DNA from: a virus
Lineage: Duplodnaviria > Heunggongvirae > Uroviricota > Caudoviricetes
Direction: 5' to 3' (one strand)
Virus record (IMG/VR): IMGVR_UViG_3300045988_149282
Location: 33,636 to 97,635 of that record
DNA length: 64,000 nucleotides
The notes under the pieces: generated by a model
Databases searched by the model: none
Told to the model about the DNA's origin: nothing
What the model saw: only the letters and a program-made list of their open reading frames with translations
Translations under genes and position numbers: made by a program
Part shown: positions 1 to 64,000 of the stretch, one piece after another
Layout of the letters: each line of letters opens with the position of its first letter
How positions within the stretch are numbered: the first letter of the stretch is position 1

Positions 1-2
1 CG

Positions 3-3000
3 TTATCAACCCTCAACAGCACCGTGACCCAGCAGGGAAAAGACATTACGTCTAACTCCAACAGCATCACTTCGCTGTCAAACCAGATGGTTAACGGCCG
101 CCAGAACATGTGGGTGCGTAGCGTATACAACGTACAACTGGCGAACAATACCACTGAGCCGACCTTTAGCGATATCAACGGTAAGGCGCCAATCTCGATC
201 GATGAGGTTCCTGACGCGGCAAAACTGGACTTTGCGAGCGCCGGCAGTTACGTGATCGCGCATTACAAAGCCTTCGTGAAAGTCAATGCTGATACCACCA
301 TCACTATGGCACCAGGGTCTCGTGTTTTTGATGATACGGGCGCCGTGTACGTGAACGGTGTTAGGGTTGCCTTTGGTAATGCGAGCTGGAATACGGTTAG
401 CTTTGATCTGAAAGCTGGCTGGAGCACGGTTGAGTTCTTGGTGAACCAATGGACTGGTCAGGCTTACATTAACCTCGGCTTTAAACTGTCCGAGAAGGTA
501 GCCCAGCTGAATTCTGCTCTTGGGATGAACGCGCTTTCGAATGCCATTAGCGCCGTCACCTCAAACGTCAGCACCGTAGGTGATCGCGTCACGAGCACCT
601 CGCAGAGCGTTACTGATCTGCGAAACAGCCTCGAACAGACCAACGCTAATCTGGCGAATAAGGCAGATGCACAGGCGCTGTCTACGCTGCAAAATACGGT
701 CTCCAAGCAGGGGGATACGATTTCCAGCCAGGGTAACAGCATCACGAACCTGAATAACACCCTGACCGCTGCCAGAAACTCCGGTGACAACCTGATCCCG
801 AACTACGATTTCCTGCAGGGTGCAACTGCGTGGGATATCCAGTATCCGGCGGGCGTCGCTTTCGGCAACTTCGGTGATGGTAAGGCTGGGGTTAAACTGA
901 ACCGGACGACCACTACCAGCCCAGGCATCTTCTCCAACAACAACAAGCCGCTGCCGCTTAATGGTCAGCGCAAATATCGTGTTGTGGTTAAAGCCAAGGG
1001 CGTGTCCGGGGCGATGAACATGTTGATCCGGCGCCAGAACAAAATCGGCCAGACCGACAGCAATTATGAAGATAAAAACGTCACACTCACCAGTGAGTGG
1101 CAGACCATTACCTGGGAAACTGGGCTTACTGCCTCTAACGCTGATGGTCAGAACTTTAAGCTTTATGCGCACCCGGCTAATGCCGAAATCTGGGTTGATA
1201 CCTTTAAGGTCTTTGATATCACGGATGAGGTGAAGATCAAGGCTAATAGCGATGCGCTGTCTACGTTGTCGAGCACGGTGACACAGCAGGGTGACAAGAT
1301 CACCAGCCAGGGCAACAGCATCACTAAGTTGACCAATGACCTCGAGGCCGCTGACGCAAACATCGCGAAAAAGGCCGATCAGTCGGCAGTCACTACGCTG
1401 ACAGGTCGGGTAGAGAAGACGGAGTCCGGTCTGACGGCGGCGAACAGCAACATTACGTCGCTTAGCAGCTCTCTGAGCCAGCAATCCAAACGCGGCGCTA
1501 ATCTGCTTCCTGATGGCACTTTTGAAAGCTACGCGGTTGGCCATAATCTATCAAATAATCGCGTTATCGTTACCACTGATGACTCTCACGGTGGAAATAA
1601 GTGCATCCGTGTGACGCGTCCGAACGACTACAACGCCAACGCAACAGATAACAGCGATAACCATATTTTTAGCGGATTTCAGGTTCGCGATAACGCAGTG
1701 TTCTACATGGAGTGCTGGGTTAAGCTGGATGCCAATAGCACAGCCATGGCCGAGAACACGCAGATCTCTATCGGTTTGTCGCTCCAGTATCAGGATAACT
1801 CGTGGCAGTGGCCGGCAGTAACTAAAGCTGCGAAAGATCTGTCTACAGCTCAATGGACGAAGGTTTCTGGTTACCTGAAATCAACGAAGAGCGGTATTAA
1901 GCAGGCAATGGTGAGGATTTCTATTCCTAACGTTAGCAGCGTTAAGGCGGGAAACTCATTCCTTATTGATGACCTGGTCATTACCGAAGTAACTGATGCC
2001 TACAATGCGCAAAGTACAGCAGATGCTAACGCCAATGCGATTTCGACACTGGACTCGACCGTTTCCCAACAGGGCGACCAGATCACCAGTCAGGGTAACA
2101 GCATCACCAAACTGACAAATGACCTGGCAACGACCAATAACAACGTCAGTAAAAAAGCGGATCAGAGCGCTTTAAGCGTGTTGTCCGGGCGCGTCGATCA
2201 AACAGAATCGGGCTTATCCTCTGCGAATAGCAGTATCACTGCGCTTAATTCATCTGTACGCGCAGGGAATGCGACAAGTGGCGATTTGATTAGCAACCCG
2301 ACATTTGACCCAGAGTTTAGTCAGATGGGCTTCACTGTGGTTCCCAGCTCGTCTGAGGGCGTGCCAGCCAATTGCCCATACGCTTATGTTGCACGCATTG
2401 CGGCTCGCGACCATCACCCAAATTTTGCTGCTATTCCGGCGACATTGGGGGATGTCTATGAAATGTCTGCTCTCGTCGCGTGTGGCACTGGCTCCGCTGA
2501 TTTCAACCTGTATCTCGGAACCGCAACACGGCCAAGCGGCAGCGTGGGCGCGCCTCTGTCATCTGGCGGCAACCGCAAGGCGTCGGCCACATGGCAGCGA
2601 GTAACCTGGCGTTTCAAAATTACTCAGGGGATTGTCGATCGCGGCTTCTTCCGTCCATTCCTGCAAATCAACCAGTCCAGCCCGTTCGGCACCGTCTGGT
2701 ATGTGACCGACTGGCATCTGCGGAACGTAACCGACTCCTCCAAAGTTCAGGATTCTCTCGATGCTACGGCGAAAGCGGTTGATTCGCTGACCTCTACGGT
2801 AAATCAGCAGGGGGAGAATATCTCCAGCATTGGTACACGTACTACCAATCTTGAGAATAATTTGAGAACAACAAATGCAAACGTTGCTCAAAAAGCGGAC
2901 GCCAATGCTCTGACGGCACTGACCAACCGTGTTACCCAGACCGAAAAAGACATTAACTCAACGAGTTCTTCTGTCACGAATCTGAACAACAAGGTTGATG

Positions 3001-6000
3001 CAATTTCTGTCGGCGGTACAAACCTGATCAAGAACTCCGGCGATATGACCGGCTGGTCGAACGTTGTCAGCGATACGTATCGTGGTAACGCGGTAATTGG
3101 CGCAACTGTAAAAGCCGGCTCCGGTTACAGGGATTTGCGGGAAATCACGCTTGAGTCGCCGGTCGATGCAGGTGAGTACGTTTACAGCTTCTATGCGAAA
3201 GGCGGTGTTGCTGGCCAGATTATGACGGCGTTCTTCTACAATCCGAACACTACAACGTCTATCGAGACCAGCCAGGGTGCGAAGGGTAACAACAGTGATG
3301 GCCGTGCGCAGTTCACGCTGACCACTTCATGGGCCCGCTATTGGGTTAAGTGGAAACAGACACCTACCACGAGTACCAAGCGCCTGATTCTGTGTCGTAT
3401 CGAGAGCAATACCTCCAAAGACCAGACGGTGTACATCAACAGTCCGAAGTTTGAGGTAGGTAACGTTGTTTCCGACTGGAACGAGTCTCCGTCTGATAGT
3501 GCCAGTGCGTCGGCTGTGGACTCGCTGACAACGAAAGTGAATCAGCAGGGCACTTCCATTAGCTCTATCGGAAATCGCACCACATCGTTGGAAAACGGGT
3601 TATCGACAGCTCAAAACAACATTGCCAAGAAGGCTGATGCTTCTGCATTGCAGGATCTCCGGAACACGGTGACATCTCAGGGTGATGATTTAACCGCGGC
3701 GAACAGCAGCATTACCAGCCTGCATGCCTCGATGAACCGTCGCACTGTGTTTACTGTCACTGCACGGGGTAATGGCAACAGCGTTACCCATGGGGTGTTT
3801 GATGAAAGCGGCAAGAATCTGTTTACCCCTGGTCGCAGCTGGGCGCTGGTCACTTTTGCAAAACACAGCGACGGATCAACGGTGATTGCGACCTCCAAAA
3901 CATACGATGTCTTTGGCAGCGCGAATAATGGCGCCACGATGTCGGCTGATATCGAGGCACTGGCCAGTGGGACTTACGTTTGCGTCCTGACATTCGATGA
4001 GCCAACTGGCAACCGAGGTAAGGTGTTGTCTGCCCTGGAATCTCTTGGTGGCACTTCCGAAGTCGTTAACTCTCTGCCGTATCGTGGCGCCTACATTCTC
4101 CTTGGCCGCAAAGGTATGAAGCCGGGCGATGGTCTGGAACTGCGTGCGCCAACCGGTGGCGACGGCACCGCCCACATTTCGACCTCAGTCGAGTTTGTGA
4201 ACGGGGTAATGATGGGGCTGGGCGCCGCTGGTGGTGTGATGATGAAGGCTGATGCGAACGCATCTGCAATTACCACGCTCCAGAATACAGTGAAGACCCA
4301 AGGGGATAATATTGACTCCCTGAGCTCCTCGACAACAGCGCTGGAAAACAGCCTTGCGTCCAGTAACGCCAGCGTGGATGCAGCAAGCCAGATCCCCGGT
4401 AACCTGATCGTAAACCCGTCTTTTGAGCGTGGTACGGAGGGCTACACTGGTTGGAGCGGTATTGCCACGGTGGCAACGCTGCAGGTTCCACATCTTGGCA
4501 CCAAAGCCGCCAAACTAGCGGCGGGTGGTTCTGCAGGCGTGGGCCAGAAGATCTCCTTCAAAAAGGATCGGTCGTACAAAATTGGTATTTGGGCAAAGCA
4601 GGACCCTAATACCACCATTCAGTCGACCGACAACACAAAATTCCGTGTGGCTGACGGTACTGGCCTGATTGCAAGTAAGGTTTATGGTCCGTTCACCTCG
4701 AACTGGCAGGAGGTGTCATGGACATGGAAGGCGACAAAGGATGTCCTTGCTGACGTTCAGTTCACTGCTTTCTTGTCAGCCGGCGCGATGTACTTTGATG
4801 ATTTTTACGTCGTCGATGTGACCGACTCAGTTGAAACTCAGGCGAACTCGAGTGCGATCACGAAGCTCGATAGTCGTGTGACCAAGACAGAGAATGACAT
4901 CACCAGCCAGGGCAGCCAGGTTACGCAACTTAAGAATGACCTTGCTACCACAAACACAAATGTTTCGAAGAAAGCGGATGCAGCTGCGTTAACGGCATTA
5001 ACGAACCGCGTCACGCAGAATGAGAAAGAAATTGGAACCCAGAGCAGCCAGACAACTTCGCTCAAAAACTCTTTGAGCACTGTTCAGGCAATGGGAAGCA
5101 ACCCGTGGTTTGATGGTTCTCTGGAGACGTACTCCGAAAACCAGCAGATCAGCGGCTCGCGCGCGGTCGTCGTCAGCTCTCAGAAACGAAGCGGAACGAA
5201 GTCGTTGCGTGTTTCCCGCGGCGCCGGTGAGGGCGGAAACAGCGATAAAACCATCGGTAAGTGGATTGCTCTGCGTGAAAATGCGGTATTCCGCATTGAA
5301 CTCTGGGCGATGATGCCGGCAGATCAGTCGCCATCATCCGGGTGGTCAACGCTCGTTGGTTTGCAGACCCAAAACGCTGCCAACAACAATAACTGGCCGA
5401 CGGCAATCACTATCAATGAAGCCGCATTGGGTGCAAGAGGCGCATGGAAGAAATTCACCGGTACGCTCCGTGTAGCCGCTGGCCACACTCGCGGCGCATT
5501 TTGGGTATCTACCCGCGGCACAACTGGCACTGGTACACCGGGGTATGATCTGTATATCGATGACGTTGTTGTCACCGATATCACCGACGCAAAAGAGGCT
5601 CAAGATTCGGCTAATTCGAACGCATCCGCGCTCACCAGCCTTACCTCACGTGTTACCAATGTAGAAGGGCAGGTGACATCCCAGGCGTCTCAGCTGTCCT
5701 CTTTGACGTCCCAGGTGAATGATGCGTCTTCGAAGGTTGATCAGATGGCGCAAACCATCACCAACAACGAGAAAACGCAGTCGTCGCTGAATACCAGCTT
5801 GCAGTCGCAAATTGATGCGCAGGCATCGGCAAACATCAAGAACCAGACGGAGTTGAATAACGCCACCACTTCGATGGCGGCAATTAAATCAACTCAGCAG
5901 ACTCAGGCCACAACGATTAGTGCACTGTCTCAGCAGCAAACGAATTTAACGGCCCAGGTAGGAGGCCAGTCAGCCGAGCTGCAGGAGCTGAAGAAAACGG

Positions 6001-6821
6001 TTGTTGAAAACGGCAACGTTAACAGCACCTGGATGGTCAAAATGGAAACCAACAGCAACGGTAAAAAGTATGCTGCTGGTATAGCTTTAGGTATCGATGG
6101 CAAAAATTTGCAGAGCCAGTTTCTGGTTCAGACTGATCGCTTCGGCTTAATCAACACCTCTAACGGGAATACGACTACACCTTTCGTTATCGAAAATGGC
6201 GTTGCGTATATTAATGCCGCTGTCATTAAAGATGGCTCGATCACCAATGCGAAAATTGGAGGCGAAATCCGTTCTGACAATTTCGTTAATGGTTCAAATG
6301 GCTGGAGAATTGGAAAAGACGGTAGTTCACAGTTCAACAATGCGATATTCAGAGGTCATATTGAAGCGCGCAGTGGTACGTTCAAAGGAACCCTGGAAGC
6401 TCAAAACTTTATTGGTGATATCGCTGTAGCTCGGCGTTATGCGGGTTTATCGTTCCGTCGTAACAACACCGTACAGCGTGATGGTCGTTACCAGAACCGC
6501 GGATACGGTATGACTATTGTGCTAAGTTGCACCCTGATATATCAGGTTACTGGGGGGAATGAGGATCGTAACGGTTATATTGTTGAAATGACATTTAACG
6601 TTGGCGGTCAGGAGGCAACTCGCAGTTTCCCGATCAACCCGCGAATGAATATGGGCTCCTACTCGATGGAGTTTCGTTTTGCAGCGGATATTCCAGGCAA
6701 CTATGACAACGTCCCGTTCTTTGTAAGAGCACGTGGTCGGGATGCTACTTGGAACTACCAGTGTTATGTAGAAAACATCACTGCCACTGCTTTCCGTACA
6801 AACAGCAACTCATTCAGCTAA
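3..6821 (+). CDS. giant tail fibre protein, 5-prime partial (frame is open to the window edge)
   Basis: ORF of 2265+ aa; at least eight copies of an ~80-aa Ser/Thr/Asn/Gln-rich repeat (TVxQQGDxITSQGNSITxLxNxL...KKADxxAL) alternating with ~200-aa globular modules; the same repeat translates in frame from nt 3 with no stop, so the true start lies upstream of the window. Confidence 0.7.
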   Translation, partial: LSTLNSTVTQQGKDITSNSNSITSLSNQMVNGRQNMWVRSVYNVQLANNTTEPTFSDINGKAPISIDEVPDAAKLDFASAGSYVIAHYKAFVKVNADTTITMAPGSRVFDDTGAVYVNGVRVAFGNASWNTVSFDLKAGWSTVEFLVNQWTGQAYINLGFKLSEKVAQLNSALGMNALSNAISAVTSNVSTVGDRVTSTSQSVTDLRNSLEQTNANLANKADAQALSTLQNTVSKQGDTISSQGNSITNLNNTLTAARNSGDNLIPNYDFLQGATAWDIQYPAGVAFGNFGDGKAGVKLNRTTTTSPGIFSNNNKPLPLNGQRKYRVVVKAKGVSGAMNMLIRRQNKIGQTDSNYEDKNVTLTSEWQTITWETGLTASNADGQNFKLYAHPANAEIWVDTFKVFDITDEVKIKANSDALSTLSSTVTQQGDKITSQGNSITKLTNDLEAADANIAKKADQSAVTTLTGRVEKTESGLTAANSNITSLSSSLSQQSKRGANLLPDGTFESYAVGHNLSNNRVIVTTDDSHGGNKCIRVTRPNDYNANATDNSDNHIFSGFQVRDNAVFYMECWVKLDANSTAMAENTQISIGLSLQYQDNSWQWPAVTKAAKDLSTAQWTKVSGYLKSTKSGIKQAMVRISIPNVSSVKAGNSFLIDDLVITEVTDAYNAQSTADANANAISTLDSTVSQQGDQITSQGNSITKLTNDLATTNNNVSKKADQSALSVLSGRVDQTESGLSSANSSITALNSSVRAGNATSGDLISNPTFDPEFSQMGFTVVPSSSEGVPANCPYAYVARIAARDHHPNFAAIPATLGDVYEMSALVACGTGSADFNLYLGTATRPSGSVGAPLSSGGNRKASATWQRVTWRFKITQGIVDRGFFRPFLQINQSSPFGTVWYVTDWHLRNVTDSSKVQDSLDATAKAVDSLTSTVNQQGENISSIGTRTTNLENNLRTTNANVAQKADANALTALTNRVTQTEKDINSTSSSVTNLNNKVDAISVGGTNLIKNSGDMTGWSNVVSDTYRGNAVIGATVKAGSGYRDLREITLESPVDAGEYVYSFYAKGGVAGQIMTAFFYNPNTTTSIETSQGAKGNNSDGRAQFTLTTSWARYWVKWKQTPTTSTKRLILCRIESNTSKDQTVYINSPKFEVGNVVSDWNESPSDSASASAVDSLTTKVNQQGTSISSIGNRTTSLENGLSTAQNNIAKKADASALQDLRNTVTSQGDDLTAANSSITSLHASMNRRTVFTVTARGNGNSVTHGVFDESGKNLFTPGRSWALVTFAKHSDGSTVIATSKTYDVFGSANNGATMSADIEALASGTYVCVLTFDEPTGNRGKVLSALESLGGTSEVVNSLPYRGAYILLGRKGMKPGDGLELRAPTGGDGTAHISTSVEFVNGVMMGLGAAGGVMMKADANASAITTLQNTVKTQGDNIDSLSSSTTALENSLASSNASVDAASQIPGNLIVNPSFERGTEGYTGWSGIATVATLQVPHLGTKAAKLAAGGSAGVGQKISFKKDRSYKIGIWAKQDPNTTIQSTDNTKFRVADGTGLIASKVYGPFTSNWQEVSWTWKATKDVLADVQFTAFLSAGAMYFDDFYVVDVTDSVETQANSSAITKLDSRVTKTENDITSQGSQVTQLKNDLATTNTNVSKKADAAALTALTNRVTQNEKEIGTQSSQTTSLKNSLSTVQAMGSNPWFDGSLETYSENQQISGSRAVVVSSQKRSGTKSLRVSRGAGEGGNSDKTIGKWIALRENAVFRIELWAMMPADQSPSSGWSTLVGLQTQNAANNNNWPTAITINEAALGARGAWKKFTGTLRVAAGHTRGAFWVSTRGTTGTGTPGYDLYIDDVVVTDITDAKEAQDSANSNASALTSLTSRVTNVEGQVTSQASQLSSLTSQVNDASSKVDQMAQTITNNEKTQSSLNTSLQSQIDAQASANIKNQTELNNATTSMAAIKSTQQTQATTISALSQQQTNLTAQVGGQSAELQELKKTVVENGNVNSTWMVKMETNSNGKKYAAGIALGIDGKNLQSQFLVQTDRFGLINTSNGNTTTPFVIENGVAYINAAVIKDGSITNAKIGGEIRSDNFVNGSNGWRIGKDGSSQFNNAIFRGHIEARSGTFKGTLEAQNFIGDIAVARRYAGLSFRRNNTVQRDGRYQNRGYGMTIVLSCTLIYQVTGGNEDRNGYIVEMTFNVGGQEATRSFPINPRMNMGSYSMEFRFAADIPGNYDNVPFFVRARGRDATWNYQCYVENITATAFRTNSNSFS

Positions 6822-6877
6822 CATGGCGCCCCTTTGGGGCGCCCACTAAACCGTATTAACTCAAGGAAGAGTAAATT

Positions 6878-8317
6878 ATGGCAATGTATGAAGTTGGCAC
6901 CATAACGGGTGCTGCAAACCAGGCAAAGGTTACAGGTATTTCCACTAAGTGGTCGGAGACCGCCCTGGGTATTCAAGAGGGTTCGATTCTTGTCATTTAT
7001 CGCAATGGAAGTGCCGATCTGTATGCCATCAAATCCGTTAATAACGACACTCAACTGACCCTGACGAGAAACATTACAACAGCTTTTTCTGGTGCGAAAT
7101 ATGGAATTATCACATCAGAAACAGCCAGCACATCGTCTTTTGCTAATCAACTCGCCAGTGCATTCACTCTGTGGCGTAATGTTGTCCAGGGGTGGTCTAC
7201 AGCACTAACAGGTAGTGGCAATATTACAATAACAGACCCTTTAACGGGTGTATCTGTGACTGTTCCAGCAATTTCAGGAATGGCGAAAGCGTCCGATCTC
7301 ACAGCACTTAGCAACTCGCTGAAAGATGTAGCGAAGACTACAACGGCAAACACATGGACGCAGGCGCAGACGTGGAACGCAGCATCTACGTTTAAAAATA
7401 ACCTTACGGTGAACGGCACTTTTACAGTAAATGGGAATTTCTACGGCAAGCAGCTTGCTGGAGGCCACATAGAGTTAACAGGGGCGACCCCTTATATCGA
7501 CTTTCACCACGGCAACACCACAACAGACTACACACATCGAATTATTACTGAGAATGGGGCATTGGCTGTTTATCCGGGCTTACGCGTCCGTGGTGGATTG
7601 GGGATTTATGGTGTAGCTACGCAATACGGAGATCAGTACGGGCAGGGATTTATCACCCGTCTTAACACAGATCCAGGTAACGTAGCTAACGGCACAATCA
7701 TTGCCTCTCCACGCGTCACAACTAGGTTCAACACTCGCGGCAGTGACACAAATGTTGACGGCGGACAGGGGGCCATGTGGTTTGAGGAGCAGGTGGGGAC
7801 GAACCATAGGCTGGTATTCATGCTTGGTGGTTTCAGTCAGCCTGTCCAATATTGGCACCACTTGCCTGATGGGCGGATCTATAGTAGTTCTCGCGGCGAT
7901 GTTGCATTTAACGGGACGTCCGACGAACGGTTGAAACATAGTATAGAACCGACTGACGGCCATTTGTCAGTCGATCGCATTCGTCAGCTTGAGCTGGTGA
8001 CGTTCGTCTATAACGATGACGAGCAGGAACGAGTACGCCGCGGGATTATTGCGCAGCAGGCTCAGCTGGTCGACAAACAGTATGTTAAGCAGATTAACAC
8101 ATCGTATATTCTCAACGGTGAGAAAGTGGACGATGACCGTCTGCAACTCGATAATAACGTTATTCTAATGGATACATTGGCGGCGGTTAAAGTACTGATT
8201 CAGCGAGTTGAAGAACTTGAGAATAAACTTAACTCATCAGAAGGGAGCGACGCCATAAATACAAACCAGAATACCTTCGATACAGGCGTGGCCATGAGAA
8301 GTGAGCAATCAAATTAA
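6878..8317 (+). CDS. tail fibre/tail spike protein with C-terminal intramolecular chaperone (peptidase S74-like) domain
   Basis: 479 aa; C-terminal region has the SDERLK...coiled-coil signature of self-cleaving intramolecular chaperone domains of phage fibres; RBS-like sequence upstream. Confidence 0.65.
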   Translation: MAMYEVGTITGAANQAKVTGISTKWSETALGIQEGSILVIYRNGSADLYAIKSVNNDTQLTLTRNITTAFSGAKYGIITSETASTSSFANQLASAFTLWRNVVQGWSTALTGSGNITITDPLTGVSVTVPAISGMAKASDLTALSNSLKDVAKTTTANTWTQAQTWNAASTFKNNLTVNGTFTVNGNFYGKQLAGGHIELTGATPYIDFHHGNTTTDYTHRIITENGALAVYPGLRVRGGLGIYGVATQYGDQYGQGFITRLNTDPGNVANGTIIASPRVTTRFNTRGSDTNVDGGQGAMWFEEQVGTNHRLVFMLGGFSQPVQYWHHLPDGRIYSSSRGDVAFNGTSDERLKHSIEPTDGHLSVDRIRQLELVTFVYNDDEQERVRRGIIAQQAQLVDKQYVKQINTSYILNGEKVDDDRLQLDNNVILMDTLAAVKVLIQRVEELENKLNSSEGSDAINTNQNTFDTGVAMRSEQSN

Positions 8318-8395
8318 TTCAATTCGTATGTAAGTGCTTACCTACAATTAGTTTCTAATTTATGATATAAATCTGCCATCCGATTTGACTTATTC

Positions 8396-8731
8396 ATGGA
8401 GGAAGACATGTCAAACGAGATGGCAGGCGTGACGCCAGAGCAGGTGGAGCGCATTGCCGCAATTGTTGCGCGAGAAGTCGTAGGAAAATTAAGTAAGGAG
8501 CTTCGCGATGATATTGGCCAGGAGGTCAACGATCAGCTGCGAACCTACTTTGGCGATATGACTCCGGCGCAACATAGCATTCAGCATTCCAACCTGGACA
8601 AACTTCTTAATCGGCTCGACACGATTTCAAGCGGGTTCTTTGGAGGCATTATTTCCAAGATTACCTCGTTCCTGATCACCGTGCTGCTTTTGGGTTTGGC
8701 CGCTTATGGCGTGAAAAATGGACTGCAATAA
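8396..8731 (+). CDS. putative holin-like small membrane protein
   Basis: 111 aa, single C-terminal hydrophobic helix (ITSFLITVLLLGLAAYGV); GGAGGA RBS; immediately precedes putative lysin and spanins. Confidence 0.35.
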   Translation: MEEDMSNEMAGVTPEQVERIAAIVAREVVGKLSKELRDDIGQEVNDQLRTYFGDMTPAQHSIQHSNLDKLLNRLDTISSGFFGGIISKITSFLITVLLLGLAAYGVKNGLQ

Positions 8732-8744
8732 CAGGAGAACAAGG

Positions 8745-9437
8745 ATGAGTACTCCAAGAGGCATTCGTAACAACAACCCTGGCAACCTGGATAAAGGGTC
8801 GCCGTGGCAAGGGTTAGTAAACAACCCGTCGGAACCGCGGTTCTGTACTTTTAAAGACCCCGTATGGGGGATTCGAGCACTGACAGTAACGCTCATCACC
8901 TACCATGATAAGCGCCGTGCAAAAGATGGCTCCAGCATCGATACGATCCGCGAAGTCATCGAGCGTTGGGCGCCGCCACACGAAAACAACACCGCCGCCT
9001 ATATCAATGAGGTTTCTAAAGCCGTTGGCGTGACGCCGGACATGATCATCGATCTGCATGACTACAATACTATGCGGCCGCTGGTGGAGGCGATTATTCG
9101 TCATGAGAACGGTCGTGGCCCTTTGAAAACACTCAACAGCTGGTATTCGGCCGAAGTTATTGACGAAGGTATGCGTCGCGCCGGCGTCGTTAAACCGGTA
9201 ACTGCAGTGAAAGCCGTACCTGTCACGAAAGAAACTGCAGGCGCAACGGTGACTGCAGGTATCGGTATTGCGCAGCTGGCGGACGTAATGCCGCAGATCT
9301 CCGTTGCGATGGATAAGGCCCAGGGACATATTACCAGCGGGGATACCGTTCGCATTATCTTCGGTATTGCGACCATTGTTGTCGCCGGCTTTATTGCCTG
9401 GTCGCAAGTTCGTAAGCATCAGGCAGGAGTGGTGTAA
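8745..9437 (+). CDS. putative endolysin / cell-wall hydrolase with C-terminal membrane anchor
   Basis: Start chosen at ATG 8745 behind AGGAG RBS (track ORF starts at 8718); conserved GIRNNNPGN motif near N-terminus; C-terminal hydrophobic helix; position between holin-like gene and spanins. Confidence 0.35.
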   Translation: MSTPRGIRNNNPGNLDKGSPWQGLVNNPSEPRFCTFKDPVWGIRALTVTLITYHDKRRAKDGSSIDTIREVIERWAPPHENNTAAYINEVSKAVGVTPDMIIDLHDYNTMRPLVEAIIRHENGRGPLKTLNSWYSAEVIDEGMRRAGVVKPVTAVKAVPVTKETAGATVTAGIGIAQLADVMPQISVAMDKAQGHITSGDTVRIIFGIATIVVAGFIAWSQVRKHQAGVV

Positions 9438-9439
9438 CC

Positions 9440-9691
9440 ATGAACGGCAGCCTGCTTTCAAAGGTCAAATCGACCATCATGACTTTGGCTGCCGTCTTCT
9501 CTGTGCTCGTTGGGGCGTACACCTGGGGTGGACGTGCTGCCCGGCGGGCCATGGAAGAAAAGGCGCAGAGAGAAACCAACAAACGGCTTCAAGGCACAGT
9601 GGATGTGAAAAATGAGACGATTAATGAAGTCAGGACTAAGGATGCTTCTGCCGTTCATCGCGAGCTTCGCGATAAGTGGATGCGTGATTAA
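9440..9691 (+). CDS. i-spanin (Rz-like)
   Basis: 83 aa, N-terminal TM helix followed by charged coiled-coil region; o-spanin gene overlaps its 3-prime end in another frame. Confidence 0.55.
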   Translation: MNGSLLSKVKSTIMTLAAVFSVLVGAYTWGGRAARRAMEEKAQRETNKRLQGTVDVKNETINEVRTKDASAVHRELRDKWMRD

Positions 9692-9839
9692 ACCCCAGAC
9701 CGTGGGCGTACAATTCTGCGATGGGGCTAACCCTATCTACATCAGCAAGGACGACGCCCTGACAGAAGAAACTGAGAGGGAAATCCTGATCCACAACACG
9801 CTGGGTGAGCGAATCTGTGATTGGGGGAAAGGTACATAA
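9612..9839 (+). CDS. o-spanin (Rz1-like outer-membrane lipoprotein)
   Basis: 75 aa, signal peptide with lipobox FAISGC; overlaps i-spanin gene out of frame, the classic Rz/Rz1 arrangement. Confidence 0.55.
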   Translation: MRRLMKSGLRMLLPFIASFAISGCVIKPQTVGVQFCDGANPIYISKDDALTEETEREILIHNTLGERICDWGKGT

Positions 9840-9851
9840 GGAACTGACGTA

Positions 9852-9890
9852 AGATGCGCTTGCGTTGATGTGAGGCGCATCTGTTTCTTC
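9852..9890 (+). terminator. rho-independent terminator after lysis cassette
   Basis: Hairpin agatgcgc...gcgcatct followed by T-rich tract. Confidence 0.5.
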
Positions 9891-10080
9891 TATCTGTAAT
9901 CGAGTAAATGCCGTCATCCAAGTTCACCGAACTTGATTATTCTTCACCGAACTTCACTCAAGGTAATCTTGAATCATCCTGCTTAATGATGTAGATTTAA
10001 CCAACAGCTGACGATGTCGTCAGCCGTTAGACCTGAAAAGGTGCCGCAATGACACTTGTGTTAACGGCTAAGGTGGATAT

Positions 10081-10500
10081 ATGCTAAATTATCATGACAA
10101 TACGCGTTCTATGCAGACGATCCGCACCAATACTGCGGTTATCGACAGCTTTCCTATGCGTATTCACAACAGTGAAGACGCAGTAGAAGTGCGACGTATG
10201 TTGTGCCGTGAATCAGCTAACCGCCAGCACTTCATCGTCACTTTTAAGAGCGATGTGGCGCGTGCCGAAAAGATCTCTAATTCTACGTCACTGGTTAAAC
10301 CGTTGGCCGAGGTTGTCACTAACGGTAAACGAACCTCTTTTGTTTTAGATGTTGCTGAACAATATCCTGACTTGAAGTGTTTAGATCGTGATATTTCTTC
10401 ACGAATCAAACAAGTTGTAGAGTCTTTTATGAAGAAATTCTGTAAAATCGATGATATGGAACCATCAACGGCACAGAATACTTCATGGCACCATCTCTAA
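10081..10500 (+). CDS. hypothetical protein (cargo cassette gene 1)
   Basis: 139 aa ORF, no recognisable motif; overlaps next gene by 16 nt. Confidence 0.4.
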   Translation: MLNYHDNTRSMQTIRTNTAVIDSFPMRIHNSEDAVEVRRMLCRESANRQHFIVTFKSDVARAEKISNSTSLVKPLAEVVTNGKRTSFVLDVAEQYPDLKCLDRDISSRIKQVVESFMKKFCKIDDMEPSTAQNTSWHHL

Positions 10501-11258
10501 TTGGTCAGGCGAACAGATTAATCCCTGAAATAGAAGACTACAGCAAGGTCTTGTCTGAAATGCCGAGAGCGACGAGAATTATCGCTCTCGGTGAGTTCTA
10601 TTTTATCTCCCGAGGTTTCGATCTAATTCGATTTACCGAATACGAGCTTGTTGATTCGGCCTATGAACGCTGTATTGTTGGCGAGTGTCTTGAGTCATGT
10701 GATCCTGATTACCAAGAGCAGGAAGTTAAGCGACTCAAACGTGCTGGTTACACACCTCTTGAGATAGGAGCAGAAATTGAATCCTACAAGTTGCATGTGG
10801 GGCAGCCAGTCCAAACAGTCTTCCGCGTGGCCTACTGCGAGTTTCCAATCAAGGATAAATCTGGAGTAAAAGTCAGCGCCAAGCAGATTAGAGGGGTTTT
10901 TACTCATGCTGATTATATGGGATTAGGCATCGCAAGTTTTGCTTACCTTTATCTCGTAGATAAGTATCAGTACTTGGTTTGCGATACGTTACAGACGGTA
11001 AAAGGCGCAACTCTTTGGGCTGTGAGTATGCGCAAACATGGACTGGTCGAAATTTACGATACGAAGAACGAAAATTTTATAGAGGAATTGGGTGAGGATG
11101 CCTGTGGCGTAAGTGGTTTTATTCCGTGGGATATCGGTAAGTCTGACGGAGGCCAGATGCGAAGACGTGAAGAGTGGGGGACTAATAAAATCAATCTCAC
11201 CCCAGGTGCTTGTACTCATATAGTGAACATTCTGAGTAAACGATCTATGAATCAATAA
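10485..11258 (+). CDS. hypothetical protein (cargo cassette gene 2)
   Basis: 257 aa ORF, translationally coupled to the upstream gene, followed by a strong terminator; no recognisable motif. Confidence 0.45.
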   Translation: MAPSLIGQANRLIPEIEDYSKVLSEMPRATRIIALGEFYFISRGFDLIRFTEYELVDSAYERCIVGECLESCDPDYQEQEVKRLKRAGYTPLEIGAEIESYKLHVGQPVQTVFRVAYCEFPIKDKSGVKVSAKQIRGVFTHADYMGLGIASFAYLYLVDKYQYLVCDTLQTVKGATLWAVSMRKHGLVEIYDTKNENFIEELGEDACGVSGFIPWDIGKSDGGQMRRREEWGTNKINLTPGACTHIVNILSKRSMNQ

Positions 11259-11283
11259 ACCCGCTACGGCGGGTTTTTTGTTA
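11259..11283 (+). terminator. rho-independent terminator
   Basis: cccgctacggcggg hairpin followed by TTTTTTG. Confidence 0.7.
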
Positions 11284-11406
11284 TTAAGCCCACCTATGTA
11301 CCTATCATTAAACCTTTACACCGCAGCCGTAGGCATTTAGGCTATATCACATATAAGAAAACAAGTTGTTTCAGACGATAATTATATACGCAAAGGGAAC
11401 TCTCCA

Positions 11407-12075
11407 ATGACCAAGATCTTTGTGGTTGGCGGCACAAAGGGCGGGCCTGGCAAATCCACCGTTGCCCAGCAAATTGCCGTTTGCCTGAAAGTCAAAAAGA
11501 AGAAGAAGGTTTATATTACCGATATAGATATTCAGCGCACGACAACGAGCTGGTGTGAAGACCGTCGACAGAACGAAGACCTTGAGCTGATTCCTTTTGC
11601 ATACGTTCAGGATGACATCATTAAGCACCTAAAATCGCTTCAGGGTAGAGCTGAGTTTGTAGTGGTAGATGCTGGTGGCTTCGACTCCGAAATTCAGCGA
11701 CAAGCGATGCTGATGGCTGACGTTATCATTATCCCGCTGCGTCCTAAGCGTCGTGATTTGAAATCTTTACGTGACATCGATCCTATTATCGACAATGTTC
11801 GCAATGTAAACGATAAAGTGAAGGTCCGCGCGGTCATGAACCAGTGCCCGGCTTTGCCATCACAAGTGTCTCGCATTCTGGCGGCTAAAGAGATTGTTGA
11901 GACGTTTGGCATCGAGTCTGCGCCAGTCAATCTATATAACCGCAACGTCTATGATGATGCGGAAGAGTCTGGTCGCTCTATCTTTGAAATGACCGGTAGC
12001 GAGCGCGACAAAAAGGCGGAAGCCGAGTTTGAAGAATTTGTAGATTATCTGTTGAGTCTGGAGGAAGAAGAATAA
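11407..12075 (+). CDS. parA: ParA/Soj-family partition ATPase (small, type Ib-like)
   Basis: 222 aa; deviant Walker A GGTKGGPGKST at N-terminus; followed by small partner gene. Confidence 0.7.
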   Translation: MTKIFVVGGTKGGPGKSTVAQQIAVCLKVKKKKKVYITDIDIQRTTTSWCEDRRQNEDLELIPFAYVQDDIIKHLKSLQGRAEFVVVDAGGFDSEIQRQAMLMADVIIIPLRPKRRDLKSLRDIDPIIDNVRNVNDKVKVRAVMNQCPALPSQVSRILAAKEIVETFGIESAPVNLYNRNVYDDAEESGRSIFEMTGSERDKKAEAEFEEFVDYLLSLEEEE

Positions 12076-12434
12076 TGTCCATGAAAATGGGTGACCTAGC
12101 AAAGCGCAAAGAGCCTGATGCACCGGCTAAGAACACAACTCCTTTGCGCCAACCAGTCAGACCACAGGGACGCCCGACTCGTGGCAAAGAGAAAATTAAA
12201 AGCCGCACAATGTCACTGGAGGACGAATACTTCGAACTGCTGGAGATGATGAAGTTCATCCCTCGCTTCGAGAAGTTCACTCGTTCTGACGTGATTCGAG
12301 CAGCCATTTTCCATCTGGCAGAGAAGTCACCGCAGGAAATCGAGGACATCGTGAAATTGAATGAGGCGATCACCGCTGCCGATGTCACGATGCGTACCGA
12401 TGAAATCAAACGAGAGTTGATGAAGAAAGGTTAA
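12075..12434 (+). CDS. small partition DNA-binding protein (ParB/ParG-like partner of ParA)
   Basis: 119 aa, basic N-terminus, start overlaps parA stop (ATGA-type coupling); assignment from operon position. Confidence 0.4.
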   Translation: MSMKMGDLAKRKEPDAPAKNTTPLRQPVRPQGRPTRGKEKIKSRTMSLEDEYFELLEMMKFIPRFEKFTRSDVIRAAIFHLAEKSPQEIEDIVKLNEAITAADVTMRTDEIKRELMKKG

Positions 12435-12486
12435 AAATCATGCATTGGCGCGTACATTGCGCCAATGCATAACTACAGTGTCAGCT

Positions 12487-13254
12487 TTATGCCGCGCTAA
12501 CACTATGTTCAGTCCTAACCACCCCAACCTTCACAAAAGGGCTACCGTAGCTTGGTGGCTTCTTGATTAATTTGCCTACATACAGTTTTCTAATATGCTC
12601 ATCGGCTATTCTGCCAACAAATTCATAACGTTTTGTGTCGGGGCCAAGAGCTATATCCCTTGTAAAGTACTGCTGAGAACCGGCTTTGACCCAGCATTCA
12701 ATCTGATAAACTTCCATTATCAGCCCACCATATGTAGCGTAGGCATATTTGAGATTCTCGTCTCTTGGAACCTTTGCCCATACGCCACGCGTAGCTTCAT
12801 ATAATGCCAGAGCGGACATTCCTGACTTGTAGGTGCTGTTTAGCAGGAAGGCAAGACCGGCGTGCTCAGGAGCAATTTCAGTTTCCTCTTGCAGCACTAA
12901 GTGATGGTAGGCGTCCAGTGATATTCTGCCCATCATGGAACCACTTCCTCGTACCTTATTCGTAAGCTCTCCGACCCCCATAAGGTCGATGCATGTCGCC
13001 TCAACAAGTTTGGCTGTGGTTTCATCCATACCATGACGAAGTATATCTATGCCTAATTTTTTATTAGCCAAAAGTTCTTTGATCCGCATGGATTTGGGAG
13101 AGTCATCGGGATACTTGATGTGATCGAGACAACGAGTCGATTTGCCTTTTCCTATGTAAAACGGTCTTTTCATCTTGTCTTCTGTATCATAGAGACAGTA
13201 AACATAGTATTTAGCCTTATCCAATGATCTCGCGTATACCGATAAATCGTCCAT
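12487..13254 (-). CDS. GIY-YIG nuclease-domain protein (free-standing; homing-endonuclease-like or defence nuclease)
   Basis: 255 aa; N-terminal YVYCLYD...PFYIGKGK...R...H matches the GIY-YIG catalytic motif; unrecognised C-terminal domain; only minus-strand gene in this block. Confidence 0.55.
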   Translation of the reverse strand: MDDLSVYARSLDKAKYYVYCLYDTEDKMKRPFYIGKGKSTRCLDHIKYPDDSPKSMRIKELLANKKLGIDILRHGMDETTAKLVEATCIDLMGVGELTNKVRGSGSMMGRISLDAYHHLVLQEETEIAPEHAGLAFLLNSTYKSGMSALALYEATRGVWAKVPRDENLKYAYATYGGLIMEVYQIECWVKAGSQQYFTRDIALGPDTKRYEFVGRIADEHIRKLYVGKLIKKPPSYGSPFVKVGVVRTEHSVSAA

Positions 13255-13364
13255 TATTGCATCTCTTTGCTACTGACTAATGCGTTCTATTTTACACATA
13301 AGTTTTTAATCAATTTAACAGGCTCAAAGTGTAGAGCTTCTGGGCGTCTAAGACGACAAGTTAT

Positions 13365-13420
13365 GCCTGCTTCTGTATATATAAATAATAAGTAACTTAT
13401 TAAATATATACGGAAGCAGG
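13365..13420 (+). terminator. long-stem hairpin, terminator-like (copy A of a duplicated element)
   Basis: 17-bp stem cctgcttctgtatatat / atatatacggaagcagg with AT-rich loop, followed by TCTTTT; near-identical element at 58497-58553. Confidence 0.5.
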
Positions 13421-13527
13421 TCTTTTAAAAGACACCACCAGAACAACTCCCTTCCGTTTCCACTTCCAAAAACTGCCACCAGTCGCTATCATCCGCTCAT
13501 TGTGATAAGTAAGTAACTACCTACCAG

Positions 13528-14277
13528 GTGAGCCACATGAGCCAAATCTTTTTCGATACCATCGACAACGACCAGTACGACTTCATGACAGAGTGGAATA
13601 CCGCTGTTATGGACAAGTGGGTCGCTGAAAACATTGGTTTGTCGCGCTGTAAAGACGAGGCTGAACTCTTCGAGACGAAGTGGTTTGATTACCGCGACAT
13701 GCATCCTCTCATGGCCACCTGTCTTTTTACGGAGGCATACAAACGTCAGTACTCAAATATCATGCTGACGCACGGTCGCGAACACTTTGAAACAGCTCCG
13801 TTCACCACCGGGTTAAAACGCCTGCCTTATCAGGAGTTGTCGACTGCCAATAAAACGTCGCTATGGAAAGCACGCCAGTTTGCGGATCGCTATTGCTGCT
13901 CATACGACTACTTTATCTCCACCGTTCTTTCCGCAGCTGCACGACGGCTGTGGGACAAGCTGCCGCGCCCACAGCATTTATGGCAGCCAGAACTGATTGA
14001 GATATTTGAAGAGAAATTAGCCAGACGCGCAACAACCCGTCTGGATGACTCTCTGGTTAGCTTTAAGCATATGGGAGACATGCAGTTCAACCCGATTCAG
14101 GAAAGCTATTTTGAGTGGATTCTGGAGCGTTTGCGCACCATCCCTCGCAGCAAGCGCATACGCGCAATTTTCTCCGCTATCTGGCTAATGGAAATCGTTC
14201 CAGAGCGCCTTATTTCCGCCCACTTTCCAGAAGAACTGGAAGAAGCACGGCGGTTTATTGATCCCCTATCTAATTAA
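13528..14277 (+). CDS. hypothetical protein (possible replication accessory/helicase loader by position)
   Basis: 249 aa ORF with RBS; directly upstream of DnaB-like helicase; no motif recognised. Confidence 0.4.
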   Translation: MSHMSQIFFDTIDNDQYDFMTEWNTAVMDKWVAENIGLSRCKDEAELFETKWFDYRDMHPLMATCLFTEAYKRQYSNIMLTHGREHFETAPFTTGLKRLPYQELSTANKTSLWKARQFADRYCCSYDYFISTVLSAAARRLWDKLPRPQHLWQPELIEIFEEKLARRATTRLDDSLVSFKHMGDMQFNPIQESYFEWILERLRTIPRSKRIRAIFSAIWLMEIVPERLISAHFPEELEEARRFIDPLSN

Positions 14278-14320
14278 CTAATACTAGAAAACAATTTGTT
14301 TAAAAAACAAAGGAAAGCAC

Positions 14321-15661
14321 ATGACCGAACTTTGCCATACAGGACGCGGGCTGTCCGAAGAGTTTGATGAAGATTTCCAGAACAGACTGACGGCATATTT
14401 TTGTCGTGATCACGAGTTTCTTACTCGTGCGGGAGATCTGGTTGTGCCTAGCCAGTTTGCCAATGCGGCCAATGCCATATTGGTTAATATGGTTTCGGGC
14501 TATTACCGTATGTACAAGAGCGCGCCCTCTTCATCTGCAATTCTGGATATGCTTAAGCGTGCGAAACGCGATAAGACTATCCGTGAGGAACTATTCGCCG
14601 ATGTTGTTGCTGCGTTTAAGCGCATTCTTGCAGAAAAATTGTCCGATACCTCGTACATGGTTGACCAGGTATCAACCTTCGCAAAAAGTGTAGCGTTTGA
14701 TGATGCTCTGATTAAGGCTGCTGAACTGAAAGAGAAAGGCGACTTTCAGGGGGCGATGGCAATCATGGCCAAGGTTCAGCAGATTGGATCGAACGAAGCG
14801 ACCGGAATCTATGACTACTACACCTCCGCAAGTGAGCGATTGAAAGCGCGTGAATATGAGGCTTCAGAGGAGTATGTACCAAACAGTATTACAACTGGAC
14901 TCCCTCTTCTCGATAGGTTGCTGTACCAAAAAGGCTGGGCAAAGCGCGAAATGGTGCTCTTCATGGGGTTCGCTAAATCCGGTAAATCGACCGCAATGGG
15001 TGAGTTTTCCATAAACGCAACGCTTGCTGGCTACAATGTTCTGTATCTCTCGCTGGAGGTTCACACCACCATTTTATCCGACCGTTTTGATGCAAGATTG
15101 TCGGAGACAGAAATGTCCAAGCTGGTGGAACGGCGCGATGAGGTTCATCGTAAGTTGGCAGAGTTGGGAGCCACGAAGGGGATTGGTAGTTTGTGGGTGG
15201 TTGAGCGTCCGTCAGGAAGTATGTCACCGGCAGATCTGGACCGTATGCTTAACAGCATGAAAGCCAACGGCATGGTGCCTGACATGGTTGTTGTCGACTA
15301 CGCAGATTTGATGCGTGCCAGTTATGACCTTCGTGATGATCGCGCCAACATTCGTAGCATCTACACCGATTTACGTGCTCTTTATGACAAGCATAACGTT
15401 GCTGGGATCACGGCATCGCAGACAAACCGTGAAGGTGGCGCGTCAGAAGTTGCCACAATGATGCACGCTGCCGACAACATCGAAAAAGTACGTATTGCTG
15501 ACCTGGTAATAACGATCAACAAAACCGAAGAAGAAGAAGCGAAAGGAGAGGCTCGTCTCTACTTTGCCGGTTCACGTAACCAGCAGGGAGGGATCAGCAT
15601 TCGCGTTAAACAAAACCTCGAACAAATGCGCTTCATTGAGCGAATCTTAGACGTTACCTAA
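14321..15661 (+). CDS. dnaB: DnaB-family replicative DNA helicase
   Basis: 446 aa; Walker A GFAKSGKST, Walker B MVVVDYADLM, SQxNR-like ASQTNREG motif. Confidence 0.7.
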   Translation: MTELCHTGRGLSEEFDEDFQNRLTAYFCRDHEFLTRAGDLVVPSQFANAANAILVNMVSGYYRMYKSAPSSSAILDMLKRAKRDKTIREELFADVVAAFKRILAEKLSDTSYMVDQVSTFAKSVAFDDALIKAAELKEKGDFQGAMAIMAKVQQIGSNEATGIYDYYTSASERLKAREYEASEEYVPNSITTGLPLLDRLLYQKGWAKREMVLFMGFAKSGKSTAMGEFSINATLAGYNVLYLSLEVHTTILSDRFDARLSETEMSKLVERRDEVHRKLAELGATKGIGSLWVVERPSGSMSPADLDRMLNSMKANGMVPDMVVVDYADLMRASYDLRDDRANIRSIYTDLRALYDKHNVAGITASQTNREGGASEVATMMHAADNIEKVRIADLVITINKTEEEEAKGEARLYFAGSRNQQGGISIRVKQNLEQMRFIERILDVT

Positions 15662-15667
15662 AAAATA

Positions 15668-15695
15668 AGCGTGGAGAACACCTCCACGCTTGATT
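15668..15695 (+). terminator. hairpin (possible terminator/attenuator) between helicase and primase
   Basis: agcgtggag aacac ctccacgct stem-loop; weak T tract. Confidence 0.3.
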
Positions 15696-15742
15696 CATTG
15701 GTGAAACAACTTTTCTTTTGCCAAACCACAAAAGAAAAACAC

Positions 15743-16924
15743 ATGAACCTTTATATTATATCAACATTTAGGTTGGTCACAATATTGCCTGTTAAAAGTG
15801 GAATTATCGTGAGCGAGCTGAAAGAGCTAATTACCGAATTAGATTTTGAACAATGGTTGGATACTGAAGGTATCGTTTATCGACGTGGAGGCGTGAGTAC
15901 TCGCGGTCGTGAAGTGAATATCAAGGAGTGTCCGGTATGCGGCAGCTCCAACTGGAAGGTATATTTCAATCTGACCAGTGGCGTCGGTAAATGCTTCGCT
16001 GGTGATCATCCCGAAGAGATTCAGTTCAATAAGCTGGTCTTCCTCAAGCACTACAGCGGCAAATCACGACGACAGTTCGAGGAATATGTGCAGAACGCCC
16101 TTCTTTCCCAGGGGTGGGCACCAAAGAAAGAAGAGCTAGTGCTTGCAAGCACAGTCGAGTTAGAGGAGCCAGTTGCACTCCCTCGTCATTACGAGCTTCC
16201 TATAGATGGCCGTCTTCCAGACTATCTGGTTGAACGAAACATATCGCCTGAAATGGCAAAGTATTTTGACCTACGATACTGCGTCGAAGGCAAGCACGCC
16301 TATGTAGATCCGTATACAGATCAGGTTAAAGGACAGATATTCGATATGCGAATACTGATACCGGTTTACGATCTGGATGGGGTAATGAAGACATTTCAGG
16401 GACGAGACATTACCGGTACAGCAGAACGCCGCTACCTCTTTCCTATGCAACTTCCAGCTTCAGGTAAGTTTCTCTACAACGGCCATAATGCAGTCGGCAA
16501 ACAGACTGTAGTTGTCTGTGAGGGGGCGTTCGATGTTATGGGGGTTAAACGAGCTATTTTTGACGAAGAAACATTACGTGATTACGTGGAACCAATAGGA
16601 ACGTTCGGGATGCATCTATCTGGTAACACCACTCAGGATGCAGAAGATCAGTTAGGCGCGTTCCTGACGCTCAAGGCGCGTGGGTTACGTAATGTGATCA
16701 TGATGTGGGATAGTGAAAAGCAAGCTATACGCAACACGATGGCCGCAGCCAGGCGACTGACCAGTATTGGTCTTAATGTCAAAGTGGCGTGTTTGGGCGA
16801 GGAAGGACTCGACCCGGGCGATGCAACGCCAGAGCAAATCATCAAAGCCTATTATCGGGCAAAACCGTATACCAAACAGTTGGAGTTGCAAAGCAAGGTT
16901 TTGGGCATTAAGGCTCTATCATAA
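15743..16924 (+). CDS. dnaG: DnaG-like DNA primase (zinc-binding domain + TOPRIM)
   Basis: Zn-finger CPVCGSS...KCFAGDH; TOPRIM motifs VVVCEGAFD and MMWDSE; start placed at ATG 15743 because track start 15671 lies inside a hairpin. Confidence 0.65.
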   Translation: MNLYIISTFRLVTILPVKSGIIVSELKELITELDFEQWLDTEGIVYRRGGVSTRGREVNIKECPVCGSSNWKVYFNLTSGVGKCFAGDHPEEIQFNKLVFLKHYSGKSRRQFEEYVQNALLSQGWAPKKEELVLASTVELEEPVALPRHYELPIDGRLPDYLVERNISPEMAKYFDLRYCVEGKHAYVDPYTDQVKGQIFDMRILIPVYDLDGVMKTFQGRDITGTAERRYLFPMQLPASGKFLYNGHNAVGKQTVVVCEGAFDVMGVKRAIFDEETLRDYVEPIGTFGMHLSGNTTQDAEDQLGAFLTLKARGLRNVIMMWDSEKQAIRNTMAAARRLTSIGLNVKVACLGEEGLDPGDATPEQIIKAYYRAKPYTKQLELQSKVLGIKALS

Positions 16925-16999
16925 CAATCACCTTTAAAATAAGTAGATGATTACTTATCTTTCTGTGAGAATACTTTCATCTGTTAGCTAGGAGTTGGT

Positions 17000-17782
17000 A
17001 TGAAAGACGAAATTCAGAAATTAGCCTGCGACATCATTGATAAAACTGGTTTAGAAATCAGCGAGAGCAATCGGCTAGACATCATTGAAAAAGCCGTAAA
17101 AACAGCAATGGATCATATCGCCACTCGTTTGGTCGAGATCCCGCTACCGGGGCTACCTTATCTGAAGGTTAAGTTACACGTATGGGGTGAACCTTCTTGT
17201 GCACGGCGTTCTGCATTAGTTGTTTTTATTAGCAAAGAAAACCCGATCAGTCTTAAAGTGCAGGTTGGGGCATGGATGGATGGCAAAGTGATCTACACAA
17301 ATACCGTTTTTTGTGCGTCAAATGACAGTATTATTGAAGAGGCTATTCAAGAATCACTTCTAACTATGCATAGCTTATTTTTGCTGGAAGACAAGCAAAA
17401 CTACGAAGAGTACTTACGGTCGATAAAAGGTGAGAGAACATTGTCACTTAAAGCCGATTTCGTTACCCCGACAAACCTGTTGGAAGTCTTGCTTAATAAA
17501 GGGGCTAATGATGCCGTAAATGTAATCAGAGAGAGTGAGTATGCGTCTCTTTGCGACATGTGCAAAAGCCAGTTGGATCTGGTGCATATCGTTATTGATG
17601 CTGGGAAGGCATGTGATGGCGTAATGGCGGAGTTTGCTGGGAAGATGGTCAGGATTGCTAACGAATTACCGATGATAGAGCAAGAGGCTAAATCATACGC
17701 CACCAATCATGTCACAGAGCTTCTTGTCCCCTATCGCTTAGAAAGCGATCAGCGCAAGATGATTAGCTGGGGAAGTTGGTAA
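17000..17782 (+). CDS. hypothetical protein
   Basis: 260 aa ORF with RBS; no motif recognised. Confidence 0.4.
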   Translation: MKDEIQKLACDIIDKTGLEISESNRLDIIEKAVKTAMDHIATRLVEIPLPGLPYLKVKLHVWGEPSCARRSALVVFISKENPISLKVQVGAWMDGKVIYTNTVFCASNDSIIEEAIQESLLTMHSLFLLEDKQNYEEYLRSIKGERTLSLKADFVTPTNLLEVLLNKGANDAVNVIRESEYASLCDMCKSQLDLVHIVIDAGKACDGVMAEFAGKMVRIANELPMIEQEAKSYATNHVTELLVPYRLESDQRKMISWGSW

Positions 17783-17837
17783 TCTCTCCGCGCGTCGTTT
17801 TTTACGCAAATAACGATAGGTAAGTACAAGATTATTT

Positions 17838-18320
17838 ATGGCGGTAGTTGTGAAAGCTGATTTGTCAAAAATCCCCTCTATTTCAGGAAATAATGGTTAT
17901 TCACTTCGTTGTGAGGAAGTAAAGATAAACGGTGAGTCGGCATATTGCAGCTACTCCGTTTGCCAGCACACCATTCTTGCCTTCAAAGAAAACCGTCTTC
18001 CTCGAACTTCATTCCAGTCGTGCGCAACCGCTATCAAAGCAGGCAAATGCAAGGCGTTAAAAATGATGGTTGAAGAGATTCGTAAAGGAGAATCTCTGTA
18101 TTTCGAAGATATGACCGCGCTCATTAAGGAGGTTGAAGAACGGAATAAACAAGCCAGAACTTTAAAACGAAAACGTGACAGTGTAACGATTAATAGCATG
18201 GTTAAGAAGAGCGCCACATCACAAACAGCGATCACTGACGTGTATGCGGCGTTGCTTGAAGAAACAACAAAAGAAACACATGAGCAAATCGATCAACATA
18301 TGGAGGCAAAACAACAATGA
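17838..18320 (+). CDS. hypothetical protein
   Basis: 160 aa ORF, Cys-containing N-terminus, basic C-terminus. Confidence 0.35.
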   Translation: MAVVVKADLSKIPSISGNNGYSLRCEEVKINGESAYCSYSVCQHTILAFKENRLPRTSFQSCATAIKAGKCKALKMMVEEIRKGESLYFEDMTALIKEVEERNKQARTLKRKRDSVTINSMVKKSATSQTAITDVYAALLEETTKETHEQIDQHMEAKQQ

Positions 18321-19639
18321 AAAAGTTGATCGCACTTAAGCATAAGCTGGACGAAATGAAAGCTATGGGAACCAATGCAAAAAAAGAGGCATTGGCCAAC
18401 ATGGATGACTTTGAACAAAGCATGGTTTCATTGATGCTCAACCCTTTCATCCGTTTTGGGGTAAAGAAATACAAAGTGGCAAAGCCGCTTAGTGAGTCCG
18501 TCCCAAGTGACGAAAAAGCCATTGATGTACTGAATAAGCTGGCCTCTCGCGAGCTGACGGGGAACGCAGCAATAGCAGCTGTTGAGTCTATCGTGGCGTC
18601 AATGTGCGCCGATGGGCAGGACGTGTTCCGTCGTTTCCTCTTAAAAGACCCGAAAGCAGGTGTTGGGATTAGCCTATGCAACAAGGTTTTTGAAAATCCC
18701 ATTCCGAAATTCGAGGTGCAGCTGGCGTCACCGTATAAAGAAAAAGGCGACAAATACCCCTTCAAGCCAAATCCTAAAGCAAAATGGCCGATGATTGGCA
18801 GTCTTAAGCTCGATGGTTTGCTAGTAATTTGCGAGGTTATTGTTGACGAGGAAGAGGTTAACTTCCTTTCTCGTACTGGTAATCCAATCACGTCTCTCGA
18901 TCACCTAAAGCCAGCAATGCTCGAATTAGGCAAACTTTCAGGCCACAAACACATCTTCTTCGATGGTGAAGGAACAGCCGGTTCATTTAACCAGTCCGTA
19001 TCTGCATTGCGCAAAAAGAACGTGCAGGCAATTGGCGCTATTTATCATGTTTTCGACTTCTTCCTACCGGAATGGCGAGCACAGGCTAAATCCAAAGAGT
19101 ATGCAAAGACAGGTATGAAGCTGAAAGAGCGCCTGGCTATTCTCGTGGCGTTGTTCAAAAACGATCGCAGTGAAGGCTACACACAAGACATTCACCTGCA
19201 TCCGTTCTATATCATCCATAGCCACGAAGACCTCATCGAACGCTTCATGAAACGCCTGGACGATAACGAAGAAGGGGAGATGGGTAAAGATCCGAACTCT
19301 GTTTACGAGTTTAAACGCACCCGCAGCTGGTGGAAGTTAAAAGACGAAGATTCAGAAGATGGTGAAATTATCGATTTTGAGCCGGGCGATCCGGACTCTG
19401 GTTTTGCCAACACGCTTGGAAAAATTGTTATTCGTCTTGAAAACGGCGTCATCGTGCGTGCGAGCGGCATTAAGCATAAATATCTGGACGAGATCTGGAA
19501 CAACAAAGAGAAGTACCGTGGTCGTATTGTTGAGGTTCATTGTCACGAGAAAACACCGGATGGCAGCTTACGCCACCCACGACTGAAATGGCCGCGTTGC
19601 TTACGCGATACAGAAGATCGAATCGGAGATAAAGAATGA
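18317..19639 (+). CDS. lig: ATP-dependent DNA ligase
   Basis: 440 aa; nucleotidyltransferase motifs K-L-D-G (motif I), FFDGEG (motif III), WWKLK (motif V) resembling T7-type ligases. Confidence 0.6.
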   Translation: MKKLIALKHKLDEMKAMGTNAKKEALANMDDFEQSMVSLMLNPFIRFGVKKYKVAKPLSESVPSDEKAIDVLNKLASRELTGNAAIAAVESIVASMCADGQDVFRRFLLKDPKAGVGISLCNKVFENPIPKFEVQLASPYKEKGDKYPFKPNPKAKWPMIGSLKLDGLLVICEVIVDEEEVNFLSRTGNPITSLDHLKPAMLELGKLSGHKHIFFDGEGTAGSFNQSVSALRKKNVQAIGAIYHVFDFFLPEWRAQAKSKEYAKTGMKLKERLAILVALFKNDRSEGYTQDIHLHPFYIIHSHEDLIERFMKRLDDNEEGEMGKDPNSVYEFKRTRSWWKLKDEDSEDGEIIDFEPGDPDSGFANTLGKIVIRLENGVIVRASGIKHKYLDEIWNNKEKYRGRIVEVHCHEKTPDGSLRHPRLKWPRCLRDTEDRIGDKE

Positions 19640-19815
19640 TGCTCGGCTGGATGATTGCATTTTTAGCAGTTGGTTTTTTCATCGGTATTGTGGTGATGTC
19701 CAGTTGCATTAATGACTACATTAAAAACGGTGTTATAGAAAGACGCGGTCGTATTTATCGCATTGTAGAAATAACCAACACCCTGAAGGAGATTAAGGAT
19801 GATCGTATTAAGTAA
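19636..19815 (+). CDS. small membrane protein (paralogue of 20011-20163 product)
   Basis: 59 aa, not in ORF track (below cutoff); N-terminal TM helix then RGRIYRIVEITNT; start overlaps ligase stop. Confidence 0.3.
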   Translation: MMLGWMIAFLAVGFFIGIVVMSSCINDYIKNGVIERRGRIYRIVEITNTLKEIKDDRIK

Positions 19816-20014
19816 ACGGGAGAAGGAAACGCTTCATGAAATCAGTAAGTGGCCGGAGTTCCCTGAGTACTGGAAGCCTAAAACGCGAGCTAAGTTAGAG
19901 CGTTTAGGGTTGGTTGCAAACGTTTCTGAAACGAAGTGTTCGGCCAACTACCAGTTAACTGATAAAGGGAAAGTATTGCTACAGCAATTAGTAGAATCAG
20001 GAGTGTTAAAATGA
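19799..20014 (+). CDS. hypothetical small protein
   Basis: 71 aa ORF, coupled to neighbours. Confidence 0.3.
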   Translation: MIVLSKREKETLHEISKWPEFPEYWKPKTRAKLERLGLVANVSETKCSANYQLTDKGKVLLQQLVESGVLK

Positions 20015-20163
20015 TTCCATACATCTCATTAGCTTTTATGGGTGGCTTCCTTATCGGCTTCGGCATCTGTCGTGATTTAATTAAGCAGGAACTTAAAACC
20101 AAAACACTGTGCATCGGAAAGCGTGTGTATCGGGTAGTTCATGAAACAAAGGTTAAAAAATGA
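20011..20163 (+). CDS. small membrane protein (paralogue of 19636-19815 product)
   Basis: 50 aa; TM helix then KRVYRVVHETKV, mirroring the 19636 protein. Confidence 0.3.
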   Translation: MIPYISLAFMGGFLIGFGICRDLIKQELKTKTLCIGKRVYRVVHETKVKK

Positions 20164-29129: not shown

Positions 29130-30365
29130 ATGACGACTACTGCACTGCAAAATGAAAAAAATCCTTCTGATTACCTTGTTTGCAAGTGGTGCGGCAAATC
29201 ATTTCACTATTTTAAGTCCCATGTAGCCAATGGTAATTGCGAGGGCATTCCTGAGTCAGTAAAAGATGCCGATCCTGACACCGTACTGAAAATGTACACA
29301 ACGCAGTTTCCAGATGAACCAACGCTATCGAAAAAGGCACTTGATGCAATTCAAGCTAAACGTGCCGAGCAAAAAAGCGAAATGGCCAAATCTTCTGGCT
29401 TGACCAGTAGCCCTGGCTACACAGGCACAGTTGAGTACAAGATGGATCTGGTCGCAGCTCACGAACTGCTAAACGTAACGGTGGAAGAACTCGGAACAAA
29501 ACGTGGGACGCCGCTCATGGTTAGCGTCAACGTCAATACGCCGTATCCAGAGTTCGTTCCCGAAGTGAAGAAAGGCTACGTATATGGCGACTTCGAACTG
29601 ATCAAAGATATTTTCATGATGCTTGAACTTGGCATACCTGGCTATTTGTGGGGTCATGCAGGAACAGGCAAATCGTCATTGCCTACACAGCTATGTGCTT
29701 TGCTCAATCGTCCGTTGATCCGTGCCCAACATACAGCATCAATGGAAGAGGCACATGTTACGGGGCAAATTCTGGCGCGTGATGGCTCTACGTATTTCGA
29801 ACCTGGCTTGCTTGCGCTCGCAATGAAGCATGGCTGGGTTTACCTCGCGGATGAATACGACTTTGCGTTTCCACAAATTCTTGGCGTGTATCAGCCAGTG
29901 CTGGAAGGTGAAGCGTTGGTCATCAAAGAGGCAACTCCAGAATGGCGTCGCATTACTCCGCATGAACGGTTTGCTTTCATTGGCACTGGCAACACGAACG
30001 GATCTGGTGATGAAACCGGCTTGTACCAGGGTACAAACATCCAGAACGCCGCGAACTTTTCGCGTTTTGGCATCGTTTCGAATGTGAAATACATGAGCAA
30101 AGACGCAGAGATCAACATGTTGACAAATGCAGGCATCGTGGATGAATACGCTGAAAAGATGGTTAAGTTTGCCGGTATCGTTCGCGATGGATACGAAGAA
30201 CACCTTATTAGTCAGCCAATTGGCCCTCGTGAACTTTTGTTGTCGGCCAAGATTGGAATGATGCGAGGCGACTTTGTGACAGGTATTGAGCGTTCTTTCA
30301 TTAACAAACTCCCTTCAGCTTCTGCACAAGCGGCTCGTGAAGTTGTTCAAAAAATATTTGGTTAA
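29130..30365 (+). CDS. CobS/MoxR-like AAA+ ATPase
   Basis: 411 aa; Walker A GHAGTGKSS, Walker B-like VYLADEYD; paired with upstream VWA protein. Confidence 0.6.
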   Translation: MTTTALQNEKNPSDYLVCKWCGKSFHYFKSHVANGNCEGIPESVKDADPDTVLKMYTTQFPDEPTLSKKALDAIQAKRAEQKSEMAKSSGLTSSPGYTGTVEYKMDLVAAHELLNVTVEELGTKRGTPLMVSVNVNTPYPEFVPEVKKGYVYGDFELIKDIFMMLELGIPGYLWGHAGTGKSSLPTQLCALLNRPLIRAQHTASMEEAHVTGQILARDGSTYFEPGLLALAMKHGWVYLADEYDFAFPQILGVYQPVLEGEALVIKEATPEWRRITPHERFAFIGTGNTNGSGDETGLYQGTNIQNAANFSRFGIVSNVKYMSKDAEINMLTNAGIVDEYAEKMVKFAGIVRDGYEEHLISQPIGPRELLLSAKIGMMRGDFVTGIERSFINKLPSASAQAAREVVQKIFG

Positions 30366-30367
30366 TC

Positions 30368-30571
30368 GTGCGTAAAGGATGTTTCGGCTCTCTTATCGCT
30401 GCTTCTGAAACTGGTAAGGCTTGTCTGGTGTGTCCAGACAAGCCCGATTGTCACCAATCAGCAAAAGAAGTTGCGATTTCGATGCATGGGAAGTTCGTAG
30501 GCTTCCCCAATGACAAAATCAAAAAAACCAGAAAGGTAAAAACACATGAAGGCACTGATGGTTCGAACTGA
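30368..30571 (+). CDS. hypothetical small Cys-rich protein
   Basis: 67 aa ORF with C-x-x-C-containing pattern (CLVCPDKPDC); overlaps start of Pol III gene. Confidence 0.2.
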   Translation: MRKGCFGSLIAASETGKACLVCPDKPDCHQSAKEVAISMHGKFVGFPNDKIKKTRKVKTHEGTDGSN

Positions 30572-33500
30572 CTTCTCACTTGGGGAGTCGGCTTTAAAAG
30601 CAGAAAACGCGGTGAAGATTGCCAGAGAAGCTGGCTACACCGCTGTAATTTCAGCAGATAGCATGAATATTGCGAGCGTTATTCCACTACAACGTGCCGC
30701 TGGTGACGACATGGCGGTTATTTGTGGTGTGAAACTAAACATTGTTGATGATCCCACATACGAGCACCGGGTTAAACTTGCTAAAGAATCTATGAGATGT
30801 ATGGAATCATTAGAGCGGGGACGTAACTACTCGTTTACCGCTCTAATTAAAAATGAGCAAGGATATCGCGACATCTGCGAACTAATGACGGTGGCCAACA
30901 CACGAGAACAGTTCTACTTTGTACCGCGTCTCTCGCTCGAACAGTTGGTTTCTACATATGCCAAAGGCAACATCATCCTGCTCACTTCCGACATCGATAG
31001 CGTGTTCCAACGCAACGATTTTGCAAAAATCACAAGCTCACTGATTACAGCGGGCGGGAAAGACAACTTCTATAGCGTGGTTTATCCGCACCCTACCCCA
31101 TTCTACGACCAGATTAACGTCCGGGCGATGAAAGTCGCCAGCGCATTGAAAATAGAGCCAGTGGCGTTCTATCCCGCTTATTACGAATCGATCGACGATG
31201 CAGACATTAAAGACATTGCGCACATGGTTACGAACAACATAAAAATCGACCAGCCGCATCGTCTGCGTATCCCCCACCAGCGAGATAACGCCATCAATGG
31301 TCGTCGCCATCTCCTTGAGGCGCTTAAAGCCTTCTCCATTCGCATGGATGTGCCGGTAACAGCTGCAATGGCCTCAACAACGCAGGATACCATTATCGAT
31401 GCCTGCACATGGCGCTGGCATGAATTGCCACCAGCACTGCCCAAGATGGCAGACGACGAACCTGCAACGCTGATGAAACTGGCTGTTGCAGGGCTGCGTA
31501 AACGTCTTACCACAAAAGAGTTTGGATACACACCACCTGCTTCTGAGAACAGGGTTTATGTTGAGCGGCTAAAGTACGAAATGGACACGCTGACTCGCCT
31601 GGGATTCTGTGGTTACTTCCTGATGGTGCGCGATCTGATGAATCATAGTCGTGAAACTGGCATTCCCGTTGGGCCTGGTCGTGGTTCCTCTGCCGGTTCT
31701 CTGGTGGCGTGGTGCATAGGCATAACCAACGTCGACCCAATCCGTCACGGTCTTCTGTTTGAGCGTTTCATCAACCCTGAGCGTCTCGACTTGCCGGATG
31801 CGGACTTGGACTTCAGCCAGGCACGTCGCCATGAGGTGATCGAGTATCTGAATGAACGCTACGGCGAAGATTACGTTGCAGGCATTCCGAACTTCACCTA
31901 CCTGGGCGCAGCCTCTGCACTACGTGACACCGCTCGTATTTATGGTGTGGAGTCCGCAGATATGGCGGTATCAAAAGAACTGAAGAACGTCGAGGATGAT
32001 AGCCTTCCATTGGAAGAGCTGCGCGAACAACTGGCAAGTCTCGACAAATACGCAACAAAATATCCTGATGCATTCAATGCAGCCTGCAAGTTACAAAGCC
32101 TTATGCGTGGCTTTGGTAGACATGCGGCAGGGATGATCGTAGCAGGTGTTCCTCTGACAGAACGTACACCGGTTGAGCGCCGTGGTGACGCGCGTTGTAT
32201 CGCATTTGACAAGCGTTACTGCGAGGCTATGGGCCTAATTAAGCTGGACGTACTTGGTCTGGCAACTCTCGATTTGCTCGATAGTGCAAAACGCTACATA
32301 AAAGAGAACACAGGTGAAGATATCAATCTTGATGCCATTTCTCTTGAAGATCGCAAGGTGCTGGATGGTTTTGCTGCTGGGTACACTCAAGGTGTTTTCC
32401 AGCTTGAATCAGGCCCAATGCGCAAGCTGCTTAAAGATTTAGGTGGTGGAATTGAGCCAATGAGCTTTAAAACGGTTGTTGCTACGACTGCGCTCTTCCG
32501 GCCGGGGCCAATTCAGTCAGGCATGTTGGATGACTATGTTTCTGTAGCCAAAGGCTTTATGACGCCGGAATCATTACACCCCGTTCTTGATGAACTTACC
32601 GCAGAAACAAATGGCGTGATTCTCTATCAGGAACAGACGATGAACGCGACTCGATTGCTTGCTGGCTTCACAATGGCTGAAGCTGACGGCGTTCGTAAAG
32701 CGATCGGCAAAAAAGACATGGAAAAAATGAAGAGCATGGGCGAGAAGTTCATCGTTCAGGCTCAAGCTGGCTGGATAGACGTTGAGCTGGAAGATGGCAC
32801 TACACAGCGCATTCACCGTGCGGAACATTTTAAATGCGAAGACGGAACTCTGAAAACTGTCGAAGAGGCACTTGAGTACGGCGCAAAACTACCTATAAAC
32901 GCAGTACGCGTTACAGCGTCACATCCAGGGCTATCAGAGATGAAAGCGAAGGAGATCTGGACCGCATTCGAAAAGAATGGTGCCTACCAGTTCAACAAAT
33001 CACACTCTGTTGCTTACTCCTTAATCAGTTATCAATCTATGTGGTTGAAAATTCATTATCCCGCGGAGTTCTTCGCTGCTGCTCTCACTATTCTTGGCGA
33101 AGATAAACACCAGGGGCTGGTTAAAGATGCGCTGACCTATGGTATTCGCGTATTGCCACCAGACGTTAACGTGTCATCTAACCGAATCGAGATCCGCACG
33201 CTTGAAGATGGCAGCCAGGTGCTGTATGCGCCCTTCTCTGCTGTGAAAGGGTGTTCTGAGAATGGCTGCCAAGCCATCATGAGAGCGCGAGAAAAAGTTG
33301 GCGGCAAATTCGAGTCACTGGCGCAATTCGAAGAAGCTGTCGAGAAACGTGCCTGTAATAGTCGAGTGCGCGAATCGCTGCAAAAAGTAGGGGCGTTTGC
33401 ATCCATCGAGCCAGGCAGTCTGCCAGCAACTGATCCAGAGCGCCTACGCGACCAGGCTGAATTGATGGGAAACCTTGTCATAGACGCAGTTAAAGCCTCA

Positions 33501-34064
33501 CGTCCGTTTGAGATGAACCCCAAACGTTCGGCTGAAATTAACGTACTCATGACGCGGATGGCGGCTGAAATGGGCTTAGGTGATGAACTAATCCGCCCCA
33601 GCATTGGTATTAAGCCGAAAATCATGATCATTCTGGACAATGCGAACGGCAATGATGCTCGAACCGGTTACTTTATGGAGAACGGATACGACGACTTTAA
33701 GGCCAAGCTATTGACGGCTGGAGATTTACGCATGGGCGATCTCTATGTCACAGGTGTTTGCAAGAAGGTTAAAGACAAAGAAAAAGACTACACCAAAGAC
33801 GAGATCGGCCAGTTCACCGACTTTATGCGTGAAGAGATCAATCTGGTGCGTCCGACCTATGTGCTGACGTGTGGCAGCCGGGCAACTTCATTGTTTAACA
33901 ACAAAAACAAGCCATCCGATTTGGTCGGCAGGAAGGAGTATCTTCCAGACCTTGACGTTACTGTCTTTTACGGGTTTAACCCCAACATTCTTTACTTCAG
34001 ACCTGAAGAGGGAGAACGACTAGAAGCGATATTAACCGACGTAGCAGAAACTATTAAGTCGTGA
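30546..34064 (+). CDS. dnaE: DNA polymerase III alpha subunit (DnaE-like)
   Basis: 1172 aa; N-terminal PHP domain, conserved polymerase core motif GPGRGSSAGSLVAWCIGITNVDP and catalytic PDADLDF. Confidence 0.8.
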   Translation: MKALMVRTDFSLGESALKAENAVKIAREAGYTAVISADSMNIASVIPLQRAAGDDMAVICGVKLNIVDDPTYEHRVKLAKESMRCMESLERGRNYSFTALIKNEQGYRDICELMTVANTREQFYFVPRLSLEQLVSTYAKGNIILLTSDIDSVFQRNDFAKITSSLITAGGKDNFYSVVYPHPTPFYDQINVRAMKVASALKIEPVAFYPAYYESIDDADIKDIAHMVTNNIKIDQPHRLRIPHQRDNAINGRRHLLEALKAFSIRMDVPVTAAMASTTQDTIIDACTWRWHELPPALPKMADDEPATLMKLAVAGLRKRLTTKEFGYTPPASENRVYVERLKYEMDTLTRLGFCGYFLMVRDLMNHSRETGIPVGPGRGSSAGSLVAWCIGITNVDPIRHGLLFERFINPERLDLPDADLDFSQARRHEVIEYLNERYGEDYVAGIPNFTYLGAASALRDTARIYGVESADMAVSKELKNVEDDSLPLEELREQLASLDKYATKYPDAFNAACKLQSLMRGFGRHAAGMIVAGVPLTERTPVERRGDARCIAFDKRYCEAMGLIKLDVLGLATLDLLDSAKRYIKENTGEDINLDAISLEDRKVLDGFAAGYTQGVFQLESGPMRKLLKDLGGGIEPMSFKTVVATTALFRPGPIQSGMLDDYVSVAKGFMTPESLHPVLDELTAETNGVILYQEQTMNATRLLAGFTMAEADGVRKAIGKKDMEKMKSMGEKFIVQAQAGWIDVELEDGTTQRIHRAEHFKCEDGTLKTVEEALEYGAKLPINAVRVTASHPGLSEMKAKEIWTAFEKNGAYQFNKSHSVAYSLISYQSMWLKIHYPAEFFAAALTILGEDKHQGLVKDALTYGIRVLPPDVNVSSNRIEIRTLEDGSQVLYAPFSAVKGCSENGCQAIMRAREKVGGKFESLAQFEEAVEKRACNSRVRESLQKVGAFASIEPGSLPATDPERLRDQAELMGNLVIDAVKASRPFEMNPKRSAEINVLMTRMAAEMGLGDELIRPSIGIKPKIMIILDNANGNDARTGYFMENGYDDFKAKLLTAGDLRMGDLYVTGVCKKVKDKEKDYTKDEIGQFTDFMREEINLVRPTYVLTCGSRATSLFNNKNKPSDLVGRKEYLPDLDVTVFYGFNPNILYFRPEEGERLEAILTDVAETIKS

Positions 34065-34071
34065 TCCAATA

Positions 34072-34100
34072 AACATGGCCTCTATGGCCATGTTTTCTCT
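34072..34100 (+). terminator. rho-independent terminator after dnaE
   Basis: aacatggcc tcta tggccatgtt hairpin followed by T-rich tract. Confidence 0.6.
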
Positions 34101-34189
34101 TATCCCCTCATATCCCCTATCCTCGAACTCCTTGCCTTATCATCACAATGATATAATCAATATAAGATGATAAGTCAAAAGGAAAGCAC

Positions 34190-34621
34190 ATGATCACCGA
34201 TATTTACGAGAAAATAATGTCTGATCTCGAGTTTGACCGAGACAATCTGGAGGAAGTCTGGCGTAGACAACCCCGCCTTTTAATGGAGTATGGCTCAAAA
34301 CTCGCTCATGCAGAAAGAAGTGTCGCAGAGGCAAAACTTAACCTTGAAGCTGTTGAAGCAAAGCTATACGACACAGAGCGTAAGAACTTGAGTATGAACG
34401 GTATTAAGTTCAACGAGTCTGTACTGGACGCTAAGGTTAAAACAAACCCACAGTATCTGTCTAAACGGCAGAAGTTGGATGAAGCACGGCACATCGCAGA
34501 CATATACAAACATGCTGTCGCCGCCTTTTCGCATCGCCGAGACATGATCGTTCAGGCGTCAAAGATGGCCATCGTTGAATTAGAGCGATTAGGCTCTGAA
34601 CGCTTTATTACTCCCCGTTGA
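34190..34621 (+). CDS. hypothetical protein (possible UvsY-like recombination mediator)
   Basis: 143 aa, predicted helical; size and position next to gp32-like SSB are suggestive, sequence similarity is weak. Confidence 0.3.
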   Translation: MITDIYEKIMSDLEFDRDNLEEVWRRQPRLLMEYGSKLAHAERSVAEAKLNLEAVEAKLYDTERKNLSMNGIKFNESVLDAKVKTNPQYLSKRQKLDEARHIADIYKHAVAAFSHRRDMIVQASKMAIVELERLGSERFITPR

Positions 34622-34738
34622 TTTTTGATAGATAATAAGTAAGTACTGATCTATCATTTAACAGCTCGAAAGAGCCACGAATGAACGAAAGCCCAACGCG
34701 CATAGCGCCATCGGCCAAATCACAACAAGGAGAAACAC

Positions 34739-35767
34739 ATGTCTAAGACATTACTTGATTTGCTTAACAAAACTCGTGAAGACATTGCCGCCAAACGTGG
34801 TAACAACGTTGATCTGACTCGCTTAAAAGACGGCGTCAACTATATCCGCATCTTCCCGAATAAAGACGACCCAAACGGTAAGTTCTTCCAGACTTTCGGT
34901 ATGCACTACGTTAAGTATCAGAACGAGGAAGGTAAAGAAGCAACCAACGCTTATATTTGTGAGCAACATACTCACGGTCGCGCTTGTCAGCTATGCGAAA
35001 TGGTGATGGAAGGTCGCGCTCGTCACAAGGGTAACAAAGCAATGGAAGAACGCATCGGTCAAATGCGTGCCACTCCTCGCTACCTGGTCAACGGCATTCT
35101 TTCTGCTCGTGAGGATTTCGCAGATGCTGAGAAATGCCAGTTAATCGAGCTGCCGTCTACTGTATTCGATGATATCTGCAAAGCAATCACCGAAGACATC
35201 GCTGATGATATCGGCAATCCACTGAGCAAAGAGGAAGGCTACGCATTCCTGATTAAACGTACTGGCTCTGGTCGCGATACCAAATATGACGTCTCGCCTA
35301 AGCGTAAAGTCTACAAAGGCGATATCGAAGATAAATTCTGGAATACCCAGCATGATCTGATCGCATACGCAAATCAGGCTGATGAAACTCGTCTTCTGTC
35401 GACAGTTCGCACTATGGGTCGTCTGATTGGCATCGCTGCACCAACTGCCGCAGCATCTGCACCAGCAATTTCCTCAACCGCGAAAACATCGGCTGCGGCA
35501 CTACCTGGATTTGGCTCTGTCACTGGTCATACGGAGGGTGCGACTGCTGTAGCTACCGCTCATACCCCAGCTTCTGAACCAACCAGTCTGGTTGATGAAG
35601 AAATCCTCCGTGCCGTTGAAACTGAATTTAAACCAGAAGCAAGTCCCGCTGCCGTTGCAGTATCAGTCAAAGAGTCTGAAGCAGTCGCAGCGACATCTGT
35701 AGCAGCCGCATCTGCGACGGAAGATGAAGGTCTGGATGACCTACTGAGAGAGCTGGACTCTCTGTAA
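34739..35767 (+). CDS. single-stranded DNA-binding protein, T4 gp32-like
   Basis: 342 aa; zinc-binding C/H cluster (CEQHTHGRACQLC) and acidic C-terminal tail ending DDLLRELDSL resembling the gp32 tail. Confidence 0.55.
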   Translation: MSKTLLDLLNKTREDIAAKRGNNVDLTRLKDGVNYIRIFPNKDDPNGKFFQTFGMHYVKYQNEEGKEATNAYICEQHTHGRACQLCEMVMEGRARHKGNKAMEERIGQMRATPRYLVNGILSAREDFADAEKCQLIELPSTVFDDICKAITEDIADDIGNPLSKEEGYAFLIKRTGSGRDTKYDVSPKRKVYKGDIEDKFWNTQHDLIAYANQADETRLLSTVRTMGRLIGIAAPTAAASAPAISSTAKTSAAALPGFGSVTGHTEGATAVATAHTPASEPTSLVDEEILRAVETEFKPEASPAAVAVSVKESEAVAATSVAAASATEDEGLDDLLRELDSL

Positions 35768-35783
35768 TCCCATTACGTGACCA

Positions 35784-35813
35784 GTAAGGCGTCTACGGAC
35801 GCCTTACTTTTTG
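35784..35813 (+). terminator. rho-independent terminator after SSB gene
   Basis: gtaaggcgtc tacg gacgccttac hairpin followed by TTTTTGG. Confidence 0.65.
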
Positions 35814-35827
35814 GAAGGAATGTACCG

Positions 35828-36772
35828 GTGAATTATCTCTTCGTAGATGGCAATAGCCTGGGTTATTACCACCAACAATCTGACAAATTGCACAACGGCG
35901 AAATGGAAGTACAGGCTGCTTTCGGCTTTGTTAAGAACGTCCGTCGTTATGCCTCCATCCTCCATGCCCGACCTATGATTCTTTGGGATGGATTTAGTGA
36001 CAAGCGTCGCGACTTTTACCCGGACTACAAAGCAAATCGCGACGACGATCCTGATATGAAAAAGATGAAGGAAGGCTTTGCTATCCAGAAGCCATACATC
36101 CTCAAAATGATGACCGCGCTTGGAGTTACCCAACTCATTGCAAAAGATGCAGAAGCGGATGATCTGGCCGGGCTGCTGGTAGCCAGCATTGCACCGCAGC
36201 CAATCGTTGAACACATCTATCTGTTAACAGGCGATAGCGACTGGCTTCAGTTAGTTCGCGAAAACGTAAGCTGGGTAAGCCTGCGCGAAGACGCCAAAAA
36301 CAAGCAGGTTAATTTTGAGCAATTTGCGGAGCTGACAGGATTCGCTACTCCTCGCGCATTTTTGGAAGCAAAAGCATTACAAGGCGATAAATCGGACAAC
36401 ATTAGCGGTGTTGGTGGCATTGGTGCTGGCGGTGCGAAAGAGCTGCTGCATGAATGGGGAAGTGTCGCAACGATGGTACGCGGCATCAACGACGGCTCAA
36501 TCGTGGTTGACAAAGGACGCCATAAGACCGCCTTCAACAAACTAGCGAAGAATGCCTTCAACGAGAAAACAGGCTGTCGAATGCTCGAAGCGTTCAAGAG
36601 AAACATCACGCTAATGAACCTGATTGAGACGAAGTTTCCGCCTACCGAAATCGAAACAATCAAAGGCAATCGTGACGTGAAAGCATTCGAGCAACTGTGC
36701 TACGAGCTGAATTTCCGTTCGTTCCTTGAAGACCTTGAAGTGTTTGTTCTTCCATTCGAAAGGTATTGCTAA
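35828..36772 (+). CDS. 5-prime-3-prime exonuclease / flap endonuclease (FEN, T4 RNase H / T5 D15-like)
   Basis: N-terminal PIN-like LFVDGNSL motif; H3TH motif GDKSDNISGVGGIGAGGA; start placed at GTG 35828 behind GGAAGG because track start 35777 lies inside the terminator hairpin. Confidence 0.65.
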   Translation: MNYLFVDGNSLGYYHQQSDKLHNGEMEVQAAFGFVKNVRRYASILHARPMILWDGFSDKRRDFYPDYKANRDDDPDMKKMKEGFAIQKPYILKMMTALGVTQLIAKDAEADDLAGLLVASIAPQPIVEHIYLLTGDSDWLQLVRENVSWVSLREDAKNKQVNFEQFAELTGFATPRAFLEAKALQGDKSDNISGVGGIGAGGAKELLHEWGSVATMVRGINDGSIVVDKGRHKTAFNKLAKNAFNEKTGCRMLEAFKRNITLMNLIETKFPPTEIETIKGNRDVKAFEQLCYELNFRSFLEDLEVFVLPFERYC

Positions 36773-37038
36773 TGCTTAAATCGATTATCAATGGCGCTAC
36801 AACCACCCCTGCCCAACTGGCAAAAGAGATTGTCTTTTATCACGGTGAGTACGCTGTCATCGCACTGCCGTCAATTCTAGGCGCTGCCGGAATGAAAGCG
36901 ACAGATCGCGAGTTTGGATTAGTCAGCGAGCAGGTCGTAAAAATCCTCGCTCGTGTATCCAGACTCCTTAACCACGATGCGATTATATTCGACGAATCCG
37001 CCGCTTTAAAACGAATCAACGAAACAAAAGGAGCCTGA
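36772..37038 (+). CDS. hypothetical small protein
   Basis: ORF overlapping FEN stop (TAATG); ATG at 36772. Confidence 0.3.
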   Translation: MLKSIINGATTTPAQLAKEIVFYHGEYAVIALPSILGAAGMKATDREFGLVSEQVVKILARVSRLLNHDAIIFDESAALKRINETKGA

Positions 37039-37040
37039 TC

Positions 37041-38114
37041 ATGGCAAAAGGAAAATCCGCACTGGCACTTGCTCTGAAAAAGAAAATCGGTAGCAACGAC
37101 GAAATTCAGAAAGTAACTCATTGGATTGATACAGGCTTTCCACCGTTAAACAAAGCTATTTCTGGTCGTTACGATGGCGGCTTCCCATGTGGTCGTATCG
37201 TCGAAGTATTCGGTCCTCCAAGTGCAGGGAAAACGTTCCTTGCAACAGCAGCGATGATCTCCGCTCAAAAACAAGATGGTCTGGCGGTATTCCTCGATCA
37301 TGAAAACAGTTTTGACGTTGGCCTGGCTGTAGCCAATGGCCTGAACGCAGATGAGGATGACGGTCAGTGGGTATACAAGCAGCCTGATACCTTCGAAGAC
37401 TCTGTAGAGTTGATCGGCACAATTCTTAAATTGGTACGTGATGAAGAGCTTATTCCTGAATCAGCACCTATCTGTATCGTGGCTGACTCACTTGCGTCTA
37501 TGGTTCCGAACTCCAAAGCCGAGAAGTTCGAAAAGATGGCTGAAGGCACTGCCAAAGACAAAGATCAGCTAAACATGAACGACAATACGGCACTGGCTCG
37601 TGCGACAAGTGCGAACTTCCCTACTCTGGCTTTGTGGGCACGCAAATACAACGCCTGCATCATCTTCTTGAATCAGGTTCGCACAAAAATCGGTGTAATG
37701 TTTGGCGACCCTACTACGTCTCCAGGTGGAGATTCACCGAAGTTCTACGCTTCTGTACGTATCCGTCTTGGTGCATCGGTGATGAAGGATGGTAAAGAGA
37801 AGATCGGCCAGGACGTAGGCGCAGAATGCATCAAAAACAAAGTTGCACCACCGTATGGCAAATGCACCTGGAAATTCTACTTCGATCCTACTCGTGGCCT
37901 CGACGTTATCGAATCGCTCGTCGAGTACATGCTGGAAGAAGGATACCTGCCAAAGAACGCCAGCGGGCGAGTTGAAATTGGTGACAAGAAATACACCAAA
38001 TCGCAGATCGTCGAGATGTATCGGGAGAAGCCACTGGCTGAAATCATTGCGGCTTTGCAGGCAATCGACGACCGAAGAGCAAAAGACAACCCAACCGAGT
38101 CAGTAGAAGAGTAA
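37041..38114 (+). CDS. RecA/UvsX-family recombinase
   Basis: 357 aa; Walker A GPPSAGKT within RecA-like core, Walker B-like IVADSLASM; AAGGAG RBS. Confidence 0.7.
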   Translation: MAKGKSALALALKKKIGSNDEIQKVTHWIDTGFPPLNKAISGRYDGGFPCGRIVEVFGPPSAGKTFLATAAMISAQKQDGLAVFLDHENSFDVGLAVANGLNADEDDGQWVYKQPDTFEDSVELIGTILKLVRDEELIPESAPICIVADSLASMVPNSKAEKFEKMAEGTAKDKDQLNMNDNTALARATSANFPTLALWARKYNACIIFLNQVRTKIGVMFGDPTTSPGGDSPKFYASVRIRLGASVMKDGKEKIGQDVGAECIKNKVAPPYGKCTWKFYFDPTRGLDVIESLVEYMLEEGYLPKNASGRVEIGDKKYTKSQIVEMYREKPLAEIIAALQAIDDRRAKDNPTESVEE

Positions 38115-38119
38115 ACACA

Positions 38120-38146
38120 AGGCGTCCACAGGACGCCTTTTTTATC
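38120..38146 (+). terminator. rho-independent terminator
   Basis: aggcgtcc aca ggacgcct hairpin followed by TTTTTTA. Confidence 0.7.
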
Positions 38147-38206
38147 TCTTGAAAATATATAAGTACTTACTTATTATTTTCGCATAACAACCACATAGGA
38201 AAACAC

Positions 38207-38407
38207 ATGATCAAAATCTATCTATTGGCAGTAGCCACAGGCGTTTCAGTGGCTCTCATCTACGGTTTACTGGTTCCGTCGCTGATTTCTACCAAGAGTG
38301 ATTTAGCCGTCATGTTTGGAGTTATCGTTGGTTTTGGTGCTCCTGTAATCGGTCTTATTGCTGGTCGTAAGTTTATCAACTCATTAATCAAAGCAAAGGG
38401 GAAATAA
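38207..38407 (+). CDS. small two-TM membrane protein (possible partner of SPFH protein)
   Basis: 66 aa, two hydrophobic helices; directly upstream of SPFH lipoprotein gene. Confidence 0.4.
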   Translation: MIKIYLLAVATGVSVALIYGLLVPSLISTKSDLAVMFGVIVGFGAPVIGLIAGRKFINSLIKAKGK

Positions 38408-38410
38408 GTA

Positions 38411-39241
38411 ATGAAGAAAGGTTTACTTGCAGTTGCTCTGGCGGCTATTTGCACAATGGGTCTTACTGGCTGTGATCGCGTGGAGCCTGGATACGTTGGC
38501 ATCAAAGTAAACAAATTAGGTGAAGACAAAGGGATCGGTGAAGTGGTTGGCGTTGGTCGCCAATGGACAGGTCTTAACACCGAACTTTACGTATTCCCGA
38601 CCTTCAAACAAATGAAGACCTACGACGAACCGTTCACATTCCAGATGAGTGACGGTACTGCTATTGGTCACAAAATTGGCGTTGCGTATCTGGTTAATCG
38701 TGACAAGGTAACGACGGTGTTCCAGACCTATCGCAAAGGCGTAGACGATATCACCGAATCAGATCTGCGTCAGAAAATTGCCGACTCTCTAAACCGTTTG
38801 GCCAGCCGTATGACCACTGACTCATTTATCGACGGTGGTAAGGCGCAATTGCTGGACAACGCACTGAAAGACATTCAGAAAGAGATGTCTCCGGTTGGTA
38901 TTGAGGTACTGAGCCTGTCATGGGTTGGAAAGCCTGATTACCCAAAAACCGTCATTGAATCTATCAACGCCAAAGTAACGGCTAACCAGCGTACTCTGCA
39001 ACGTCAGCAGGAAGTTGAACAACGTAAAGCTGAGGCGAATATGCTACGTGAACAGGCTAATGGTGAAGCTGATGCTATCCGTGCTCGTGCTCAAGCAGAA
39101 GCAGACGCCATTCGTCTGCGCGGTGAAGCTCTGCGTCAAAACCCGAACGTTATGGAACTGGAAGCCATCAATAAATGGAATGGCCAGTTACCGCAGTACA
39201 TGACTCAAGGGGCTAACACTCCTTTCATTACAGTGAAATAA
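38411..39241 (+). CDS. SPFH/band-7 (prohibitin/stomatin-like) domain lipoprotein
   Basis: 276 aa; lipobox LTGC; SPFH-like core followed by Ala/Glu/Arg/Gln-rich coiled-coil tail (EANMLREQANGEADAIRARAQAEADAIRLRGEA). Confidence 0.55.
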   Translation: MKKGLLAVALAAICTMGLTGCDRVEPGYVGIKVNKLGEDKGIGEVVGVGRQWTGLNTELYVFPTFKQMKTYDEPFTFQMSDGTAIGHKIGVAYLVNRDKVTTVFQTYRKGVDDITESDLRQKIADSLNRLASRMTTDSFIDGGKAQLLDNALKDIQKEMSPVGIEVLSLSWVGKPDYPKTVIESINAKVTANQRTLQRQQEVEQRKAEANMLREQANGEADAIRARAQAEADAIRLRGEALRQNPNVMELEAINKWNGQLPQYMTQGANTPFITVK

Positions 39242-39258
39242 CTCCCCTAAAAAGTTCA

Positions 39259-39284
39259 GGCGTCCAGTTGGACGCCTTTTTTAT
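39259..39284 (+). terminator. rho-independent terminator
   Basis: aggcgtcc agtt ggacgcct hairpin followed by TTTTTTA. Confidence 0.7.
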
Positions 39285-39332
39285 CGCAATTATCTTATTA
39301 AGAAAACAATTTGTTTAAAAGGATAAGAAAAC

Positions 39333-39758
39333 ATGACAGTTATTAAGAAACTCTACGATGCCGCAAACGTGGCTCTGGATGTTATTGATGATGAAGTAGC
39401 AAAAGGCTTTCCTGAACCTGATTGGGCGCATCAGCTACGAAACGCTATCGCAGAAATGACCCCACCAGATCCAACCCCCGACGAGACAGACTGGCAGCGA
39501 TTCATCCGTATGTACGCTCAGGAAATAGGTCCAACGCCAACGGCAGAGCAGGCAATGCTGCTGAAATACTTCAAAGAGGCGGGAGAGGATTTACCAATTG
39601 ATGACTCAGCATATTGGTTCCACTGCGCATGGCGTAAGTATGACGTGATATACACACAAGGCATGGGAAGCAAAGATATGGTTGTGTGGCATCTACTCCA
39701 TATAGACACAGCCGTTGACAGAGTTATTGAACAGTTTTTCCCTAACCAAGAAGATTGA
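39333..39758 (+). CDS. hypothetical protein
   Basis: 141 aa ORF behind AAACAAtTTGTTT motif and RBS. Confidence 0.4.
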   Translation: MTVIKKLYDAANVALDVIDDEVAKGFPEPDWAHQLRNAIAEMTPPDPTPDETDWQRFIRMYAQEIGPTPTAEQAMLLKYFKEAGEDLPIDDSAYWFHCAWRKYDVIYTQGMGSKDMVVWHLLHIDTAVDRVIEQFFPNQED

Positions 39759-39813
39759 TCGCCTATTCATAACTAACAAAATAAGTAAACACTAACCACA
39801 AAAGGAAAAACAC

Positions 39814-40089
39814 ATGAGAGTTTTAGTTCGAATCGTTACCAGCACTGTCTATGACGTGTTTCCGCTTTTTATGGTCAAAGTCGATGGCCTTAACGATGAA
39901 GAAACTGACGCGCTGATCCAGCGTACTCTTGTTGAATATACAGGTCATGACGCTGATTCAGTGATGGTTGATGATGATGGTGTTTGTTGGCATAACGGCA
40001 ACTGTTGGTACGTAGAAGAGACTCAACAAATCAGTAATGAAGATGCTGAACATCTTGAGCGTATTTTAAGCATCAGCACTTTTGAGTGA
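39814..40089 (+). CDS. hypothetical protein
   Basis: 91 aa acidic ORF with consensus aaggaaaaacacATG start context. Confidence 0.35.
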   Translation: MRVLVRIVTSTVYDVFPLFMVKVDGLNDEETDALIQRTLVEYTGHDADSVMVDDDGVCWHNGNCWYVEETQQISNEDAEHLERILSISTFE

Positions 40090-40128
40090 GTTTACAGTAA
40101 AGTTTATATAAGTTAGTATCTACCTATC

Positions 40129-40305
40129 ATGAAGATTTTTATTGAATACTTGTTACTCATCGTTTCAATAGCTTTTGTCATCGACTGCATTTTCACTGGT
40201 GTCATTCGTAAAGTCTTTTCCCCGGTGCACGACGTAGTCATAAACGCTTTGGCTATCGTGCTCGTATTTAATTCAGCATTTGATGTAATCAAAGAGGTGG
40301 CAGCA
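40129..40305 (+). CDS. small membrane protein
   Basis: 58 aa, not in ORF track; hydrophobic; stop overlaps next start (ATGA). Confidence 0.25.
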
Positions 40306-40640
40306 TGAAGACCATCCCATTCGCGCTGTTGTTTCTTTCTTCGATCGTTGTGGCCGACACCACTGTTTATCAGTGTGAAATGTCTGTAGCCGACGTTAAG
40401 AATGGCGCTCTTACCGACGTCATAAAAGCACCATATGGAGCGATGGTCGTAGACAGCGGCGACCAGTTCTATGTTGTGCGTGACGATCGAGTGTTGTCAT
40501 CCCCATATCTCACAAATCGTAATGGCAAATTAACCGGCGTCGGAGAAGACCACTTCGTATACAACAAATACAAGGGCTTCTATGGCGTTCACGCTTCTCA
40601 GCAAAGCTACCTTTTCGATGACTGCAAGGAGGTTGGGTAA
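40305..40640 (+). CDS. secreted/periplasmic hypothetical protein
   Basis: 111 aa with N-terminal signal-peptide-like segment (MKTIPFALLFLSSIVVA). Confidence 0.4.
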   Translation: MKTIPFALLFLSSIVVADTTVYQCEMSVADVKNGALTDVIKAPYGAMVVDSGDQFYVVRDDRVLSSPYLTNRNGKLTGVGEDHFVYNKYKGFYGVHASQQSYLFDDCKEVG

Positions 40641-40852
40641 TGGCATTAACACTGGCAGGTCTGGAAATCGAGAAAACAAGCGGCTACTGGCGTGCTAAGG
40701 GTTTCAAGCAGCATGGCATTCTTGAGCGTCTGGAACGTGAAGATGGGTATATCGTCCACCAGCGGCGTGAATGGCGTATGTACGATCCAGAAACAGGAAA
40801 ACTGACTACAAAAGCCGGAACACTTTGGGGTCTGTTAAAGAAAATACACTAA
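40640..40852 (+). CDS. hypothetical small protein
   Basis: 70 aa basic ORF; followed by hairpin 40861-40884. Confidence 0.3.
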   Translation: MALTLAGLEIEKTSGYWRAKGFKQHGILERLEREDGYIVHQRREWRMYDPETGKLTTKAGTLWGLLKKIH

Positions 40853-40898
40853 ATGCAAACTGACTGCGGCACGTTCCGCAGTCATATTTCATAGTCGT

Positions 40899-41433
40899 CA
40901 CCGCTGACAGCATACACAATCAACTACCGCTGATAGCATATCGAGAGTCTATCTCACCGCTCACAGCATACTTTACTCGATTTTTTACCGCTGACAGCAT
41001 ACTTAAGAAATTGCATGAATAATGTGTCCCGGTATGGGTATAACCAGAACAAAATTACCGCTGGCAGCATACGAATGTCTGACATATACCATTAATTACC
41101 GCTGATAGCATATCCAAACAAAAATTCCTCAATAAAACACCGCTGACAGCATACGTTCTATCAGGGAGTAGCAGGCAATAAATGCCTTTCACTACAAGCA
41201 ATCAGCGCAATAGCAATAGAATGTTAGTGAGCGCAAACCTATATGGAATGCACTCTTCGAGGTTAGTAACCACTGGGGAGGTATGACAGAGCATTGAGTG
41301 GTGATAGATGATTTACCGCTCACAGCATACGTTCATCTCACTATACCGCTGGTAGCATATCTTTAACCGTTCACAGCATACTTTTCAGAAAAATAGCCGC
41401 TGATAGCATACATTTCACCGCTGACAGCATATC
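40899..41433. repeat. iteron array (12 copies of ~17-19-bp repeat ACCGCTGA[C/T]AGCATA[C/T]) downstream of repA; incA-like copy-control locus
   Basis: Copies at about 40899, 40926, 40955, 40987, 41056, 41097, 41139, 41313, 41345, 41365, 41395, 41416 with irregular spacing. Confidence 0.75.
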
Positions 41434-42526
41434 AAAGCAGTTTGAGACTATTGGAAAGGATCTCAATCATCTTGATATTTTCAGGCGTCAAATTCTGCGA
41501 AAGTTCGGTTATCTTGTTGATAATGTTCTGTTTGGCATCAATTTCCCCAGCTTTCTCATCTGGTTTTTTGGGTTCGATGTCTTCAGGTTTTGGCGGTGCG
41601 ACTTTGAGTTTTGGATTGCGGCTGTGAATCTGGATATAGATCGACCGCCCACGCTTAATCTCGCTGTATTCGAGATAGCCCAAATCTTGGAGAGCTTTTA
41701 AGCCGTTACGTATAGTCTGATTCTGCGAGCTGACATTCCTGCTACTCAAATTGAGTCGCGCACGCAATCGAGCAAGCGATACCGGCGCAGGCTTGGTAGG
41801 AAGACTTTCGATGAAGGTGTACAGAGCCTGTGCTGTTTCTTTGCGTGGTAGCTTATTGATAACCTTTAACTGCAAAAGAACCTTATGGTCAAAGCGATAT
41901 AGTTCGGCCAGCTTCGGTTCTGCATAGAACACCACCGTATCTTTCTGCTCGTTGTAGTCCACGCTATTGATGAGGTGCACCATCAGAAGCGAGATCTTGT
42001 TAGAGCCGTCGACGTTCTTTTCTTCATACGTTCTCTGGAAAGACAGAGTTGTACGCATGATCTTCAAAAGACTGTTTGTAAGCCGGTCGCGGAGTGTTTT
42101 GCGGATCTGTGACGATGGATAGCCACAAAACTTAGCAAATTTCGTGATGCTTAACTCGACACGACCGTTAGGTTCGCCGTATTCTGCCAGCGAACGCACA
42201 ACGCCCACCCACGTTTTGAAATCATGATCCATGTCGAGACGAGGACCGGTTATCTTGATATCGGAATAGCCTTCAGAACGGGCTACTTCGAGCTGGACAA
42301 GCTCCTTTGAAGCATCAATCTCATTTGGCTTGTTACGTTTACTGTATTTTGTTCCCTTAAGCGTGGGGACGAACAACCCCAGTCGCATCAACGCAATTGG
42401 TTGGACTGTATTGTTGCTATTAGGGACAAGTTCCCCTGTGTACAATTCAAGGGAACCTTCTTCAAAGTTGTCGATGTTATCTTCTACTTCTTTGTTATTT
42501 TTACCTTTTTTATTTTTTGTGGACAT
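41432..42526 (-). CDS. repA: plasmid replication initiator RepA (iteron-binding)
   Basis: Gene bracketed by iteron arrays; basic Lys-rich N-terminus; start set at ATG 42526 (MSTKNKKG) because the track extension to 42646 runs through the upstream iterons. Confidence 0.65.
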   Translation of the reverse strand: MSTKNKKGKNNKEVEDNIDNFEEGSLELYTGELVPNSNNTVQPIALMRLGLFVPTLKGTKYSKRNKPNEIDASKELVQLEVARSEGYSDIKITGPRLDMDHDFKTWVGVVRSLAEYGEPNGRVELSITKFAKFCGYPSSQIRKTLRDRLTNSLLKIMRTTLSFQRTYEEKNVDGSNKISLLMVHLINSVDYNEQKDTVVFYAEPKLAELYRFDHKVLLQLKVINKLPRKETAQALYTFIESLPTKPAPVSLARLRARLNLSSRNVSSQNQTIRNGLKALQDLGYLEYSEIKRGRSIYIQIHSRNPKLKVAPPKPEDIEPKKPDEKAGEIDAKQNIINKITELSQNLTPENIKMIEILSNSLKLL

Positions 42527-42545
42527 GTGGACACCTTTGTCATTC

Positions 42546-42651
42546 AACCGCTGACAGCATACTTGATTTGCCGCTGACAGAATACCAAAAACAGTTGGCA
42601 GCATACGGTGAACCGCTGACAGACTATCAATTACCGCTGACAGCATACATG
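42546..42651. repeat. origin iterons (5 copies) upstream of repA
   Basis: Copies at about 42546, 42570, 42594, 42611, 42631 of the same ACCGCTGACAGCATAC repeat. Confidence 0.7.
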
Positions 42652-42683
42652 AACATGGCTTCAGACCAGTCGTGGCGCGGCTT

Positions 42684-42765
42684 ACAGCGATCGGGGATCT
42701 TATTTGATCTATACAAGGATCTATCTATGGATCTCTTTATTAGGATCTATCCTGTGGATATGTGA
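42684..42765. promoter_or_regulatory. GATC (Dam-site) cluster with DnaA-box-like sequence; part of replication origin
   Basis: Six GATC within ~60 bp (cgatcg, ggatct x4, tgatct) followed by cctgtggata resembling a DnaA box (TGTGGATAA). Confidence 0.55.
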
Positions 42766-42847
42766 ATAATTAAAACAGGCATTTACTACCTTCGGCGCAC
42801 CTGGTGGGTTATCGTTGCCTCGGCTAACAATCACAGAAAAATGACAT

Positions 42848-43492
42848 ATGGATCTAAAACGCACGCGCTGGGTTCGTCGTCTTGAAGACGGCTCCTACAC
42901 TATCGAATCAAATTCCAACCTGAATAAGCAGAAGTTGCTTTGTGACATCTGCGGTATAGCGGCGAAGTGCCCGATCTACGAAACCAGAATTAAACTTGAT
43001 AAGGCTGGTGTGAATTTTCATTTAAACAGTTGCATCAGGTACGTTCCATTACTCGCATTTCGTAAACCGATCATCGGATTGGATGCTCCCTACTTCAACA
43101 CACTCCGTTCAGGTGTGACGTGGCGAGATCGTTTATCACCAGACAAGCTGATTTGCCTCGTATCCGCAGACACAGGGAAAATCATCCGTTTTGGGAAAGT
43201 AGACAAGGTTTACTCAGGCCCAGTAGACGAAATGTTGCGGAAACACAGCCGGTTTAATCATCTCTGTATGGGTGGTGAGAAAATCGAGAAGGTAGAAGAA
43301 GTGATCCGCAAATCCTACGGACACTTTCTGACCAAAGATAGCCTGCTCACCGCAATCTACATCAGACATGTAAAACGTGAGTTCGACCTCGAATACCACA
43401 GCGAAGAAGAGCTTAACCTTGTTGACCCACGTCCAAAAGCTGGCGTCATAAGCATAAACGCAGCGCGTAAAAAGCCCACTGACGCGCTGTAA
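42848..43492 (+). CDS. hypothetical protein
   Basis: 214 aa ORF next to origin; Cys pairs near N-terminus (CDICG...C); no family recognised. Confidence 0.4.
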   Translation: MDLKRTRWVRRLEDGSYTIESNSNLNKQKLLCDICGIAAKCPIYETRIKLDKAGVNFHLNSCIRYVPLLAFRKPIIGLDAPYFNTLRSGVTWRDRLSPDKLICLVSADTGKIIRFGKVDKVYSGPVDEMLRKHSRFNHLCMGGEKIEKVEEVIRKSYGHFLTKDSLLTAIYIRHVKREFDLEYHSEEELNLVDPRPKAGVISINAARKKPTDAL

Positions 43493-43746
43493 CCCTCCAG
43501 ATCGTATATTGGCGTAGATAGAATCTACGCCTCCTCAAAATAGCTCTCATAGCGTTCTACAGTGATCCTGTCTTATTTTTAGTCATACAGACAAGCAAAG
43601 TTGCTCCACAATAAATAGGTATATACTTACTTATAAATTTTGTATATTAAGACGCTCGTTTCATTCCTAACATACCGTTATGCATAGTTGTTTACCTTCT
43701 CATTGCTCTTAAAATTTGTATCAAAATAACCACAAAGGAAAAACAC

Positions 43747-44832
43747 ATGACTTTGCCATACGGCGTCATTTCTGACTGCCACTACCACAAATGGGATGCG
43801 TTCTCCACGACGAACGCAGAGGGGCTTAACTCCAGACTTGAAATACAGTTGGAAGCAACGAAAGAAGCAGCCATCGCCATGAAGAAGGCCGGTTGTAAGT
43901 ACATGTTGGTTGCCGGTGATACATTTCACGTCCGAGGAACTGTGTCCCCTTCTGTTTTGCATTACGTAACTGAAACGTACAAGTGGATTATCAACGAGCT
44001 TGATCTGACAGTAGTAATGCTGGCCGGTAATCACGATCTTGAAACCAACGATTCAGTATATAGCGCCAACGCAGCAGCATCGCTGAGTTCTATCGGCGTG
44101 GTAATCGTATGTGGCAAACGCCCACACTCAATAAAAATTGGTGATGTGACTGTCCACCTGATTAGCTGGCGTAACAATCATGCGGAGCTTATCAGCGATC
44201 TGAAAGCATTACGTAAGAGCGTAGAAGGTGATAATCATGACGTTGTTATCCATACATCCATTAACAAAGCCATTCCAACAATGCCTGACGTCGGTATCGA
44301 TGCGCAGGAGTTAAAGGATATCGGCTTTCGTCTCGTGCTTAGTGGGCATTACCACAACCACAAAGAGGTCATTCCTGGAGTTATCAGTGTCGGTGCGCTG
44401 ACCCATCAAAATTGGGGAGATGTTGGATCTCTGGCTGGTTACATGATCGTAAACCCGGACGGCAGTTTCAGTCACTACGAAACCAGTGCGCCTAAATTCA
44501 TTAACCTGGAAGATTATGTTGCCGATGACCAAATTCGCGGCAACTACGTGCGTTTCCGCGCCGTAATTGAGAACGATGAAGAAGGCATTAAGTACCAGAA
44601 CATCCTCAAAACAATGGGTGCAAAAGGTGTCGTGTGCAACTTCATCCGTAAGTCATCAATGATGGAAGGGACAGCAAGCACAACGGAAACCAGCAAAATC
44701 GATAGCCTGGGAGAGTCGGTATCTGCTTATTGCAAGATTGTCCACGATACTGACGGCGGATTTGATCTGAGCAAGTTGGATATTTTGTGTCAGGAAATCC
44801 TCACCGAAGCGGAGAGTTCGGAGGCTGTGTGA
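43747..44832 (+). CDS. sbcD: SbcD/Mre11-like nuclease (T4 gp47-like)
   Basis: 361 aa; calcineurin-like phosphoesterase motifs LVAGDTFH, MLAGNHDL, SGHYH. Confidence 0.7.
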   Translation: MTLPYGVISDCHYHKWDAFSTTNAEGLNSRLEIQLEATKEAAIAMKKAGCKYMLVAGDTFHVRGTVSPSVLHYVTETYKWIINELDLTVVMLAGNHDLETNDSVYSANAAASLSSIGVVIVCGKRPHSIKIGDVTVHLISWRNNHAELISDLKALRKSVEGDNHDVVIHTSINKAIPTMPDVGIDAQELKDIGFRLVLSGHYHNHKEVIPGVISVGALTHQNWGDVGSLAGYMIVNPDGSFSHYETSAPKFINLEDYVADDQIRGNYVRFRAVIENDEEGIKYQNILKTMGAKGVVCNFIRKSSMMEGTASTTETSKIDSLGESVSAYCKIVHDTDGGFDLSKLDILCQEILTEAESSEAV

Positions 44833-45061
44833 GGCAAAGTCGTTATGGGAGCTTTCGAGACTTTGCCATCACGATGAAAAGACTTGAACGAGGCCAGACG
44901 GTGATGTTTCACAAGCCCTACCCGCCACAAGGAAATCCCGTAGCGTTTTATCTTGGAAGGTTAACCAGAAAAGGCGTATTGAGGCGCAGATCCTTCCCGG
45001 CGCATACGGAGTTCAGATTGAAAGAAGGTCAAAAGCTAACACACGGTATCAAAGGTGTTAT

Positions 45062-46978
45062 ATGAAGTTTTTAAAGCTCCAGGTTGAGAATTTTATGGCT
45101 ATCGCCAGCGCGGAGGTCGAGTTAGATCAGCGTGGTTTAGTGCTCATTCAGGGTGTTAATAGTGATGATAGTTCCGCATCAAGTAATGGCTCTGGAAAGT
45201 CAACGCTAATGAATAGCCTGATGTGGTGTCTTTATGGCGAAACAGCTCATGGTGTGAAGGGTGACGATGTGTTGTCTACCGACCATGAAAAGAACTGTCG
45301 TGTTGCAGTAACCATCGAGGATGAAGGCAAGAGATATGCGATCATTCGTCACCGTAAACACAAAGAGTTCAAAAATCGGCTTATCGTTCGTGGTGAAGAC
45401 GGCGATATGACGAAAGGCAAAGATGCGCTGACGCAAGAGTTCGTCGAGCGTCTGATCGGTGCATCTAAAGAGGTTTTCATGGCTTCCATCTATGCGAGCC
45501 AAGAAGCTATGCCAGATTTACCTGGAATGTCCGACAAAAACCTCAAAACCATCGTAGAAGAAGCCGCTGGCGTTGACAGACTGACACGCGCCTACGCTAT
45601 TGCTCGTGAGCGAGCTAATGCAGCTGCCGCACGTATGGATGTGGTTAAAACCAAATTGGAGTCGACAATCTCGACCATTGAGGCAACACAGTCAGAAATT
45701 GAGTCAGCGAAAGCCTCCTCTGAATCATGGGAGCAAGAGCGTTCTAAACGTTATGACGATGCCCTGGCTGGGCTGGCCAGTGCCGAAGTTGAGTTAACGG
45801 AAGTTGAACTTGAGATCCGCACTCTTCCCGAACAGATCCGTGATACCGAGAAGGCAATCGAAAGTGAGCGCAAAAAGTTAGCCTCAAAAGAAGAACATGA
45901 CGCCAAGTTGCTCAAAGTTCGTGGTGCGATAACTGATATTCGGGCAAGCATCAAAGCTACAGAAAATAGTCAGGCTGATGCAATGAACCGCGCGCGTAAT
46001 TTTAAGACTAAAGCAGAAGAGGTTGGTACTAAAGTGGGATCACCATGCCCTACTTGTGGCAAAGCCTACTGCGAAGAAGATCTATCAACGGTGAAGGAGA
46101 ATTTCATTGAACAAGCACGTCAGGAAATTGGTCAGGCGAAGACACTTGCAGAGGCAATGGCTAAACACAAAACGAATCTTGAGAAAGCGTTAAGCATTGA
46201 GTCTGCCCTTGTTAAAACGACACCTGATGTAACGGCTATCATTGCCCGGATTGAAGAGCTTACGAAACAACTCTCATCTTTGCGTCATCGTGAGAAGGAG
46301 GTTGTTGCTATTGAGTCTCTTGTGACTCGTGCTCGTACTGAGGTCGATCGTATATCAAAAGAGATTAATCCGTTTATTGCTCTTATCGCCAGACACGAAG
46401 ATAACCTGGTATCCAGTAAGTCTACCTTCAAGTCCTTAAAAGATGAGTTGAAGGCTATTCAGGAACAAACGTTGCTATTGGAAAAAGCTCGTCAGGTCTA
46501 CTCTCCTGCCGGGGTGCGTTCTCATATTTTGACGTCTGTTACGCCTTTCCTGAATACACGCACTGCCGAGTATCTCAATACGTTGTCTGACGGGAATATT
46601 ACTGCTGAGTGGTCGACGATGGATGTCACTAAAAAAGGTGAGTATCGCGACAAATTCAACATTAGTGTGCAGAAGAAAGGTTCAAGTAAGTCGTTCCAGA
46701 CCCTCTCTGGTGGTGAGAAGCGGAAGGTTCGCATTGCGTGTTCTTTGGCATTGCAGGATCTGGTTAGTAACCGGGCGAGTAAAAACATCGATTTGTTTAT
46801 CGGCGACGAAATTGACGATGCACTCGATACAGCCGGTCTTGAACGCCTCATGGGTATTCTGGAGTCCAAAGCTCGCGAGCGAGGTACTGTGCTGATTATC
46901 TCCCATAAAGAGATGAAGTCATGGTTCCGGGAAACTATTACGCTGGAAGTTAAAGAGGGGCGCAGCTATGTCGTTTAA
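45062..46978 (+). CDS. sbcC: SbcC/Rad50-like ATPase (T4 gp46-like)
   Basis: 638 aa; N-terminal Walker A NGSGKST, central coiled coil with CPTCGK zinc-hook-like motif, C-terminal signature LSGGEKRKV and Walker B LFIGDEIDD. Confidence 0.75.
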   Translation: MKFLKLQVENFMAIASAEVELDQRGLVLIQGVNSDDSSASSNGSGKSTLMNSLMWCLYGETAHGVKGDDVLSTDHEKNCRVAVTIEDEGKRYAIIRHRKHKEFKNRLIVRGEDGDMTKGKDALTQEFVERLIGASKEVFMASIYASQEAMPDLPGMSDKNLKTIVEEAAGVDRLTRAYAIARERANAAAARMDVVKTKLESTISTIEATQSEIESAKASSESWEQERSKRYDDALAGLASAEVELTEVELEIRTLPEQIRDTEKAIESERKKLASKEEHDAKLLKVRGAITDIRASIKATENSQADAMNRARNFKTKAEEVGTKVGSPCPTCGKAYCEEDLSTVKENFIEQARQEIGQAKTLAEAMAKHKTNLEKALSIESALVKTTPDVTAIIARIEELTKQLSSLRHREKEVVAIESLVTRARTEVDRISKEINPFIALIARHEDNLVSSKSTFKSLKDELKAIQEQTLLLEKARQVYSPAGVRSHILTSVTPFLNTRTAEYLNTLSDGNITAEWSTMDVTKKGEYRDKFNISVQKKGSSKSFQTLSGGEKRKVRIACSLALQDLVSNRASKNIDLFIGDEIDDALDTAGLERLMGILESKARERGTVLIISHKEMKSWFRETITLEVKEGRSYVV

Positions 46979-47711
46979 ATTAAGCCGCTCGCAGTTTTTG
47001 CAGGTATTTGCAGTGATGCAGTCGATAAAACTGATCAATGGGCATACTTCCAATGGTGCGGCTCCACGTATTCTGTGGAGCAGCAACAATATTGACGGAG
47101 TACAATTCGCCGCGTTGCTTGGTCTAATATCCGAGACACCATTGATGCAAAGTTTGAAATCACTACCACCTGGATGTATTGCGCCGATCCTGATTAATCC
47201 TTTTGTTGAGGGGGGATATCTTCCCAACGTCGGGCCTGGGTTTATTGCATCCCATGAAACTGAAGATCTTAACATTAATAGCGAAGGGTTCTTTGGGGGA
47301 ATGGGTGCGCATCACTGTATGGCTTTCACGAACCTTATTCGACTTGCCAATAAGCGGGTGGATAGTTTGGCATCGCCAGGTGATGCTTTTACTGGTTTCC
47401 TTATCCAAAGGAGGGATAAAAAGTACAGTACGGACAAACTACAGTTTGTTGGTAAGTATGGAGAAATGGTAGAAATCGAACTTCAGCTCCCTCATGTTTT
47501 AGCAAACGATAGTGCAGACAGTCGGAGGCTGTTGGGCATCATGCGTCATTTCATAGCAAGTGGTGTTAAACATGCCGCAGATAAACGTGTCACGCAGGAA
47601 AATGAGTATTCAGACTTTGCAAACTATCCCCAACCAACGTTGCAAACGGCAATAGTAGCCAATTCGTTGGAGGCGAGATTATTGGAAAACCCTATATGGG
47701 GAACATGGTAA
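46968..47711 (+). CDS. hypothetical protein
   Basis: 247 aa ORF overlapping sbcC stop. Confidence 0.4.
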   Translation: MSFKLSRSQFLQVFAVMQSIKLINGHTSNGAAPRILWSSNNIDGVQFAALLGLISETPLMQSLKSLPPGCIAPILINPFVEGGYLPNVGPGFIASHETEDLNINSEGFFGGMGAHHCMAFTNLIRLANKRVDSLASPGDAFTGFLIQRRDKKYSTDKLQFVGKYGEMVEIELQLPHVLANDSADSRRLLGIMRHFIASGVKHAADKRVTQENEYSDFANYPQPTLQTAIVANSLEARLLENPIWGTW

Positions 47712-47720
47712 GGAGACTAT

Positions 47721-48290
47721 ATGAGTAAAAAAATCAGCGTAGTTGGTGTTGATCCCTCAATGAGCAACTTTGGGCTTGCTGTGGGCACTTTAGACCTTGA
47801 GACGGACGAACTTGAGATTCACGGCCTTACTCTTGTTGAGACTAAAGCGGGGAGTAACAAAAAGACCGTTCGTGTGAACAGTGACGATCTGCGCCGAGCC
47901 AGTGAAATATGGCGTGTTGCGAAGCCAATCATTGATAAGGCAAATATGGTTTTTTGTGAGCTACCGGTTGGGAGCCAAAACTCTCGTTCGCAGACGTCTT
48001 ACGGTATTTGTATCGGTGTACTTGCGTGTGTGGATAAGCCATTGATCCAGGTTACTCCAAACGAAATCAAGCATTTTGTCGGCAATAAACTTACTACATC
48101 GAAAGAAGAGATTATCCAGTGGGCTACGAAAAAACACCCTAAAGCACCGTGGCTGCGTCGTAAGCAATCTGGACAGGATGTTCTCGTGAACAAAAACGAA
48201 CATTTGGCTGATGCGGTGGCTGCCATCCATACCGGTATGCAAACAGATCAGTTCCGCCAGGTGCGCGATGTTCTTAAGTCTCTCATTTGA
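47721..48290 (+). CDS. RuvC-like Holliday junction resolvase
   Basis: 189 aa; N-terminal VVGVDPS (RuvC catalytic Asp motif) and C-terminal HLADAVAAIHTG resembling RuvC family; AAGGAG RBS. Confidence 0.5.
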   Translation: MSKKISVVGVDPSMSNFGLAVGTLDLETDELEIHGLTLVETKAGSNKKTVRVNSDDLRRASEIWRVAKPIIDKANMVFCELPVGSQNSRSQTSYGICIGVLACVDKPLIQVTPNEIKHFVGNKLTTSKEEIIQWATKKHPKAPWLRRKQSGQDVLVNKNEHLADAVAAIHTGMQTDQFRQVRDVLKSLI

Positions 48291-48324
48291 TTTCATTGAT
48301 AGGTAAGTGCTTATCTATTAACAT

Positions 48325-48356
48325 GGGCCACTATATTTAGTGGCCCTCTTTATTTG
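48325..48356 (+). terminator. hairpin with T tract between resolvase and nrdA (terminator or 5-prime UTR attenuator)
   Basis: gggccact atattt agtggccc followed by tctttatttgg. Confidence 0.5.
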
Positions 48357-48363
48357 GTGATAC

Positions 48364-50679
48364 ATGATAAGCATCGTAAAACGTAACGGCCAAACAGAGC
48401 CGTTATCCGAAGAAAAATACAACCGCGTCGTAATGTATGGCGTAGAAGGCATTCGTGGTGTAAGCGCATCCGCTGTAGCAATGGGAGCTGCGGCCAGCAT
48501 TTTTGATGGGATGACCACCAGCCAGTTGCATGAGGCTTTGGTTAAATCTGCCGCTGATTTGATCTCACCAGAAGCACCAAATTACTCACAGGTGGCTGCC
48601 CGCCTGAACATTTTTAAAATCCGCAAAGATGCCTTCGGTCGTTACGACTATCCGAACTTCTACCAACACATTGTCAAGAACGTTAACAAGGGCGTTTATG
48701 ACAAGGATTTGCTGACACATTATTCGTTTGAAGAGATCGAAGAACTCGGCAATTACATTAAGCCGAAACGTGACGATCTTTTTGGCTATGCAGCTACGGT
48801 GCAGTTGCAAAGCAAATACCTCGTTCAAAACCGTGTTACTGGTGAGATTCATGAGGGGCCCCAACATATCTATATGCTGGTAGGCATGTGTCTGTTCCAG
48901 AATTGGGAAGACGACTGCGCTGGCAAAACACGTATGGAGATGGTCAAAGGTTTCTATGACGTTACAAGTACGTTCAAACTGTCTCTGCCCACACCAATCA
49001 TGGCCGGCGTCCGTACTCCAACCCGTCAGTTCTCCAGTTGTGTGCTGATTGAGTCTGGCGATAGTCTGAAAGGGATTAGTGCAGCTTCAGCCGCAATTAT
49101 CGACTACGTTTCACGTCGTGCTGGAATTGGTATTGGTTTTGGCCGTATCCGTGCGTTGGGCAGCGAGATCCGCAATGGTGAAGCCACCCATACCGGAGTT
49201 ATTCCATTCCTGAAGCATTTCCAGACGGCTGTTAAATCTTGTTCGCAAGGTGGTGTTCGTGGTGGCGCAGCAACAGCGTTTTACCCGATCTGGCATCTTG
49301 AAGTTGAAAGTCTGCTGGTGGTGAAAAATAACCGTGGTATTGATGAAAACCGCGTTCGCCATCTTGATTACGGCGTCATGAGTAACCGTCTAATGTACCG
49401 TCGACTCGTCAGAAGCGAGAACATCACTCTGTTCAGCCCGCATGATGTGCCTGATATGTACGAAGCCTTCTTCACAGACCAGGAGCTGTTTGAAAAGCTG
49501 TACCATAAATACGAAGCCGATGATTCAATTCGCAAGAAGTCAGTACCTGCCATTGAGCTGTTCTCATCTCTGATGCAGGAACGAGCGTCCACGGGCCGAA
49601 TTTATATTGCGAACGTCGATCATATTAATGAGCATGGCGCTTTCATTCCTGCTCTTGCACCTGTCCGCCAGTCAAACCTGTGTATGGAGATCACCCTACC
49701 CACCCGTCCACTGGCATTTACCGACGACCCGAACGGTGAGATCGCGCTATGCACTTTATCCGCTTTTAACCTCGGAGCCATCCGTTCACTGGAGTCTCTT
49801 AAAGAGGTGGCGTTCTATGCCGTTGCTGCACTGGATTCGTTACTGGATTATCAAGACTATCCGATGGAGGCAGCCGAAGTGCCTGCCAAAGCTCGTCGTA
49901 GCTTGGGAATTGGTGTAACCAACTTTGCTTATTACCTGGCAAAGAATGGCGTTCGTTATTCTGATACCGCTGGCAATAAACTGGTGCATGAAACATTCGA
50001 AGCTATCCAGTATTACCTTCTTGATGCCAGCTGCCGACTTGCTGAAGCAAAAGGTGAGTGTGACTGGTTTGAGCAGACCAAGTACGCAATTGGTCAGTTG
50101 CCGATCGACCATTACCGTTCTTCATTAGACGAAAGTGGCGAAACCAACTTTGAGTTAAAGATGCCGTGGGAAGAACTGCGTGAACGTATTGCAAAATACG
50201 GCCTTCGCAACTCCACACTGACGGCACAAATGCCATGCGAGACTTCCAGCCAGATCACTAATTCCACCAACGGCATCGAACCGCCTCGTGGCCCGGTGTC
50301 GGTGAAATCTTCTAAGGACGGCATCGTTAAGATGGTCGTGCCTGAGTTTGAAAAACTGAAGGAACAGTATGAATACCTGTGGGATATGCCGGACAACCGC
50401 GGCTATCTGACAAAGGTGGCGATCATCCAGAAGTTCTTTGACCAGGCTATTTCAGCCAATACCAACTATGACCCTTCTCGCTTTGAAGGCGATAAAGTCC
50501 CAATGATGACGCTACTGTCAGATTTGCTTCTCGCCTACAAGATGGGAGTTAAAACGCTTTACTACCACAACACCAGAGATGGGGCAGGAAAGCGTGATGA
50601 CGACGAACCGCAAAATCCACTGACGCAAGCTGTAGCCGTCGAGCCAGAAGATGAGTGCGACGGAGCCTGCAAAATCTGA
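48364..50679 (+). CDS. nrdA: ribonucleoside-diphosphate reductase class Ia, alpha subunit
   Basis: 771 aa; collinear with E. coli NrdA including PTRQFSSCVLIE, NLCMEI and C-terminal redox cysteines (ECDGACKI). Confidence 0.9.
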   Translation: MISIVKRNGQTEPLSEEKYNRVVMYGVEGIRGVSASAVAMGAAASIFDGMTTSQLHEALVKSAADLISPEAPNYSQVAARLNIFKIRKDAFGRYDYPNFYQHIVKNVNKGVYDKDLLTHYSFEEIEELGNYIKPKRDDLFGYAATVQLQSKYLVQNRVTGEIHEGPQHIYMLVGMCLFQNWEDDCAGKTRMEMVKGFYDVTSTFKLSLPTPIMAGVRTPTRQFSSCVLIESGDSLKGISAASAAIIDYVSRRAGIGIGFGRIRALGSEIRNGEATHTGVIPFLKHFQTAVKSCSQGGVRGGAATAFYPIWHLEVESLLVVKNNRGIDENRVRHLDYGVMSNRLMYRRLVRSENITLFSPHDVPDMYEAFFTDQELFEKLYHKYEADDSIRKKSVPAIELFSSLMQERASTGRIYIANVDHINEHGAFIPALAPVRQSNLCMEITLPTRPLAFTDDPNGEIALCTLSAFNLGAIRSLESLKEVAFYAVAALDSLLDYQDYPMEAAEVPAKARRSLGIGVTNFAYYLAKNGVRYSDTAGNKLVHETFEAIQYYLLDASCRLAEAKGECDWFEQTKYAIGQLPIDHYRSSLDESGETNFELKMPWEELRERIAKYGLRNSTLTAQMPCETSSQITNSTNGIEPPRGPVSVKSSKDGIVKMVVPEFEKLKEQYEYLWDMPDNRGYLTKVAIIQKFFDQAISANTNYDPSRFEGDKVPMMTLLSDLLLAYKMGVKTLYYHNTRDGAGKRDDDEPQNPLTQAVAVEPEDECDGACKI

Positions 50680-50784
50680 CATATGGTGGGGTGTATCCCC
50701 ACCTTCTCTTTGATTTGTAAGCCTTGTTTAAACAAATAAGATAACAACTTGTTTAAACACATCAAAAAGCAAAAGGAAAAACAC

Positions 50785-51927
50785 ATGTCATATTCAACGT
50801 TCCGTTTGGGTGCTAATGATGCAACCAAAGAGCCTATGTTCCTCGGACAATCTGTCAACGTGGCACGTTACGATCAGCAAAAATACCGTGATTTTGAAAA
50901 GTTGATTGAACGTCAATTGTCTTTCTTCTGGCGGCCGGAAGAAGTTGATATTTCGAGCGATCGTATCGACTTCAACACGAAGCTGCGGGACCACGAACGT
51001 CACATTTTTCTGAGCAATCTCCGTTATCAAACGTTACTCGATTCAGTTCAGGGACGTAGCCCAAATGCAACGCTGCTGCCGCTTATCTCTATTCCTGAAC
51101 TGGAAACGTGGGTTGAAACATGGTCTTTCTCTGAGACTATCCATAGCCGCAGCTACACCCACATTATTCGTGGCATGGTGGACGATCCGAGCATTGTTTT
51201 TGACGGTATTGTTACGGATGAAGAAATCATCAACCGAGCGATCAGTATCTCTGCTGAATATGACAGGCTTTATGGGATGACCTGCGAGCGCCAGTCGTTA
51301 GGTGAGAAAGAGTTTGAACGTCTGTACGTAAATGAATATGGCTGGGAGCCATACCCTTTGCATCGTCAGCTTTTCCGCACGTTGGTGTCCATTAATGCGC
51401 TTGAGGCGATCCGTTTCTACGTAAGTTTTGCATGTACGTTTGCCTTTGGTGAACGGAAGTTGCTTGAGGGTAACACCAAAATTATGCGCTTTATTGCCCG
51501 TGATGAAGCTCTGCATTGCGAAGGAACTGAACGCATGATCCGCTTCATGCGTACCGGTCGCGAAGGTTTATTGTGGAAAGAGATTGCTGCTGATGAAGAA
51601 AACGTCATTTACGACACCATGAAATCAGTCGCCGAACAAGAAATGAACTGGGCAGACTATCTCTTCAAAGACGGTTCGATGATTGGTTTAAACGCGGATA
51701 TTCTCAAAACCTATGTAAAATACCGCACCAATCTGGCTATGAATCGTCTTGGCCTGAAGGCTTTATTTCCAGAAGTTACCACTGATCCGCTGGTCTGGAT
51801 GAACAAGTGGTTGTTAACCGACACACTGCAAATTGCACCACAAGAGGCAGAGCAAAGCACATATCTGGTAGGTCAGATAGATTCTACCGTGGATAAGGCT
51901 TCTCTAAGCCAGTTTGCAGACCTGTAA
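50785..51927 (+). CDS. nrdB: ribonucleoside-diphosphate reductase class Ia, beta subunit
   Basis: Collinear with E. coli NrdB ([20 protein letters not shown]..., iron/tyrosyl-radical site [13 protein letters not shown]); start moved to ATG 50785 behind aaggaaaaacac (track start 50749 sits in the operator-like motif). Confidence 0.85.
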
Positions 51928-52004
51928 ACCGATACAAAGCATTATGTGGCCTGGCAACGCTGGGCCACAATGGATCACAAGAATTAAGAAGGAACAAAAC
52001 TAGC

Positions 52005-52874
52005 ATGAACTTTACCAAACTGACTGACCACCTGAAACTTGCCACCGATCGACTCATTGGATTTAAGCCAGAACCATATGAGTTGCATGAAGGCCATGGT
52101 GTAGCCACTGAAAGTATTTACAAGATGGTCGATCAGTTTCATGAACTCTTCCAGCATCCGAGACGCGTTATGCCGACACCAGCGCTGCTTCGTCTCCGTG
52201 CAAGCCTGATTCATGAAGAAGCTGTAGTGGAAGGTATTCCAGCCGCAATGAATGGGGATATTGAGCAACTGCTGGATGCAATGGCCGACTTTTTATACGT
52301 TGGTGTTGGTACGATGGTCGCCATCAAAGGTGGTATTTCTACCGGCATGACCTATTACACGCAGGAACAGAGCATTGATCGCTTTATGCAGACAATTTTT
52401 GTGCCTGGTAACACTGTTTTCGATGATATGGCAATGCCATTTCAGGAAGCTCGTGAGGCGTCATGTATGCTCGAAGAGCTGGCAGATAAACTTGAGAACA
52501 AGACTGTTAAGGATTCTGAGCTGATTCAGGAACTGCGCCGTGTAATGAACAAAATCTATGTGGCGTGCATGATGACCTATCGACTGGCTGATTTCCTCGG
52601 TATCAATGTTGTCGAGCTGGTTGGCGAAATTCATCGGTCCAACATGACAAAATTATGGCCTGCAGATGCCGAAGAGCGTCGCCATGCTGTGGCCAACTGC
52701 AAATACGACTCTTCTGACCTGGGATTTCGCCATGCTGATGGCACCGATAAGATGATCGGTTTTCGAATTTCCGATGGAAAGATTCTGAAGTCTCCAACCT
52801 ATAGTGATGTCGATTTATCCTCCTTTGTTGAGCAAGCTAAAGCCTCAGCAATGTACGGAATGATCAAAAAATAA
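52005..52874 (+). CDS. hypothetical protein, possibly MazG-like nucleotide pyrophosphohydrolase
   Basis: 289 aa; helical EExxE...D patterns (LIHEEAVVEG, EQLLDAMADF) reminiscent of MazG/HisE-type NTP-PPases; weak. Confidence 0.3.
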   Translation: MNFTKLTDHLKLATDRLIGFKPEPYELHEGHGVATESIYKMVDQFHELFQHPRRVMPTPALLRLRASLIHEEAVVEGIPAAMNGDIEQLLDAMADFLYVGVGTMVAIKGGISTGMTYYTQEQSIDRFMQTIFVPGNTVFDDMAMPFQEAREASCMLEELADKLENKTVKDSELIQELRRVMNKIYVACMMTYRLADFLGINVVELVGEIHRSNMTKLWPADAEERRHAVANCKYDSSDLGFRHADGTDKMIGFRISDGKILKSPTYSDVDLSSFVEQAKASAMYGMIKK

Positions 52875-52943
52875 TTGTAGGTAGTTATCTATCTGTGTAT
52901 ATTGCATTTGCGCGTTAAATTTCTGAAACAACTATTCGTTTTT

Positions 52944-52968
52944 GGTGGCCTATGGCCACCATTTTTTT
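52944..52968 (+). terminator. rho-independent terminator
   Basis: ggtggcc tat ggccacc hairpin followed by ATTTTTTTAT. Confidence 0.7.
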
Positions 52969-53045
52969 ATCTATCTGGTCTTGTTCTCTCAATAAATGTA
53001 AACTCACACAATGAATAAGTGGTTACTTATCTTTGTGAGGTTTTT

Positions 53046-54149
53046 GTGTCACTCCTTTTGAATCGTGAGCATACGAACGGTCAGGTAACAAACGCATCGT
53101 ATGCAAAAGTTATTGAGACGGTGCTTAAAAGCGGCGTGCAGGCTGATGATCGCACAGGCACTGGTACTTTAAGCACCTGCTACGTTCCCTCTTACTACAT
53201 GCTTACTGGTGGGACTGTGCCGCTTATTTCTGGAAAGGCGGTAAATCTTAAGCCACTACTTGTCGAACTTGAGTGGTATCTGAAAGGCACGGGCAACATC
53301 CAATTTCTCAAGGATAACGGCGTTAAGATTTGGGATGCATGGGCCGATGAGAATGGCGATTTGGGGCCGGTTTACGGTAAGCAGTGGCGTCGATGGGAAG
53401 ATACCCGCATCGTGAGCCATAGTGAATATCTGAGCAAGATCGATACTTTCCGTGAACGCGGGTACAAAGTCGAGGGATACCTGGGTATCAGTGAAGATCG
53501 CGTAGTGCTGTCCCGTGAAATCGATCAGCTACAGCGTATTGTCGATACACTGCGCACGAATCCTACCGATCGTCGCATCATGCTTAACGCATGGAACGTA
53601 GGCGAGCTTGAGGATATGAAACTGCCACCTTGCCACTTTGTCTTCTCTTTGTGGAGTCGTGAGCTTGATTTTGAAACCCGTTTAACGATGGCAACTGACA
53701 TTGGTCTTCAACACAGTCGCCTCGGTTATGAGTCTATCTACACCAAGATGCTATACGATCTGGAGATGGACGGCAGTGTTACTGAAACTGAACTGGATGA
53801 ACTTGGAATCCCCAAACGCATCCTCAACTCCTGCCTCGTACAGCGTAGCGTAGACACTTTTGTTGGTATGCCATTCAATATTGCTGGCTATGGCATTCTC
53901 ACTCATTTTCTCGCGAAGATTACGGGTCACATGGCCGGTGCATTTGTACATTTTGGCTTTGACGTGCATTTGTACAACAACCACATGGAAGGTGTGTGTG
54001 AGCTAATGAAACGACAGGCTCCAGAGCATTCAGATCCGGTCGTTATTTTCCCTCATGAATGGTCTGAGCTGGATGATTTCAAATGGGACGATATTCTGAT
54101 TCTTGGCTATGACCCTCTACCGTGGATCAAGGTTCCAGTGGCGGTGTGA
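53046..54149 (+). CDS. thyA: thymidylate synthase (ThyA) with lineage-specific insertions
   Basis: Collinear with E. coli ThyA (DRTGTGTLS, WDAWADENGDLGPVYGKQWR, catalytic PPCH, MPFNIAGY); start placed at GTG 53046 behind GAGG; two insertions of ~25 and ~50 aa relative to E. coli ThyA. Confidence 0.8.
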   Translation: MSLLLNREHTNGQVTNASYAKVIETVLKSGVQADDRTGTGTLSTCYVPSYYMLTGGTVPLISGKAVNLKPLLVELEWYLKGTGNIQFLKDNGVKIWDAWADENGDLGPVYGKQWRRWEDTRIVSHSEYLSKIDTFRERGYKVEGYLGISEDRVVLSREIDQLQRIVDTLRTNPTDRRIMLNAWNVGELEDMKLPPCHFVFSLWSRELDFETRLTMATDIGLQHSRLGYESIYTKMLYDLEMDGSVTETELDELGIPKRILNSCLVQRSVDTFVGMPFNIAGYGILTHFLAKITGHMAGAFVHFGFDVHLYNNHMEGVCELMKRQAPEHSDPVVIFPHEWSELDDFKWDDILILGYDPLPWIKVPVAV

Positions 54150-54150
54150 T

Positions 54151-54564
54151 ATGGCAAGAGGTATGTATGTCTTATGCGAAATTGAAGGTGTGCTGGCAAA
54201 TACCAGCCATCGTAAATCTGTATCTGACGCGGATGCAGGCCAGCTCATTGCCGGTGATGAACTCATTTTCCCCACCAGCCGTATGTTGCGTGGTTTTGCT
54301 CGCTCAGGGGCTGAAGTGGTGCTTATCAGTAGCCGCTCTGAAACTCTTGAAGCGCCCACTAAACGATGGCTGAAAGATTTTGGCGTTGATTACGACTGGC
54401 TTCATCTCGTACCGAATGGCACCAGTTATGAGAAGCATATTAAGCGCACATTAGCGGAGCATAAAGGCGATCTGCTTATCGCTGCGCTGGTGCACGATCC
54501 TCGACTCCGTGCCGCTTTAGCTGACTCTCATCATAGACCGGTCATCTATGAGGTGAGCAAATGA
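54151..54564 (+). CDS. hypothetical protein in nucleotide-metabolism operon
   Basis: ORF between thyA and DHFR genes; start at ATG 54151 directly after thyA stop. Confidence 0.35.
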   Translation: MARGMYVLCEIEGVLANTSHRKSVSDADAGQLIAGDELIFPTSRMLRGFARSGAEVVLISSRSETLEAPTKRWLKDFGVDYDWLHLVPNGTSYEKHIKRTLAEHKGDLLIAALVHDPRLRAALADSHHRPVIYEVSK

Positions 54565-55037
54565 AGATGATAGCTGCTGTTGGCCGTAACTATGAGATCG
54601 GCATAGCGAACGAACTGCCCTGGCGTTGTTCTACCGATCTGAAGCTATTTAAGAGACTCACCAAAAACGCTACTGTCGTTATGGGGCGTAAAACGATGGA
54701 AAGTCTCAAACGCCCTCTTCCAGAGCGTCATAACCTCGTTTTGACGCGCTCTCATGGCTTTGTACCAAATGGATTCTACCCTGCTGGTGTGGATGATGTG
54801 TTGCGATTACCAGAGCCTGTGTGGGTGATTGGCGGGGAACAAATTTACTCGCTATTCATGCCGCATGTTGAAGAGATTTGGCTCTCCCACATCGGCGTTG
54901 ATGTACCAAACGCCGATGCATTCTTCCCGGCAAGCATGATGCGTAACTTAGGCTTTGTGCCTGTTGAAACAGCTTATACCCAACGAGCCAGCGAGGAAGA
55001 GCCTGGCTTTTCGCAGATCGTATACAGAAGGTCGTAA
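54561..55037 (+). CDS. folA: dihydrofolate reductase
   Basis: 158 aa; DHFR motifs IAAVGRNYEIG...LPW, VVMGRKTMESL, VWVIGGEQIY. Confidence 0.8.
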   Translation: MKMIAAVGRNYEIGIANELPWRCSTDLKLFKRLTKNATVVMGRKTMESLKRPLPERHNLVLTRSHGFVPNGFYPAGVDDVLRLPEPVWVIGGEQIYSLFMPHVEEIWLSHIGVDVPNADAFFPASMMRNLGFVPVETAYTQRASEEEPGFSQIVYRRS

Positions 55038-55681
55038 TGGATTACCGGATTGGGATCACTGGTGCTCAGGGCAGTGGGAAAACAACCCTGGCTAAATATA
55101 TCGACAAACATTACGGAATCCCTTACGTGGATGCTGGTGTCGGAAGTTTGATGAGCCGCCTCGGTGTTCGAGTAGGTGAGTCTATGCCTCTATATGAGCG
55201 GCTTCAGATTCAAATGGAAATAGCAAAGCATATAGAGCTACTTACACGTGGTGTTGAAGGCTTTGTTATCGATCGCACACCTGCTGATGTTATGGCCTAC
55301 ACGTTGGATTTGGTCGGCCATACCAATGAAGATCGGTGTATTGAGTTAGCCCTCGATATCGAAAAGTTTTGCCACAAAACTGCTATTTCAAACTTTAACG
55401 CCATTGCTGGCTTACGCCCGGGAGTCGCTCTCTCAGAGCGAGATTACTTGCGATCACAACGAGCATCATTAGACCGTCTGTATGTCGCTCGTATTGATGC
55501 GTTGATGTGCGGGGAACTGACAAAAATTCACCTGCATCCGCAAAGGGGAGATCTGCAAACCTTCGTCGTTTCCAACCGGTATCGCACAGTTGAAGCAAGA
55601 GCCAGATCAGTGATGAGAATGCTAGATAACGCTGTAGAAAAGATAGAAAACCGGTTCTGTGGCCGAGTGACCGTTCATTAG
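55037..55681 (+). CDS. P-loop NTPase, putative nucleotide kinase
   Basis: 214 aa; Walker A GITGAQGSGKTT at N-terminus; in operon with thyA/DHFR. Confidence 0.4.
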   Translation: MDYRIGITGAQGSGKTTLAKYIDKHYGIPYVDAGVGSLMSRLGVRVGESMPLYERLQIQMEIAKHIELLTRGVEGFVIDRTPADVMAYTLDLVGHTNEDRCIELALDIEKFCHKTAISNFNAIAGLRPGVALSERDYLRSQRASLDRLYVARIDALMCGELTKIHLHPQRGDLQTFVVSNRYRTVEARARSVMRMLDNAVEKIENRFCGRVTVH

Positions 55682-55742
55682 AAATTGTTCGCCTCTTCGA
55701 CATTGCGACAATAAAACTCTCAAAATGGGTTAAGGATAAAAA

Positions 55743-56162
55743 ATGTTTAGTGAAATGTTGCTTGAAGATGAACTGGATCGGAAAACAACAGAGGCTTTGA
55801 TTCGTGTAGCGGACGAACATTCCCGGTCGCTTATGAGCGATCGAGAGGCTCGTCTGGCTATTCGTGCCATATTCGAAACTGCGCAGGGGCTTGTTGGTAC
55901 ACAAGTGGGTGAAGCCATTAACATCGCCATGTCTCAGTTCAGTGAAGGCAGTAAAAAGCCTCTGTTTCCTATGCATTTGATGCTGGCTGGTGGCACAGTG
56001 CTTTATATCTCTGTTTGTCTGGATAGCAACCAAATCAATATTCTCAACACTGTGTCAGGTAAGTGGAAAGATCCGATTGTCTGTGAAACCAGTGAAGAAA
56101 CTTTGAAAAAAGCGGCTCAATTTGTACGTAGCGCACTACTTAAGGGCGCTAAGAAGTTGTAA
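55743..56162 (+). CDS. hypothetical protein
   Basis: 139 aa ORF with RBS. Confidence 0.4.
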   Translation: MFSEMLLEDELDRKTTEALIRVADEHSRSLMSDREARLAIRAIFETAQGLVGTQVGEAINIAMSQFSEGSKKPLFPMHLMLAGGTVLYISVCLDSNQINILNTVSGKWKDPIVCETSEETLKKAAQFVRSALLKGAKKL

Positions 56163-56171
56163 GGAGTTCTG

Positions 56172-56729
56172 ATGACAACGATTGTTGCAGGCATCGATAT
56201 CGAGTCTACGGGACTGGATTTCCTTGCTGGTCATAAAATTATTGAAATCGCAATTACCCGCTATGAACTGGAGACACAGAGACATATTGATAGTCTGGAG
56301 ATGCGTTTTAACCCTCGCAGAAACATAGATCCGAAAGCTCAAGCCGTTCATGGCATTTCATTGGAACAGCTCGCAGCTGAACCTTTGTTGTCAAATCATG
56401 CCAGCGAAATTGGCGCTTATATGGGGGCATGTAGTGTGTGGGTTGCTCATAACGGCGAAGCATTTGATATACCATTTATTCGACACGAGTTTTCAGGGTA
56501 TGGAGTAAGACTGCCAGAAGTTCCTGTTATAGATACTATGTTATCGGGATTTTGGGCCACAGAAGACGGAAAACGTCCCCGCCTTGAAGAGTTGGCCTTC
56601 TCTCTTGGCTTTATATACGATCATGCCAAAGCACATAGTGCCTTATATGACACAAACTTAATGATGCAATGCTTCTTTAAGGCACGTAATAAGTACGGAT
56701 TTTTTAAATTACCCTCTGAAATTGTGTAA
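56172..56729 (+). CDS. DnaQ-like 3-prime-5-prime exonuclease (DEDDh, proofreading epsilon-like)
   Basis: 185 aa; Exo I GIDIESTG, Exo II WVAHNGEAFDIPF, Exo III HSALYDTNL; AAGGAG RBS. Confidence 0.7.
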   Translation: MTTIVAGIDIESTGLDFLAGHKIIEIAITRYELETQRHIDSLEMRFNPRRNIDPKAQAVHGISLEQLAAEPLLSNHASEIGAYMGACSVWVAHNGEAFDIPFIRHEFSGYGVRLPEVPVIDTMLSGFWATEDGKRPRLEELAFSLGFIYDHAKAHSALYDTNLMMQCFFKARNKYGFFKLPSEIV

Positions 56730-56733
56730 AACA

Positions 56734-56771
56734 AAAGCCTACTTTAAAAAGTTTAAAGTAGGCTTTCTTTT
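56734..56771 (+). terminator. rho-independent terminator
   Basis: aaagcctacttt / aaagtaggcttt 12-bp stem followed by CTTTT. Confidence 0.65.
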
Positions 56772-56887
56772 AAAGAACAGTCGCCTTTCAATCATTTCCT
56801 GCCTGTATTTAATACTTTTCCGCCTGATAGGTTTAGTCAAAATGCAGCTATCGAAATGCAAATGTAACCAAACAGAAGGAGACTTAC

Positions 56888-57697
56888 ATGAGTTCGGTTG
56901 AAAATGTAATGACAAATGATGATCTGGACGAGCTGACAGCCATGTTGCAATCACTTGATGAACCAGTAAAAAAAGCTGCACAGGTTGAAAATACTGATGA
57001 TATTGACGATCTGTTGCTCGGCCTAGATGCTGGCGTAGCCATGAGTTCTGATGATGTTGCCGAAGAACTGTTCAATGAAGAAAAAGCAGGTGATTTCAGC
57101 TCTGCTTTAAATGAGTTGGAGTTAGCGCATGAGCCTATAAACGTAATTAACGCTGAAAGTGTTGAAGCTGCCGAAAACGAGCCAGAACAATTGGGATTTA
57201 TTGAAGTTGAAGAGTGTGTTGAGGTTAATGATGAATTAAAAGTTCAACAGTCAAATGATAGCAATACAAATAAAAAAGCTCGTACTGCAAGAGGTCCTCG
57301 TTTTACTTTAAGTGATAAAGATGATTCGTTTTTCAATAAAGCGGGCTTAGAAAAAGATATTTTCTTAGACGCTTACGATAACGCGCCTGTCAAAGCAAAG
57401 GATAAGATATTAAACCTTCTTAATTGGTTTAGCGGAGGTCCAGATATTAGTGTTTACACGGTAATTTCCATGAGACACCTTCTCACAGAAAAGAAGGCAA
57501 CAAGTAATAGTATTAAGATTGCTTTAATGAGCAATCCAGAAAAACCGTATCCGCTTAATACTGCGTCAACTCAGGCTGGGCAAATGATGGCTGTATTTCC
57601 AGCGACAGGAATTGCCGTTAGAGACGGTGGAAATCTAACATTGAACGAAGAATCACCGATCGTTAAGAAGTTTGTCGCGGAGTACACTATTGGATGA
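56888..57697 (+). CDS. acidic protein of unknown function (DNA-mimic/anti-restriction candidate)
   Basis: 269 aa; N-terminal ~110 aa extremely Asp/Glu-rich; AAGGAG RBS; directly upstream of Dam-family methyltransferase gene. Confidence 0.45.
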   Translation: MSSVENVMTNDDLDELTAMLQSLDEPVKKAAQVENTDDIDDLLLGLDAGVAMSSDDVAEELFNEEKAGDFSSALNELELAHEPINVINAESVEAAENEPEQLGFIEVEECVEVNDELKVQQSNDSNTNKKARTARGPRFTLSDKDDSFFNKAGLEKDIFLDAYDNAPVKAKDKILNLLNWFSGGPDISVYTVISMRHLLTEKKATSNSIKIALMSNPEKPYPLNTASTQAGQMMAVFPATGIAVRDGGNLTLNEESPIVKKFVAEYTIG

Positions 57698-57880
57698 CGT
57701 TCCCCTACTTAAAATAAAGCCCATAGAGAGCTTTATAGTACTGGGTAAGCCAATCACATACCCAGCACCACAAAAACGCGCCAGAGAGCTTCTCGTTTGC
57801 ATTTCTGGCGTGTTTTATTTGATTGCCAGACATAAAATCAAATGCAAAAATAGGTATATACTTACCTATCGAGAAAGAAG

Positions 57881-58474
57881 ATGATTGCAGCCGAAAAAAT
57901 CAAACAGCGAAAGCGCGACAACTCTCTTCGTGACCTCTGGAGAACACCTGACTGGCTGTTTTCTGCCATTCAACGTTATCTTGGAGTGACATTTGATGTT
58001 GACGTTGCCTGCAACAAGGACAATGCAAAGCTGCCTAATTTCATAGGCGTTGAGCGTGATGCTTTGAAATCTGAATGGGGACAGCCAGGTACAATTGCCT
58101 TCCTCAATCCACCCTACTCCAAAATCTACCCCTGGATTGATGCGGCTATACGTGAGCAGGCTCGCGGAGTTACAACAGTGATGCTAATTCCTCAATCCCT
58201 CGATACAAAGTGGTATGAGCGTGCAACAGAGTGTGCGAATGAGACGATTATTCTGTCTGGTGGCCGCGTAGCGTTTGTCGAGCCTGACGTAAATCTGGGT
58301 CAGGTAGAAGTAAACATCAACCCAGGTGGCAGTATGCTCGTTGTTTTTCGAGGATTCTGTCAGGACGCTGGGCACTCTATAAGCAAGATCCCTTTGGACG
58401 TCATGAAAAGTCTGGGAGGGTATGATCCTGCGAATGTGATCAGGAAAAAAAGACCATCAAAGAAGGCTGCTTAG
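57881..58474 (+). CDS. dam: phage-type DNA N6-adenine methyltransferase (Dam family)
   Basis: 197 aa; WRTPDWLF motif and catalytic NPPY tetrapeptide typical of phage Dam-family MTases. Confidence 0.7.
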   Translation: MIAAEKIKQRKRDNSLRDLWRTPDWLFSAIQRYLGVTFDVDVACNKDNAKLPNFIGVERDALKSEWGQPGTIAFLNPPYSKIYPWIDAAIREQARGVTTVMLIPQSLDTKWYERATECANETIILSGGRVAFVEPDVNLGQVEVNINPGGSMLVVFRGFCQDAGHSISKIPLDVMKSLGGYDPANVIRKKRPSKKAA

Positions 58475-58496
58475 TTTGTTCTGGTGTCTGTAATTA

Positions 58497-58553
58497 GCCT
58501 GCTTCTGTATATATAAATAACTACATATTAATTATTAATATACGGAAGAAGGC
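58497..58553 (+). terminator. long-stem hairpin terminator (copy B of duplicated element)
   Basis: gcctgcttctgtatatataaataa...atatacggaagaagg with T tract; first 24 nt identical to copy at 13365. Confidence 0.55.
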
Positions 58554-58659
58554 TGTTTTGTATCAGAGACTCCAGACCTGAACATCACTACAGAATCCAC
58601 TAGAACCCCTTCCCAGACGCTTTAAAATCGATTTTATGAACCACTTTAAGGAAACCAAC

Positions 58660-58890
58660 ATGTCATACCCGACTAATGTCGTTGCGCTCGTAGAGAGCGA
58701 TTTTCTGGCCCAGGCTCGTGAAATGATGAAAGATCGTGAGCAGGCTTTCAACTTGTACGAATGGGCAATTAAGTGCTTGCATCTTGGCGAGCATCGCGAA
58801 CTTGTTGAACAGCTTTTAGGTGAGTTGATCAATGAGGTGTTTGCCTTGAATGTTCAACTACATGGTAGAGAAAATAATCAATCACAATGA
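58660..58890 (+). CDS. hypothetical small protein
   Basis: Start chosen at ATG 58660 behind AAGGAAACCAAC (track start 58636); helical, no motif. Confidence 0.3.
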   Translation: MSYPTNVVALVESDFLAQAREMMKDREQAFNLYEWAIKCLHLGEHRELVEQLLGELINEVFALNVQLHGRENNQSQ

Positions 58891-59473
58891 TAGATAAGTA
58901 CAAACTATTCATAAAGTGAATTGTAAGTGCTAAGATCTGATAGTTTCCAGTCGTAGACTGGAGACTCGACCTGATGGGTGGGGGTAAGCGTCACTGGCGT
59001 CAGGTTTAAAAAAGCTCACTACCAGCGTAGAACTGGTGCCGTTTAGGTGTCGGGGAAGGGGGAACCAAAGTGAGCAGAGACAAGGGTCACTTTATGATTG
59101 TCGAGTCTGGGGTGTTTCGAGAGGTTGAATCCAGTACTCCCCTTCATAAAGTGTGGGAAGATCTCGGTTCTGGGGTGCTGTCATCCATAACTTCCCAAGT
59201 CTAAGCTGGCAGTAGACTTAGACCATAACTTTTCAGGTTATGAAACGACCAGGTTGGTGAGAGATTTTTATACTCACCTCCCTGGGAGAGTATTACCTGA
59301 AAAGACAACCTCTCACTTCGTTCGAGGTGAACTTCACTCACTTCGTTCGTTCAGTTCAGGTTTATAAAAACCTGTTCTGGGAAGTAATTTGTTTATTTTA
59401 ATAATTATTAACACGCACGCGTGTGCGCACGCGCGAGGAAAAAATCGGCGCGGCGCTTGATTCAGGAGTTTAT

Positions 59474-60064
59474 ATGACGACGAAGACACCAGCCCGATCG
59501 CAAGCAAAAACTCGCAAAAAAGCCAAAAACAAAAATTCTCCCCGCACCAATCCCACAACGCCTGTCGTAGAGTTCAATCCCCAGCTCAAAACCGTGAAAA
59601 TCTTTAGTGATGGCTCTTGCCTTAAAAATCCGGGTGGCCCGGGCGGTTACGGTATCGTTCTCCAGTATCGTGGTGAGGAACGCGAATTCTCAGATGGTTT
59701 TCATAGCACCACCAATAACCGCATGGAGATGATGGGGGCACTTATCGGGCTGGAGCGTTTGAAATATCCATGCAACGTTATTTTGCACTCTGATAGCCAG
59801 TATCTGAAAAACGGCATGACACAGTGGATGAAATGGTGGAAACGCAATGGATGGATGACTTCTGACAAAAAACCGGTAAAGAATGTTGATCTGTGGAAGC
59901 GTCTGGATGAGGCCGCAAGTCGACATAATGTTCGCTGGAAGTGGGTTAAAGGTCACGCCGGGCATCGTGAAAATGAAATATGTGATCGACTCGCGAAGAT
60001 CGCAGCTTTTTCAGCAGCAGATATGCCTCACAAGAAAGATATTGGTTTTGTTTATAACAAATAG
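59474..60064 (+). CDS. rnhA: ribonuclease HI
   Basis: Collinear with E. coli RNase HI ([50 protein letters not shown]); start at ATG 59474 behind AGGAG (track start 59423 adds an unlikely N-terminal extension). Confidence 0.85.
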
Positions 60065-60212
60065 TAAGTAAGTGTTTACCTATCATTTCAAATCATGTAT
60101 CTTATCGGCGTCAGGATGACAATGTGTTGGTAAGACACAGTTCCAGGATGGAACGAGAAAGGCGGCTGGCAATCGCCAGCCGCAACTCTTTCTGACACTG
60201 GATGGAGTCCAC

Positions 60213-60707
60213 ATGGCACGTCAAACCTATTTCACTTCTGTAACTAAACGTCCTCGTTCTTTACGTCAAATTTTGGCCGAATTATTTAGCGGTCGTGTTA
60301 TGTCACGTCTTGATGAACTAGAGACTACCGTTCGGTTGCTGAATGAACGTTTAGATAATCAAGCGTCAGTTGTTGCGAACGTGGGGGCGATTGTTGCCTC
60401 TGGTTCTTCACGCGAAGCGAAAAATGCACGGCCTTTAGTGAAGGAGAAAAACAACAAGGACAGTTCGAATGGAAAATTTTCAAAGAAAGAGGCTGAAACC
60501 AATGGCCTACGTTCTCATTATAGTTTCACTGGCGACGGTAGCCGTTCCAGCCGGTCAGAGCCTTTTGATGCCGGATTCATCCATCACCACACCTTCGTCG
60601 ACGACAATTACCACCACTCCAGTGGAGCGTCCTGTCACTCTGGATGGGATGGCGGTGGATGCGATACCTCAACTTCATCCAGTTACTCAGGATCATGCTG
60701 TGACTAA
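60213..60707 (+). CDS. hypothetical protein with Ser/His/Cys-rich C-terminus
   Basis: 164 aa ORF with RBS; C-terminal low-complexity region containing HHH and CxxxxxxC patterns. Confidence 0.35.
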   Translation: MARQTYFTSVTKRPRSLRQILAELFSGRVMSRLDELETTVRLLNERLDNQASVVANVGAIVASGSSREAKNARPLVKEKNNKDSSNGKFSKKEAETNGLRSHYSFTGDGSRSSRSEPFDAGFIHHHTFVDDNYHHSSGASCHSGWDGGGCDTSTSSSYSGSCCD

Positions 60708-60716
60708 GGCGGTTGT

Positions 60717-60905
60717 ATGAACTGGTTTTCAAATCACTTTGGAAAAATTTGGCTGGCAATTCTTGCCCTCATGGCCGCCGGTTGGGTATCGAACATTATA
60801 AAACTTGTTTGCTCTGGCGATCTCCAGTTTCAGGCTGGCATGACCTTGGCTCGTGTAGTTGGGATTTTTATTTTTCCAGTCGGTTCGGTACTTGGTTATT
60901 TCTGA
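60717..60905 (+). CDS. small membrane protein
   Basis: 62 aa with two hydrophobic segments. Confidence 0.3.
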   Translation: MNWFSNHFGKIWLAILALMAAGWVSNIIKLVCSGDLQFQAGMTLARVVGIFIFPVGSVLGYF

Positions 60906-60998
60906 CGGTTGTTAGTGCATATGCATTGACCGTCTTTGCGTAAGCAATTTATTTAACTAGAAAACAACTTGTTTTGACAAATAACAAAAGGAAAACAC

Positions 60999-61424
60999 AT
61001 GTTAGGTTTCTTCAAAAAGAAAACTCGTAAAGCAGTTATCGAAGTCAAAAAAATGGAGAACCGTGATGCGGTTGAGGCCACCGTGTGGGGCGCGTACATG
61101 ATCTCCTATGCCGACGGCACATGTGACGCAAAAGAAATTGCCATTCTTGAGAAGACAATTGCAGCTCTGCCTGCGTTTTCTCCGTTTGCTGGTGAAATTG
61201 CCCAAATGAGCGCCAATATCCGTGCTCGTTACGAAGCGTCCCCTCGTTCTGCTAATGCACAGGCTATTCGTGAGCTGTCTGATATTGCGGGTACTCCAGA
61301 GGCGGTCGATGTTCTGTGTCTGTGCCTTGATATTGCCGATCAGGATGGCATTGGTGAACAAGAAGAGCAGGCACTGAAAAAGATCGCCCAGGCGCTTCAG
61401 TTGTCACTGGATGCTTATCTCTAA
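60999..61424 (+). CDS. TerB-like domain protein
   Basis: 141 aa; helical, ISYADGTCDAKEIAILEK and LDIADQDGIGEQEEQAL resemble the two metal-binding repeats of TerB-family proteins. Confidence 0.4.
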   Translation: MLGFFKKKTRKAVIEVKKMENRDAVEATVWGAYMISYADGTCDAKEIAILEKTIAALPAFSPFAGEIAQMSANIRARYEASPRSANAQAIRELSDIAGTPEAVDVLCLCLDIADQDGIGEQEEQALKKIAQALQLSLDAYL

Positions 61425-61582
61425 TGCTTGAGAGATTCCGGCTTGTGACCGTCATTGCTCTTCTGGTGATGGCGGTGTTGGTGGATTTTACGGGAAAGAT
61501 GATGTCTGTCATTTCTGATGGCCTCCTCATTGGTTTGGCGATCTACTTCGCTTATCCGCTAGTCCGTAAAGCAACGTGTTAA
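61424..61582 (+). CDS. small membrane protein
   Basis: 52 aa, not in ORF track; start overlaps upstream stop (TAATG); hydrophobic; followed by terminator hairpin. Confidence 0.25.
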   Translation: MLERFRLVTVIALLVMAVLVDFTGKMMSVISDGLLIGLAIYFAYPLVRKATC

Positions 61583-61584
61583 TG

Positions 61585-61613
61585 ACAAGGGCCAAATGGC
61601 CCTTGTGTTTCGT
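61585..61613 (+). terminator. rho-independent terminator
   Basis: acaagggcc aaat ggcccttgt hairpin followed by GTTTCGTT. Confidence 0.55.
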
Positions 61614-61721
61614 TGACCGAAATAGAGAGTTTGCACCTTTACGTTTAGCTTGCTCCCCTTTTATGCCACATCACAATAAAGCCAATAAGAAAACAACTTG
61701 TTTAAGCATTAGGAAAAACAC

Positions 61722-62291
61722 ATGTGCAAGAAATGCAAAGCGATAGCTGATGAACAAAACGCCTTATTCGAAGAAATGGATGCTAATGAACTGGTCAAAA
61801 TGTTAGCCATTCTTCGAGGAATAGAAGACGTTTCCATATTTGAGAGAGTGGTTACAGCACTTAATTTTGAGTCCACCTTTGAAGAGCCAACTCAGGTTGT
61901 AGCTTTAGCACATCATTTCGGTGTTCATTATCTTGCTGAAAAAGAGCGCGCTGATAAGTTGCAGGCGACTTTGGATATGGTGAGCGAGACTCAACGAACT
62001 GATGACACTAACAAGAGTGAGGCGATTATTGCCAGCAAAGATCGTGAAATTGCTGGGCTTAAATCCTCTCTAACGATGTTGATGTCTGCGTTCAATCTTA
62101 TGTCTTCTCAGGCGGGTTATAAAATGCCATCACTAAACAGCGATGATCCGATGGCCGTTCGTCAGCTTTTGGGAGCAATGGCCGACCAACTCGACGACAC
62201 AAAGAGTCGCCTTGAAGACATGATGCGTGAGTTAAGCCATCGACATAACCTCGCAACACAACCACACAAAGTCTTTCAAAGCTCTAATTGA
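61722..62291 (+). CDS. hypothetical protein
   Basis: 189 aa ORF behind AAACAAcTTGTTT motif and consensus start context. Confidence 0.4.
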   Translation: MCKKCKAIADEQNALFEEMDANELVKMLAILRGIEDVSIFERVVTALNFESTFEEPTQVVALAHHFGVHYLAEKERADKLQATLDMVSETQRTDDTNKSEAIIASKDREIAGLKSSLTMLMSAFNLMSSQAGYKMPSLNSDDPMAVRQLLGAMADQLDDTKSRLEDMMRELSHRHNLATQPHKVFQSSN

Positions 62292-62345
62292 TCTGATATG
62301 GCCGCATGATCGGCCATATTGTGTTGATAAAAACAAGGGTGAAAA

Positions 62346-62627
62346 ATGGCATACGGTACAGGGATTTACAACAATAAAGGAATTAACGTTACTGGCTTCC
62401 TTACACCTATTTTTTTTCTTGATCGATTTACGGCGTCATCAGGCTCTAAGACGTACTCTAATCCGCCACCGGGTAAATCACTACATGCCGTGTGGTCATT
62501 AATGCCTCTTAACAACGACAACTACATCAATTTACCTGTTCCAAATGTTACTATTAATGGAAATACGGTTAGTTGGTCAAATTTATATACGGGGCTTGGT
62601 TCTTACATATACACATACTGGGGATAA
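62346..62627 (+). CDS. hypothetical protein (AT-rich)
   Basis: 93 aa ORF, Asn/Tyr/Gly-rich, AT-rich codon usage. Confidence 0.3.
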   Translation: MAYGTGIYNNKGINVTGFLTPIFFLDRFTASSGSKTYSNPPPGKSLHAVWSLMPLNNDNYINLPVPNVTINGNTVSWSNLYTGLGSYIYTYWG

Positions 62628-62629
62628 TT

Positions 62630-63244
62630 ATGTTCGGGATGTCAATTACTCAATCAGATGGAAGTTTGTGGATGAGTCCAGAATTTACTCCGCAAAATCT
62701 GATTAATAAAGGGACAATGTCTGCATCTAAAGGTTCTGTTTTTAAAACATCAATCCCATCAAACAAATCATGCTTTTTCTTCATAAAAAGCAGTAATAAG
62801 GCGAACATGATGTTTATTCATGAACATAGTAACGGATACAATGCTCTCAGATTGCATCAGGTAAATGGTAGCCCCGGAACAATAACAGTTTATGCTTTTT
62901 CTGATATGGTGTTACCACATTCTGGCTATGGCATTGCCATGTATAACAGCGCAGGCGCAATGGTGTATCACGGTGAGATGATGCCCCTTGATGCAAAACT
63001 TATCACTATTACTGACCCACAATTTACAATAGATATGGGGTATCCGTGCGCAGTAATGCCTGCTATGGTTGGGGTTTATAACTATAGACGAACCGATTAC
63101 GACAGACCTGTCTATGTAACTATGACCGGTGCAACTGGAAACCAAGTATATAACGGTCAATGGTATTCCGGTAATGTCACATGGGATATTAAGAAGATTT
63201 ATACAAACAAAATCCTGGTTATAAATACCTCAAAGTATGATTAG
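62630..63244 (+). CDS. hypothetical protein (AT-rich, beta-rich)
   Basis: Start at ATG 62630 immediately after upstream stop; Tyr/Asn/Gly/Thr-rich. Confidence 0.35.
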   Translation: MFGMSITQSDGSLWMSPEFTPQNLINKGTMSASKGSVFKTSIPSNKSCFFFIKSSNKANMMFIHEHSNGYNALRLHQVNGSPGTITVYAFSDMVLPHSGYGIAMYNSAGAMVYHGEMMPLDAKLITITDPQFTIDMGYPCAVMPAMVGVYNYRRTDYDRPVYVTMTGATGNQVYNGQWYSGNVTWDIKKIYTNKILVINTSKYD

Positions 63245-63347
63245 CAAATACCTTTATTTAAAGGATTGCCTGTTAATTTCTATTTAGCACCTTTTCATTT
63301 TTGAAATAATTGCACTATTAAACAAATCTTTTCTTAATGGTGCAATT

Positions 63348-63824
63348 ATGAATACAGCTCTTTCCATCATCGACGATACCAACTCAAACACTGCTATCGA
63401 TTATCGTCAGGAAATGAACGTCATCCACGAAATCGTAGCCGAGTGCGAGAAAGAGATCGCCTTCATGTATCAGGTTCACGACTTCGTTTATGGCGACGAA
63501 CGCCACAACATGATTAATCGCCTGCTGCAACTGAACCATCGACCAGATGAAGAACGCTCACGTTTGAATCGAGCTTGGCTGGATAAAGTCGATCTGGAAT
63601 GGGTGAAACAGAATATTTGGGCCGAGTACTGGAGGAAGGTCACGGATATGACTAACGTTTTGCTGATCATGCCAGCTTCCCGTCGCGACGAGTGGCGTGA
63701 GCAATTTATCGAGGGCAAGCAGGAAGTCATCAAAACTGACAGAACCGGCTATCAGATGAAGGTTAAAGAGTTCGTTGGTGTACCGGAGTTCAAAGTGGAT
63801 ACAGACATCCCTACGATGGCTTGA
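63348..63824 (+). CDS. hypothetical protein
   Basis: 158 aa ORF; no motif recognised. Confidence 0.35.
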   Translation: MNTALSIIDDTNSNTAIDYRQEMNVIHEIVAECEKEIAFMYQVHDFVYGDERHNMINRLLQLNHRPDEERSRLNRAWLDKVDLEWVKQNIWAEYWRKVTDMTNVLLIMPASRRDEWREQFIEGKQEVIKTDRTGYQMKVKEFVGVPEFKVDTDIPTMA

Positions 63825-64000
63825 TCTGACAGCTATCTGCAATTTGCACAGATATCTGCCAGATCTGGTTCAGATTAATACACTATATCTGCCCACCTAC
63901 TCCTTTGAACTTTTCAATAAACGTGACGATTTTCTGGAAAACCGTCTGTTTTTTCGTTTTATATTGCGGGTTTAACGGACTAAGTTTTGGTAATGTCTCG

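Follow-up and report, generated by a model that had tools for sequence, protein, structure and literature searches.

What is the short palindrome that recurs between the genes of this phage-plasmid, and which protein would bind it? The window, the whole 64,000-nucleotide stretch of DNA analyzed here, belongs to an SSU5-like Escherichia coli phage-plasmid (99% identity to NZ_CP083480.1) whose full element measures 112 kb, and 12.8% of the window is intergenic. The original prediction had listed 16 positions for a dispersed family with a core interrupted by a variable gap, and a related sequence is present at all 16; these sites align without gaps, however, to (A/T)A-TAgGTA-AGTaCT-TACyTA-TC, and the core is a contiguous 20-mer. 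The palindrome spans 20 to 22 bp, (G)ATAGGTAAGTACTTACCTAT(C), around the 20-base core ATAGGTAAGTACTTACCTAT, with each half formed by a tandem tetranucleotide pair (TARG-TAAG). Thirteen of the listed sites are strong (18 to 26 bits) and three are weak (26396, 14.2 bits; 29051, 10.7 bits; 52877, 14.0 bits), and further members were found at 17816, 58890, 22782, and 39781, with a degenerate intragenic one at 27721. The segment at 26396 to 26409 had been called the best palindrome: it does lie 32 bp ahead of the ATG at 26364, but 2 of its positions do not match its reverse complement, and it ranks among the weaker members.

The family is enriched over chance. Within the window, TAGGTAAGT with at most one mismatch has 26 matches against 8.6 expected, and ATARGTA-N6-TACYTAT with at most two mismatches has 16 against 0.35, a number reached in none of 100 shuffles. 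Motif discovery also recovers the family without a seed: in a count of all hexamer dyads with spacers of 0 to 10, TA[AG]GTA-N6-TAC[CT]TA ranks top, its 11 members exceeding the shuffles, which reach no more than 5. When a matrix was built from Salmonella phage SSU5 alone, the window gave 18 peaks scoring 12 bits or higher, every one of them intergenic, compared with 0.37 in the shuffled window and 0.19 in shuffled intergenic DNA. There are ∼18 sites in the window and ∼27 in the full 112-kb element (Table 1). Matches at 13381 and 58509 are part of another, long-hairpin element. The sites lie in intergenic DNA before or between genes of the lytic cycle (DNA metabolism, lysis, and virion), preceding early, middle, and late genes alike, and none was found at the plasmid-maintenance and accessory genes of the element. 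Outside the window, the late region of the full plasmid adds 7 sites that score more than 20 bits; they lie at gene junctions or beside them, one within the portal gene at its 3' end.

Table 1. Palindromic sites and associated features in the window, with matrix scores and genomic context.
Feature	Position	Strand	Score and context
Site GTATGTAAGTGCTTACCTAC	8326..8345	.	21.9 bits (23.5 with SSU5-trained matrix); tail-fibre stop codon on one side, holin gene on the other; orthologues SSU5 27474, pJN2-26 9443
Site ATAAGTAAGTAACTACCTAC	13505..13524	.	23.5 bits; ends 13 nt ahead of ATG at 13537
Site ATAAGTAGATGATTACTTAT	16939..16958	.	21.5 bits, 0 mismatches to pattern; past primase stop codon, upstream of gene at 17000; TTTAAA-17-TATCTT in register (read by eye)
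Weaker site ATAGGTAAGTACAAGATTAT	17816..17835	.	14.3 bits; good left half only
Site ATAAGTATTTACTTACTTAT	20461..20480	.	24.8 bits; stop codon 10 nt before; upstream of tRNA cluster; kept in SSU5 (41773), pJN2-26 (23367), and pMT1
Weak site CTATGTAAGTCCTTACCTGC	22782..22801	.	12.6 bits
Site ATAGGTTTTTACTTACCTAT	24347..24366	.	22.4 bits; divergent region, - strand gene 22956-24251 versus grxA
XRE-type HTH protein gene, 128 aa	25978..26364	-	Identical to CYRAN_45 "putative repressor"; leading candidate binder
Site TCTGGTAAGTGCTTACCGAT	26393..26412	.	14.2 bits; covers -10/+1 of predicted HTH gene promoter
Predicted sigma-70 promoter of HTH gene, TTTACA-16-TAATAT	26411..26438	-	pJN2-26 keeps both hexamers
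Degenerate site within CobT-like gene	27721..27740	.	12.6 bits; relatives have a strong site at about equal depth (SSU5 21.1 bits, pJN2-26 22.0 bits, pMT1 match with 2 mismatches)
Weak site AATGATAAGTTACTACTTAC	29048..29067	.	10.7 bits; CobT-like/AAA ATPase gene junction, with a site also in the Acinetobacter relative
Site ATAAGTAAGTACTGATCTAT	34635..34654	.	23.4 bits; upstream of gp32-like gene; TAGATA-17-TATCAT in register; sites at the equivalent junction in pMT1 and Acinetobacter
Site ATATATAAGTACTTACTTAT	38155..38174	.	24.4 bits; fills TTGAAA-17-TATTAT spacer; directly past terminator 38119-38139
Weak site ATAAGTAAACACTAACCACA	39781..39800	.	11.2 bits; left half only; 22.3-bit site at equivalent SSU5 junction
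Site ATAAGTTAGTATCTACCTAT	40108..40127	.	22.2 bits; TTTATA-16-TATCAT in register
Site ATAGGTATATACTTACTTAT	43615..43634	.	25.2 bits; upstream of sbcD, as in the Acinetobacter relative
Site ATAGGTAAGTGCTTATCTAT	48299..48318	.	25.9 bits; stop codon 8 nt before, terminator 48325-48346 6 nt after; upstream of nrdA; promoter-like TTGATA-17-TAACAT
Weak site GTAGGTAGTTATCTATCTGT	52877..52896	.	14.0 bits; immediately past stop codon
Site ATGAATAAGTGGTTACTTAT	53011..53030	.	18.1 bits; past terminator 52943-52961; 16 nt ahead of thyX ATG
Site ATAGGTATATACTTACCTAT	57850..57869	.	25.6 bits; just 3' of TTGCCA-17-AAAAAT (TG-extended); 11 nt ahead of methyltransferase ATG
Weaker site ATAGATAAGTACAAACTATT	58890..58909	.	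14.7 bits; overlaps stop codon
Site GTAAGTAAGTGTTTACCTAT	60064..60083	.	24.0 bits; end of ORF 59423-60064; SSU5 ortholog 27.4 bits

The family extends well beyond this element. SSU5 has 11 pattern matches against 0.19 expected, with 27 matrix peaks, and Klebsiella pJN2-26 and the Yersinia pestis plague plasmid pMT1 have 9 against 0.31 and 5 against 0.17, respectively. A syntenic Acinetobacter phage-plasmid carries a symmetrically changed version, ATCAGTCAGTACTGACTGAT, found de novo at 11 places, several of them at matching gene junctions; this pattern does not occur in the window, and both halves of the motif have been altered together in the Acinetobacter lineage. The palindrome network appears to be undescribed.

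The symmetry of the motif could reflect either a transcript or a protein. A hairpin acting in RNA (as a processing site, stabiliser, terminator, or translational operator), or else a REP-like mobile palindrome, would fit the many sites that adjoin an upstream stop codon (9 of 16 have a relative intergenic position below 0.25) and the terminator hairpins that come after several of them, and the gene for an FljA-like RNA-binding repressor lies outside the window. We nonetheless consider this reading highly improbable, as mirrored positions show no base-pair covariation (269 pairs versus 267.7 ± 5.1 in column shuffles, p = 0.44), single-site hairpins fold at only 0 to -6.6 kcal/mol with the high-scoring sites left unfolded at 0 kcal/mol, a T-run is absent, and it is sequence rather than pairing that is conserved. 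Given the lack of covariation and the weak folding, the motif is better read as the site of a dimeric DNA-binding protein than as a hairpin, and, judged from sequence, the palindromes are very probably operators of some such protein.

It had also been proposed that the sites serve as promoters for a dedicated sigma factor or RNA polymerase of the phage. Many co-oriented genes do have a conserved 20-mer in front of them, and few ordinary promoters are seen, with sigma-70-like matches in the window fewer than expected (23 versus 37.5, 16 versus 27.9, and 14 versus 26.6). The motif is, however, a true palindrome whose halves are equally conserved (8.73 versus 8.49 consensus matches) and thus lacks polarity, its halves changed jointly in Acinetobacter, some sites are 11 to 13 nt away from start codons or have a terminator downstream, and no gene for such a factor is annotated in NZ_CP083480.1, phage Cyrano, or SSU5. 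Neither is there a -10 element at a fixed distance, the best one starting at site position 18, -3, 21, 12, 31, or 35, and we regard this origin of the sites as very unlikely.

The sites instead overlap sigma-70-like promoters at varying offsets. Sigma-70 scores favour the gene strand over the mirror strand (7.76 versus 5.58 bits; higher in 31 of 41, p = 1e-4), examples being TTGAAA-17-TATTAT, TAGATA-17-TATCAT, and TTTATA-16-TATCAT; many sites have weak sigma-70 matches. Occlusion of a promoter, in its simple form, is no explanation for the sites that lie 11 to 13 nt from start codons or are flanked by a stop codon on one side and a terminator on the other. How genes next to the sites behave can be seen in published RNA-seq data for phage Cyrano, which compare the lysogen with macrophages. 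A near-consensus Cyrano promoter with a site in its spacer (TTGAAA-17-TATCAT, arranged as at 38155..38174) serves CYRAN_56, a gene at floor level in the lysogen that comes on under stress, with ∼40-fold induction in macrophages, and the genes just 3' of sites (CYRAN_56-57, 60-62, 5, and 12-13) rise by 3.7 to 6.3 log2 units (about 13- to 80-fold), whereas their upstream neighbours do not. Genes 60-62, downstream of the equivalent of 40108..40127, go from the lysogen floor to 8.3-9.0 log2 in macrophages as the upstream gene 59 stays at ∼5. Expression in Cyrano falls from 55 (CYRAN_30) to 6 (CYRAN_31) across a stretch with the orthologue of site 13505..13524 and a long hairpin, and from 31.5 (ASCH gene) to 7.5 (SbcD) at the sbcD junction; CYRAN_34 shows moderate lysogen expression despite a strong site upstream.

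In a rival reading, the palindrome is where a phage-encoded transcription activator binds, replacing the -35 contact as Lpa does at the P1 late promoters, and the sites would mark lytic promoters that are switched on after induction. Canonical -35 hexamers are mostly poor beside the sites, the depletion of sigma-70-like matches in the window fits, the right end of the motif with its flank reads TAT-C-(A/T)-T, which is -10-like, the P1 Lpa boxes AAGTTACTT and ATGTGACTT are similar to the core AAGTACTT, and SSU5 grows lytically with the sites kept and the XRE module gone. We nevertheless judge an activator improbable: no Lpa homolog was found in either the full plasmid or SSU5, the distance to the -10 is not fixed, mirror-side flanks are almost equally -10-like, and the best promoters own good -35 hexamers that need no activator and yet are silent in the lysogen. 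That early, middle, and late genes are all preceded by sites, and that the promoter of the XRE gene itself has a site over its -10/+1, also argues against it.

If the sites are repressor operators, the 128-aa XRE-type protein is the most likely candidate for their binder. It matches HTH_19 and phrog_8, and its structure model has a five-helix XRE domain resembling C-proteins, P22 c2, 434, and Stl, suggesting a fold like that of known dimeric operator binders. In the Cyrano lysogen its gene is expressed at 96 against a background of ∼10. A site covers the gene's promoter in E. coli, two Klebsiella lineages, the variant lineage L141 (where the equivalent of 26393..26412 scores 24.7 bits), and Acinetobacter, and in Klebsiella the site block over the promoter is the best-conserved part of the region. 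The family of this protein is found only on contigs of about 100 to 116 kb, and gene and network co-occur out to Acinetobacter. Among enterobacterial homologs, which have the motif in common, conservation is highest in the recognition region; at residue 39 the TARGTA lineages have N, and the Acinetobacter TCAGTC lineage has R. In a lineage with the KYQNQVSF variant, five residues in and around the recognition helix are changed and the variable half-site base is shifted to T/A (5/12 versus 4/82, p = 0.0014), with the core TAnGTA..TACnTA unchanged. SSU5, which was obtained as a phage, derives from a deletion that removed exactly the XRE module and left all sites in place; we take this as neutral rather than contrary, since the deletion looks recent. 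The original prediction is supported in part; the links from XRE protein to sites are all correlative, and any other element-encoded DNA-binding protein would diverge between lineages too.

Several such proteins could bind the operators in its place. The lysogen expresses the 92-aa CYRAN_117 at 114 against a background of ∼10, and site-keeping SSU5 has this protein too; the other candidates are an 88-aa winged-helix-like protein beside the small terminase and a ParB_N protein acting like KorB of RK2, two ParB_N proteins heading the late operon. The tandem TARG-TAAG half-site would also suit a ribbon-helix-helix tetramer. In Pfam searches, however, CYRAN_117 and the 88-aa protein show no DNA-binding domain and the ParB_N proteins show no HTH. 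The ParB_N genes are silent in the lysogen, and CYRAN_117 homologs occur in 824 plasmids, the named organisms including no Acinetobacter record, though Acinetobacter carries the network. We therefore think a different binder unlikely, though slightly less so than an activator.

Returning to the XRE protein, we propose that one phage-plasmid protein, as a dimer or a dimer of dimers, binds the palindromes as double-stranded DNA. While bound in the plasmid prophage, it would block host sigma-70 RNA polymerase by covering the promoter spacer, the -10/+1 region, or the initial transcribed bases, and it may work as a roadblock where a promoter is not evident, so that the entire lytic programme would be held off by one repressor. 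Through the weaker site at 26393-26412, the XRE protein would restrain the promoter of its own gene as well. We infer both repression as the effect of the sites and the XRE protein as their binder, and for the statement as a whole, binder included, our confidence is evenly balanced. The sites behave as those of a dimeric DNA-binding protein, being symmetric, free of pairing covariation, and changed in both halves together in a distant lineage, and the likeness to P1 that had been noted is supported: as P1 has its dispersed C1 operators, this phage-plasmid has a similar genome-wide network of candidate operators.

The palindromic sites lie in part of an SSU5-like phage-plasmid from E. coli: bases 20000-44000 of the window share 99% identity over their full length with the plasmid NZ_CP083480.1 (111,656 bp), 96-99% with phages Cyrano, PhiR41_1, and CMS-2020a, and ~79% with Salmonella phage SSU5. 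Almost all genes of the window are on the + strand, and they include tail and lysis genes, parA, a helicase, a primase, a ligase, four tRNAs, an integrase/XRE module, CobT/CobS-like genes, dnaE, recombination genes, a RepB-type replicon with iterons, nrdAB, and thyX, among others. The RepB-type initiator gene and the iteron-like direct repeats on both sides of it form the plasmid origin region (see the table). We also note a strongly conserved translation start context, AAAGGAAAAACACATG; the string AACACATG occurs 11 times in the window, always on the + strand and in 8 cases at an annotated start codon. The RecA-like gene of the window is intact (357 aa), but it is annotated as two coding sequences in NZ_CP083480.1 and is 2340 bp long in Cyrano, which suggests a frameshift in the former and inserted DNA in the latter, perhaps an intein or a homing element. 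Outside the window, NZ_CP083480.1 encodes a FljA-family protein (PF03614, phase-1 flagellin repressor, E=1.5e-84) that also has a weak Hfq-like match; its gene sits in a leftward operon adjoining the late genes. An Acinetobacter relative encodes an Hfq-annotated protein, and post-transcriptional control may be part of the biology of these elements.

The dispersed palindrome family described in the original prediction is real. Related sequence was present at all 16 listed positions; an alignment of 15 of them needed no gaps and gave the consensus ATAGGTAAGTACTTACCTAT with a partly conserved outer G/C that extends it to 22 bp. Matches to ATARGTA-N6-TACYTAT with up to two mismatches number 16 in the window against 0.35 expected, and an unseeded count of all hexamer dyads with spacers of 0-10 returned the family as the top dyad (11 members, compared with at most 5 in dinucleotide shuffles). 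A matrix built from SSU5 alone gave 18 peaks of at least 12 bits in the window, as opposed to 0.37 in shuffled window sequence and 0.19 in shuffled intergenic sequence, and all 18 fall in intergenic DNA, which makes up 12.8% of the window. The same matrix approach applied to a complete related plasmid located further strong sites in the virion-gene region beyond the window and none in the accessory region of ~14 kb on the window's far side, and the full plasmid carries ~27 sites with the late region included. The family thus has the many conserved, genome-wide, intergenic copies of a dispersed operator regulon. A scan of viral contigs for ATAAGTA-N6-TACTTAT yielded mostly single chance matches and was uninformative. 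Across all sites, consensus positions 2-9 and 12-19 show each half-site to consist of two tandem tetranucleotides (TAGG-TAAG in Enterobacterales, TCAG-TCAG in Acinetobacter), so the binder may contact two sub-sites per half-site, or four subunits may bind.

The palindrome is a DNA site for a protein and not a hairpin. Watson-Crick pairing at mirrored positions was no higher than in column shuffles (269 versus 267.7 +/- 5.1, p=0.44; 37 distinct sites from two genomes), and site position 4 (A/G) and its partner at position 17 (C/T) vary independently. Single sites fold with 0 to -6.6 kcal/mol, the best palindromes reach just -4 to -6.6 kcal/mol, strong members (13505 and 34635, for example) give no RNA fold whatever, and no T-run was found at the sites. 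A role as an RNA or DNA hairpin, whether REP-like or as a terminator, was rejected given this lack of covariation, the weak folding, and the missing T-run. Consensus matches are as frequent in one half as in the other (8.73 versus 8.49 of 10), so the motif has no polarity relative to gene direction. We find no support for the alternative raised in the original prediction, that a dedicated sigma factor or RNA polymerase uses the sites as promoters, as the motif is symmetric and no such gene appears in the annotations examined.

The motif is conserved well beyond the window. SSU5 has 11 matches against 0.19 expected in 50 kb and 27 peaks genome-wide, Klebsiella phage pJN2-26 has 9 against 0.31 expected, the SSU5-like part of Y. 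pestis pMT1 has 5 against 0.17 expected, and a second Klebsiella lineage is enriched as well; several sites in these enterobacterial relatives occupy the same gene junctions as in the window. The A. baumannii plasmid p107.0Kbp shares the gene order of the window (helicase, primase, ligase, HTH, CobT-like, AAA ATPase, dnaE, exonuclease, recombinase, sbcCD), and the window matrix finds a single match above 13 bits in it (18.1 bits), itself of the Acinetobacter type. The unseeded dyad count on this plasmid brought up ATCAGTCAGTACTGACTGAT, a palindrome unlike that of the window, with 11 occurrences in 33.7 kb. Among these are one upstream of sbcD, one separating the CobT-like gene from the AAA ATPase gene, and one upstream of the gene preceding the 5'-3' exonuclease, which corresponds to the gp32-like position in the window; the window itself does not contain this pattern. 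The Acinetobacter change affects both halves of the site (TAAGT to TCAGT and ACTTA to ACTGA), as expected of an operator coevolving with a dimeric binder.

Promoter context varied among the sites. Matches to sigma-70-like promoters are depleted relative to shuffles in three segments of window 8000-64000 (23 versus 37.5, 16 versus 27.9, and 14 versus 26.6), suggesting selection against stray host promoters. Near the sites the gene strand has a higher best sigma-70 score than the mirror strand (7.76 versus 5.58 bits; 31 of 41; Wilcoxon p=1e-4), a difference that stems from the flanks since the core is symmetric. Many sites have just weak sigma-70 promoter matches, with several clear cases (see the table). 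Sites and promoters keep no fixed offset: a site may fill the spacer, follow the -10 element, or cover the -35 region, and such variable geometry is typical of repressor operators and unexpected for an activator. Some sites (38155 and 53011) come after a terminator, others (48299 and the site following the major capsid gene) come before one, and a few end 11-13 nt 5' of a start codon. Simple promoter occlusion is impossible at such sites, where the binder may instead act as a roadblock.

Coordinates of the features described in the text (window positions unless another sequence is named)
Feature	Position	Detail
Promoter with site	38149-38177	TTGAAA-17-TATTAT, site fills spacer
Promoter with site	34629-34657	TAGATA-17-TATCAT, site fills spacer
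Promoter with site	40103-40130	TTTATA-16-TATCAT, site fills spacer
Promoter with site	57823-57851	site immediately 3' of the -10
Site at XRE gene promoter	26393-26412	overlaps -10/+1 of predicted TTTACA-16-TAATAT
XRE-type protein gene	25978-26364 (-)	128 aa
Palindrome upstream of terminator-like hairpin	48299-48346	
Palindrome upstream of terminator-like hairpin	full plasmid 19459	after major capsid gene
Palindrome upstream of terminator-like hairpin	full plasmid 29503	
Palindrome upstream of terminator-like hairpin	full plasmid 43482	
Long hairpin, first copy	13365-13421	ATAAGTAACTTAT in loop
Long hairpin, second copy	58495-58555	
Long hairpin	near full plasmid 13992	
Long hairpin	SSU5 33473 and 78319	
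Long hairpin	pJN2-26 14859	
Terminator, then promoter	22011-22067	TTGACA-16-TATCGT
184-aa ORF	22150-22704	behind the preceding promoter
RecA-like gene	37041-38114	
Iteron-like direct repeats	40900-41430 and 42549-42650	CAGCATAC x10; CGCTGACAG 8/9 copies
RepB-type initiator gene	41432-42646 (-)	
Plasmid origin region	RepB-type gene and the repeats beside it	
Translation start context	30541, 34734, 38202, 39809, 43742, 50780, 60994, 61717, others	AAAGGAAAAACACATG
FljA-family gene	NZ_CP083480.1 103522-104046	

In the cases tabulated, the palindrome lies 1-11 nt upstream of a terminator-like hairpin. This could be an insulated-promoter design, in which a site-linked transcript would begin within the 5' arm of the hairpin and read-through from upstream would terminate. 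A separate repeated element, a near-perfect hairpin of ~57-61 bp (gcctgcttctgtatat...atatacggaagcagg), occurs twice in the window and also in relatives; the predicted RNA folding energies are -30.2 and -21.1 kcal/mol (z-scores -8.4 and -5.1), and the first window copy holds a compressed mini-palindrome in its loop. This element may serve as a strong terminator in both directions or as a further site for a protein.

Expression was read from published RNA-seq of Cyrano in E. coli LF82 (supplementary table of PMC9928086). Plasmid-maintenance, toxin-antitoxin, integrase, and XRE genes are expressed in the lysogen, the XRE gene at 96 compared with a median of ~10, and site-linked downstream genes are at background in LB (PMC9928086). 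Across the stretch with the long hairpin and the counterpart of site 13505, expression drops from 55 to 6; at the orthologue of site 43615 the drop is from 31.5 to 7.5 (PMC9928086). In Cyrano, a near-consensus promoter (TTGAAA-17-TATCAT) whose spacer holds the palindrome precedes the gene behind the 38155-type site; this gene is at the detection floor in LB and ~40-fold up in macrophages at 6 h (PMC9928086). Silence in the lysogen despite a good host-type promoter speaks for active repression at the site. Genes 60-62, which follow the 40108-type site, show the same pattern, their upstream neighbors being almost unchanged, and the macrophage rise comprises CYRAN_56-57, 60-62, 5, and 12-13 (PMC9928086). 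Site-linked genes are accordingly silent in the lysogen and derepressed on induction, CYRAN_34 being one exception (PMC9928086). Taken together, the palindromes are very probably the operators at which a dimeric DNA-binding protein silences the lytic genes. Elsewhere in the window, the region's best canonical promoter comes after a terminator and precedes the 184-aa ORF, whose counterpart is probably CYRAN_43, a gene of the same length (555 bp) but on the opposite strand in Cyrano and by far the top-expressed prophage gene, at ~700 times background (PMC9928086).

The best candidate for the binder is the 128-aa XRE-type protein, a plausible assignment that we regard as about evenly balanced. 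Its sequence is that of CYRAN_45, which carries the annotation putative repressor, and the site that had been placed at the promoter of its gene does lie there, over the -10/+1 region of the predicted promoter. The block containing this site is the best-conserved part of the upstream region in Klebsiella, and the gene has one or two sites in other lineages too (Klebsiella, Acinetobacter, and a variant lineage with a strong site at the XRE promoter, L141). An inverted repeat flanking the site, GTTACAACC / GGTTGTAA, was considered as the true HTH operator and rejected because its left arm is not conserved in Klebsiella. The model of the protein has a five-helix XRE domain whose nearest structures, with weak scores, are the dimeric operator binders C.BclI, C.AhdI, C.Esp1396I, Stl, P22 c2, and 434; a sequence search of the PDB gave zero matches. 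Nearly all homologs are on contigs of 100-116 kb, and the repressor-integrase module is present in 865 plasmid records, Acinetobacter included. In Y. pestis pMT1, the caf1 (F1 capsule) operon directly adjoins the integrase/XRE module of the SSU5-like backbone (pMT1 locus L133, 22245-27373). A profile search of genome contigs with the HTH alignment found 6 loci and no new lineage, and a Thauera plasmid with a distant HTH was dismissed as a relative since it is a conjugative plasmid. Little was found when small neighboring proteins were compared with NCBIfam and Pfam. The divergently encoded 70-aa protein (26615-26827) was rejected as a Cro analogue, being acidic and without a DNA-binding signature.

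In a few lineages, variation in the recognition region accompanies variation in the motif. GYKN(A/P)NNLSLIKSGKIPLP is the most conserved stretch among the enterobacterial XRE homologs that share the motif, and the Acinetobacter protein has R instead of N39. The P0032 lineage (KYQNQVSF), whose sequence covers 20 kb and is absent from PLSDB, keeps TAnGTA..TACnTA and has its variable base shifted to T/A in 5 of 12 half-sites, compared with 4 of 82 (Fisher p=0.0014). Three motif variants thus go with three recognition-region variants, representing just 2-3 independent events, and at the sequence level such covariation could reflect other proteins as well.

SSU5 lacks the XRE gene and its neighbors yet keeps the sites, and it also has the gene for CYRAN_117 (92 aa), another small protein expressed in the lysogen and an alternative candidate for the binder. 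Relative to the window, SSU5 (~42600-42760) is missing ~5.6 kb between tRNA-Asn, the first tRNA, and the CobT-like gene (window 21303-26925), a stretch with the remaining three tRNA genes, the integrase and XRE genes, grxA, and the 70-aa ORF. The sequences that meet at the SSU5 junction lie apart, in two places, in every one of the 822 related plasmids, among them Enterobacter plasmids that share 98-99% identity with SSU5, which indicates that SSU5 is a recent deletion derivative, and its sites without the gene are therefore not evidence against the XRE protein. CYRAN_117 itself was found in 824 plasmids, with no Acinetobacter record among the organisms named. SSU5 seems to derive by an immunity deletion from a plasmid prophage of the Enterobacter or Salmonella type, and a plaque former missing exactly the XRE module fits the XRE protein being the lysogeny repressor.

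We hypothesize, tentatively and with slightly less than even confidence, that in SSU5-like phage-plasmids (including S. Typhi pHCM2-type elements and Y. pestis pMT1) the entire lytic program is organized as ~27 operator-gated transcription units under one small XRE repressor, and that operator and repressor have coevolved into distinct immunity types (TARGTAAGT, TATGTA-rich, and TCAGTCAGT) at the same gene junctions from Enterobacterales to Acinetobacter. If true, this would be a regulon-wide operator replacement usable to predict or reengineer immunity and induction in resistance-carrying elements. SSU5-like phage-plasmids are common in clinical Enterobacterales, and the group includes pMT1. 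We found no description of lysis-lysogeny control in SSU5-like elements, no operator study in the searchable literature on SSU5 regulation, and nothing relevant in a full-text search on the motif. An operator consensus, ~27 mapped sites, a candidate repressor, and lineage variants make the circuit directly testable, and the motif offers a sequence marker for transcription-unit boundaries and immunity groups, along with a means of predicting which elements can coexist or are inducible.

The concept of dispersed prophage-repressor operators is already known from P1 and L5. Among plasmid systems, KorB of RK2 acts at 12 scattered OB palindromes, at variable promoter distances, in global repression. 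The likeness lies in a scattered palindromic operator on a plasmid, but KorB, a member of the ParB family, has an HTH; Pfam detected none in the two ParB_N proteins encoded here, and both genes are at background in the Cyrano lysogen (PMC9928086). P1 Lpa binds a 9-bp inverted repeat at -22, before the -10 element, at ~11 late promoters, and its boxes AAGTTACTT and ATGTGACTT (read from the P1 record) resemble the motif core AAGTACTT, although half-site spacing differs by 1 bp and the sites here are not restricted to late genes. A tblastn search with P1 Lpa against the full plasmid and SSU5 gave nothing better than E=0.4, phrog_1704 was matched by Lpa alone among the proteins tested, and no fixed -10 distance was found (best -10 at 18, -3, 21, 12, 31, and 35, with a similar spread on the mirror strand); Lpa-type activation was rejected for want of a homolog and a fixed distance.

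The repressor of mycobacteriophages L5/L1 (gp71) has ~30 "stoperator" sites, many in short intergenic regions prophage-wide and some within long operons, which are thought to halt transcription as well as occlude promoters. Multiple asymmetric operators are mentioned in PMC1934351. The many dispersed repressor sites are shared with L5, but stoperators are asymmetric 13-mers active in one orientation, whereas the sites here are symmetric with no orientation bias, and their equal halves and palindromic consensus place them outside the L5 type. XRE-type repressors (434, P22 c2, C.AhdI, C.Esp1396I, and Stl) share the predicted fold and read palindromic operators as dimers, but they have few operators clustered at one locus compared with ~27 sites over 100 kb here, and their sequence similarity to the candidate binder is negligible. 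The P1 C1-like network proposed in the original prediction stands as a functional resemblance: both are phages living as plasmids, with many scattered operators for one repressor at the promoters of lytic functions and of the repressor's own gene, annotated as such in the P1 record (Olpa, Oc1a-e, and others) and proposed here. Strict membership does not hold, since C1 recognizes asymmetric 17-bp operators, found singly or in pairs, and is itself larger and unrelated, whereas the site here is a 20-bp palindrome with an XRE-fold candidate binder. P1 also places its late genes under separate Lpa control, while in the SSU5-like elements the sites extend into the late structural operon itself.

Follow-up and report, generated by a model that had tools for sequence, protein, structure and literature searches.

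Two-gene modules built around a GNAT protein are already known, and the cassette described here, in which a gene that we call orfA lies directly upstream of a larger gene, orfB, can be compared with them. In the GNAT/DUF1778 toxin-antitoxin systems (TacAT, AtaRT, KacAT and GmvAT), as in the cassette, an upstream partner gene overlaps or is coupled to the GNAT gene. The cassette differs in that its upstream protein (A) has no RHH/DUF1778 domain and instead combines a predicted GNAT-like half-fold with a long helix, while its GNAT protein (B) is some 80 residues longer, acidic rather than basic and unmatched by any Pfam GNAT model; its long covarying RNA leader is likewise new. AcrVA5 is a GNAT anti-CRISPR encoded on a mobile element that acetylates a protein of the opposing side; it is a single small gene with no obligate partner. 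B resembles it as a GNAT of a mobile element, and acetylation of an opposing protein is a proposal for B as well, but B has an obligate partner and we found no link between the two in sequence or context. In phage Mu, the small com gene overlaps the GNAT-fold mom gene at the end of the late region (PMC7261163), a layout matched by the cassette; RNA-structure-controlled expression and a potentially harmful product would be further points of likeness, both of them putative for the cassette. The GNAT domains of phage polyvalent proteins, which have been assigned as RimI-like protein modifiers (Iyer et al. 2017, PMC5512222), share with B a ..D..QT..G..lW.. signature and an association with phages. 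B, in contrast, stands alone, has a dedicated partner and its own transcription unit, and is not part of a large injected protein. Lastly, the cassette resembles prophage 'morons' and the phd-doc module of P1 in having its own putative promoter and a 3' terminator, in its insertion between functional modules, in its presence or absence among close relatives, and in its position on a plasmid prophage, next to genes for plasmid maintenance. Its proteins belong to unrelated families, and addiction is a proposed function for the cassette.

The cassette lies within the window, by which we mean the whole 64,000-nucleotide stretch that was analyzed. The source element is an E. coli phage-plasmid of the SSU5-like type. 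In this region its sequence matches plasmid NZ_CP019283.1 at 100% identity and, from position 10040 onward, pECOH89 at 99.8%. A preliminary description had reported two translationally coupled ORFs of 139 and 257 aa in a terminator-bounded unit between lysis and partition modules. The coordinates of both ORFs were confirmed (Table 1). The start of orfB lies 16 nt within orfA and is not preceded by a Shine-Dalgarno sequence, an arrangement that fits translational coupling. The flanks were as described: on the 5' side are a tail-fibre gene with a Peptidase_S74 domain and genes labelled holin, endolysin and spanin by synteny with the SSU5 annotation, and on the 3' side are a gene for a ParA-type ATPase and a small ParB-like gene. 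The unit is indeed bounded on both sides. Its 3' terminator is strong, with an 8-bp stem (11257-11276) and a T run (-15.8 kcal/mol, z = -4.1; 0 of 200 shuffles fold as well), and the identical sequence is found 3' of many divergent alleles; it is therefore the conserved right end of the cassette. The upstream hairpin (9852-9882, followed by UGUUUCUUCU) is weaker and terminator-like (-16 kcal/mol, z = -2.2, with 7 of 200 shuffles as good). Preceded by an Rz1-like ORF (9612-9839), this left hairpin is part of the phage-plasmid backbone and lies outside the mobile module. The start of orfA is ~190 nt from the hairpin and 241 nt from the Rz1-like stop at 9839. The ~190-bp non-coding region of the earlier account thus has the right length when counted from the hairpin; it is not empty, being occupied by a conserved sequence that resembles a promoter and by a structured leader.

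Table 1. Features of the cassette and its left boundary, in window coordinates.
Feature	Position	Strand	Description or basis
Left insulator, hairpin and U-rich tail	9852..9894	+	Terminator-like; ends the upstream lysis operon
Putative sigma70 promoter	9969..9997	+	-35 TTGAAT 9969-9974, 17-nt spacer, -10 TAGATT 9992-9997
Structured 5' leader	10007..10080	+	Hairpins P1, P3, P4 and Shine-Dalgarno
Leader hairpin P1	10007-10024	+	Fold prediction
Leader hairpin P3, ACCU-GAAA-AGGU	10031-10042	+	Fold prediction
Leader hairpin P4, two-part	10043-10068	+	Fold prediction
Invariant Shine-Dalgarno AAGGTGG	10070-10076	+	Conserved across alleles
orfA, 139 aa, ATG start	10081..10500	+	ORF call; homologous pairs
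orfB, 257 aa, ATG start	10485..11258	+	ORF call; homologous pairs
Intrinsic terminator	11257..11283	+	AAACCCGC-TACG-GCGGGTTT, then T run; overlaps the orfB stop codon

That orfA and orfB are real genes follows from the intact homologous A/B pairs at more than 40 loci and from dN/dS values of 0.02-0.27 inside allele classes. With these values, and with dS saturated between classes, positive selection or rapid evolution is unsupported. Across enterobacterial alleles B has no Shine-Dalgarno sequence of its own, and the two genes either overlap by 16 nt or abut at their stop and start codons. A lies directly 5' of B in 39 of the 40 loci fetched through B, the exception being a B fragment, and no full-length B without A was seen in the loci examined. 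Distant metagenome members keep the same A-B order, the charge asymmetry of the two proteins and the N-terminal motif of B (see below). Solo A-like genes do occur, two per plasmid, flanking hot in some P1-like phage-plasmids. We rejected the identification of such a gene with P1 Lxr, as lxr lies on the other strand and encodes 190 aa; the solo genes are alternative occupants of the lxr variable region of P1-like plasmids. SSU5 itself is a mosaic with a breakpoint within A, and its comparison with the window (83% for the N-terminal part of A, 35% for the C-terminal part and 36% for B) gave rise to the idea that the C-terminal half of A co-evolves with B. This idea was dropped, since over all pairs the C-terminal half gave a Spearman coefficient of 0.47 and the N-terminal half one of 0.65. 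B is thus tracked no better by the C-terminal half of A, and the leader does not co-vary with the A allele; both observations count against an addiction-type module.

The putative promoter matches 8 of 12 consensus positions, which is why it was not picked up at the scan threshold. A GTAGATTT element, containing the TAGATT -10 hexamer and with a TTGnnn hexamer 17 nt 5' of it, is kept before the pair in phage-plasmids, in a Pectobacterium chromosome and in Rouxiella, and the conserved -35/17 nt/-10 TAGATT arrangement accompanies the module in every context. From this conservation we infer that the element at 9969-9997 is the module's own sigma70-type promoter. The leader that follows is 80-120 nt long across alleles, is built of hairpins P1, P2, P3 and P4, and ends 3' in an invariant GGCUAAGGUGGA; P2 (GCUACG-CAUACU-CGUAGC) is conserved in most other alleles and absent from that of the window. 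The window leader has a minimum free energy of -27.5 kcal/mol (z = -2.9), and the same hairpins come out of independent predictions in 15 alleles. Consensus folding of MAFFT alignments under-called the structure because loops were misaligned, and a realignment to a covariance model was used instead. In that alignment 88% of cells are paired, as compared with 28-54% in slid controls, and 12 of 20 pairs are altered on both sides, a level reached by 0 of 500 shuffles; these counts lean towards structure because the alignment was fitted to the model.

The covariance model (R1) matches the window at 10007-10083 (E = 4.6e-11) and gives one match per locus, immediately 5' of A, in 39 sources. When IMG/VR was searched with a pattern drawn from the leader alone, 25 contigs came back, 24 of them new. 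A and B follow wherever the downstream sequence suffices, one of the 24 having too little to judge. No leader was found in a plasmid with an alternative cargo, and a comparison of the window and of two loci with a full-length leader against Rfam gave only chance-level matches (E > 0.4), outside or across the leader. As a motif that is exclusive to the A/B module, the leader has good support as a candidate new cis-regulatory RNA. The window and one other locus, L001, have an identical leader, P1 included, and yet encode very different A proteins, which argues against classical allele-specific autorepression and makes the P1 hairpin unlikely as an A-specific operator.

The module is found in widely different settings. 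In PLSDB, B homologues occur in 374 records (112 of them Acinetobacter plasmids) and A homologues in 370, all annotated as 'hypothetical'; the pair is present in 111-kb Acinetobacter plasmids. In Pectobacterium chromosomes it sits alone between rsmI and ygiD, and also between tldD and aaeR, with no mobile-element genes nearby, and these copies are intact (dN/dS 0.1-0.2). Elsewhere the pair adjoins the integrase of a small integrative element at smpB, lepA in another distant member, and, as a decayed copy, int in a lambdoid phage. It lies close to a tail-sheath gene in Rouxiella, and what remains of it in Sodalis is a pseudogene copy with Fic and SymE genes around it. The most direct view of exchange comes from plasmid CP083502, whose flanks, compared over 400 nt on the upstream and 800 nt on the downstream side, are 99% identical to those of the window, whereas the proteins in between are only 19-36% (A) and 30% (B) identical. 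The crossover points fall in the P4 loop of the leader and in the shared terminator. Such alignments show that near-identical plasmids have swapped alleles by crossing over at the two conserved ends, leader and terminator, and the allelic diversity is a matter of old lineages together with cassette exchange. Comparison with related genomes, which had been put forward as a check, showed that the slot is taken in 153 of 658 related plasmids, mostly from Klebsiella, by an unrelated, reverse-oriented helix-hairpin-helix gene. The region is an autonomous, horizontally exchanged 'moron' of putative promoter, structured leader, orfA, orfB and terminator. Of the proposal that it holds accessory or anti-defence cargo, the cargo slot stands, on the strength of the allele swap within 99% identical flanks and of the different gene in the slot. 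Anti-defence is the less likely variant, because Pectobacterium chromosomes contain intact copies, under purifying selection, that stand by themselves between housekeeping genes.

The preliminary description recognized no family for either protein. This holds insofar as the pair falls in PHROG 2594 and 3307, families of unknown function that cover A and B, and as Pfam, NCBIfam and PADLOC are blank; it does not hold insofar as families exist and B has a GNAT fold. Structure prediction and remote homology, as suggested there, gave a divergent GNAT fold for B and a partial GNAT-like fold for A. Homology of the ORFs to a structural or lysis protein was looked for and not found. The predicted structure of B has a mixed beta-sheet with a beta4-alpha3-beta5-alpha4 core, at approximately residues 110-205, and on the basis of this model B is a divergent GNAT-fold acyl-CoA N-acyltransferase. 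Its invariant residues are located in the core (for example Q134, D167, Q170/T171 and Y191). The cofactor loop at the beta4-alpha3 junction reads ..YMGLGIA.. in the window and KGLA or KAMA in other alleles. The glycines of this loop (motif A) are partly conserved across the family, which leaves catalytic competence uncertain and counts against B as an acetylating effector. Protein N-terminal acetyltransferases are the top structural neighbors; others include the AtaT and TacT proteins and aminoglycoside, arylalkylamine and streptothricin acetyltransferases.

At the level of sequence, the link of B to GNATs is indirect, in that the proteins matched by the family profile are in turn recognized by Pfam as GNATs. 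For B of the window, Pfam gave no match at E <= 1, with no curated GNAT model matched, and one of 26 family members touches Acetyltransf_1 (E = 0.16). NCBIfam gave nothing useful, and no resistance-family match, for the window protein or the 26 members. PADLOC-DB 2.0 contained no family for B at E <= 1, and sequence-profile searches of the PDB with A and with B returned chance matches only. Both families are small: a profile of B, searched against 1.84 billion proteins, yielded only 75 cluster representatives, and its weakest matches, to Pfam GNATs, span positions 116-190, which correspond to beta4-alpha3-beta5-alpha4. The nearest relatives outside the family are GNAT domains of phage polyvalent proteins (E = 1e-7 to 1e-3, in the motif A/B region). 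Some are phage proteins of 1400-1900 aa with several GNAT copies and a ParB-type nuclease; one relative forms part of a phage protein of 1472 aa that has ParB_N and several GNAT domains, and another is encoded two genes away from an ART-PolyVal gene. The conflict-related company of these relatives and the structural kinship with AtaT and TacT both speak for a toxin-like role. B is acidic, with a pI of 5.5 in the window and 4.8-5.9 across all alleles. It begins with the peptide MAPSLI (M-[AS]-P-[ST]-[LF]-I in the family), which is disordered in the model and kept with or without an overlap with A, and which is therefore a functional motif at the level of the protein.

A is basic (pI 8.5 in the window, mostly ~9 in other alleles), and the asymmetry of a basic A and an acidic B holds in every allele, very distant ones included. 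Its predicted alpha/beta fold is like the N-terminal half of a GNAT domain, has no cofactor loop, and continues into a long C-terminal helix and a disordered tail. A relationship between A and B was ruled out (hhalign probability 0.1%). The invariant polar and basic residues of A, namely R9, Q12, T13, R15, T18 and R38, are in its N-terminal region; it has no invariant lysine, a variable N-terminus and no conserved cysteines. Pfam and NCBIfam gave nothing useful for the window protein or all 26 family members, PADLOC-DB 2.0 had no family at E <= 1, and a Foldseek search of viral structures gave nothing significant. Neither the family scans nor the predicted fold contained an RHH/DUF1778 or other recognizable DNA-binding domain. 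That A is not an RHH/DUF1778 antitoxin, and that neither protein falls in a known defence family in PADLOC, counts against a toxin-antitoxin assignment.

On balance we favor, tentatively, a toxin-antitoxin-like addiction or exclusion module in which B would be an acetylating effector and A its cognate inhibitor, a reading that draws on sequence comparison and predicted folds. The pair would be expressed in the plasmid-prophage state. A, produced first and in excess through translational coupling, would bind B and keep it inactive until A is lost with the plasmid or displaced upon infection, and B would use acetyl-CoA to acetylate a protein of the cell or of an invading element. The leader would govern mRNA stability and translation of A, and may thereby set the A:B ratio. 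Six features, taken together, fit an autonomous accessory module of the toxin-antitoxin or small-defence type and lead us to favor B as a protein-acetylating effector held in check by A. The unit is self-contained from promoter to terminator, and its coupled translation favors A. The enzyme is never seen without its small upstream partner, which itself is sometimes solo, an asymmetry suggestive of toxin and antitoxin. The unit also persists as solitary chromosomal inserts under purifying selection, occupies cargo slots in several kinds of mobile element, and shows deep allelic diversity. A basic A and an acidic B, which count against this reading, are the opposite of what is typical both of type II pairs and of GNAT toxins that acetylate tRNA, so that tRNA is probably not the target. 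A bolder claim, which we regard as doubtful, is that the cassette represents a new class of two-protein conflict or addiction system. It would consist of a GNAT effector of the polyvalent clade, a pseudo-GNAT inhibitor and a four-hairpin leader that gates expression, and the exchanged alleles would determine specificity in the competition of phage-plasmids with one another or in that of host with phage. No description of partner A, of this GNAT clade as a stand-alone gene or of a dedicated covarying leader was found in the libraries and literature searched.

Among the rival explanations, the most probable, if unlikely, is counter-defence or host takeover. B would acetylate a host defence or housekeeping protein to the benefit of the phage-plasmid, with A as adaptor, chaperone or specificity subunit, by analogy with the action of AcrVA5 on Cas12a and with the GNAT domains of injected polyvalent proteins. 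The closest outside relatives of B, in or beside polyvalent and ART-PolyVal proteins, agree with this, as do its top matches to protein N-terminal acetyltransferases, its acidity, which makes proteins likelier targets than nucleic acids, and a slot that is a cargo site of a phage genome. Against these weigh the selected, solitary Pectobacterium copies, with no mobile element to protect, a putative promoter of constitutive sigma70 type, the insulation from the late operon, and the fact that B is not part of a virion or injected protein. It is improbable that the roles are reversed in a type VII-like manner, with the basic A as growth inhibitor or nucleic-acid binder and B neutralizing or tuning it by acetylation, by analogy with Pat acetylating Alba or MntA modifying HepT. 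The charges of the two proteins would suit such roles, the invariant residues of A could form a nucleic-acid-binding site, and an enzyme antitoxin is needed in catalytic amounts only, which fits the weaker, coupled translation of B. Solo A genes without B in P1-like plasmids are, however, awkward for a toxin, and A, with no invariant lysine and a variable N-terminus, has no obvious conserved acetyl acceptor.

Three further readings carry still less weight. Acetylation of a small molecule, conferring resistance or immunity to an antibiotic, a microcin or a toxic metabolite with A as an accessory subunit, has little to recommend it: the structural neighbors of B that act as aminoglycoside, arylalkylamine and streptothricin acetyltransferases, and the solitary chromosomal copies, would fit a host-benefit trait, but resistance GNATs are normally single genes and an obligate partner is atypical of them. 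So are deep allelic diversity with cassette swapping and contexts near mobile elements or integrases, and no resistance family of NCBIfam was matched. We think it very improbable that the module controls lysogeny or immunity like the immI leader-RNA/icd/ant operon of P1, with the leader and coupled genes setting heteroimmunity and B acting like an antirepressor. The layout is similar, in that a structured leader follows a promoter and a small gene overlaps the larger one behind it, with a terminator at the end, and alleles are hypervariable among near-identical phage-plasmids; yet the module also occurs by itself in chromosomes and in elements of unrelated types, with no repressor in common, the 153 related plasmids manage without it, and an enzyme fold would be unusual for an antirepressor. 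Least probable of all is a Mom-like function, in which B would counter restriction by placing a group derived from acetyl-CoA on DNA or RNA while A controls expression as Com does. The parallel in layout with com-mom, a small upstream gene overlapping a GNAT-fold gene at the end of a late region, is offset by the lack of detectable homology in hhalign (probability < 1%; 0.2% for B against Mom and 0.3% for A against Com). Moreover, A, which is twice as large as Com, lacks conserved zinc-finger cysteines, the structured RNA lies 5' of A and not at the start of B, and B is acidic and without the basic C-terminal, DNA-binding region of Mom (PMC7261163).

The standing of the leader as a candidate new RNA motif is independent of what the proteins do. 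In clinical E. coli, Klebsiella, Salmonella, Shigella and Enterobacter, phage-plasmids of the SSU5-like type are often encountered, and resistance genes are present on some of them. Phage resistance has been reported for one of these phage-plasmids (PMC8969562). If the cassette is an addiction or exclusion module, it would help to explain the stability of SSU5-like plasmids, their mutual competition and this reported resistance. The known toxin-antitoxin and defence systems would, moreover, be joined by one in which a GNAT is paired with a non-RHH protein and probably has a target other than tRNA.

The slot between the lysis genes and parA, which in the window holds orfA and the GNAT-fold orfB, has another occupant in K. 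pneumoniae pNH25.3 (L047) and 152 other plasmids, where a helix-hairpin-helix (HHH_2) gene for a 173-aa protein, encoded on the strand opposite to that of the pair and having no relation to it, stands in its place. The labels of the window's holin-like and endolysin-like genes derive from synteny with the SSU5 annotation alone, and a Pfam search gave no match for either at E <= 0.01. Directly downstream of parAB, comparison of the window with related plasmids reveals a second variable cargo slot. In the window it is filled by a LEM-3-like GIY-YIG protein gene; some related plasmids have a gene for a DUF2971 protein at this position, others one for a large P-loop NTPase.

Relatives of the pair also occur in other settings. 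In P1-like phage-plasmids, two solo orfA-family genes flank hot, the plus-strand copy sharing 74% identity with the N-terminal two-thirds of the window protein, and no orfB homologue was found in the 8-kb loci that carry them (L073-L076). P1 itself differs in that lxr, on the other strand, occupies the position of this plus-strand copy. A degraded pair was located in a Sodalis sp. chromosome, with orfA frameshifted and orfB reduced to a fragment. The island around it also holds Fic, SymE-toxin, RHH and transposase genes.

Features of the two cargo slots, the promoter-proximal repeats and relatives of the orfA-orfB pair
Feature	Sequence	Position	Strand
Holin-like and endolysin-like genes	window	8718-9437 and 8396-8731	
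12-mer TTCACCGAACTT, two copies	window	9923-9934 and 9943-9954	
LEM-3-like GIY-YIG gene	window	12487-13254	-
Post-parAB slot	L001; L005; L047	6588-7307; 5697-7391; 3680-4399	
HHH_2 gene	L047	1845-2366	
orfB homologue	L002 (SSU5)	4255-5004	
Solo orfA-family genes	L073-L076	3342-3692 and 4001-4354	- and +
Degraded pair	L077 (Sodalis sp.)	5992-6691	

The annotated start of the SSU5 orfB homologue, SSU5_032 (4303 in the SSU5 locus), probably lies 48 nt too far downstream. Read from 4255, the predicted protein begins with the conserved MAPSLI peptide and its gene overlaps SSU5_031 by 16 nt, the same overlap as between orfA and orfB in the window.

Upstream of the pair, the leader of one comparison locus (L031, 5450-5620) carries a tandem duplication of its P4 part, with GGAGAGGCCAATG[T/C]GGCCCAC[G/A]GC present twice (one allele); because of this duplication, the covariance-model match there lies ~60 nt upstream of the orfA start. 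Just 5' of the putative cassette promoter, the segment 9919-9954 contains both 12-mer copies, the first within the palindrome CAAGTTCACCGAACTTG, and other backbones have TTCACTCA repeats at the same place. This repeat region is a possible regulator-binding site belonging to the phage-plasmid backbone.

Follow-up and report, generated by a model that had tools for sequence, protein, structure and literature searches.

Copies of the palindrome AAACAA-N-TTGTTT precede several genes in this DNA, which raises the question whether they form one regulatory element, and if so, what kind of molecule reads it and which genes it controls. The window, meaning the whole 64,000-nucleotide stretch analysed, is part of an SSU5-like phage-plasmid and matches Escherichia phage Cyrano at 98%. 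A sequence-only reading had described a conserved 6-1-6 palindrome upstream of start codons and proposed enrichment statistics as a check. Our counts confirm the motif: AAACAANTTGTTT has five exact matches in the window (11359, 14289, 39304, 60962 and 61691) versus 0.02 expected, and none of 100 shuffled sequences reached five. Two further copies have one mismatch (26894, AAATAA...; 50742, TAACAA...). At up to two mismatches enrichment was only weak (13 seen, 6.1 expected), and a two-mismatch copy at 60942 is doubtful. Non-coding DNA makes up about 10% of the window and holds all seven good copies, which share a single orientation and lie 29-48 nt (motif start) or 16-35 nt (motif end) from the ATG (Table 1). 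The earlier list of copies stands for these seven sites, including the weaker one before the CobT-like gene, but the second nrdB copy placed at 50725 is an everted arrangement, TTGTTTAAACAA (50724-50735), that degenerates in relatives.

On the + strand, AGA or AGT stands immediately 5′ of the palindrome in 7/7 good copies, and AGAAAACAA occurs seven times on the + strand and never on the - strand of the window. The functional unit is an asymmetric 16-17-mer, AGA-AAACAA-N-TTGTTT-A. An intergenic k-mer count made without a prior motif in two related genomes returned this palindrome, one other palindrome family and AAACACATG, and no further motif. As had been suggested, the AAACAA palindrome is separate from the other dispersed palindrome, GGTAAGTnCTTACC. 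The start context that was said to be shared by more than ten genes is another matter. Its strict form, AGGAAA(A/G)(A)CACATG, is found at nine gene starts on the + strand, and the loose form AARCACATG occurs 13 times on the + and not at all on the - strand, so that the figure holds for the loose form only. The context is present at four of the seven palindrome genes (14321, 50785, 60999, 61722); it is a ribosome-binding-site habit of + strand genes, separate from the palindrome element.

Table 1. Palindrome sites, terminators, start contexts and disfavoured candidate binders in the 64-kb window
Feature	Sequence	Position	Strand	Remarks
Site 1	AGAAAACAAGTTGTTT	11356..11371	+	exact match; ends 35 nt before parA ATG (11407)
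Site 2	AGAAAACAATTTGTTT	14286..14301	+	exact match; 19 nt before DnaB-like helicase ATG (14321)
Site 3 (weaker)	AGTAAATAATTTGTTT	26891..26906	+	one mismatch in 13-mer; 19 nt before CobT-like ATG (26926)
Site 4	AGAAAACAATTTGTTT	39301..39316	+	exact match; 16 nt before DUF7238 gene ATG (39333)
Site 5	AGATAACAACTTGTTT	50739..50754	+	one mismatch; 30 nt before nrdB ATG (50785)
Site 6	AGAAAACAACTTGTTT	60959..60974	+	exact match; 24 nt before TerB/TciA-like gene ATG (60999)
Site 7	AGAAAACAACTTGTTT	61688..61703	+	exact match; 18 nt before 189-aa gene ATG (61722)
Decayed copy	AAACAAATCTTTT	63320..63332	+	two mismatches, AGA lost; before DUF4942 gene (63348)
Intrinsic terminator		11257..11276	+	terminator scan; ahead of parA promoter and site 1
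Intrinsic terminator		39258..39277	+	terminator scan; descending arm TTGGAC doubles as -35-like hexamer of site-4 promoter
Intrinsic terminator		50685..50703	+	terminator scan; between nrdA and site-5 promoter of nrdB
Terminator-like hairpin		61585-61606		upstream of site 7
Start context, example	AGGAAAGCACATG	14311..14323	+	regex/pattern counts
Start context, other strict copies		end at ATGs of 34190, 34739, 38207, 39814, 43747, 50785, 60999, 61722	+	
119-aa protein		12075..12434	+	directly after parA; disfavoured candidate binder
XRE-type HTH repressor		25978..26364	-	beside integrase; HTH_19 and phrog_8 matches; disfavoured candidate binder

Among intergenic blocks, the palindrome shows the highest conservation in relatives from E. 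coli, Salmonella, Klebsiella and Yersinia. A whole genome has about 20 copies, including copies upstream of terS and of a small early-gene cluster. Cyrano, SSU5, Klebsiella pJN2-26, CP027615 and Y. pestis pMT1 retain the orthologous sites, with diverging flanks. The region upstream of parA (site 1) is nearly invariant in 16 distinct relatives. Site 2 is the best-conserved intergenic block in 35 distinct upstream sequences, with flanks that vary by lineage, and site 6 is the sole fully conserved intergenic block besides the Shine-Dalgarno (SD) sequence and ATG (21 distinct sequences, three lineages). The T variant of site 5 is retained in Cyrano, SSU5, pJN2-26 and pMT1. SSU5 has a perfect orthologue of site 3 (42729) and pJN2-26 a nearly perfect one; at the position of the decayed DUF4942 copy both have a perfect site (82468 and 19221, respectively). 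The gene behind site 4 was assigned to DUF7238 by Pfam match. Since the motif is unchanged in elements resident in Escherichia, Salmonella, Klebsiella, Enterobacter and Yersinia, it might be recognised by a conserved protein of the Enterobacterales, by which the phage-plasmid would sense the state of its host. We consider this most unlikely: a syntenic Moellerella plasmid has no palindromes, the multi-copy viral contigs among the matches listed are only those of about 50-112 kb, several of them SSU5-like, plus one 12-kb fragment, and we know of no enterobacterial regulator with this consensus. Non-SSU5 phages with an 84-87% identical tciA had no palindrome copy in the 13-20 kb searched, including the region upstream of that gene.

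Alignment of 91 non-redundant sites showed near-maximal information in both arms and none at the centre base, and variants such as AAACATGTTGTTT are uncompensated. Equal conservation of the arms, a free centre and the lack of compensatory changes make a dimeric DNA binder the best reading, which supports, by inference, the dimeric sequence-specific protein that had been postulated; a symmetric dimer does not account for the conserved AGA and 3′ A flanks, which are asymmetric. An operator in the mRNA 5′ leader, just upstream of the SD, for a translational repressor or stability factor similar to T4 RegA or FljA would fit a motif that is predicted to be transcribed, whose leader copies all have one orientation relative to the gene and often abut the SD (TTGTTTAAGGAG). 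CYRAN_114 belongs to the Flag1_repress (FljA) family (E 1e-80) and has a weak Hfq-like tail, and FljA is known to act on fliC mRNA. We nevertheless regard such an mRNA operator as unlikely. The leaders fold with -2 to -5 kcal/mol (z from +0.3 to -1.6) and have no common hairpin, an Rfam search gave no match, and a dyad without stable hairpin or compensatory changes points to duplex DNA. In addition, inverted copies at -38, with an exact spacing of 51 bp, lie outside the transcript of that promoter. The FljA-like gene is expressed at about twice background in the lysogen (PMC9928086), and its expected target is the host flagellin.

Among the 91 sites, T is found at -14 in 85 and A at -12 in 72, with TG preferred at -22/-21; from these preferences follows a pattern TGnGATAAT-N10-AGA-palindrome, in which the palindrome falls at roughly +8 to +20. 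Site 7 has the cassette CACAAT-N10-AGA in canonical form. TTTACA-N17-TAGGCT can be read from the sequence upstream of site 1, and in the helicase promoter 4 nt separate the end of TTGATC-N16-TAGTAT from the palindrome. Within the window both the -10 and the -35 hexamers are weak, and a strict sigma-70 scan flagged none of the seven sites, so the promoter geometry depends on stronger paralogues beyond the window, to which these sites were aligned. Four of the seven sites have a terminator 27-85 nt upstream (Table 1). At site 4 the terminator is directly upstream, so that the promoter must fit into about 50 nt; this overlap of terminator and -35-like hexamer recurs in SSU5 at 56845. In 15 distinct promoters a second, inverted palindrome lies exactly 51 bp upstream, its TCT facing the core and overlapping the -35. 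Upstream of terS, tandem copies stand 25 bp apart, and no other recurring spacing of palindrome pairs was found. With moderate confidence, we regard the palindrome as the probable operator of a sequence-specific, phage-encoded dimeric or dimer-of-dimers repressor, set in short terminator-promoter-operator-SD cassettes that head most rightward (lytic) units of SSU5/pHCM2-type phage-plasmids.

The 16-17-mer could instead switch genes on, either as part of the promoter (initial-transcribed or downstream region) or by binding a phage activator or a sigma-appropriating factor that weak promoters would need in order to fire. The fixed spacing to the -10-like T, the asymmetric AGA and A flanks, and window promoters far from the sigma-70 consensus are in agreement with this, as is a distant Moellerella relative that has a different conserved block, abutting a TATAAAT box, at equivalent places. 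We judge this rather unlikely. It is unusual for an activator site to follow the -10-like element, as this one does, and the second copy, by overlapping the -35, has a repressive location. Promoter downstream regions do not feature strict dyads around a free centre base, and early-cluster promoters with TGnGATAAT should need no activator. The distance from the -10-like hexamer to AGA is not uniform (1 to 10 nt). This counts against an operator, but it also agrees better with an independent protein site than with a core promoter element.

Genome-wide, the palindrome precedes terS, which heads the packaging and structural operon, the small early-gene cluster, and genes of nucleotide metabolism and replication. 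Expression in the lysogen was taken from LF82 RNA-seq data (PMC9928086, S1 table; background 9.8). Values were 7.1 for terS, 7.8 for cobT, 5.7 for CYRAN_58, 12.9 for nrdB, 7.0 for tciA, 7.1 for CYRAN_87 and 7.5 for CYRAN_101, although some of these promoters have extended -10 elements. The true maintenance genes, repA and the toxin-antitoxins, are expressed (PMC9928086). Since terS, the early cluster and other carriers of the element are at background at the same time, the proposal of a plasmid-maintenance regulon is not upheld. One exception is parA, with about five times background despite a perfect site (PMC9928086). The lysogenic silence could also be caused by weak promoters or H-NS, and a missing activator predicts it equally. 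It further counts against an operator that nrdA carries the other motif and nrdB the AAACAA palindrome, though co-expression is expected.

If a maintenance regulon of partition, replication and nucleotide-metabolism genes did exist, the small protein encoded after parA could be its global regulator, similar to omega of pSM19035 or KorB of RK2. Of all these upstream regions, that of parA is the most conserved and contains a perfect site, the half-site centres are 7 bp apart as in the heptads of omega, and a Moellerella relative keeps AGAAAACAA only near parA. The tail of the 119-aa protein is basic; KSRTMSLEDE and two predicted helices come after it, in a strand-helix-helix-like pattern. The expression value of this protein in the lysogen is 89 (background 9.8; PMC9928086). 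We find this very unlikely and disfavour the protein as binder, because its core KSRTxS...RSDV.RAA is identical in the Moellerella plasmid without palindromes, pMT1 has palindromes and no homologue, parA has a single site rather than a repeat array, and the regulon consists mostly of lytic genes that are silent in the lysogen. Its predicted structure is of low value for fold assignment (AF2 pLDDT 68; Foldseek E > 4), and the structure predictions did not confirm an RHH fold for it or for CYRAN_117.

The best candidate for the repressor postulated above is CYRAN_117 of phage Cyrano, a 92-aa protein (phrog_1466) whose gene is outside the window, downstream of the UvsW-like helicase. Its sequence has a strand-helix-helix-like pattern, its homologues co-occur with the palindrome in Cyrano, SSU5, pJN2-26 and pMT1, and its value in the lysogen is 114 (background 9.8; PMC9928086). 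The presence/absence argument on the binder draws on one motif-less genome, the syntenic Moellerella plasmid, where the N-terminal segment of the CYRAN_117 homologue is VVQFRAT versus [YHS]CQV[AQK]L[ST]. The XRE-type repressor is disfavoured, as SSU5 keeps the motif without having this protein, and the Moellerella plasmid conserves its recognition helix without having the motif. Its own upstream region contains GGTAAGTGCTTACC and no AAACAA motif.

With such a repressor, host sigma-70 RNA polymerase would start transcription 1-14 nt upstream of the palindrome or inside it, and the bound protein would span about -3 to +20 and prevent open-complex formation or promoter escape. Two bound units may cooperate by looping over about five helical turns where the -35 is covered by a second, inverted copy. 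The bound repressor would in this way silence the early, replication, nucleotide-metabolism and packaging operons of the plasmid prophage. A control element of this kind is ordinary, and it is apparently undescribed so far for the medically relevant SSU5/pHCM2-type family.

Parts of this arrangement are known from other systems. T4 RegA recognises a short AU-rich element with UUGUU near the ribosome-binding sites of many early genes, a likeness in sequence and place, but its sites overlap the AUG and are non-dyad, whereas here they end well upstream and also occur outside leaders. As in lac-type operators, a main site centred shortly after the start is joined by an auxiliary one at an integral number of helical turns (51 bp, about 4.9 turns), which would allow looping; the analogy is geometric only, with unrelated proteins and sequences, and the auxiliary site here overlaps the -35. 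Omega (RHH) of pSM19035 and ParG-type proteins are small dimers that read short subsites with 7-bp centre spacing, several promoters per protein. They share this spacing with the palindrome, and the strand-helix-helix-like pattern, with RHH fold unconfirmed, with both small candidates, but omega binds arrays of at least seven heptads and not isolated inverted pairs. The KorB operator OB of RK2/RP4, TTTAGCGGCTAAA (OB and KorA operator OA sequences from PMC11790492), is also a 13-bp 6-1-6 palindrome repeated round the replicon at or near promoters in a global regulon. KorB, however, belongs to the ParB-family CTPases and is expressed in the plasmid state, whereas both ParB-like genes of Cyrano stay at background in the lysogen (5.0 and 9.5; PMC9928086). 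The sites here also differ in being all promoter-proximal, downstream of the -10, with none distal. P1 operators are asymmetric 17-mers, unlike the 13-bp dyad described here; the sequences are not similar, a C1 homologue was not noticed, and a second dispersed palindrome family coexists here. The likeness to P1 C1 lies in the phage-plasmid lifestyle and the dispersed promoter sites: in P1 the sites of one repressor are found at many promoters and keep lytic functions off in the plasmid prophage (PMC8198154).

The palindrome AAACAA-N-TTGTTT is a real and strongly supported feature that is found throughout the family of SSU5-like phage-plasmids. The window belongs to this group: by megablast it is 98–99% identical to the Escherichia phages Cyrano (pLF82), PhiR41_1 and CMS-2020a, and about 77–82% identical to Salmonella phage SSU5 and Klebsiella relatives. 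According to the Cyrano annotation, tail-fibre, lysis, parA, replication, int/repressor and cobT genes are followed by DNA polymerase, recombination, repA and nrdAB, and then by a set of small genes. Five exact copies of AAACAANTTGTTT are present in the window against 0.02 expected, and none of 100 dinucleotide-preserving shuffles reached five, so the motif proposed in the sequence-only reading withstood the enrichment check. Two further copies carry one mismatch. With up to two mismatches the enrichment was diluted (13 matches against 6.1 expected); one of these, at 63320 with two mismatches, is a site that has decayed, and its orthologues in SSU5 and in the Klebsiella relative pJN2-26 are perfect. 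All seven good copies (see the table) fall into the roughly 10% of the window that is non-coding in a greedy ORF call, and each ends 16–35 nt 5′ of a start codon. An unbiased count of intergenic k-mers shared by Cyrano and pJN2-26 returned the palindrome motif, a GTAAGT..ACTTAC family and AAACACATG, and nothing else. The second copy that had been placed upstream of nrdB, at 50725, consists of everted half-sites (itself a palindrome) and not of the motif. This sequence decays in SSU5 and Klebsiella and is therefore probably not functional.

Coordinates of the features discussed (window positions unless another record is named)
Feature	Position	Remark
Site 1, parA	11359	exact copy
Site 2, helicase	14289	exact copy
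Site 3, cobT-like	26894	one mismatch
Site 4, DUF7238 gene	39304	exact copy
Site 5, nrdB	50742	one mismatch
Site 6, TerB/TciA-like	60962	exact copy
Site 7, 189-aa gene	61691	exact copy
Everted half-sites TTGTTTAAACAA	50724–50735	7 nt upstream of the nrdB site
Intrinsic terminators ahead of sites	11257–11276, 39258–39277, 50685–50703, 61585–61606	
Third AACAAA(GG) copy in leaders	14302–14312, 26907–26918, 60975–60990	just 5′ of the Shine-Dalgarno sequence
XRE repressor	25978–26364	Pfam HTH_19, E 8e-4, below gathering score; phrog_8 transcriptional regulator
119-aa protein after parA	12075–12434	basic tail, then KSRTMSLEDE and two helices
92-aa candidate CYRAN_117 (phrog_1466)	outside the window	downstream of a UvsW-like helicase
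GGTAAGTnCTTACC family	8329, 22785, 26396, 48302, 57853, 60067; also 34638, 38158, 43618	the first six are 14-mers
nrdA promoter-like site	48296–48346	TTGATA-17-TAACAT; strong terminator-like hairpin directly after (48325–48346); ATG at 48364
Inverted repeat CCTGCTTCTGTATATAT...ATATATACGGAAGCAGG	13366–13420	55 bp
GIY-YIG-like ORF	12487–13254 (−)	255 aa; LEM-3-like GIY-YIG nuclease domain, Pfam E 5.5e-07
Alternating tract CACGCACGCGTGTGCGCACGCGCG	59412–59435	24 nt, intergenic
CYRAN_43 neighbourhood	22150–22704, 22956–24284	184-aa ORF (+); extra 442-aa ORF (−)
CYRAN_114 / SSU5_121 'transcriptional regulator'	Cyrano L002:46989–47510, outside the window	FljA-family protein (Pfam Flag1_repress, E 1e-80)
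Moellerella block TATATAAATACTATGGGAGCTAGGC	NZ_CP093251: 556, 13520, 51915, 75614, 42188	five copies, one upstream of terS

The window holds part of a larger set. With at most one mismatch, Cyrano has 18 sites and SSU5 has 20, and the set of pJN2-26 is comparable; multiple copies thus lie at promoters around the replicon, always between genes and ahead of one. Beyond the window the sites stand in front of terS, as two tandem copies 25 bp apart, and within a small-gene cluster, where every gene has a cassette of its own. Fifteen distinct promoters carry an additional upstream copy at a distance of exactly 51 bp. This copy is inverted, with its TCT extension toward the promoter core, and overlaps the −35 position. 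Apart from these two spacings, no recurrent distance between palindromes was found. We compared distinct upstream sequences of the helicase (35), parA (16), tciA (21) and the gene at 61722 (16). Leaving aside the Shine-Dalgarno sequence and the ATG, the palindrome stands out at all four as the best conserved intergenic block, or the only one that is fully conserved, while its flanks vary between lineages. Orthologous promoters keep their sites in the more distant Klebsiella plasmid CP027615 and in pMT1 of Yersinia pestis. In other phage types (contigs mostly of 34–64 kb), tciA genes that are 84–87% identical have unrelated upstream regions, and no palindrome occurs in 13–20 kb, whereas SSU5-like loci of equal size carry 2–7. 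The matches listed from a 16-mer scan of viral contigs mix single chance hits with multi-copy contigs of about 50–112 kb. The syntenic Moellerella plasmid (108 kb) has no exact palindrome, only three one-mismatch copies without promoter context, and a de novo search for a replacement palindrome in it returned none, only a different five-copy block. The TATAAATA core of this block is reminiscent of T4 late promoters.

The conserved element is longer than the palindrome and asymmetric. AGA stands directly 5′ of six of the seven window copies and AGT of the seventh, and AGAAAACAA occurs seven times on the plus strand and never on the minus strand. For a family-wide view, a set of 91 non-redundant sites was aligned on the palindrome; it was drawn from the window, from three complete genomes and from those of 160 IMG/VR loci (fetched with helicase and tciA queries) that are SSU5-like. 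The two arms hardly vary, and the centre base shows no preference. The flanks are A at −3 (74/91), G at −2 (78/91), A at −1 (78/91) and A at +14 (72/91), and they are preceded by a sharp T at −14 (85/91), A at −12 (72/91) and TG at −22/−21. The best family members have TGCGATAAT or TGGTATTAT, then 10 nt, then the AGA-palindrome, together with a CTTGAC/CTTTAC-GCCTT block at −35 and often a terminator hairpin just upstream. These two sequences, found in early-cluster paralogues outside the window, represent a clear extended −10 (TGn plus a TATAAT-like hexamer). If transcription began about 7 nt past the hexamer, the palindrome would cover about +8 to +20.

This geometry varies between promoters. 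For the helicase of the SSU5 lineage, the promoter TTGATC-N16-TAGTAT stops 4 nt short of the palindrome, and at site 4 of the window TTGGAC-N17-TATCTT can be read 7 nt upstream. In every predicted promoter reading the palindrome is placed between −10 and about +20. Its alignment with a −10-like hexamer (T at −14 in 85/91) and the second copies over −35 may place it within the span of RNA polymerase (−35 to about +20), although the window hexamers at −19 to −14 are weak (GGCTAT, CTAATT, CTACAT, CGCAAT, CTTGTT, AGCAAT, CACAAT) and a strict sigma-70 scan flagged none of the seven window sites. Intrinsic terminators lie 27–85 nt upstream of four of the seven sites; transcription must therefore restart there. 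Three window leaders also contain a third AACAAA(GG) copy, which can pair weakly (about −2 to −5 kcal/mol) with the TTGTTT arm.

The element could also act in the RNA, as a structured or riboswitch-like leader. The seven window leaders fold weakly, with minimum free energies of −2.3 to −5.2 kcal/mol and z scores of +0.3 to −1.6, and only one of the seven minimum-energy structures contains the hairpin of the palindrome itself. Natural variants such as AAACATGTTGTTT, AAACAACATGTTT and AAACAAGATGTTT are uncompensated, and an Rfam scan returned three tRNAs only. On these grounds we rejected the structured leader. Together with the copies at −38 and the 51-bp spacing, these results favour recognition of the palindrome as duplex DNA by a symmetric protein.

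Normalised expression in the lysogen is available for each Cyrano gene from a study of strain LF82, with a background median of 9.8 (PMC9928086). Levels were 7.1 for terS, 21 for the helicase, 7.8 for cobT, 5.7 for CYRAN_58, 12.9 for nrdB and 7.0 for tciA; within the remaining set they were 7.1 (CYRAN_87), 6.3 (CYRAN_93), 7.5 (CYRAN_101), 12.8 (CYRAN_105), 12.2 (CYRAN_106), 5.7 (CYRAN_108), 6.7 (CYRAN_110) and 25.5 (CYRAN_111) (PMC9928086). The first genes behind motif sites are thus at or near background (5.7–25.5 versus 9.8), a correlative result from RNA-seq, with the exception of parA at 49.8 (PMC9928086). Maintenance genes are on, with repA at 133 and toxin-antitoxin genes at 141–592 (PMC9928086). 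The element thus goes with the silent, lytic part of the genome, and the plasmid-maintenance regulon suggested in the sequence-only reading is not borne out, parA being the one gene that deviates. That genes behind the sites are off in the lysogen is what a set of repressor operators should show, although this agreement is correlative. With moderate confidence, we read the palindrome as the probable operator, placed over the predicted transcription start of lytic promoters, of a putative phage repressor. By far the highest-expressed plasmid gene in the same RNA-seq data is CYRAN_43, at 7084 versus the background of 9.8. The 442-aa minus-strand ORF in its neighbourhood has no Pfam match and is not among Cyrano's listed genes; the high CYRAN_43 signal could be a non-coding RNA.

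Candidate binders were ranked by their presence and absence across genomes. The XRE repressor was rejected: its own upstream region lacks the AAACAA motif and has a different perfect palindrome, GGTAAGTGCTTACC, which Klebsiella carries at the corresponding position. SSU5 lacks the gene yet keeps the AAACAA sites, and the Moellerella plasmid has a version of the gene whose recognition helix is near-identical, but not the sites. The ParA-linked 119-aa protein is expressed in the lysogen (LF82 RNA-seq), but the motif-less Moellerella plasmid encodes it with an identical core, and it is absent from pMT1 although pMT1 keeps sites. PDB sequence searches with this protein were empty and its AF2 model (pLDDT 68) had no Foldseek match, so its assignment as RHH is a guess from the sequence pattern. 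A ParB/KorB-like binder was rejected, as the ParB-like genes CYRAN_119 (5.0) and CYRAN_120 (9.5) are at background in the lysogen, and UmuD-like CYRAN_98 was dropped as it is an S24 peptidase only. CYRAN_117 reaches 114 in the lysogen (LF82 RNA-seq) and has homologues in every motif-bearing genome examined, pMT1 included; its family, phrog_1466, is small and uncharacterised, and a DNA-binding domain cannot be recognised in it. The Moellerella counterpart departs from the others in exactly the N-terminal segment that would be the DNA-reading strand if the protein were RHH-like. This comparison, in which one genome is informative, supports CYRAN_117 as a candidate binder, short of proof. PDB searches with the 92-aa sequence were empty, and its AF2 model was unusable (pLDDT 52).

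A second dispersed palindrome, (ATA)GGTAAGTnCTTACC(TAT), has 35 matches against 10.5 expected at up to three mismatches, among them a perfect copy upstream of the XRE repressor gene itself. In the TTGATA-N17-TAACAT promoter at nrdA this palindrome occupies the spacer. SSU5 and Klebsiella keep it, and Moellerella has it in degenerate form. It is probably both the first motif family of the sequence-only reading and the operator of the XRE repressor. SSU5 and Klebsiella share the promoter-hairpin layout at nrdA, which suggests control by leader attenuation or antitermination.

The start context is a separate matter. AGGAAA(A/G)(A)CACATG ends at nine plus-strand gene starts of the window, while the loose form AARCACATG occurs 13 times on the plus strand and not on the minus strand; the claim of more than ten genes holds for the loose form only. 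Only four palindrome genes are among those with this context, which is a shared habit of ribosome-binding site and spacer, independent of the palindrome. Several other features were observed. In Cyrano, whose record is linear, the sequence of the 55-bp inverted repeat runs across the record ends, immediately ahead of terS, and may be a packaging- or terminus-related element. Its right-arm 17-mer (the right arm only was searched) occurs once in Cyrano, at the record terminus, so the internal copy by the GIY-YIG-like ORF appears to be extra in the window genome. This ORF stands where Cyrano has a DUF2971 gene and may be a homing-endonuclease-type insertion. The near-perfect alternating purine-pyrimidine tract is Z-DNA-prone and partly palindromic. 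Members of the FljA family repress phase-1 flagellin post-transcriptionally, and CYRAN_114 / SSU5_121 may therefore silence host flagellin.

SSU5-like phage-plasmids are common in clinical Enterobacterales and include pHCM2 of S. Typhi and pMT1 of Y. pestis; members from Klebsiella and E. coli can carry resistance genes. In the searchable literature we found neither an earlier description of the palindrome motif nor one of lysis-lysogeny control in this group. A defined operator at about 20 promoters offers a direct handle for finding the regulator, and would provide a map of the lytic regulon and a simple sequence marker of the family. It is a rather doubtful extension that phage-plasmids of the SSU5/pHCM2/pMT1 type are silenced genome-wide by two parallel systems, one of GGTAAGTnCTTACC palindromes, probably bound by the XRE repressor, and one of AAACAA-N-TTGTTT, read by phrog_1466. 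If true, the AAACAA-N-TTGTTT network alone would cap about 20 promoters, including those of terS and replication genes, and an architecture like that of P1 C1 would have arisen independently, with a repressor of a new type.

A dyad operator at the transcription start is a textbook principle. A type Ib centromere does not fit, because a single palindrome and no repeat array is found beside parA (11200–13600). In form, the closest analogue is the operator of RK2 KorB, TTTAGCGGCTAAA, also a 13-bp 6-1-6 sequence (PMC11790492); since the ParB-like genes are at background level in the lysogen, the motif does not qualify as the KorB/ParB type. In function, the closest analogue is the dispersed-operator network of C1 in P1, another phage-plasmid (PMC8198154).

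Follow-up and report, generated by a model that had tools for sequence, protein, structure and literature searches.

A gene for a GIY-YIG nuclease that runs against the direction of its neighbours, at the point where partition genes give way to replication genes, raises the question of what it is there for. The first-pass annotation of this locus considered two options, a homing endonuclease or a defence/exclusion factor. We followed up this question in a stretch of 64,000 nucleotides (the window), which is part of an Escherichia SSU5-like phage-plasmid. As argued below, the gene probably specifies a modification-dependent (type IV) PD-T4-3/CMoRE endonuclease that is carried by the phage-plasmid as accessory defence cargo. 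The defence option is supported by the PD-T4-3/CMoRE homology and by the company that the gene keeps in its slot, and homing appears unlikely.

Genomic setting of the nuclease gene

The segment between positions 11000 and 15000 showed 99.7% identity to the E. coli plasmid NZ_CP015915 and 98.5% identity to the inducible Escherichia phage PhiR41_1. The same segment was matched by 737 plasmids of the PLSDB database, mostly non-mobilizable and about 110 kb in size. The nuclease ORF is flanked by parA/parB-like partition genes and by the replication genes for a helicase and a primase (Table 1), so that the placement between a partition and a replication module, as initially described, could be confirmed from the identity of the flanking genes (ParA and ParB-like on one side; phrog_2500, DnaB-like helicase and primase on the other). 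The description as the only minus-strand gene in a long plus-strand block holds from position 1 to ~22.9 kb, over which the nuclease ORF is the sole credible minus-strand gene; further minus-strand genes follow downstream.

Table 1. Features of the nuclease locus and further minus-strand genes (positions in the window; domains in residues of the nuclease)
Feature	Location	Strand	Remarks
ParA ATPase	11407-12075	+	
Small ParB-like gene	12075-12434	+	Left slot border formed by its stop codon
Exchangeable cassette	12435-13355		From just past the parB-like stop to about 10 nt before the long hairpin
GC-rich hairpin	12440-12470	minus	Where the parB-like and nuclease genes converge; inside the cassette
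GIY-YIG nuclease ORF	12487-13254	minus	255 aa, ATG start; stop codon included in coordinates
GIY-YIG nuclease domain	residues ~14-93		
Flexible linker	residues 94-106		
Modification-sensing domain	residues ~107-245		
AT-rich 5' spacer	13255-13355	minus	Belongs to the swapped cassette; presumed promoter and ribosome-binding site
Long AT-rich hairpin	13365-13420	+	Right border of the slot, beyond the 5' side of the nuclease gene
phrog_2500 gene	13528-14277		On the far side of the nuclease gene from parAB
DnaB-like helicase gene	14321-15661		
Primase gene	15671-16924		
442-aa ORF	22956-24284	minus	
Rep3-type initiator	41432-42646	minus	

The second opposite-strand gene in this mostly plus-strand genome, the 442-aa ORF, had no Pfam or PADLOC match, and scans with the same two resources of the other minus-strand genes of the window and of the neighbouring ORFs revealed no additional defence genes. 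A search of positions 11000-14500 against Rfam returned nothing credible. To the left of parA there is a second variable region (window ~10000-11300), which encodes proteins of 139 aa (phrog_2594) and 257 aa (phrog_3307) to which no function is assigned. Diverged relatives share no similarity with the window across this region, and at the equivalent site phage Cyrano carries a KacT toxin/antitoxin pair.

Relationship of the protein to PD-T4-3/CMoRE

The RefSeq name of the protein is 'LEM-3-like GIY-YIG domain-containing protein', and within PHROGs the whole sequence falls in phrog_5356, a family of unknown function. PF22945 (LEM-3-like GIY-YIG) was the only Pfam domain recovered (residues 32-104, E 5.5e-7, above the gathering score), a NUMOD, IENR1 or HTH module was not found in that scan, and NCBIfam gave no match. 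The earlier reading of an N-terminal GIY-YIG motif, followed by ~130 C-terminal residues unlike NUMOD modules, therefore stands. More informative was the PADLOC model for PD-T4-3 (PDLC04031), which matched residues 11-231 of the 255 with an E-value of 1.3e-23, at a score of 82 bits versus 464 bits for the canonical PD-T4-3 of an E. coli plasmid (L004). Pairwise, the window protein and that canonical member are 33% identical (BLASTP, E 2e-20), and the sequences of the CMoRE crystal structures 9U7U/9U75 were matched over residues 12-230 (phmmer, E 2e-15). When profiles of the window subfamily (25 members) and of the canonical members (16) were aligned, hhalign reported a probability of 99.7% (E 8.9e-27) over 222 columns that span both domains, and the best four Foldseek matches were all PD-T4-3 entries (probability 1.00). 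The profile and structure search of the C-terminal part that had been proposed as a check thus identified a domain with the CMoRE sensing fold, at 21-27% identity to the canonical members. On the basis of these homologies the gene is classified as a new, divergent member of the PD-T4-3/CMoRE nuclease family. The family itself is broad: a search of 1.84 billion representative proteins yielded 1781 clusters (at 50% identity) with E<=1e-3, which form a continuum of two-domain relatives, and 58 clusters with E<=1e-30.

PD-T4-3 was found by functional selection, and was later characterised structurally and biochemically and renamed CMoRE (PMC12923530). As a type IV restriction enzyme made up of a single protein, it binds and cuts DNA with 5-hydroxymethylcytosine (5hmC) or glucosyl-5hmC, at C N11/N9 G and leaving 2-nt 3' overhangs, and it lowers the plating of T2, T4 and T6 about 10^5-fold in the absence of abortive infection (PMC12923530). 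The closest known systems further include the EVE/YTH/ASCH-nuclease fusions among type IV enzymes, like VcaM4I (EVE-HNH) and McrB with its N-terminal YTH-like domains. We also observed that jumbo lytic phages of Serratia, Pectobacterium and Klebsiella encode PD-T4-3-like homologues that are full-length, with ~28-30% identity across residues 10-236 (records ON287375, MK994515, MF285618, MN642089 and JN627160). These are annotated as homing endonucleases and may instead be weapons aimed at rival phages whose DNA is modified.

The active site of the GIY-YIG domain is intact. Residues Y17, Y19, Y33, R41, H45, E85 and N99 show no variation, either among 25 members of the subfamily or in the alignment that includes canonical CMoRE, where the window residues Y17, Y19, Y33, R41 and E85 correspond to Y17, Y19, Y31, R39 and E93 of CMoRE. 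The GIYxY-YIG signature with its three tyrosines is therefore present, together with the catalytic Arg and Glu. At the dimer-of-dimers interface, V92 of CMoRE is conserved as V84, and L96 is replaced by C88, a Cys that is invariant within the subfamily. Like CMoRE the system consists of a single component, as there is only one ORF in the cassette and the chromosomal homologues are solitary (for instance adjoining mutS in Providencia, and in Shewanella).

The window protein deviates from PD-T4-3/CMoRE of E. coli (ECOR68, APEC O1 and O157:H7) in one of the two elements considered hallmarks, namely an inserted, negatively charged loop between alpha2 and alpha3 with four consecutive acidic residues (PMC12923530). 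In the canonical members this autoinhibitory loop reads GEVAATDDDELLS, versus KYPDDSPKS in the window protein, in which the acidic lid is cut to 'YPDDS', being 5 residues shorter with two acidic residues only; the subfamily consensus is of mixed charge. Since the CMoRE authors report the acidic loop for 'most' and not all members (PMC12923530), its absence does not bar membership, although self-protection, and possibly specificity, may differ. In addition Y127, the main-chain oxygen of which contacts 5hmC in CMoRE, aligns with V120.

Given these deviations, we considered whether the subfamily, while sharing family and mechanism, reads a modification other than 5hmC/5ghmC or is differently regulated on account of its truncated lid. 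Candidates would be other hypermodified pyrimidines, arabinosyl-hmC or momylated adenine. The low identity of the C-terminal domain to the canonical members, the substitution of Y127, the shortened loop and the width of the family continuum would all be compatible with such a shift. Furthermore, PD-T4-3Capno of Capnocytophaga shares 48% identity with PD-T4-3 and has remained modification-dependent as a nuclease, and it cuts the DNA of both T4 and Mu, the latter with modified adenine (PMC12366544). Specificity is therefore plastic within the family. PD-T4-3Capno is a divergent member that kept its function despite considerable divergence, whereas the window protein is more distant still. We regard an altered specificity or regulation as rather unlikely.

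The slot between parB and the long hairpin

Pairwise alignment with Cyrano and SSU5 placed the breakpoints at window positions 12432-12434, the parB stop, and 13356-13366. What is exchanged is a compact cassette bordered by that stop codon and by a 'TCTGG...' motif before the long hairpin; at the borders we saw no target-site duplications and no direct or recombination-site repeats. The GC-rich hairpin at the start of the cassette is predicted to fold on the minus strand with -25.1 kcal/mol (z -4.6), and is likely the intrinsic terminator of the nuclease gene, since it is followed on that strand by a U-run (GAUUUUUA). This role had to be inferred, as a simple promoter/terminator scan listed neither this hairpin nor the long one. 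A sigma-70 consensus promoter for the nuclease gene did not pass that scan either; the promoter is presumed to lie in the AT-rich spacer, convergent with parAB. Nearly every cassette type starts with its own short GC-rich hairpin of differing sequence directly after the parB stop (observed in L001, L008, L011, L033, L034, L055, L059, L066 and L079), and it looks as if the parAB transcript were insulated or terminated by an element that each cargo brings along.

The long hairpin that marks the right border (-30.2 kcal/mol, z -8.75) is a terminator-like element and was found in all relatives, at empty and filled sites alike. The duplication of this long-stem structure, as noted from the sequence earlier, is real: an exact repeat of the 24-nt left arm is located at 58497-58520 (by chance, 0 matches would be expected), within a second copy of the hairpin (58497-58553). 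In the first copy the hairpin is followed by the perfect palindrome GTCTTTTAAAAGAC, which extends the element to 13365-13434. It may act as a terminator or bind a protein, for instance as a centromere.

To make an inventory of the slot, 80 IMG/VR loci were collected via the neighbouring phrog_2500 protein and supplemented with the window and three reference phages; slot contents were clustered for the 78 loci (within the set L001-L084) in which both flanks were present. The distance between parB and the phrog_2500 gene took many discrete values. The GIY-YIG cassette occupied the slot in 25 of the 78 loci, and in 5 the slot was empty, the parB stop being followed by ~35-40 nt and then the hairpin. 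The search for presence/absence polymorphism at this intergenic site, which had been suggested at the outset, was thus positive, implying that the gene is accessory. In 17 loci the slot held a protein of 351/357 aa (phrog_22329) that had no Pfam or PADLOC match. Six loci carried a KAP-family NTPase (PDC-S49) and four PD-T7-5 (E 4.5e-139). A DUF2971 protein (PDC-S31) occurred in several arrangements, in either orientation and alone or combined. Two kinds of membrane-protein pairs, phrog_22270+phrog_17322 among them, were found in few loci, and a lipoprotein (phrog_1353) in one. The slot of Cyrano contains a DUF2971 gene and that of SSU5 three genes, the last of which is again a DUF2971 gene; both DUF2971 proteins match the PADLOC candidate system PDC-S31. 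The slot is a multi-cargo hotspot, shared with known defence genes. Considering that the known occupants are defence genes, new defence functions may reasonably be suspected for the uncharacterised ones.

That temperate phages have defence hotspots is well established, and the slot resembles those of P2 and P4 in that a fixed position among conserved core genes takes up alternative defence cargos, which are exchanged by recombination. It differs from these in its position between a partition operon and a replication module, and in being bounded by the parB stop and the long hairpin. In the literature that we searched, which was covered incompletely, we did not see the parB-hairpin slot described as a hotspot.

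Among 5426 complete E. coli genomes the par module was present in 264 and the cassette in 107, with all cassette copies being plasmid-borne. The cassette is thus carried by ~40% of the E. coli plasmids with this par module. A protein of >=99% identity is encoded by 135 PLSDB plasmids, and the 142-kb E. coli plasmid NZ_CP107722.1 carries a decayed remnant of the cassette (72054-72505), with only the last ~37 nuclease codons left beside a truncated parB. A 2025 preprint, in which 1,227 SSU5-group contigs were screened with DefenseFinder, lists at least 44 occurrences of PD-T4-3, and reports both PD-T4-3 and PD-T7-5 from E. coli/Shigella clades of the group. The fact that Shigella sonnei carries the same protein (P0040) makes it very probable that these PD-T4-3 calls represent the gene described here.

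Diverged backbones have recently exchanged the cassette. In five loci (L045-L048 and L051) it is 98-99% identical to that of the window, versus 86-87% for parAB and 84-87% for the replication side. Three others (L043, L050 and L053) have a mosaic structure, with the crossover at the slot or close to it. Irrespective of cargo, all backbones show 88-96% conservation across the final ~230 bp of parB, a likely crossover zone; in the diverged backbones that bear the GIY-YIG gene, the tract of high identity takes in the hairpin and extends up to about 13500. Most likely, exchange occurs by homologous recombination in the conserved 3' end of parB and the hairpin/rep leader region. Other cargos show a different pattern: the 357-aa cargo has diverged in step with its flanks (84% vs 82-85%), and the KAP NTPase further than its own. 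The recent spread is therefore a property of the GIY-YIG cassette.

Such a spread would be expected from the selective sweep of a useful defence gene, and equally from a homing element, which is why homing was retained as an alternative of low probability. According to this scenario a selfish, free-standing GIY-YIG homing endonuclease cuts the parB-rep site of genomes that lack the cassette, and is copied in by repair. The nuclease type, the free-standing opposite-strand gene at an intergenic site with empty alleles, the identity tracts that grade into the flanks of the GIY-YIG cassette while the 357-aa cargo co-diverges with its own, and the annotation of the distant jumbo-phage homologues as homing nucleases fit this scenario. 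However, both domains are homologous to a modification-reading restriction enzyme without strict sequence specificity. Homing endonucleases of the GIY-YIG type, like I-TevI and the Seg proteins, differ from the window protein, which has none of the NUMOD, IENR1 or HTH modules and possesses a modification reader as its C-terminal domain. Moreover, the close homologues stand alone in bacterial chromosomes. The gene is indeed present or absent at one fixed site, though many unrelated cargos share that site: at least 10 unrelated non-nuclease cargos use the slot, and its variability is therefore independent of the nuclease. On balance homing is very unlikely.

Least probable of all is that the nuclease mainly serves rivalry among mobile elements, by shutting out other plasmids or phage-plasmids, or acts as a stabilising toxin, as could be suggested by the adjoining partition genes, the toxin-antitoxin pair of Cyrano in the neighbouring variable region and a truncated autoinhibitory loop that could mean more activity on ordinary DNA; against it, PD-T4-3 left a test plasmid's vertical transmission unaffected in a native-host study, tested family members work through direct defence rather than abortive infection, and the single-ORF cassette has no antitoxin-like partner, for which reason a toxin-antitoxin or partition-linked role was rejected.

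A probable type IV defence gene as phage-plasmid cargo

Returning to the favoured reading, a modification-dependent endonuclease carried as defence cargo, we propose the following mode of action, in which the sensing and cutting steps are modelled on the characterised homologues (PMC12923530, PMC12366544). The nuclease gene would be transcribed from the AT-rich spacer of ~100 bp, convergent with parAB, and the protein would oligomerise. Its C-terminal domain would then bind phage DNA with hypermodified bases, most likely the 5-hydroxymethyl- or glucosyl-hydroxymethyl-cytosine of T-even phages, after which the oligomer would cleave both strands, with a constant spacing between cut and modified bases. 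Unmodified DNA of the host and the phage-plasmid would remain unbound and be spared. In this way the lysogen, and hence the resident phage-plasmid, would be protected from lytic phages with modified DNA (T-even-like). Substrate specificity and activity are here extrapolated from homologues that are ~33% identical to the window protein.

A wider reading, which we put forward tentatively and consider somewhat doubtful as a whole, joins several of the above observations. The slot could be a dedicated defence hotspot, with phrog_22329, phrog_22270+phrog_17322 and the lipoprotein being new anti-phage systems; the clade of the window protein, lacking the acidic safety-catch loop, could differ in modification specificity or self-protection; and the sensing domain of CMoRE, whose fold has been reported to lack relatives, could belong to the PUA-like readers (EVE/YTH/ASCH) as a divergent version.

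The gene is real, but largely explained by existing knowledge; as the family mechanism has already been described, it is not a discovery in kind. What it does indicate is that the hypothetical 'LEM-3-like GIY-YIG' proteins, which about 2% of the complete E. coli genomes encode, probably are type IV restriction enzymes directed at phages whose DNA is modified. The slot between the parB stop and the hairpin is compact and easy to recognise. Finally, the carriage of these enzymes by transmissible phage-plasmids bears on the host range of T-even-like phages in phage therapy.

Follow-up and report, generated by a model that had tools for sequence, protein, structure and literature searches.

A near-obligate pairing of an SPFH lipoprotein with a two-helix membrane partner in an SSU5-like phage-plasmid and many other phages

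Known SPFH systems and the phage-plasmid locus

The structures of SPFH cages (HflK/C, prohibitins, stomatin, flotillin, erlins) have been solved, and their functions are still debated. The HflK/HflC (SPFH3) cage of E. coli (7vhq, 7wi3, 9cz2) is a heterodimeric pair with an N-terminal TM helix. It combines SPFH1/2 domains, found on the periplasmic side of the inner membrane, with a long wall helix and a cap. In NfeD-SPFH operons (QmcA-YbbJ, 8z5g; YqiJ-YqiK; PH1510-PH1511), an SPFH gene is accompanied by a small co-evolving membrane partner, which contains OB-fold or ClpP domains. Correlated divergence has been reported for these pairs; NfeD partners are found only for the SPFH1/2/5 subfamilies, and of these QmcA/YbbK is described as cytoplasm-facing (PMC2636767). 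The prohibitin-like subfamily SPFH4 has a single SPFH gene, predicted to be periplasmic, and was reported to have a TM region at the N-terminus and neither an NfeD nor any other conserved partner (PMC2636767).

The locus described here resembles each of these systems in part. It is found in a stretch of 64,000 nt of viral DNA, which we call the window, from an SSU5-like E. coli phage-plasmid; it matches Escherichia phage CMS-2020a at 99.6% identity. The phage-plasmid context given in a preliminary description, made from the sequence alone, is thus correct. Two genes are present on the + strand. The first one (38207–38407, PHROG 1130) codes for a 66 amino acid protein with two hydrophobic segments, as that description had proposed. 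The second one (38411–39241, Pfam Band_7, PHROG 200) codes for a 276 amino acid SPFH/Band-7 lipoprotein. Only TAA and GTA separate both reading frames, and each is preceded on the + strand by a motif similar to a Shine-Dalgarno sequence: AGGA (38197–38200) for the first gene, AGGGGA (38397–38402) for the second. Purifying selection acts on both, with a dN/dS of 0.16–0.19 for the small ORF and 0.025 for the SPFH gene. We treated an antisense ORF (38260–38580, 106 amino acids) as a shadow ORF, the conserved strand being the coding one.

The phage module is similar to HflK/HflC in its SPFH1/2 domain, long helix and cap, and in the predicted periplasmic location of the SPFH domain. On the other hand, it has one gene instead of a heterodimeric pair, a lipid anchor instead of a TM helix and a dedicated 2-TM partner. 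It shares with NfeD-SPFH operons the presence of an SPFH gene next to a co-evolving small membrane protein, but this protein has neither an OB-fold nor a ClpP domain, and the SPFH protein is predicted to be periplasmic, unlike QmcA/YbbK. Its single, predicted periplasmic SPFH protein and the absence of an NfeD partner are shared with SPFH4, from which it differs by its lipobox and its 2-TM partner. Depositors have placed relatives in phages ProddE and CSP3 under CDD SPFH_prohibitin cd03401 (PMC10269572).

A cassette between duplicated terminators

The two genes are flanked by two copies of a terminator, each with a hairpin followed by a T-run. Copy 1, on the left boundary, follows a RecA-like gene and is found at 38119–38146 on the + strand (hairpin 38119–38139), with the sequence AGGCGTCC-ACA-GGACGCCT plus TTTTTTATC. 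Copy 2, on the right boundary, is found at 39258–39285 on the same strand (hairpin 39258–39277), its sequence being AGGCGTCC-AGTT-GGACGCCT plus TTTTTTATC. They correspond to the terminators previously placed at 38120 and 39259. The Y. pestis copy of terminator 1 has a compensatory T>C/A>G change. Plasmid CP056788.1 is an empty site: the terminator-1 hairpin is its sole hairpin, and this single terminator is directly followed by GCAATTATCTTATTAAG..., the sequence located 3' of copy 2 in the window. Klebsiella relatives and plasmids also lack the cassette. It is therefore dispensable, since natural empty sites exist, and it is a clean indel between duplicated terminators.

A sigma-70-like promoter motif, TTGAAA-17-TATTAT (10/12 matches), is found at 38149–38177 on the + strand. 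Its -35 box is invariant and its -10 box nearly invariant in the Cyrano, SSU5, pMT1 and Kluyvera copies, while the flanks have diverged. The two-gene unit is a discrete accessory cassette, formed by a promoter, two translationally coupled genes and a terminator, which has been gained or lost.

The promoter spacer contains an inverted repeat, TAAGTACTTA (TAAGnnCTTA), at 38160–38169, 2 nt upstream of the -10 box. Seven sites of this type with at most one mismatch are found in the window, versus 1.37 expected, and an eighth was found in a PWM scan. The other sites, at least seven (8331, 20462, 22787, 26398, 34640, 48304 and 60069) are, like this one, intergenic and upstream of + strand genes, which include putative lysis genes (a putative holin ORF at 8396) and an SSB-like gene. 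The repeat is a putative operator or activator site common to phage promoters, judging from its sequence and location. Since this element is also present in lytic-gene promoters, expression of the cassette probably follows the lytic programme. The window also contains a putative repressor gene (25978–26364, minus strand).

Such regulation bears on the possibility that the cassette is a lysogenic-conversion or virulence moron of the plasmid-prophage, which would provide the host with envelope-stress tolerance or with a TLR2-stimulating lipoprotein. In fact, it is provided with a promoter and a terminator of its own, and it is present or absent in otherwise collinear genomes, as morons and accessory cassettes are. 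A copy of the pair is found in Y. pestis pMT1, and 283 of the 5,426 complete E. coli genomes (about 5%) carry the cassette; chromosomal copies are located in prophages. There is also a precedent, whose membership in the SPFH lipoprotein family is only possible: PM0222, an HflK/C-like prophage protein of Pasteurella multocida, affects virulence, is found in outer-membrane vesicles and has been reported as a TLR2-stimulating lipoprotein (PMC9872710). Nevertheless, many strictly lytic phages carry homologous pairs, the promoter element is shared with lytic-gene promoters, and expression from a repressed prophage, as expected of a moron, is doubtful. We consider that this role has little probability.

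The SPFH lipoprotein and its small partner

The preliminary description had staked its reading on the presence of an SPFH fold, and this fold is found. The 276 amino acid product matches the whole profile of Pfam Band_7 (PF01145) at residues 23–209 (E = 2.6e-30, 106.2 bits for a gathering cutoff of 23.6), which places it in the SPFH/Band 7 superfamily, and it also matches PHROG 200, "lipoprotein" (E = 3e-108). Its AF2 model has a pLDDT of 92.4 and a pTM of 0.73. An SPFH1/2 domain (residues ~21–176) is followed by a 65 amino acid CC1 helix (179–243), by CC2 (245–255) and by a conserved C-terminal KWNGxLP motif, in which W256 and G258 are invariant. The top Foldseek matches of the model are HflC/HflK (7vhq, 1e-14), prohibitin (8rrh, 9o9z), erlin (9vvj), stomatin and flotillin; the probability is 1.00 for HflK/C, PHB1/2, erlin1/2, stomatin, flotillin and QmcA (rank 36), aligned over ~240–300 columns. 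The matches to cage subunits extend along the full length of the model, which thus predicts the SPFH alpha/beta fold and the long coiled-coil helix of cage-forming members.

The protein also appears to be a lipoprotein, as had been claimed. Its N-terminus, MKK-GLLAVALAAICTMG-LTGC21, has the basic n-region, hydrophobic h-region and lipobox, [LVI][ASTVI][GAS]C, of bacterial lipoproteins: a signal peptide (residues 1–20) ends in the lipobox L18-T19-G20-C21, with the Cys21 codon at 38471–38473 on the + strand. The lipobox Cys is nearly invariant among 90 relatives. It is followed by Asp at +2; this C21-D22 pair is kept in SSU5-like, P88 (P2-like), phiP27-type (lambdoid) and Erwinia copies, and S, T, G or F are found at +2 elsewhere in the family. 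In Enterobacterales, Asp at +2 is a LolCDE-avoidance signal for inner-membrane retention (PMC5727369), and retention in the inner membrane is predicted for this protein from its Asp. The other residues found at +2 in the family, and the presence of the possible relative PM0222 in outer-membrane vesicles, speak against this prediction. The first strand of the modelled SPFH domain (residues 21–24) is at or within one residue of the lipid anchor, so the domain is expected to rest immediately on the membrane, at its periplasmic side. A regression of subunit number on CC1 length (0.1782 x length + 10.22; PMC12624060), obtained for other families and extrapolated here to a monomer model, suggests about 22 subunits for a CC1 of 65 amino acids.

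These features are consistent with a mimic of HflK/C, a phage cage which would take hold of the FtsH present in the host inner membrane, or displace it. The turnover of FtsH substrates (CII/CIII-type regulators, sigma-32, LpxC, membrane proteins) would be altered, favouring phage development or a choice between lysis and lysogeny; similar suggestions have been made by the authors of other phage genomes (PMC10269572). HflK and HflC are the best sequence and fold matches, direct sequence comparison giving a weak match to HflK. The predicted topology is the same, a periplasmic SPFH domain anchored in the inner membrane, and SPFH conservation across unrelated phages (77% identity between SSU5-like and P2-like phages) suits a conserved host target. 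However, NCBIfam scores are far under the cutoffs (30.2 vs 134.4 bits for HflC, TIGR01932; 18.7 vs 159.4 for HflK, TIGR01933) and do not reach an equivalog-level match. A single SPFH gene is present instead of two TM-anchored paralogues, and a lipid anchor replaces the N-terminal TM helix. Besides, an HflK/C mimic leaves the near-obligate 2-TM partner unexplained, and strictly lytic phages, which have no lysogeny decision to make, commonly carry the module. We regard such a mimic as possible, though rather unlikely. The pair may modulate host membrane proteolysis, as the preliminary description had suggested.

The 66 amino acid partner has hydrophobic segments at about 4–25 and 34–53 and a basic C-tail, with 5 K/R in 13 residues; an N-in/C-in hairpin is predicted. 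It matches PHROG 1130, "membrane protein" (E = 9e-26). The residues which are invariant in the family are P24 and S28, in the predicted short periplasmic loop, and G38 in TM2.

The resemblance to NfeD-SPFH operons that was first proposed holds only for the arrangement of the genes. The gene of a small membrane protein is transcribed together with an SPFH gene, as an operon-like pair (185 of 191 loci, see below); fusions of both are found and their divergence is correlated. NfeD homology, on the other hand, is absent: the protein in the window does not match any Pfam family at E ≤ 0.1, PF01957 is absent among the matches listed (25 of 30 families) for 16 diverse members at E ≤ 1, which have no consistent Pfam match, and a PDB profile search with the partner family (E ≤ 10) retrieves no chain, not even YbbJ (8z5g). 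The partner is a helical hairpin, with helices only and no OB-fold, in the AF2 model of a fused relative. Two TM helices nearly fill 66 amino acids, so there is no room for an NfeD domain. We therefore reject NfeD homology for this protein. A true NfeD-SPFH operon, in which a reduced NfeD would regulate a membrane protease together with the SPFH protein, is refuted at the level of membership; the predicted periplasmic orientation, unlike that of the cytoplasm-facing YbbK, also argues against it, and we find it scarcely credible.

Class II holins have two TM helices, an N-in/C-in topology and a basic C-tail, and their genes lie beside that of the endolysin in the lysis cassette. The partner has the size and architecture of these proteins, and a role in lysis timing had been suggested for the pair. 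In such a device, a hairpin similar to a class II holin or an antiholin would be corralled by the SPFH cage, which would delay or tune permeabilisation. The inverted repeat common to the cassette promoter and that of the putative holin ORF at 8396 is in agreement with such a device, and a single partner member has a marginal Pfam holin match (E = 0.044), which is at noise level. However, synteny does not support it. In the collinear phage Cyrano, the annotated holin-endolysin-Rz/Rz1 cassette is ~30 kb from the pair, so the partner does not qualify as a class II holin. Across phages, the neighbours of the pair are mostly early or DNA-metabolism genes, not lysis genes, and close relatives do without the cassette. 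Lysis timing is, in our opinion, distinctly unlikely.

Pairing, distribution and possible role

The pairing of the SPFH gene with its 2-TM partner is near-obligate. In 185 of the 191 loci, a profile of the partner (local HMM) finds one ORF, located upstream of the SPFH gene and with the same orientation. These are 83/83 close loci, 77/80 diverse IMG/VR loci, 9/10 distant cultured phages (including N4, 4MG, ProddE, CKB-S1, phiM6 and TL) and 16/18 bacterial genome loci, the latter being the yield of strict search patterns with a narrower alignment and not a census. The profile has a single match in the whole window and exactly one in each of the close loci (16,251 six-frame ORFs); no other match is found in the diverse IMG/VR loci among 12,503 ORFs, nor away from SPFH among the about 29,000 six-frame ORFs of the three largest locus sets. 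Loci with the pair include N4, rV5-like, T7-like, lambdoid and P2-like phages, as well as Y. pestis pMT1. Detection is weak or negative in phiCbK, vB_SR1 and two loci of a single Sutterella assembly. Independently of this profile, the partners of N4, 4MG, ProddE, CKB-S1, P88 and phiP27 are all assigned to PHROG 1130. All-against-all clustering of the ORFs in 93 loci did not give any third conserved gene of the module: SPFH, partner, antisense shadow ORFs and scattered nucleotide-metabolism genes were obtained.

Both proteins are also found as 2TM+SPFH fusions, 18 among the best 150 cluster representatives. Their modelled topology appears consistent, three helices and then SPFH. None of the 19 fused sequences that were aligned (these 18 and P0021) has lost the lipobox Cys, so signal peptidase II may cleave off the N-terminal pro-region. 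In that case, the fusions would be polytopic prolipoproteins, giving two membrane products per chain. Partner and SPFH divergence are correlated (Pearson r = 0.59, Mantel 0/999).

Programmed read-through or frameshifting as a way of joining both proteins was rejected: the ORFs in the window are in frame across the TAA, yet just 16 of the 77 diverse separate pairs are in frame, under the one-third expected by chance. The P0021 fusion results from an A7 run that has become one A shorter, possibly through an error in sequencing, and the only contig of another fused representative, P0164, has 1.1 kb.

Homologues are found in 413 phage records, from temperate and strictly lytic phages alike. Both families had already been catalogued (SSU5_062/SSU5_061; bas69_0061/0062 in the N4 phage AlfredRasser), and what is new here is their near-obligate pairing. 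In the literature that we searched, we found no description of it, but just passing speculation on phage SPFH genes and nothing on the partner.

We give an even chance to the following interpretation: the pair is a self-contained module, in which an SPFH cage faces the periplasm and has a membrane partner of its own; it is active in lytic growth and carried as an accessory cassette. The SPFH protein would be exported, lipid-modified at Cys21 and held in the inner membrane. Like HflK/C, prohibitin, erlin and stomatin, it would assemble into a closed ring or cage, by means of the wall helix of 65 residues and the conserved cap at its C-terminus. The hairpin, in which conservation is highest in the loop and where TM1 reaches the periplasm, would be the dedicated integral-membrane component. 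It probably provides the transmembrane palisade which is missing from the lipid-anchored SPFH protein, and it would be either the anchor of the cage or an enclosed client; some relatives make both proteins as one polypeptide. The cassette is probably induced together with the lytic programme.

As its most likely role, the cage would set up an insulated patch or a gate in the infected cell, where the inner membrane faces the periplasm, and would in this way exclude superinfecting phages or protect the envelope; FtsH sequestration, in the way of HflK/C, is the main alternative. In N4, the pair adjoins PHROG 1510, "superinfection exclusion". T4, a lytic phage, makes early in infection the Imm and Sp exclusion proteins, a small polytopic inner-membrane protein and a membrane-anchored periplasmic one; the phage pair would be analogous in function only, with no sequence or fold kinship. 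PADLOC-DB v2 defence models do not include any family that matches either protein at E ≤ 0.01. The strong conservation of the SPFH protein, evident from the dN/dS and the identity given above, argues against exclusion: it is atypical of arms-race exclusion proteins, and is more easily explained by a host target that is itself conserved or by strong constraints on assembly.

A more ambitious proposal, which we make only tentatively and think unlikely as a whole, is a phage-specific, self-sufficient SPFH nanocage, different from HflKC and NfeD systems, whose 2-TM subunit is either separate or a cleavable N-terminal pro-region, and which serves as a gate or insulator. If so, phages of many families may equip the inner membrane of their host with a cage on its periplasmic side, and this cage may act against incoming phage DNA or membrane-targeting attack.

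These results have consequences for annotation: the partner ORF is frequently overlooked, as in phiP27, or called "hypothetical", and the SPFH gene has been mislabelled as "serine protease" or "transposase". They also provide a compact and dispensable SPFH system, a single SPFH gene with a 66 amino acid partner, in tractable phages (N4, SSU5, P2-like, lambdoid). It is a convenient system for asking what SPFH cages enclose, how a lipid-anchored SPFH protein is coupled to transmembrane helices, and why many unrelated phages need such a device.

A two-gene cassette with clean boundaries

The window contains two ORFs on the + strand where the preliminary description placed them, a small one at 38207-38407 (66 aa) and the SPFH ORF at 38411-39241 (276 aa). 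Only the stop TAA and three bases separate them, and each is preceded by a Shine-Dalgarno-like motif. Terminator-like hairpins with T-runs are found on both flanks (38119-38139 and 39258-39277), and a sigma-70-like promoter (TTGAAA-17-TATTAT) at 38149-38177. The window belongs to an SSU5-like phage-plasmid of E. coli. In this stretch it shares 99.6% identity with Escherichia phage CMS-2020a, and 80% with Salmonella phage SSU5. The counterpart genes in the latter are SSU5_061 and SSU5_062, and SSU5_062 is labelled 'putative SPFH domain / band 7 protein'. The SPFH gene as such is already known from the annotation of SSU5 and of many further phages, and PHROGs exist for both families. In SSU5-like copies the SPFH gene has a dN/dS of 0.025, and the small gene one of 0.16-0.19. 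Both are thus under purifying selection, and the small ORF is therefore a genuine gene. An antisense ORF of 106 aa (38260-38580, - strand) overlaps both genes; its counterparts in relatives are only shadows of the conserved coding strand.

The boundaries of the cassette are well defined. An 8-bp stem, AGGCGTCC...GGACGCCT followed by TTTTTTATC, has only two copies in the 64-kb window, at 38120 and 39258, which bracket the cassette exactly. CP056788.1, a closely related E. coli phage-plasmid, has a single such terminator after the RecA gene, with the loop of the left copy. It is directly followed by the sequence found downstream of the right copy (GCAATTATCTTATTAAG...), and the DUF7238 gene begins 80 nt later: this is an empty cassette site. 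The cassette is also absent at the RecA/DUF7238 position of Klebsiella SSU5-like plasmids, and it is present in Y. pestis pMT1 and in Salmonella, Citrobacter, Enterobacter and Kluyvera relatives. The Y. pestis pMT1/pFra plasmids (L181, H85-H88) have the genes in the same order, RecA / 2-TM / SPFH; their SPFH protein shares 94% identity with that of the window, and their terminator stem has a compensatory change. Among complete E. coli genomes, 283 of 5,426 contain the cassette (195 places on plasmids, 101 on chromosomes). It is a clean indel and dispensable.

The gene directly downstream of the cassette, at 39333-39758, codes for a DUF7238 / PHROG 1451 protein, and it adjoins RecA where the cassette is absent. 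The RecA-like gene has 1,074 nt in the window (37041-38114), versus 2,340 nt in the collinear phage Cyrano (L001 1876-4215) and in CP056788.1 (L175 501-2840). Related plasmids have an annotated LAGLIDADG homing endonuclease or intein-containing RecA at this position. This length difference is a presence/absence polymorphism of an intein, adjoining the cassette.

The SPFH lipoprotein

The larger protein matches Pfam Band_7 (residues 23-209, E=2.6e-30) and PHROG 200 'lipoprotein' (3e-108). Its N-terminus, MKKGLLAVALAAICTMG-LTGC, has the sequence of a lipoprotein signal peptide, with Cys21. SSU5-like, P2-like and lambdoid copies keep the Asp which follows this cysteine; an Asp at +2 acts in Enterobacterales as a LolCDE-avoidance signal for retention in the inner membrane (PMC5727369). 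An AlphaFold2 model built from 90 diverse relatives (pLDDT 92.4) has its first beta-strand beginning at residue 21, which places the modelled SPFH domain immediately at the lipid anchor. The domain is followed in the model by a 65-residue helix (179-243) and a short helix (245-255). The C-terminus has a conserved KWNGxLP motif, in which W256 and G258 are invariant. Foldseek comparison with the PDB gives near full-length matches to HflC/HflK (7vhq, 1e-14), prohibitin, erlin, stomatin, flotillin and QmcA; HflK is the only direct sequence match. An SPFH fold, whose lack the preliminary description regarded as decisive against its own proposal, is thus present according to the Band_7 match, the model and Foldseek.

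The protein is not an HflK or HflC orthologue, as its NCBIfam scores are 18.7 and 30.2 bits, with cutoffs of 159 and 134. HflK/HflC are two genes anchored by a TM helix, while the phage module has one SPFH gene, whose product has a lipid anchor. The number of subunits in such cages has been related to CC1 length (y = 0.1782x + 10.22; PMC12624060), and extrapolation to a 65-residue CC1 gives about 22 subunits. One related protein of 303 aa (P0018, in a 9.7 kb Logan contig) is cut within the coiled coil, its SPFH part ending in ...EADAIRARA, and continues with C-terminal sequence of the downstream DUF7238 protein; it is a deletion variant without cage cap and terminator.

The small partner and its pairing with SPFH

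The small protein has hydrophobic helices at about 4-25 and 34-53, with an eight-residue loop between them. Its C-terminal tail has five K/R in 13 residues, and the positive-inside rule therefore predicts an N-in/C-in topology. The preliminary description likened the pair to NfeD-SPFH operons, but homology of the small protein to NfeD is not supported. NfeD is defined by a C-terminal OB-fold domain, and NfeD partners were found only for the SPFH1/2/5 subfamilies (PMC2636767). The window protein has no match in a Pfam scan, and 16 diverse family members give only scattered noise at E<=1, with NfeD not among the families listed. A PDB search with the family profile gives no match at E<=10; even YbbJ, from the QmcA-YbbJ complex, is not retrieved. 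For a relative in which both parts are naturally fused, the AlphaFold model has helices 5-38 and 43-68 (pLDDT about 83), then the signal-peptide helix and then SPFH, and no beta-barrel. The only catalogue entry for the family is PHROG 1130 'membrane protein'. It is matched (2.5e-23) by a 62-aa protein of phiP27 (NC_003356.1), whose gene is missing from the RefSeq annotation and lies directly upstream of 'lipoprotein' L05 (L084 2816-3004).

The SPFH lipoprotein is found in 413 phage records by tblastn. Carriers include temperate phages (phiP27, Stx2a phages, P88, SSU5), strictly lytic ones (N4 itself, G7C-like, 4MG/PVP-SE1, LUZ24-like, phiEa104, phiCbK, T7-like ProddE), and Lak and crAss-like phages. 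Some depositors have labelled these homologues 'serine protease', 'transposase' or 'transposase fusion protein' (e.g. Stx2_95, MD18, phiM6, LUZ24-like), which look like propagated misannotations.

An HMM of the 2-TM module, trained on split and fused examples, detects the partner in 185 of 191 loci. In positive loci the pattern is the same: a single ORF matches, and it lies ahead of the SPFH gene on that gene's strand. All 83 close relatives (L001-L083) have it, with no stray match in 16,251 six-frame ORFs. It is found in 77 of 80 diverse IMG/VR loci, 72 of them within 250 nt, and none of their 12,503 ORFs, including those of the window, match elsewhere or on the other strand. The 64-kb window has a single match (E=6.8e-20). 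Nine of ten distant cultured phages are positive, two of them weakly, and so are 16 of 18 loci from species-representative bacterial genomes. Chromosomal copies lie in prophages, as shown by the integrase, repressor, anti-repressor and tail genes around them. No third conserved gene was found among the ORFs of 93 loci. P88, a P2-like phage, has both genes in its early operon, and its SPFH protein shares 77% identity with that of the window. The partners share only 23% identity but align clearly, and P24, S28 and G38 are kept. Pairwise divergences of partner and SPFH are correlated by Pearson (0.59; Mantel 0/999), with a Spearman value of only 0.14. The two genes form a conserved two-component module.

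In some cases both parts are fused. Among the 150 best cluster representatives from a library of 1.84 billion proteins, 18 join the 2-TM module, a third hydrophobic helix and SPFH in one polypeptide. All 19 aligned fused sequences (these 18 and P0021) retain the lipobox Cys. The topology of the fusions matches the prediction for the split proteins: C-in after TM2, after which the signal-peptide helix crosses outward. In a lambdoid/P2-like clade (L046/L077) the two ORFs are in different frames and overlap at the SPFH start, where there is an A7 run. P0021 (347 aa, eight member sequences) is fused by loss of one A relative to this clade; it could be a genuine slip variant or a sequencing error.

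Regulation and possible role

The cassette promoter is nearly invariant where the flanks of the copies diverge. Its spacer contains an inverted repeat, TAAGTACTTA, at 38160, 2 nt upstream of the -10. TAAGnnCTTA, again 2 nt before a -10-like hexamer, is also found at 8331, 20462, 22787, 26398, 34640, 48304 and 60069. Seven sites have at most one mismatch, versus 1.37 expected, and the eighth comes from a PWM scan. Every site is intergenic and ahead of a + strand gene. Site 34640 precedes an SSB-like gene, and site 26398 is in a divergent region adjoining an ORF at 25978-26364 (- strand), a putative repressor gene whose collinear counterpart in Cyrano is annotated as one. The ORFs at 8396-9437, after site 8331, are likely holin and endolysin genes, given their collinearity with Cyrano's annotated lysis cassette. 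We suggest that TAAGnnCTTA belongs to the phage's own regulatory circuit, as a putative operator or activator site. In that case the cassette would be switched with lytic genes and would not be a constitutive lysogenic-conversion moron. Lysis timing, a role suggested in the preliminary description, is disfavoured by synteny, as Cyrano's annotated holin-endolysin-spanin cassette lies about 30 kb from the pair.

Our computational results establish that the SPFH subunit is a lipoprotein of the cage-forming type and that it has its own 2-TM partner, in which the conserved residues are concentrated in the loop and at the periplasmic end of TM1. They also establish that the pair is tightly coupled genetically, occasionally fused and dispensable. 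The lipoprotein would stay in the inner membrane and form a homo-oligomeric cage on its periplasmic face. The partner loop may contact SPFH1, and the partner would act as a transmembrane fence, as their own N-terminal helices do in HflK/C, prohibitins and erlins. The weakest step is the biological role. We favour one in the envelope of the infected cell, such as superinfection exclusion or inner-membrane protection, because of the predicted periplasmic location, the presence in both lytic and temperate phages, the early or DNA-metabolism gene neighbourhoods, the dispensability, and the N4 pair, which adjoins PHROG 1510 'superinfection exclusion'. The main rival explanation is an HflK/C-like cage acting on FtsH or another conserved host component. 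SPFH is unusually conserved for an arms-race protein, which fits such a component better than an envelope role.

The literature we searched contains only passing speculation: GIB1, whose SPFH gene is mentioned with 'reason unclear' (PMC13239085), an HflC-like moron in CSP3 (PMC10269572), and the virulence factor PM0222 of Pasteurella, only a possible relative of phage SPFH lipoproteins (PMC9872710). This literature does not describe the near-obligate pairing of SPFH with its specific 2-TM partner, natural fusions which keep the lipobox, the clean cassette boundaries or the shared promoter element.

In summary, we class the module, on computational grounds, as an operon of SPFH and a partner other than NfeD, with a cage that would be lipid-anchored and face the periplasm. 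The main addition to the preliminary description is the conserved two-component pairing. The module is widespread, and it is housed in tractable model phages.
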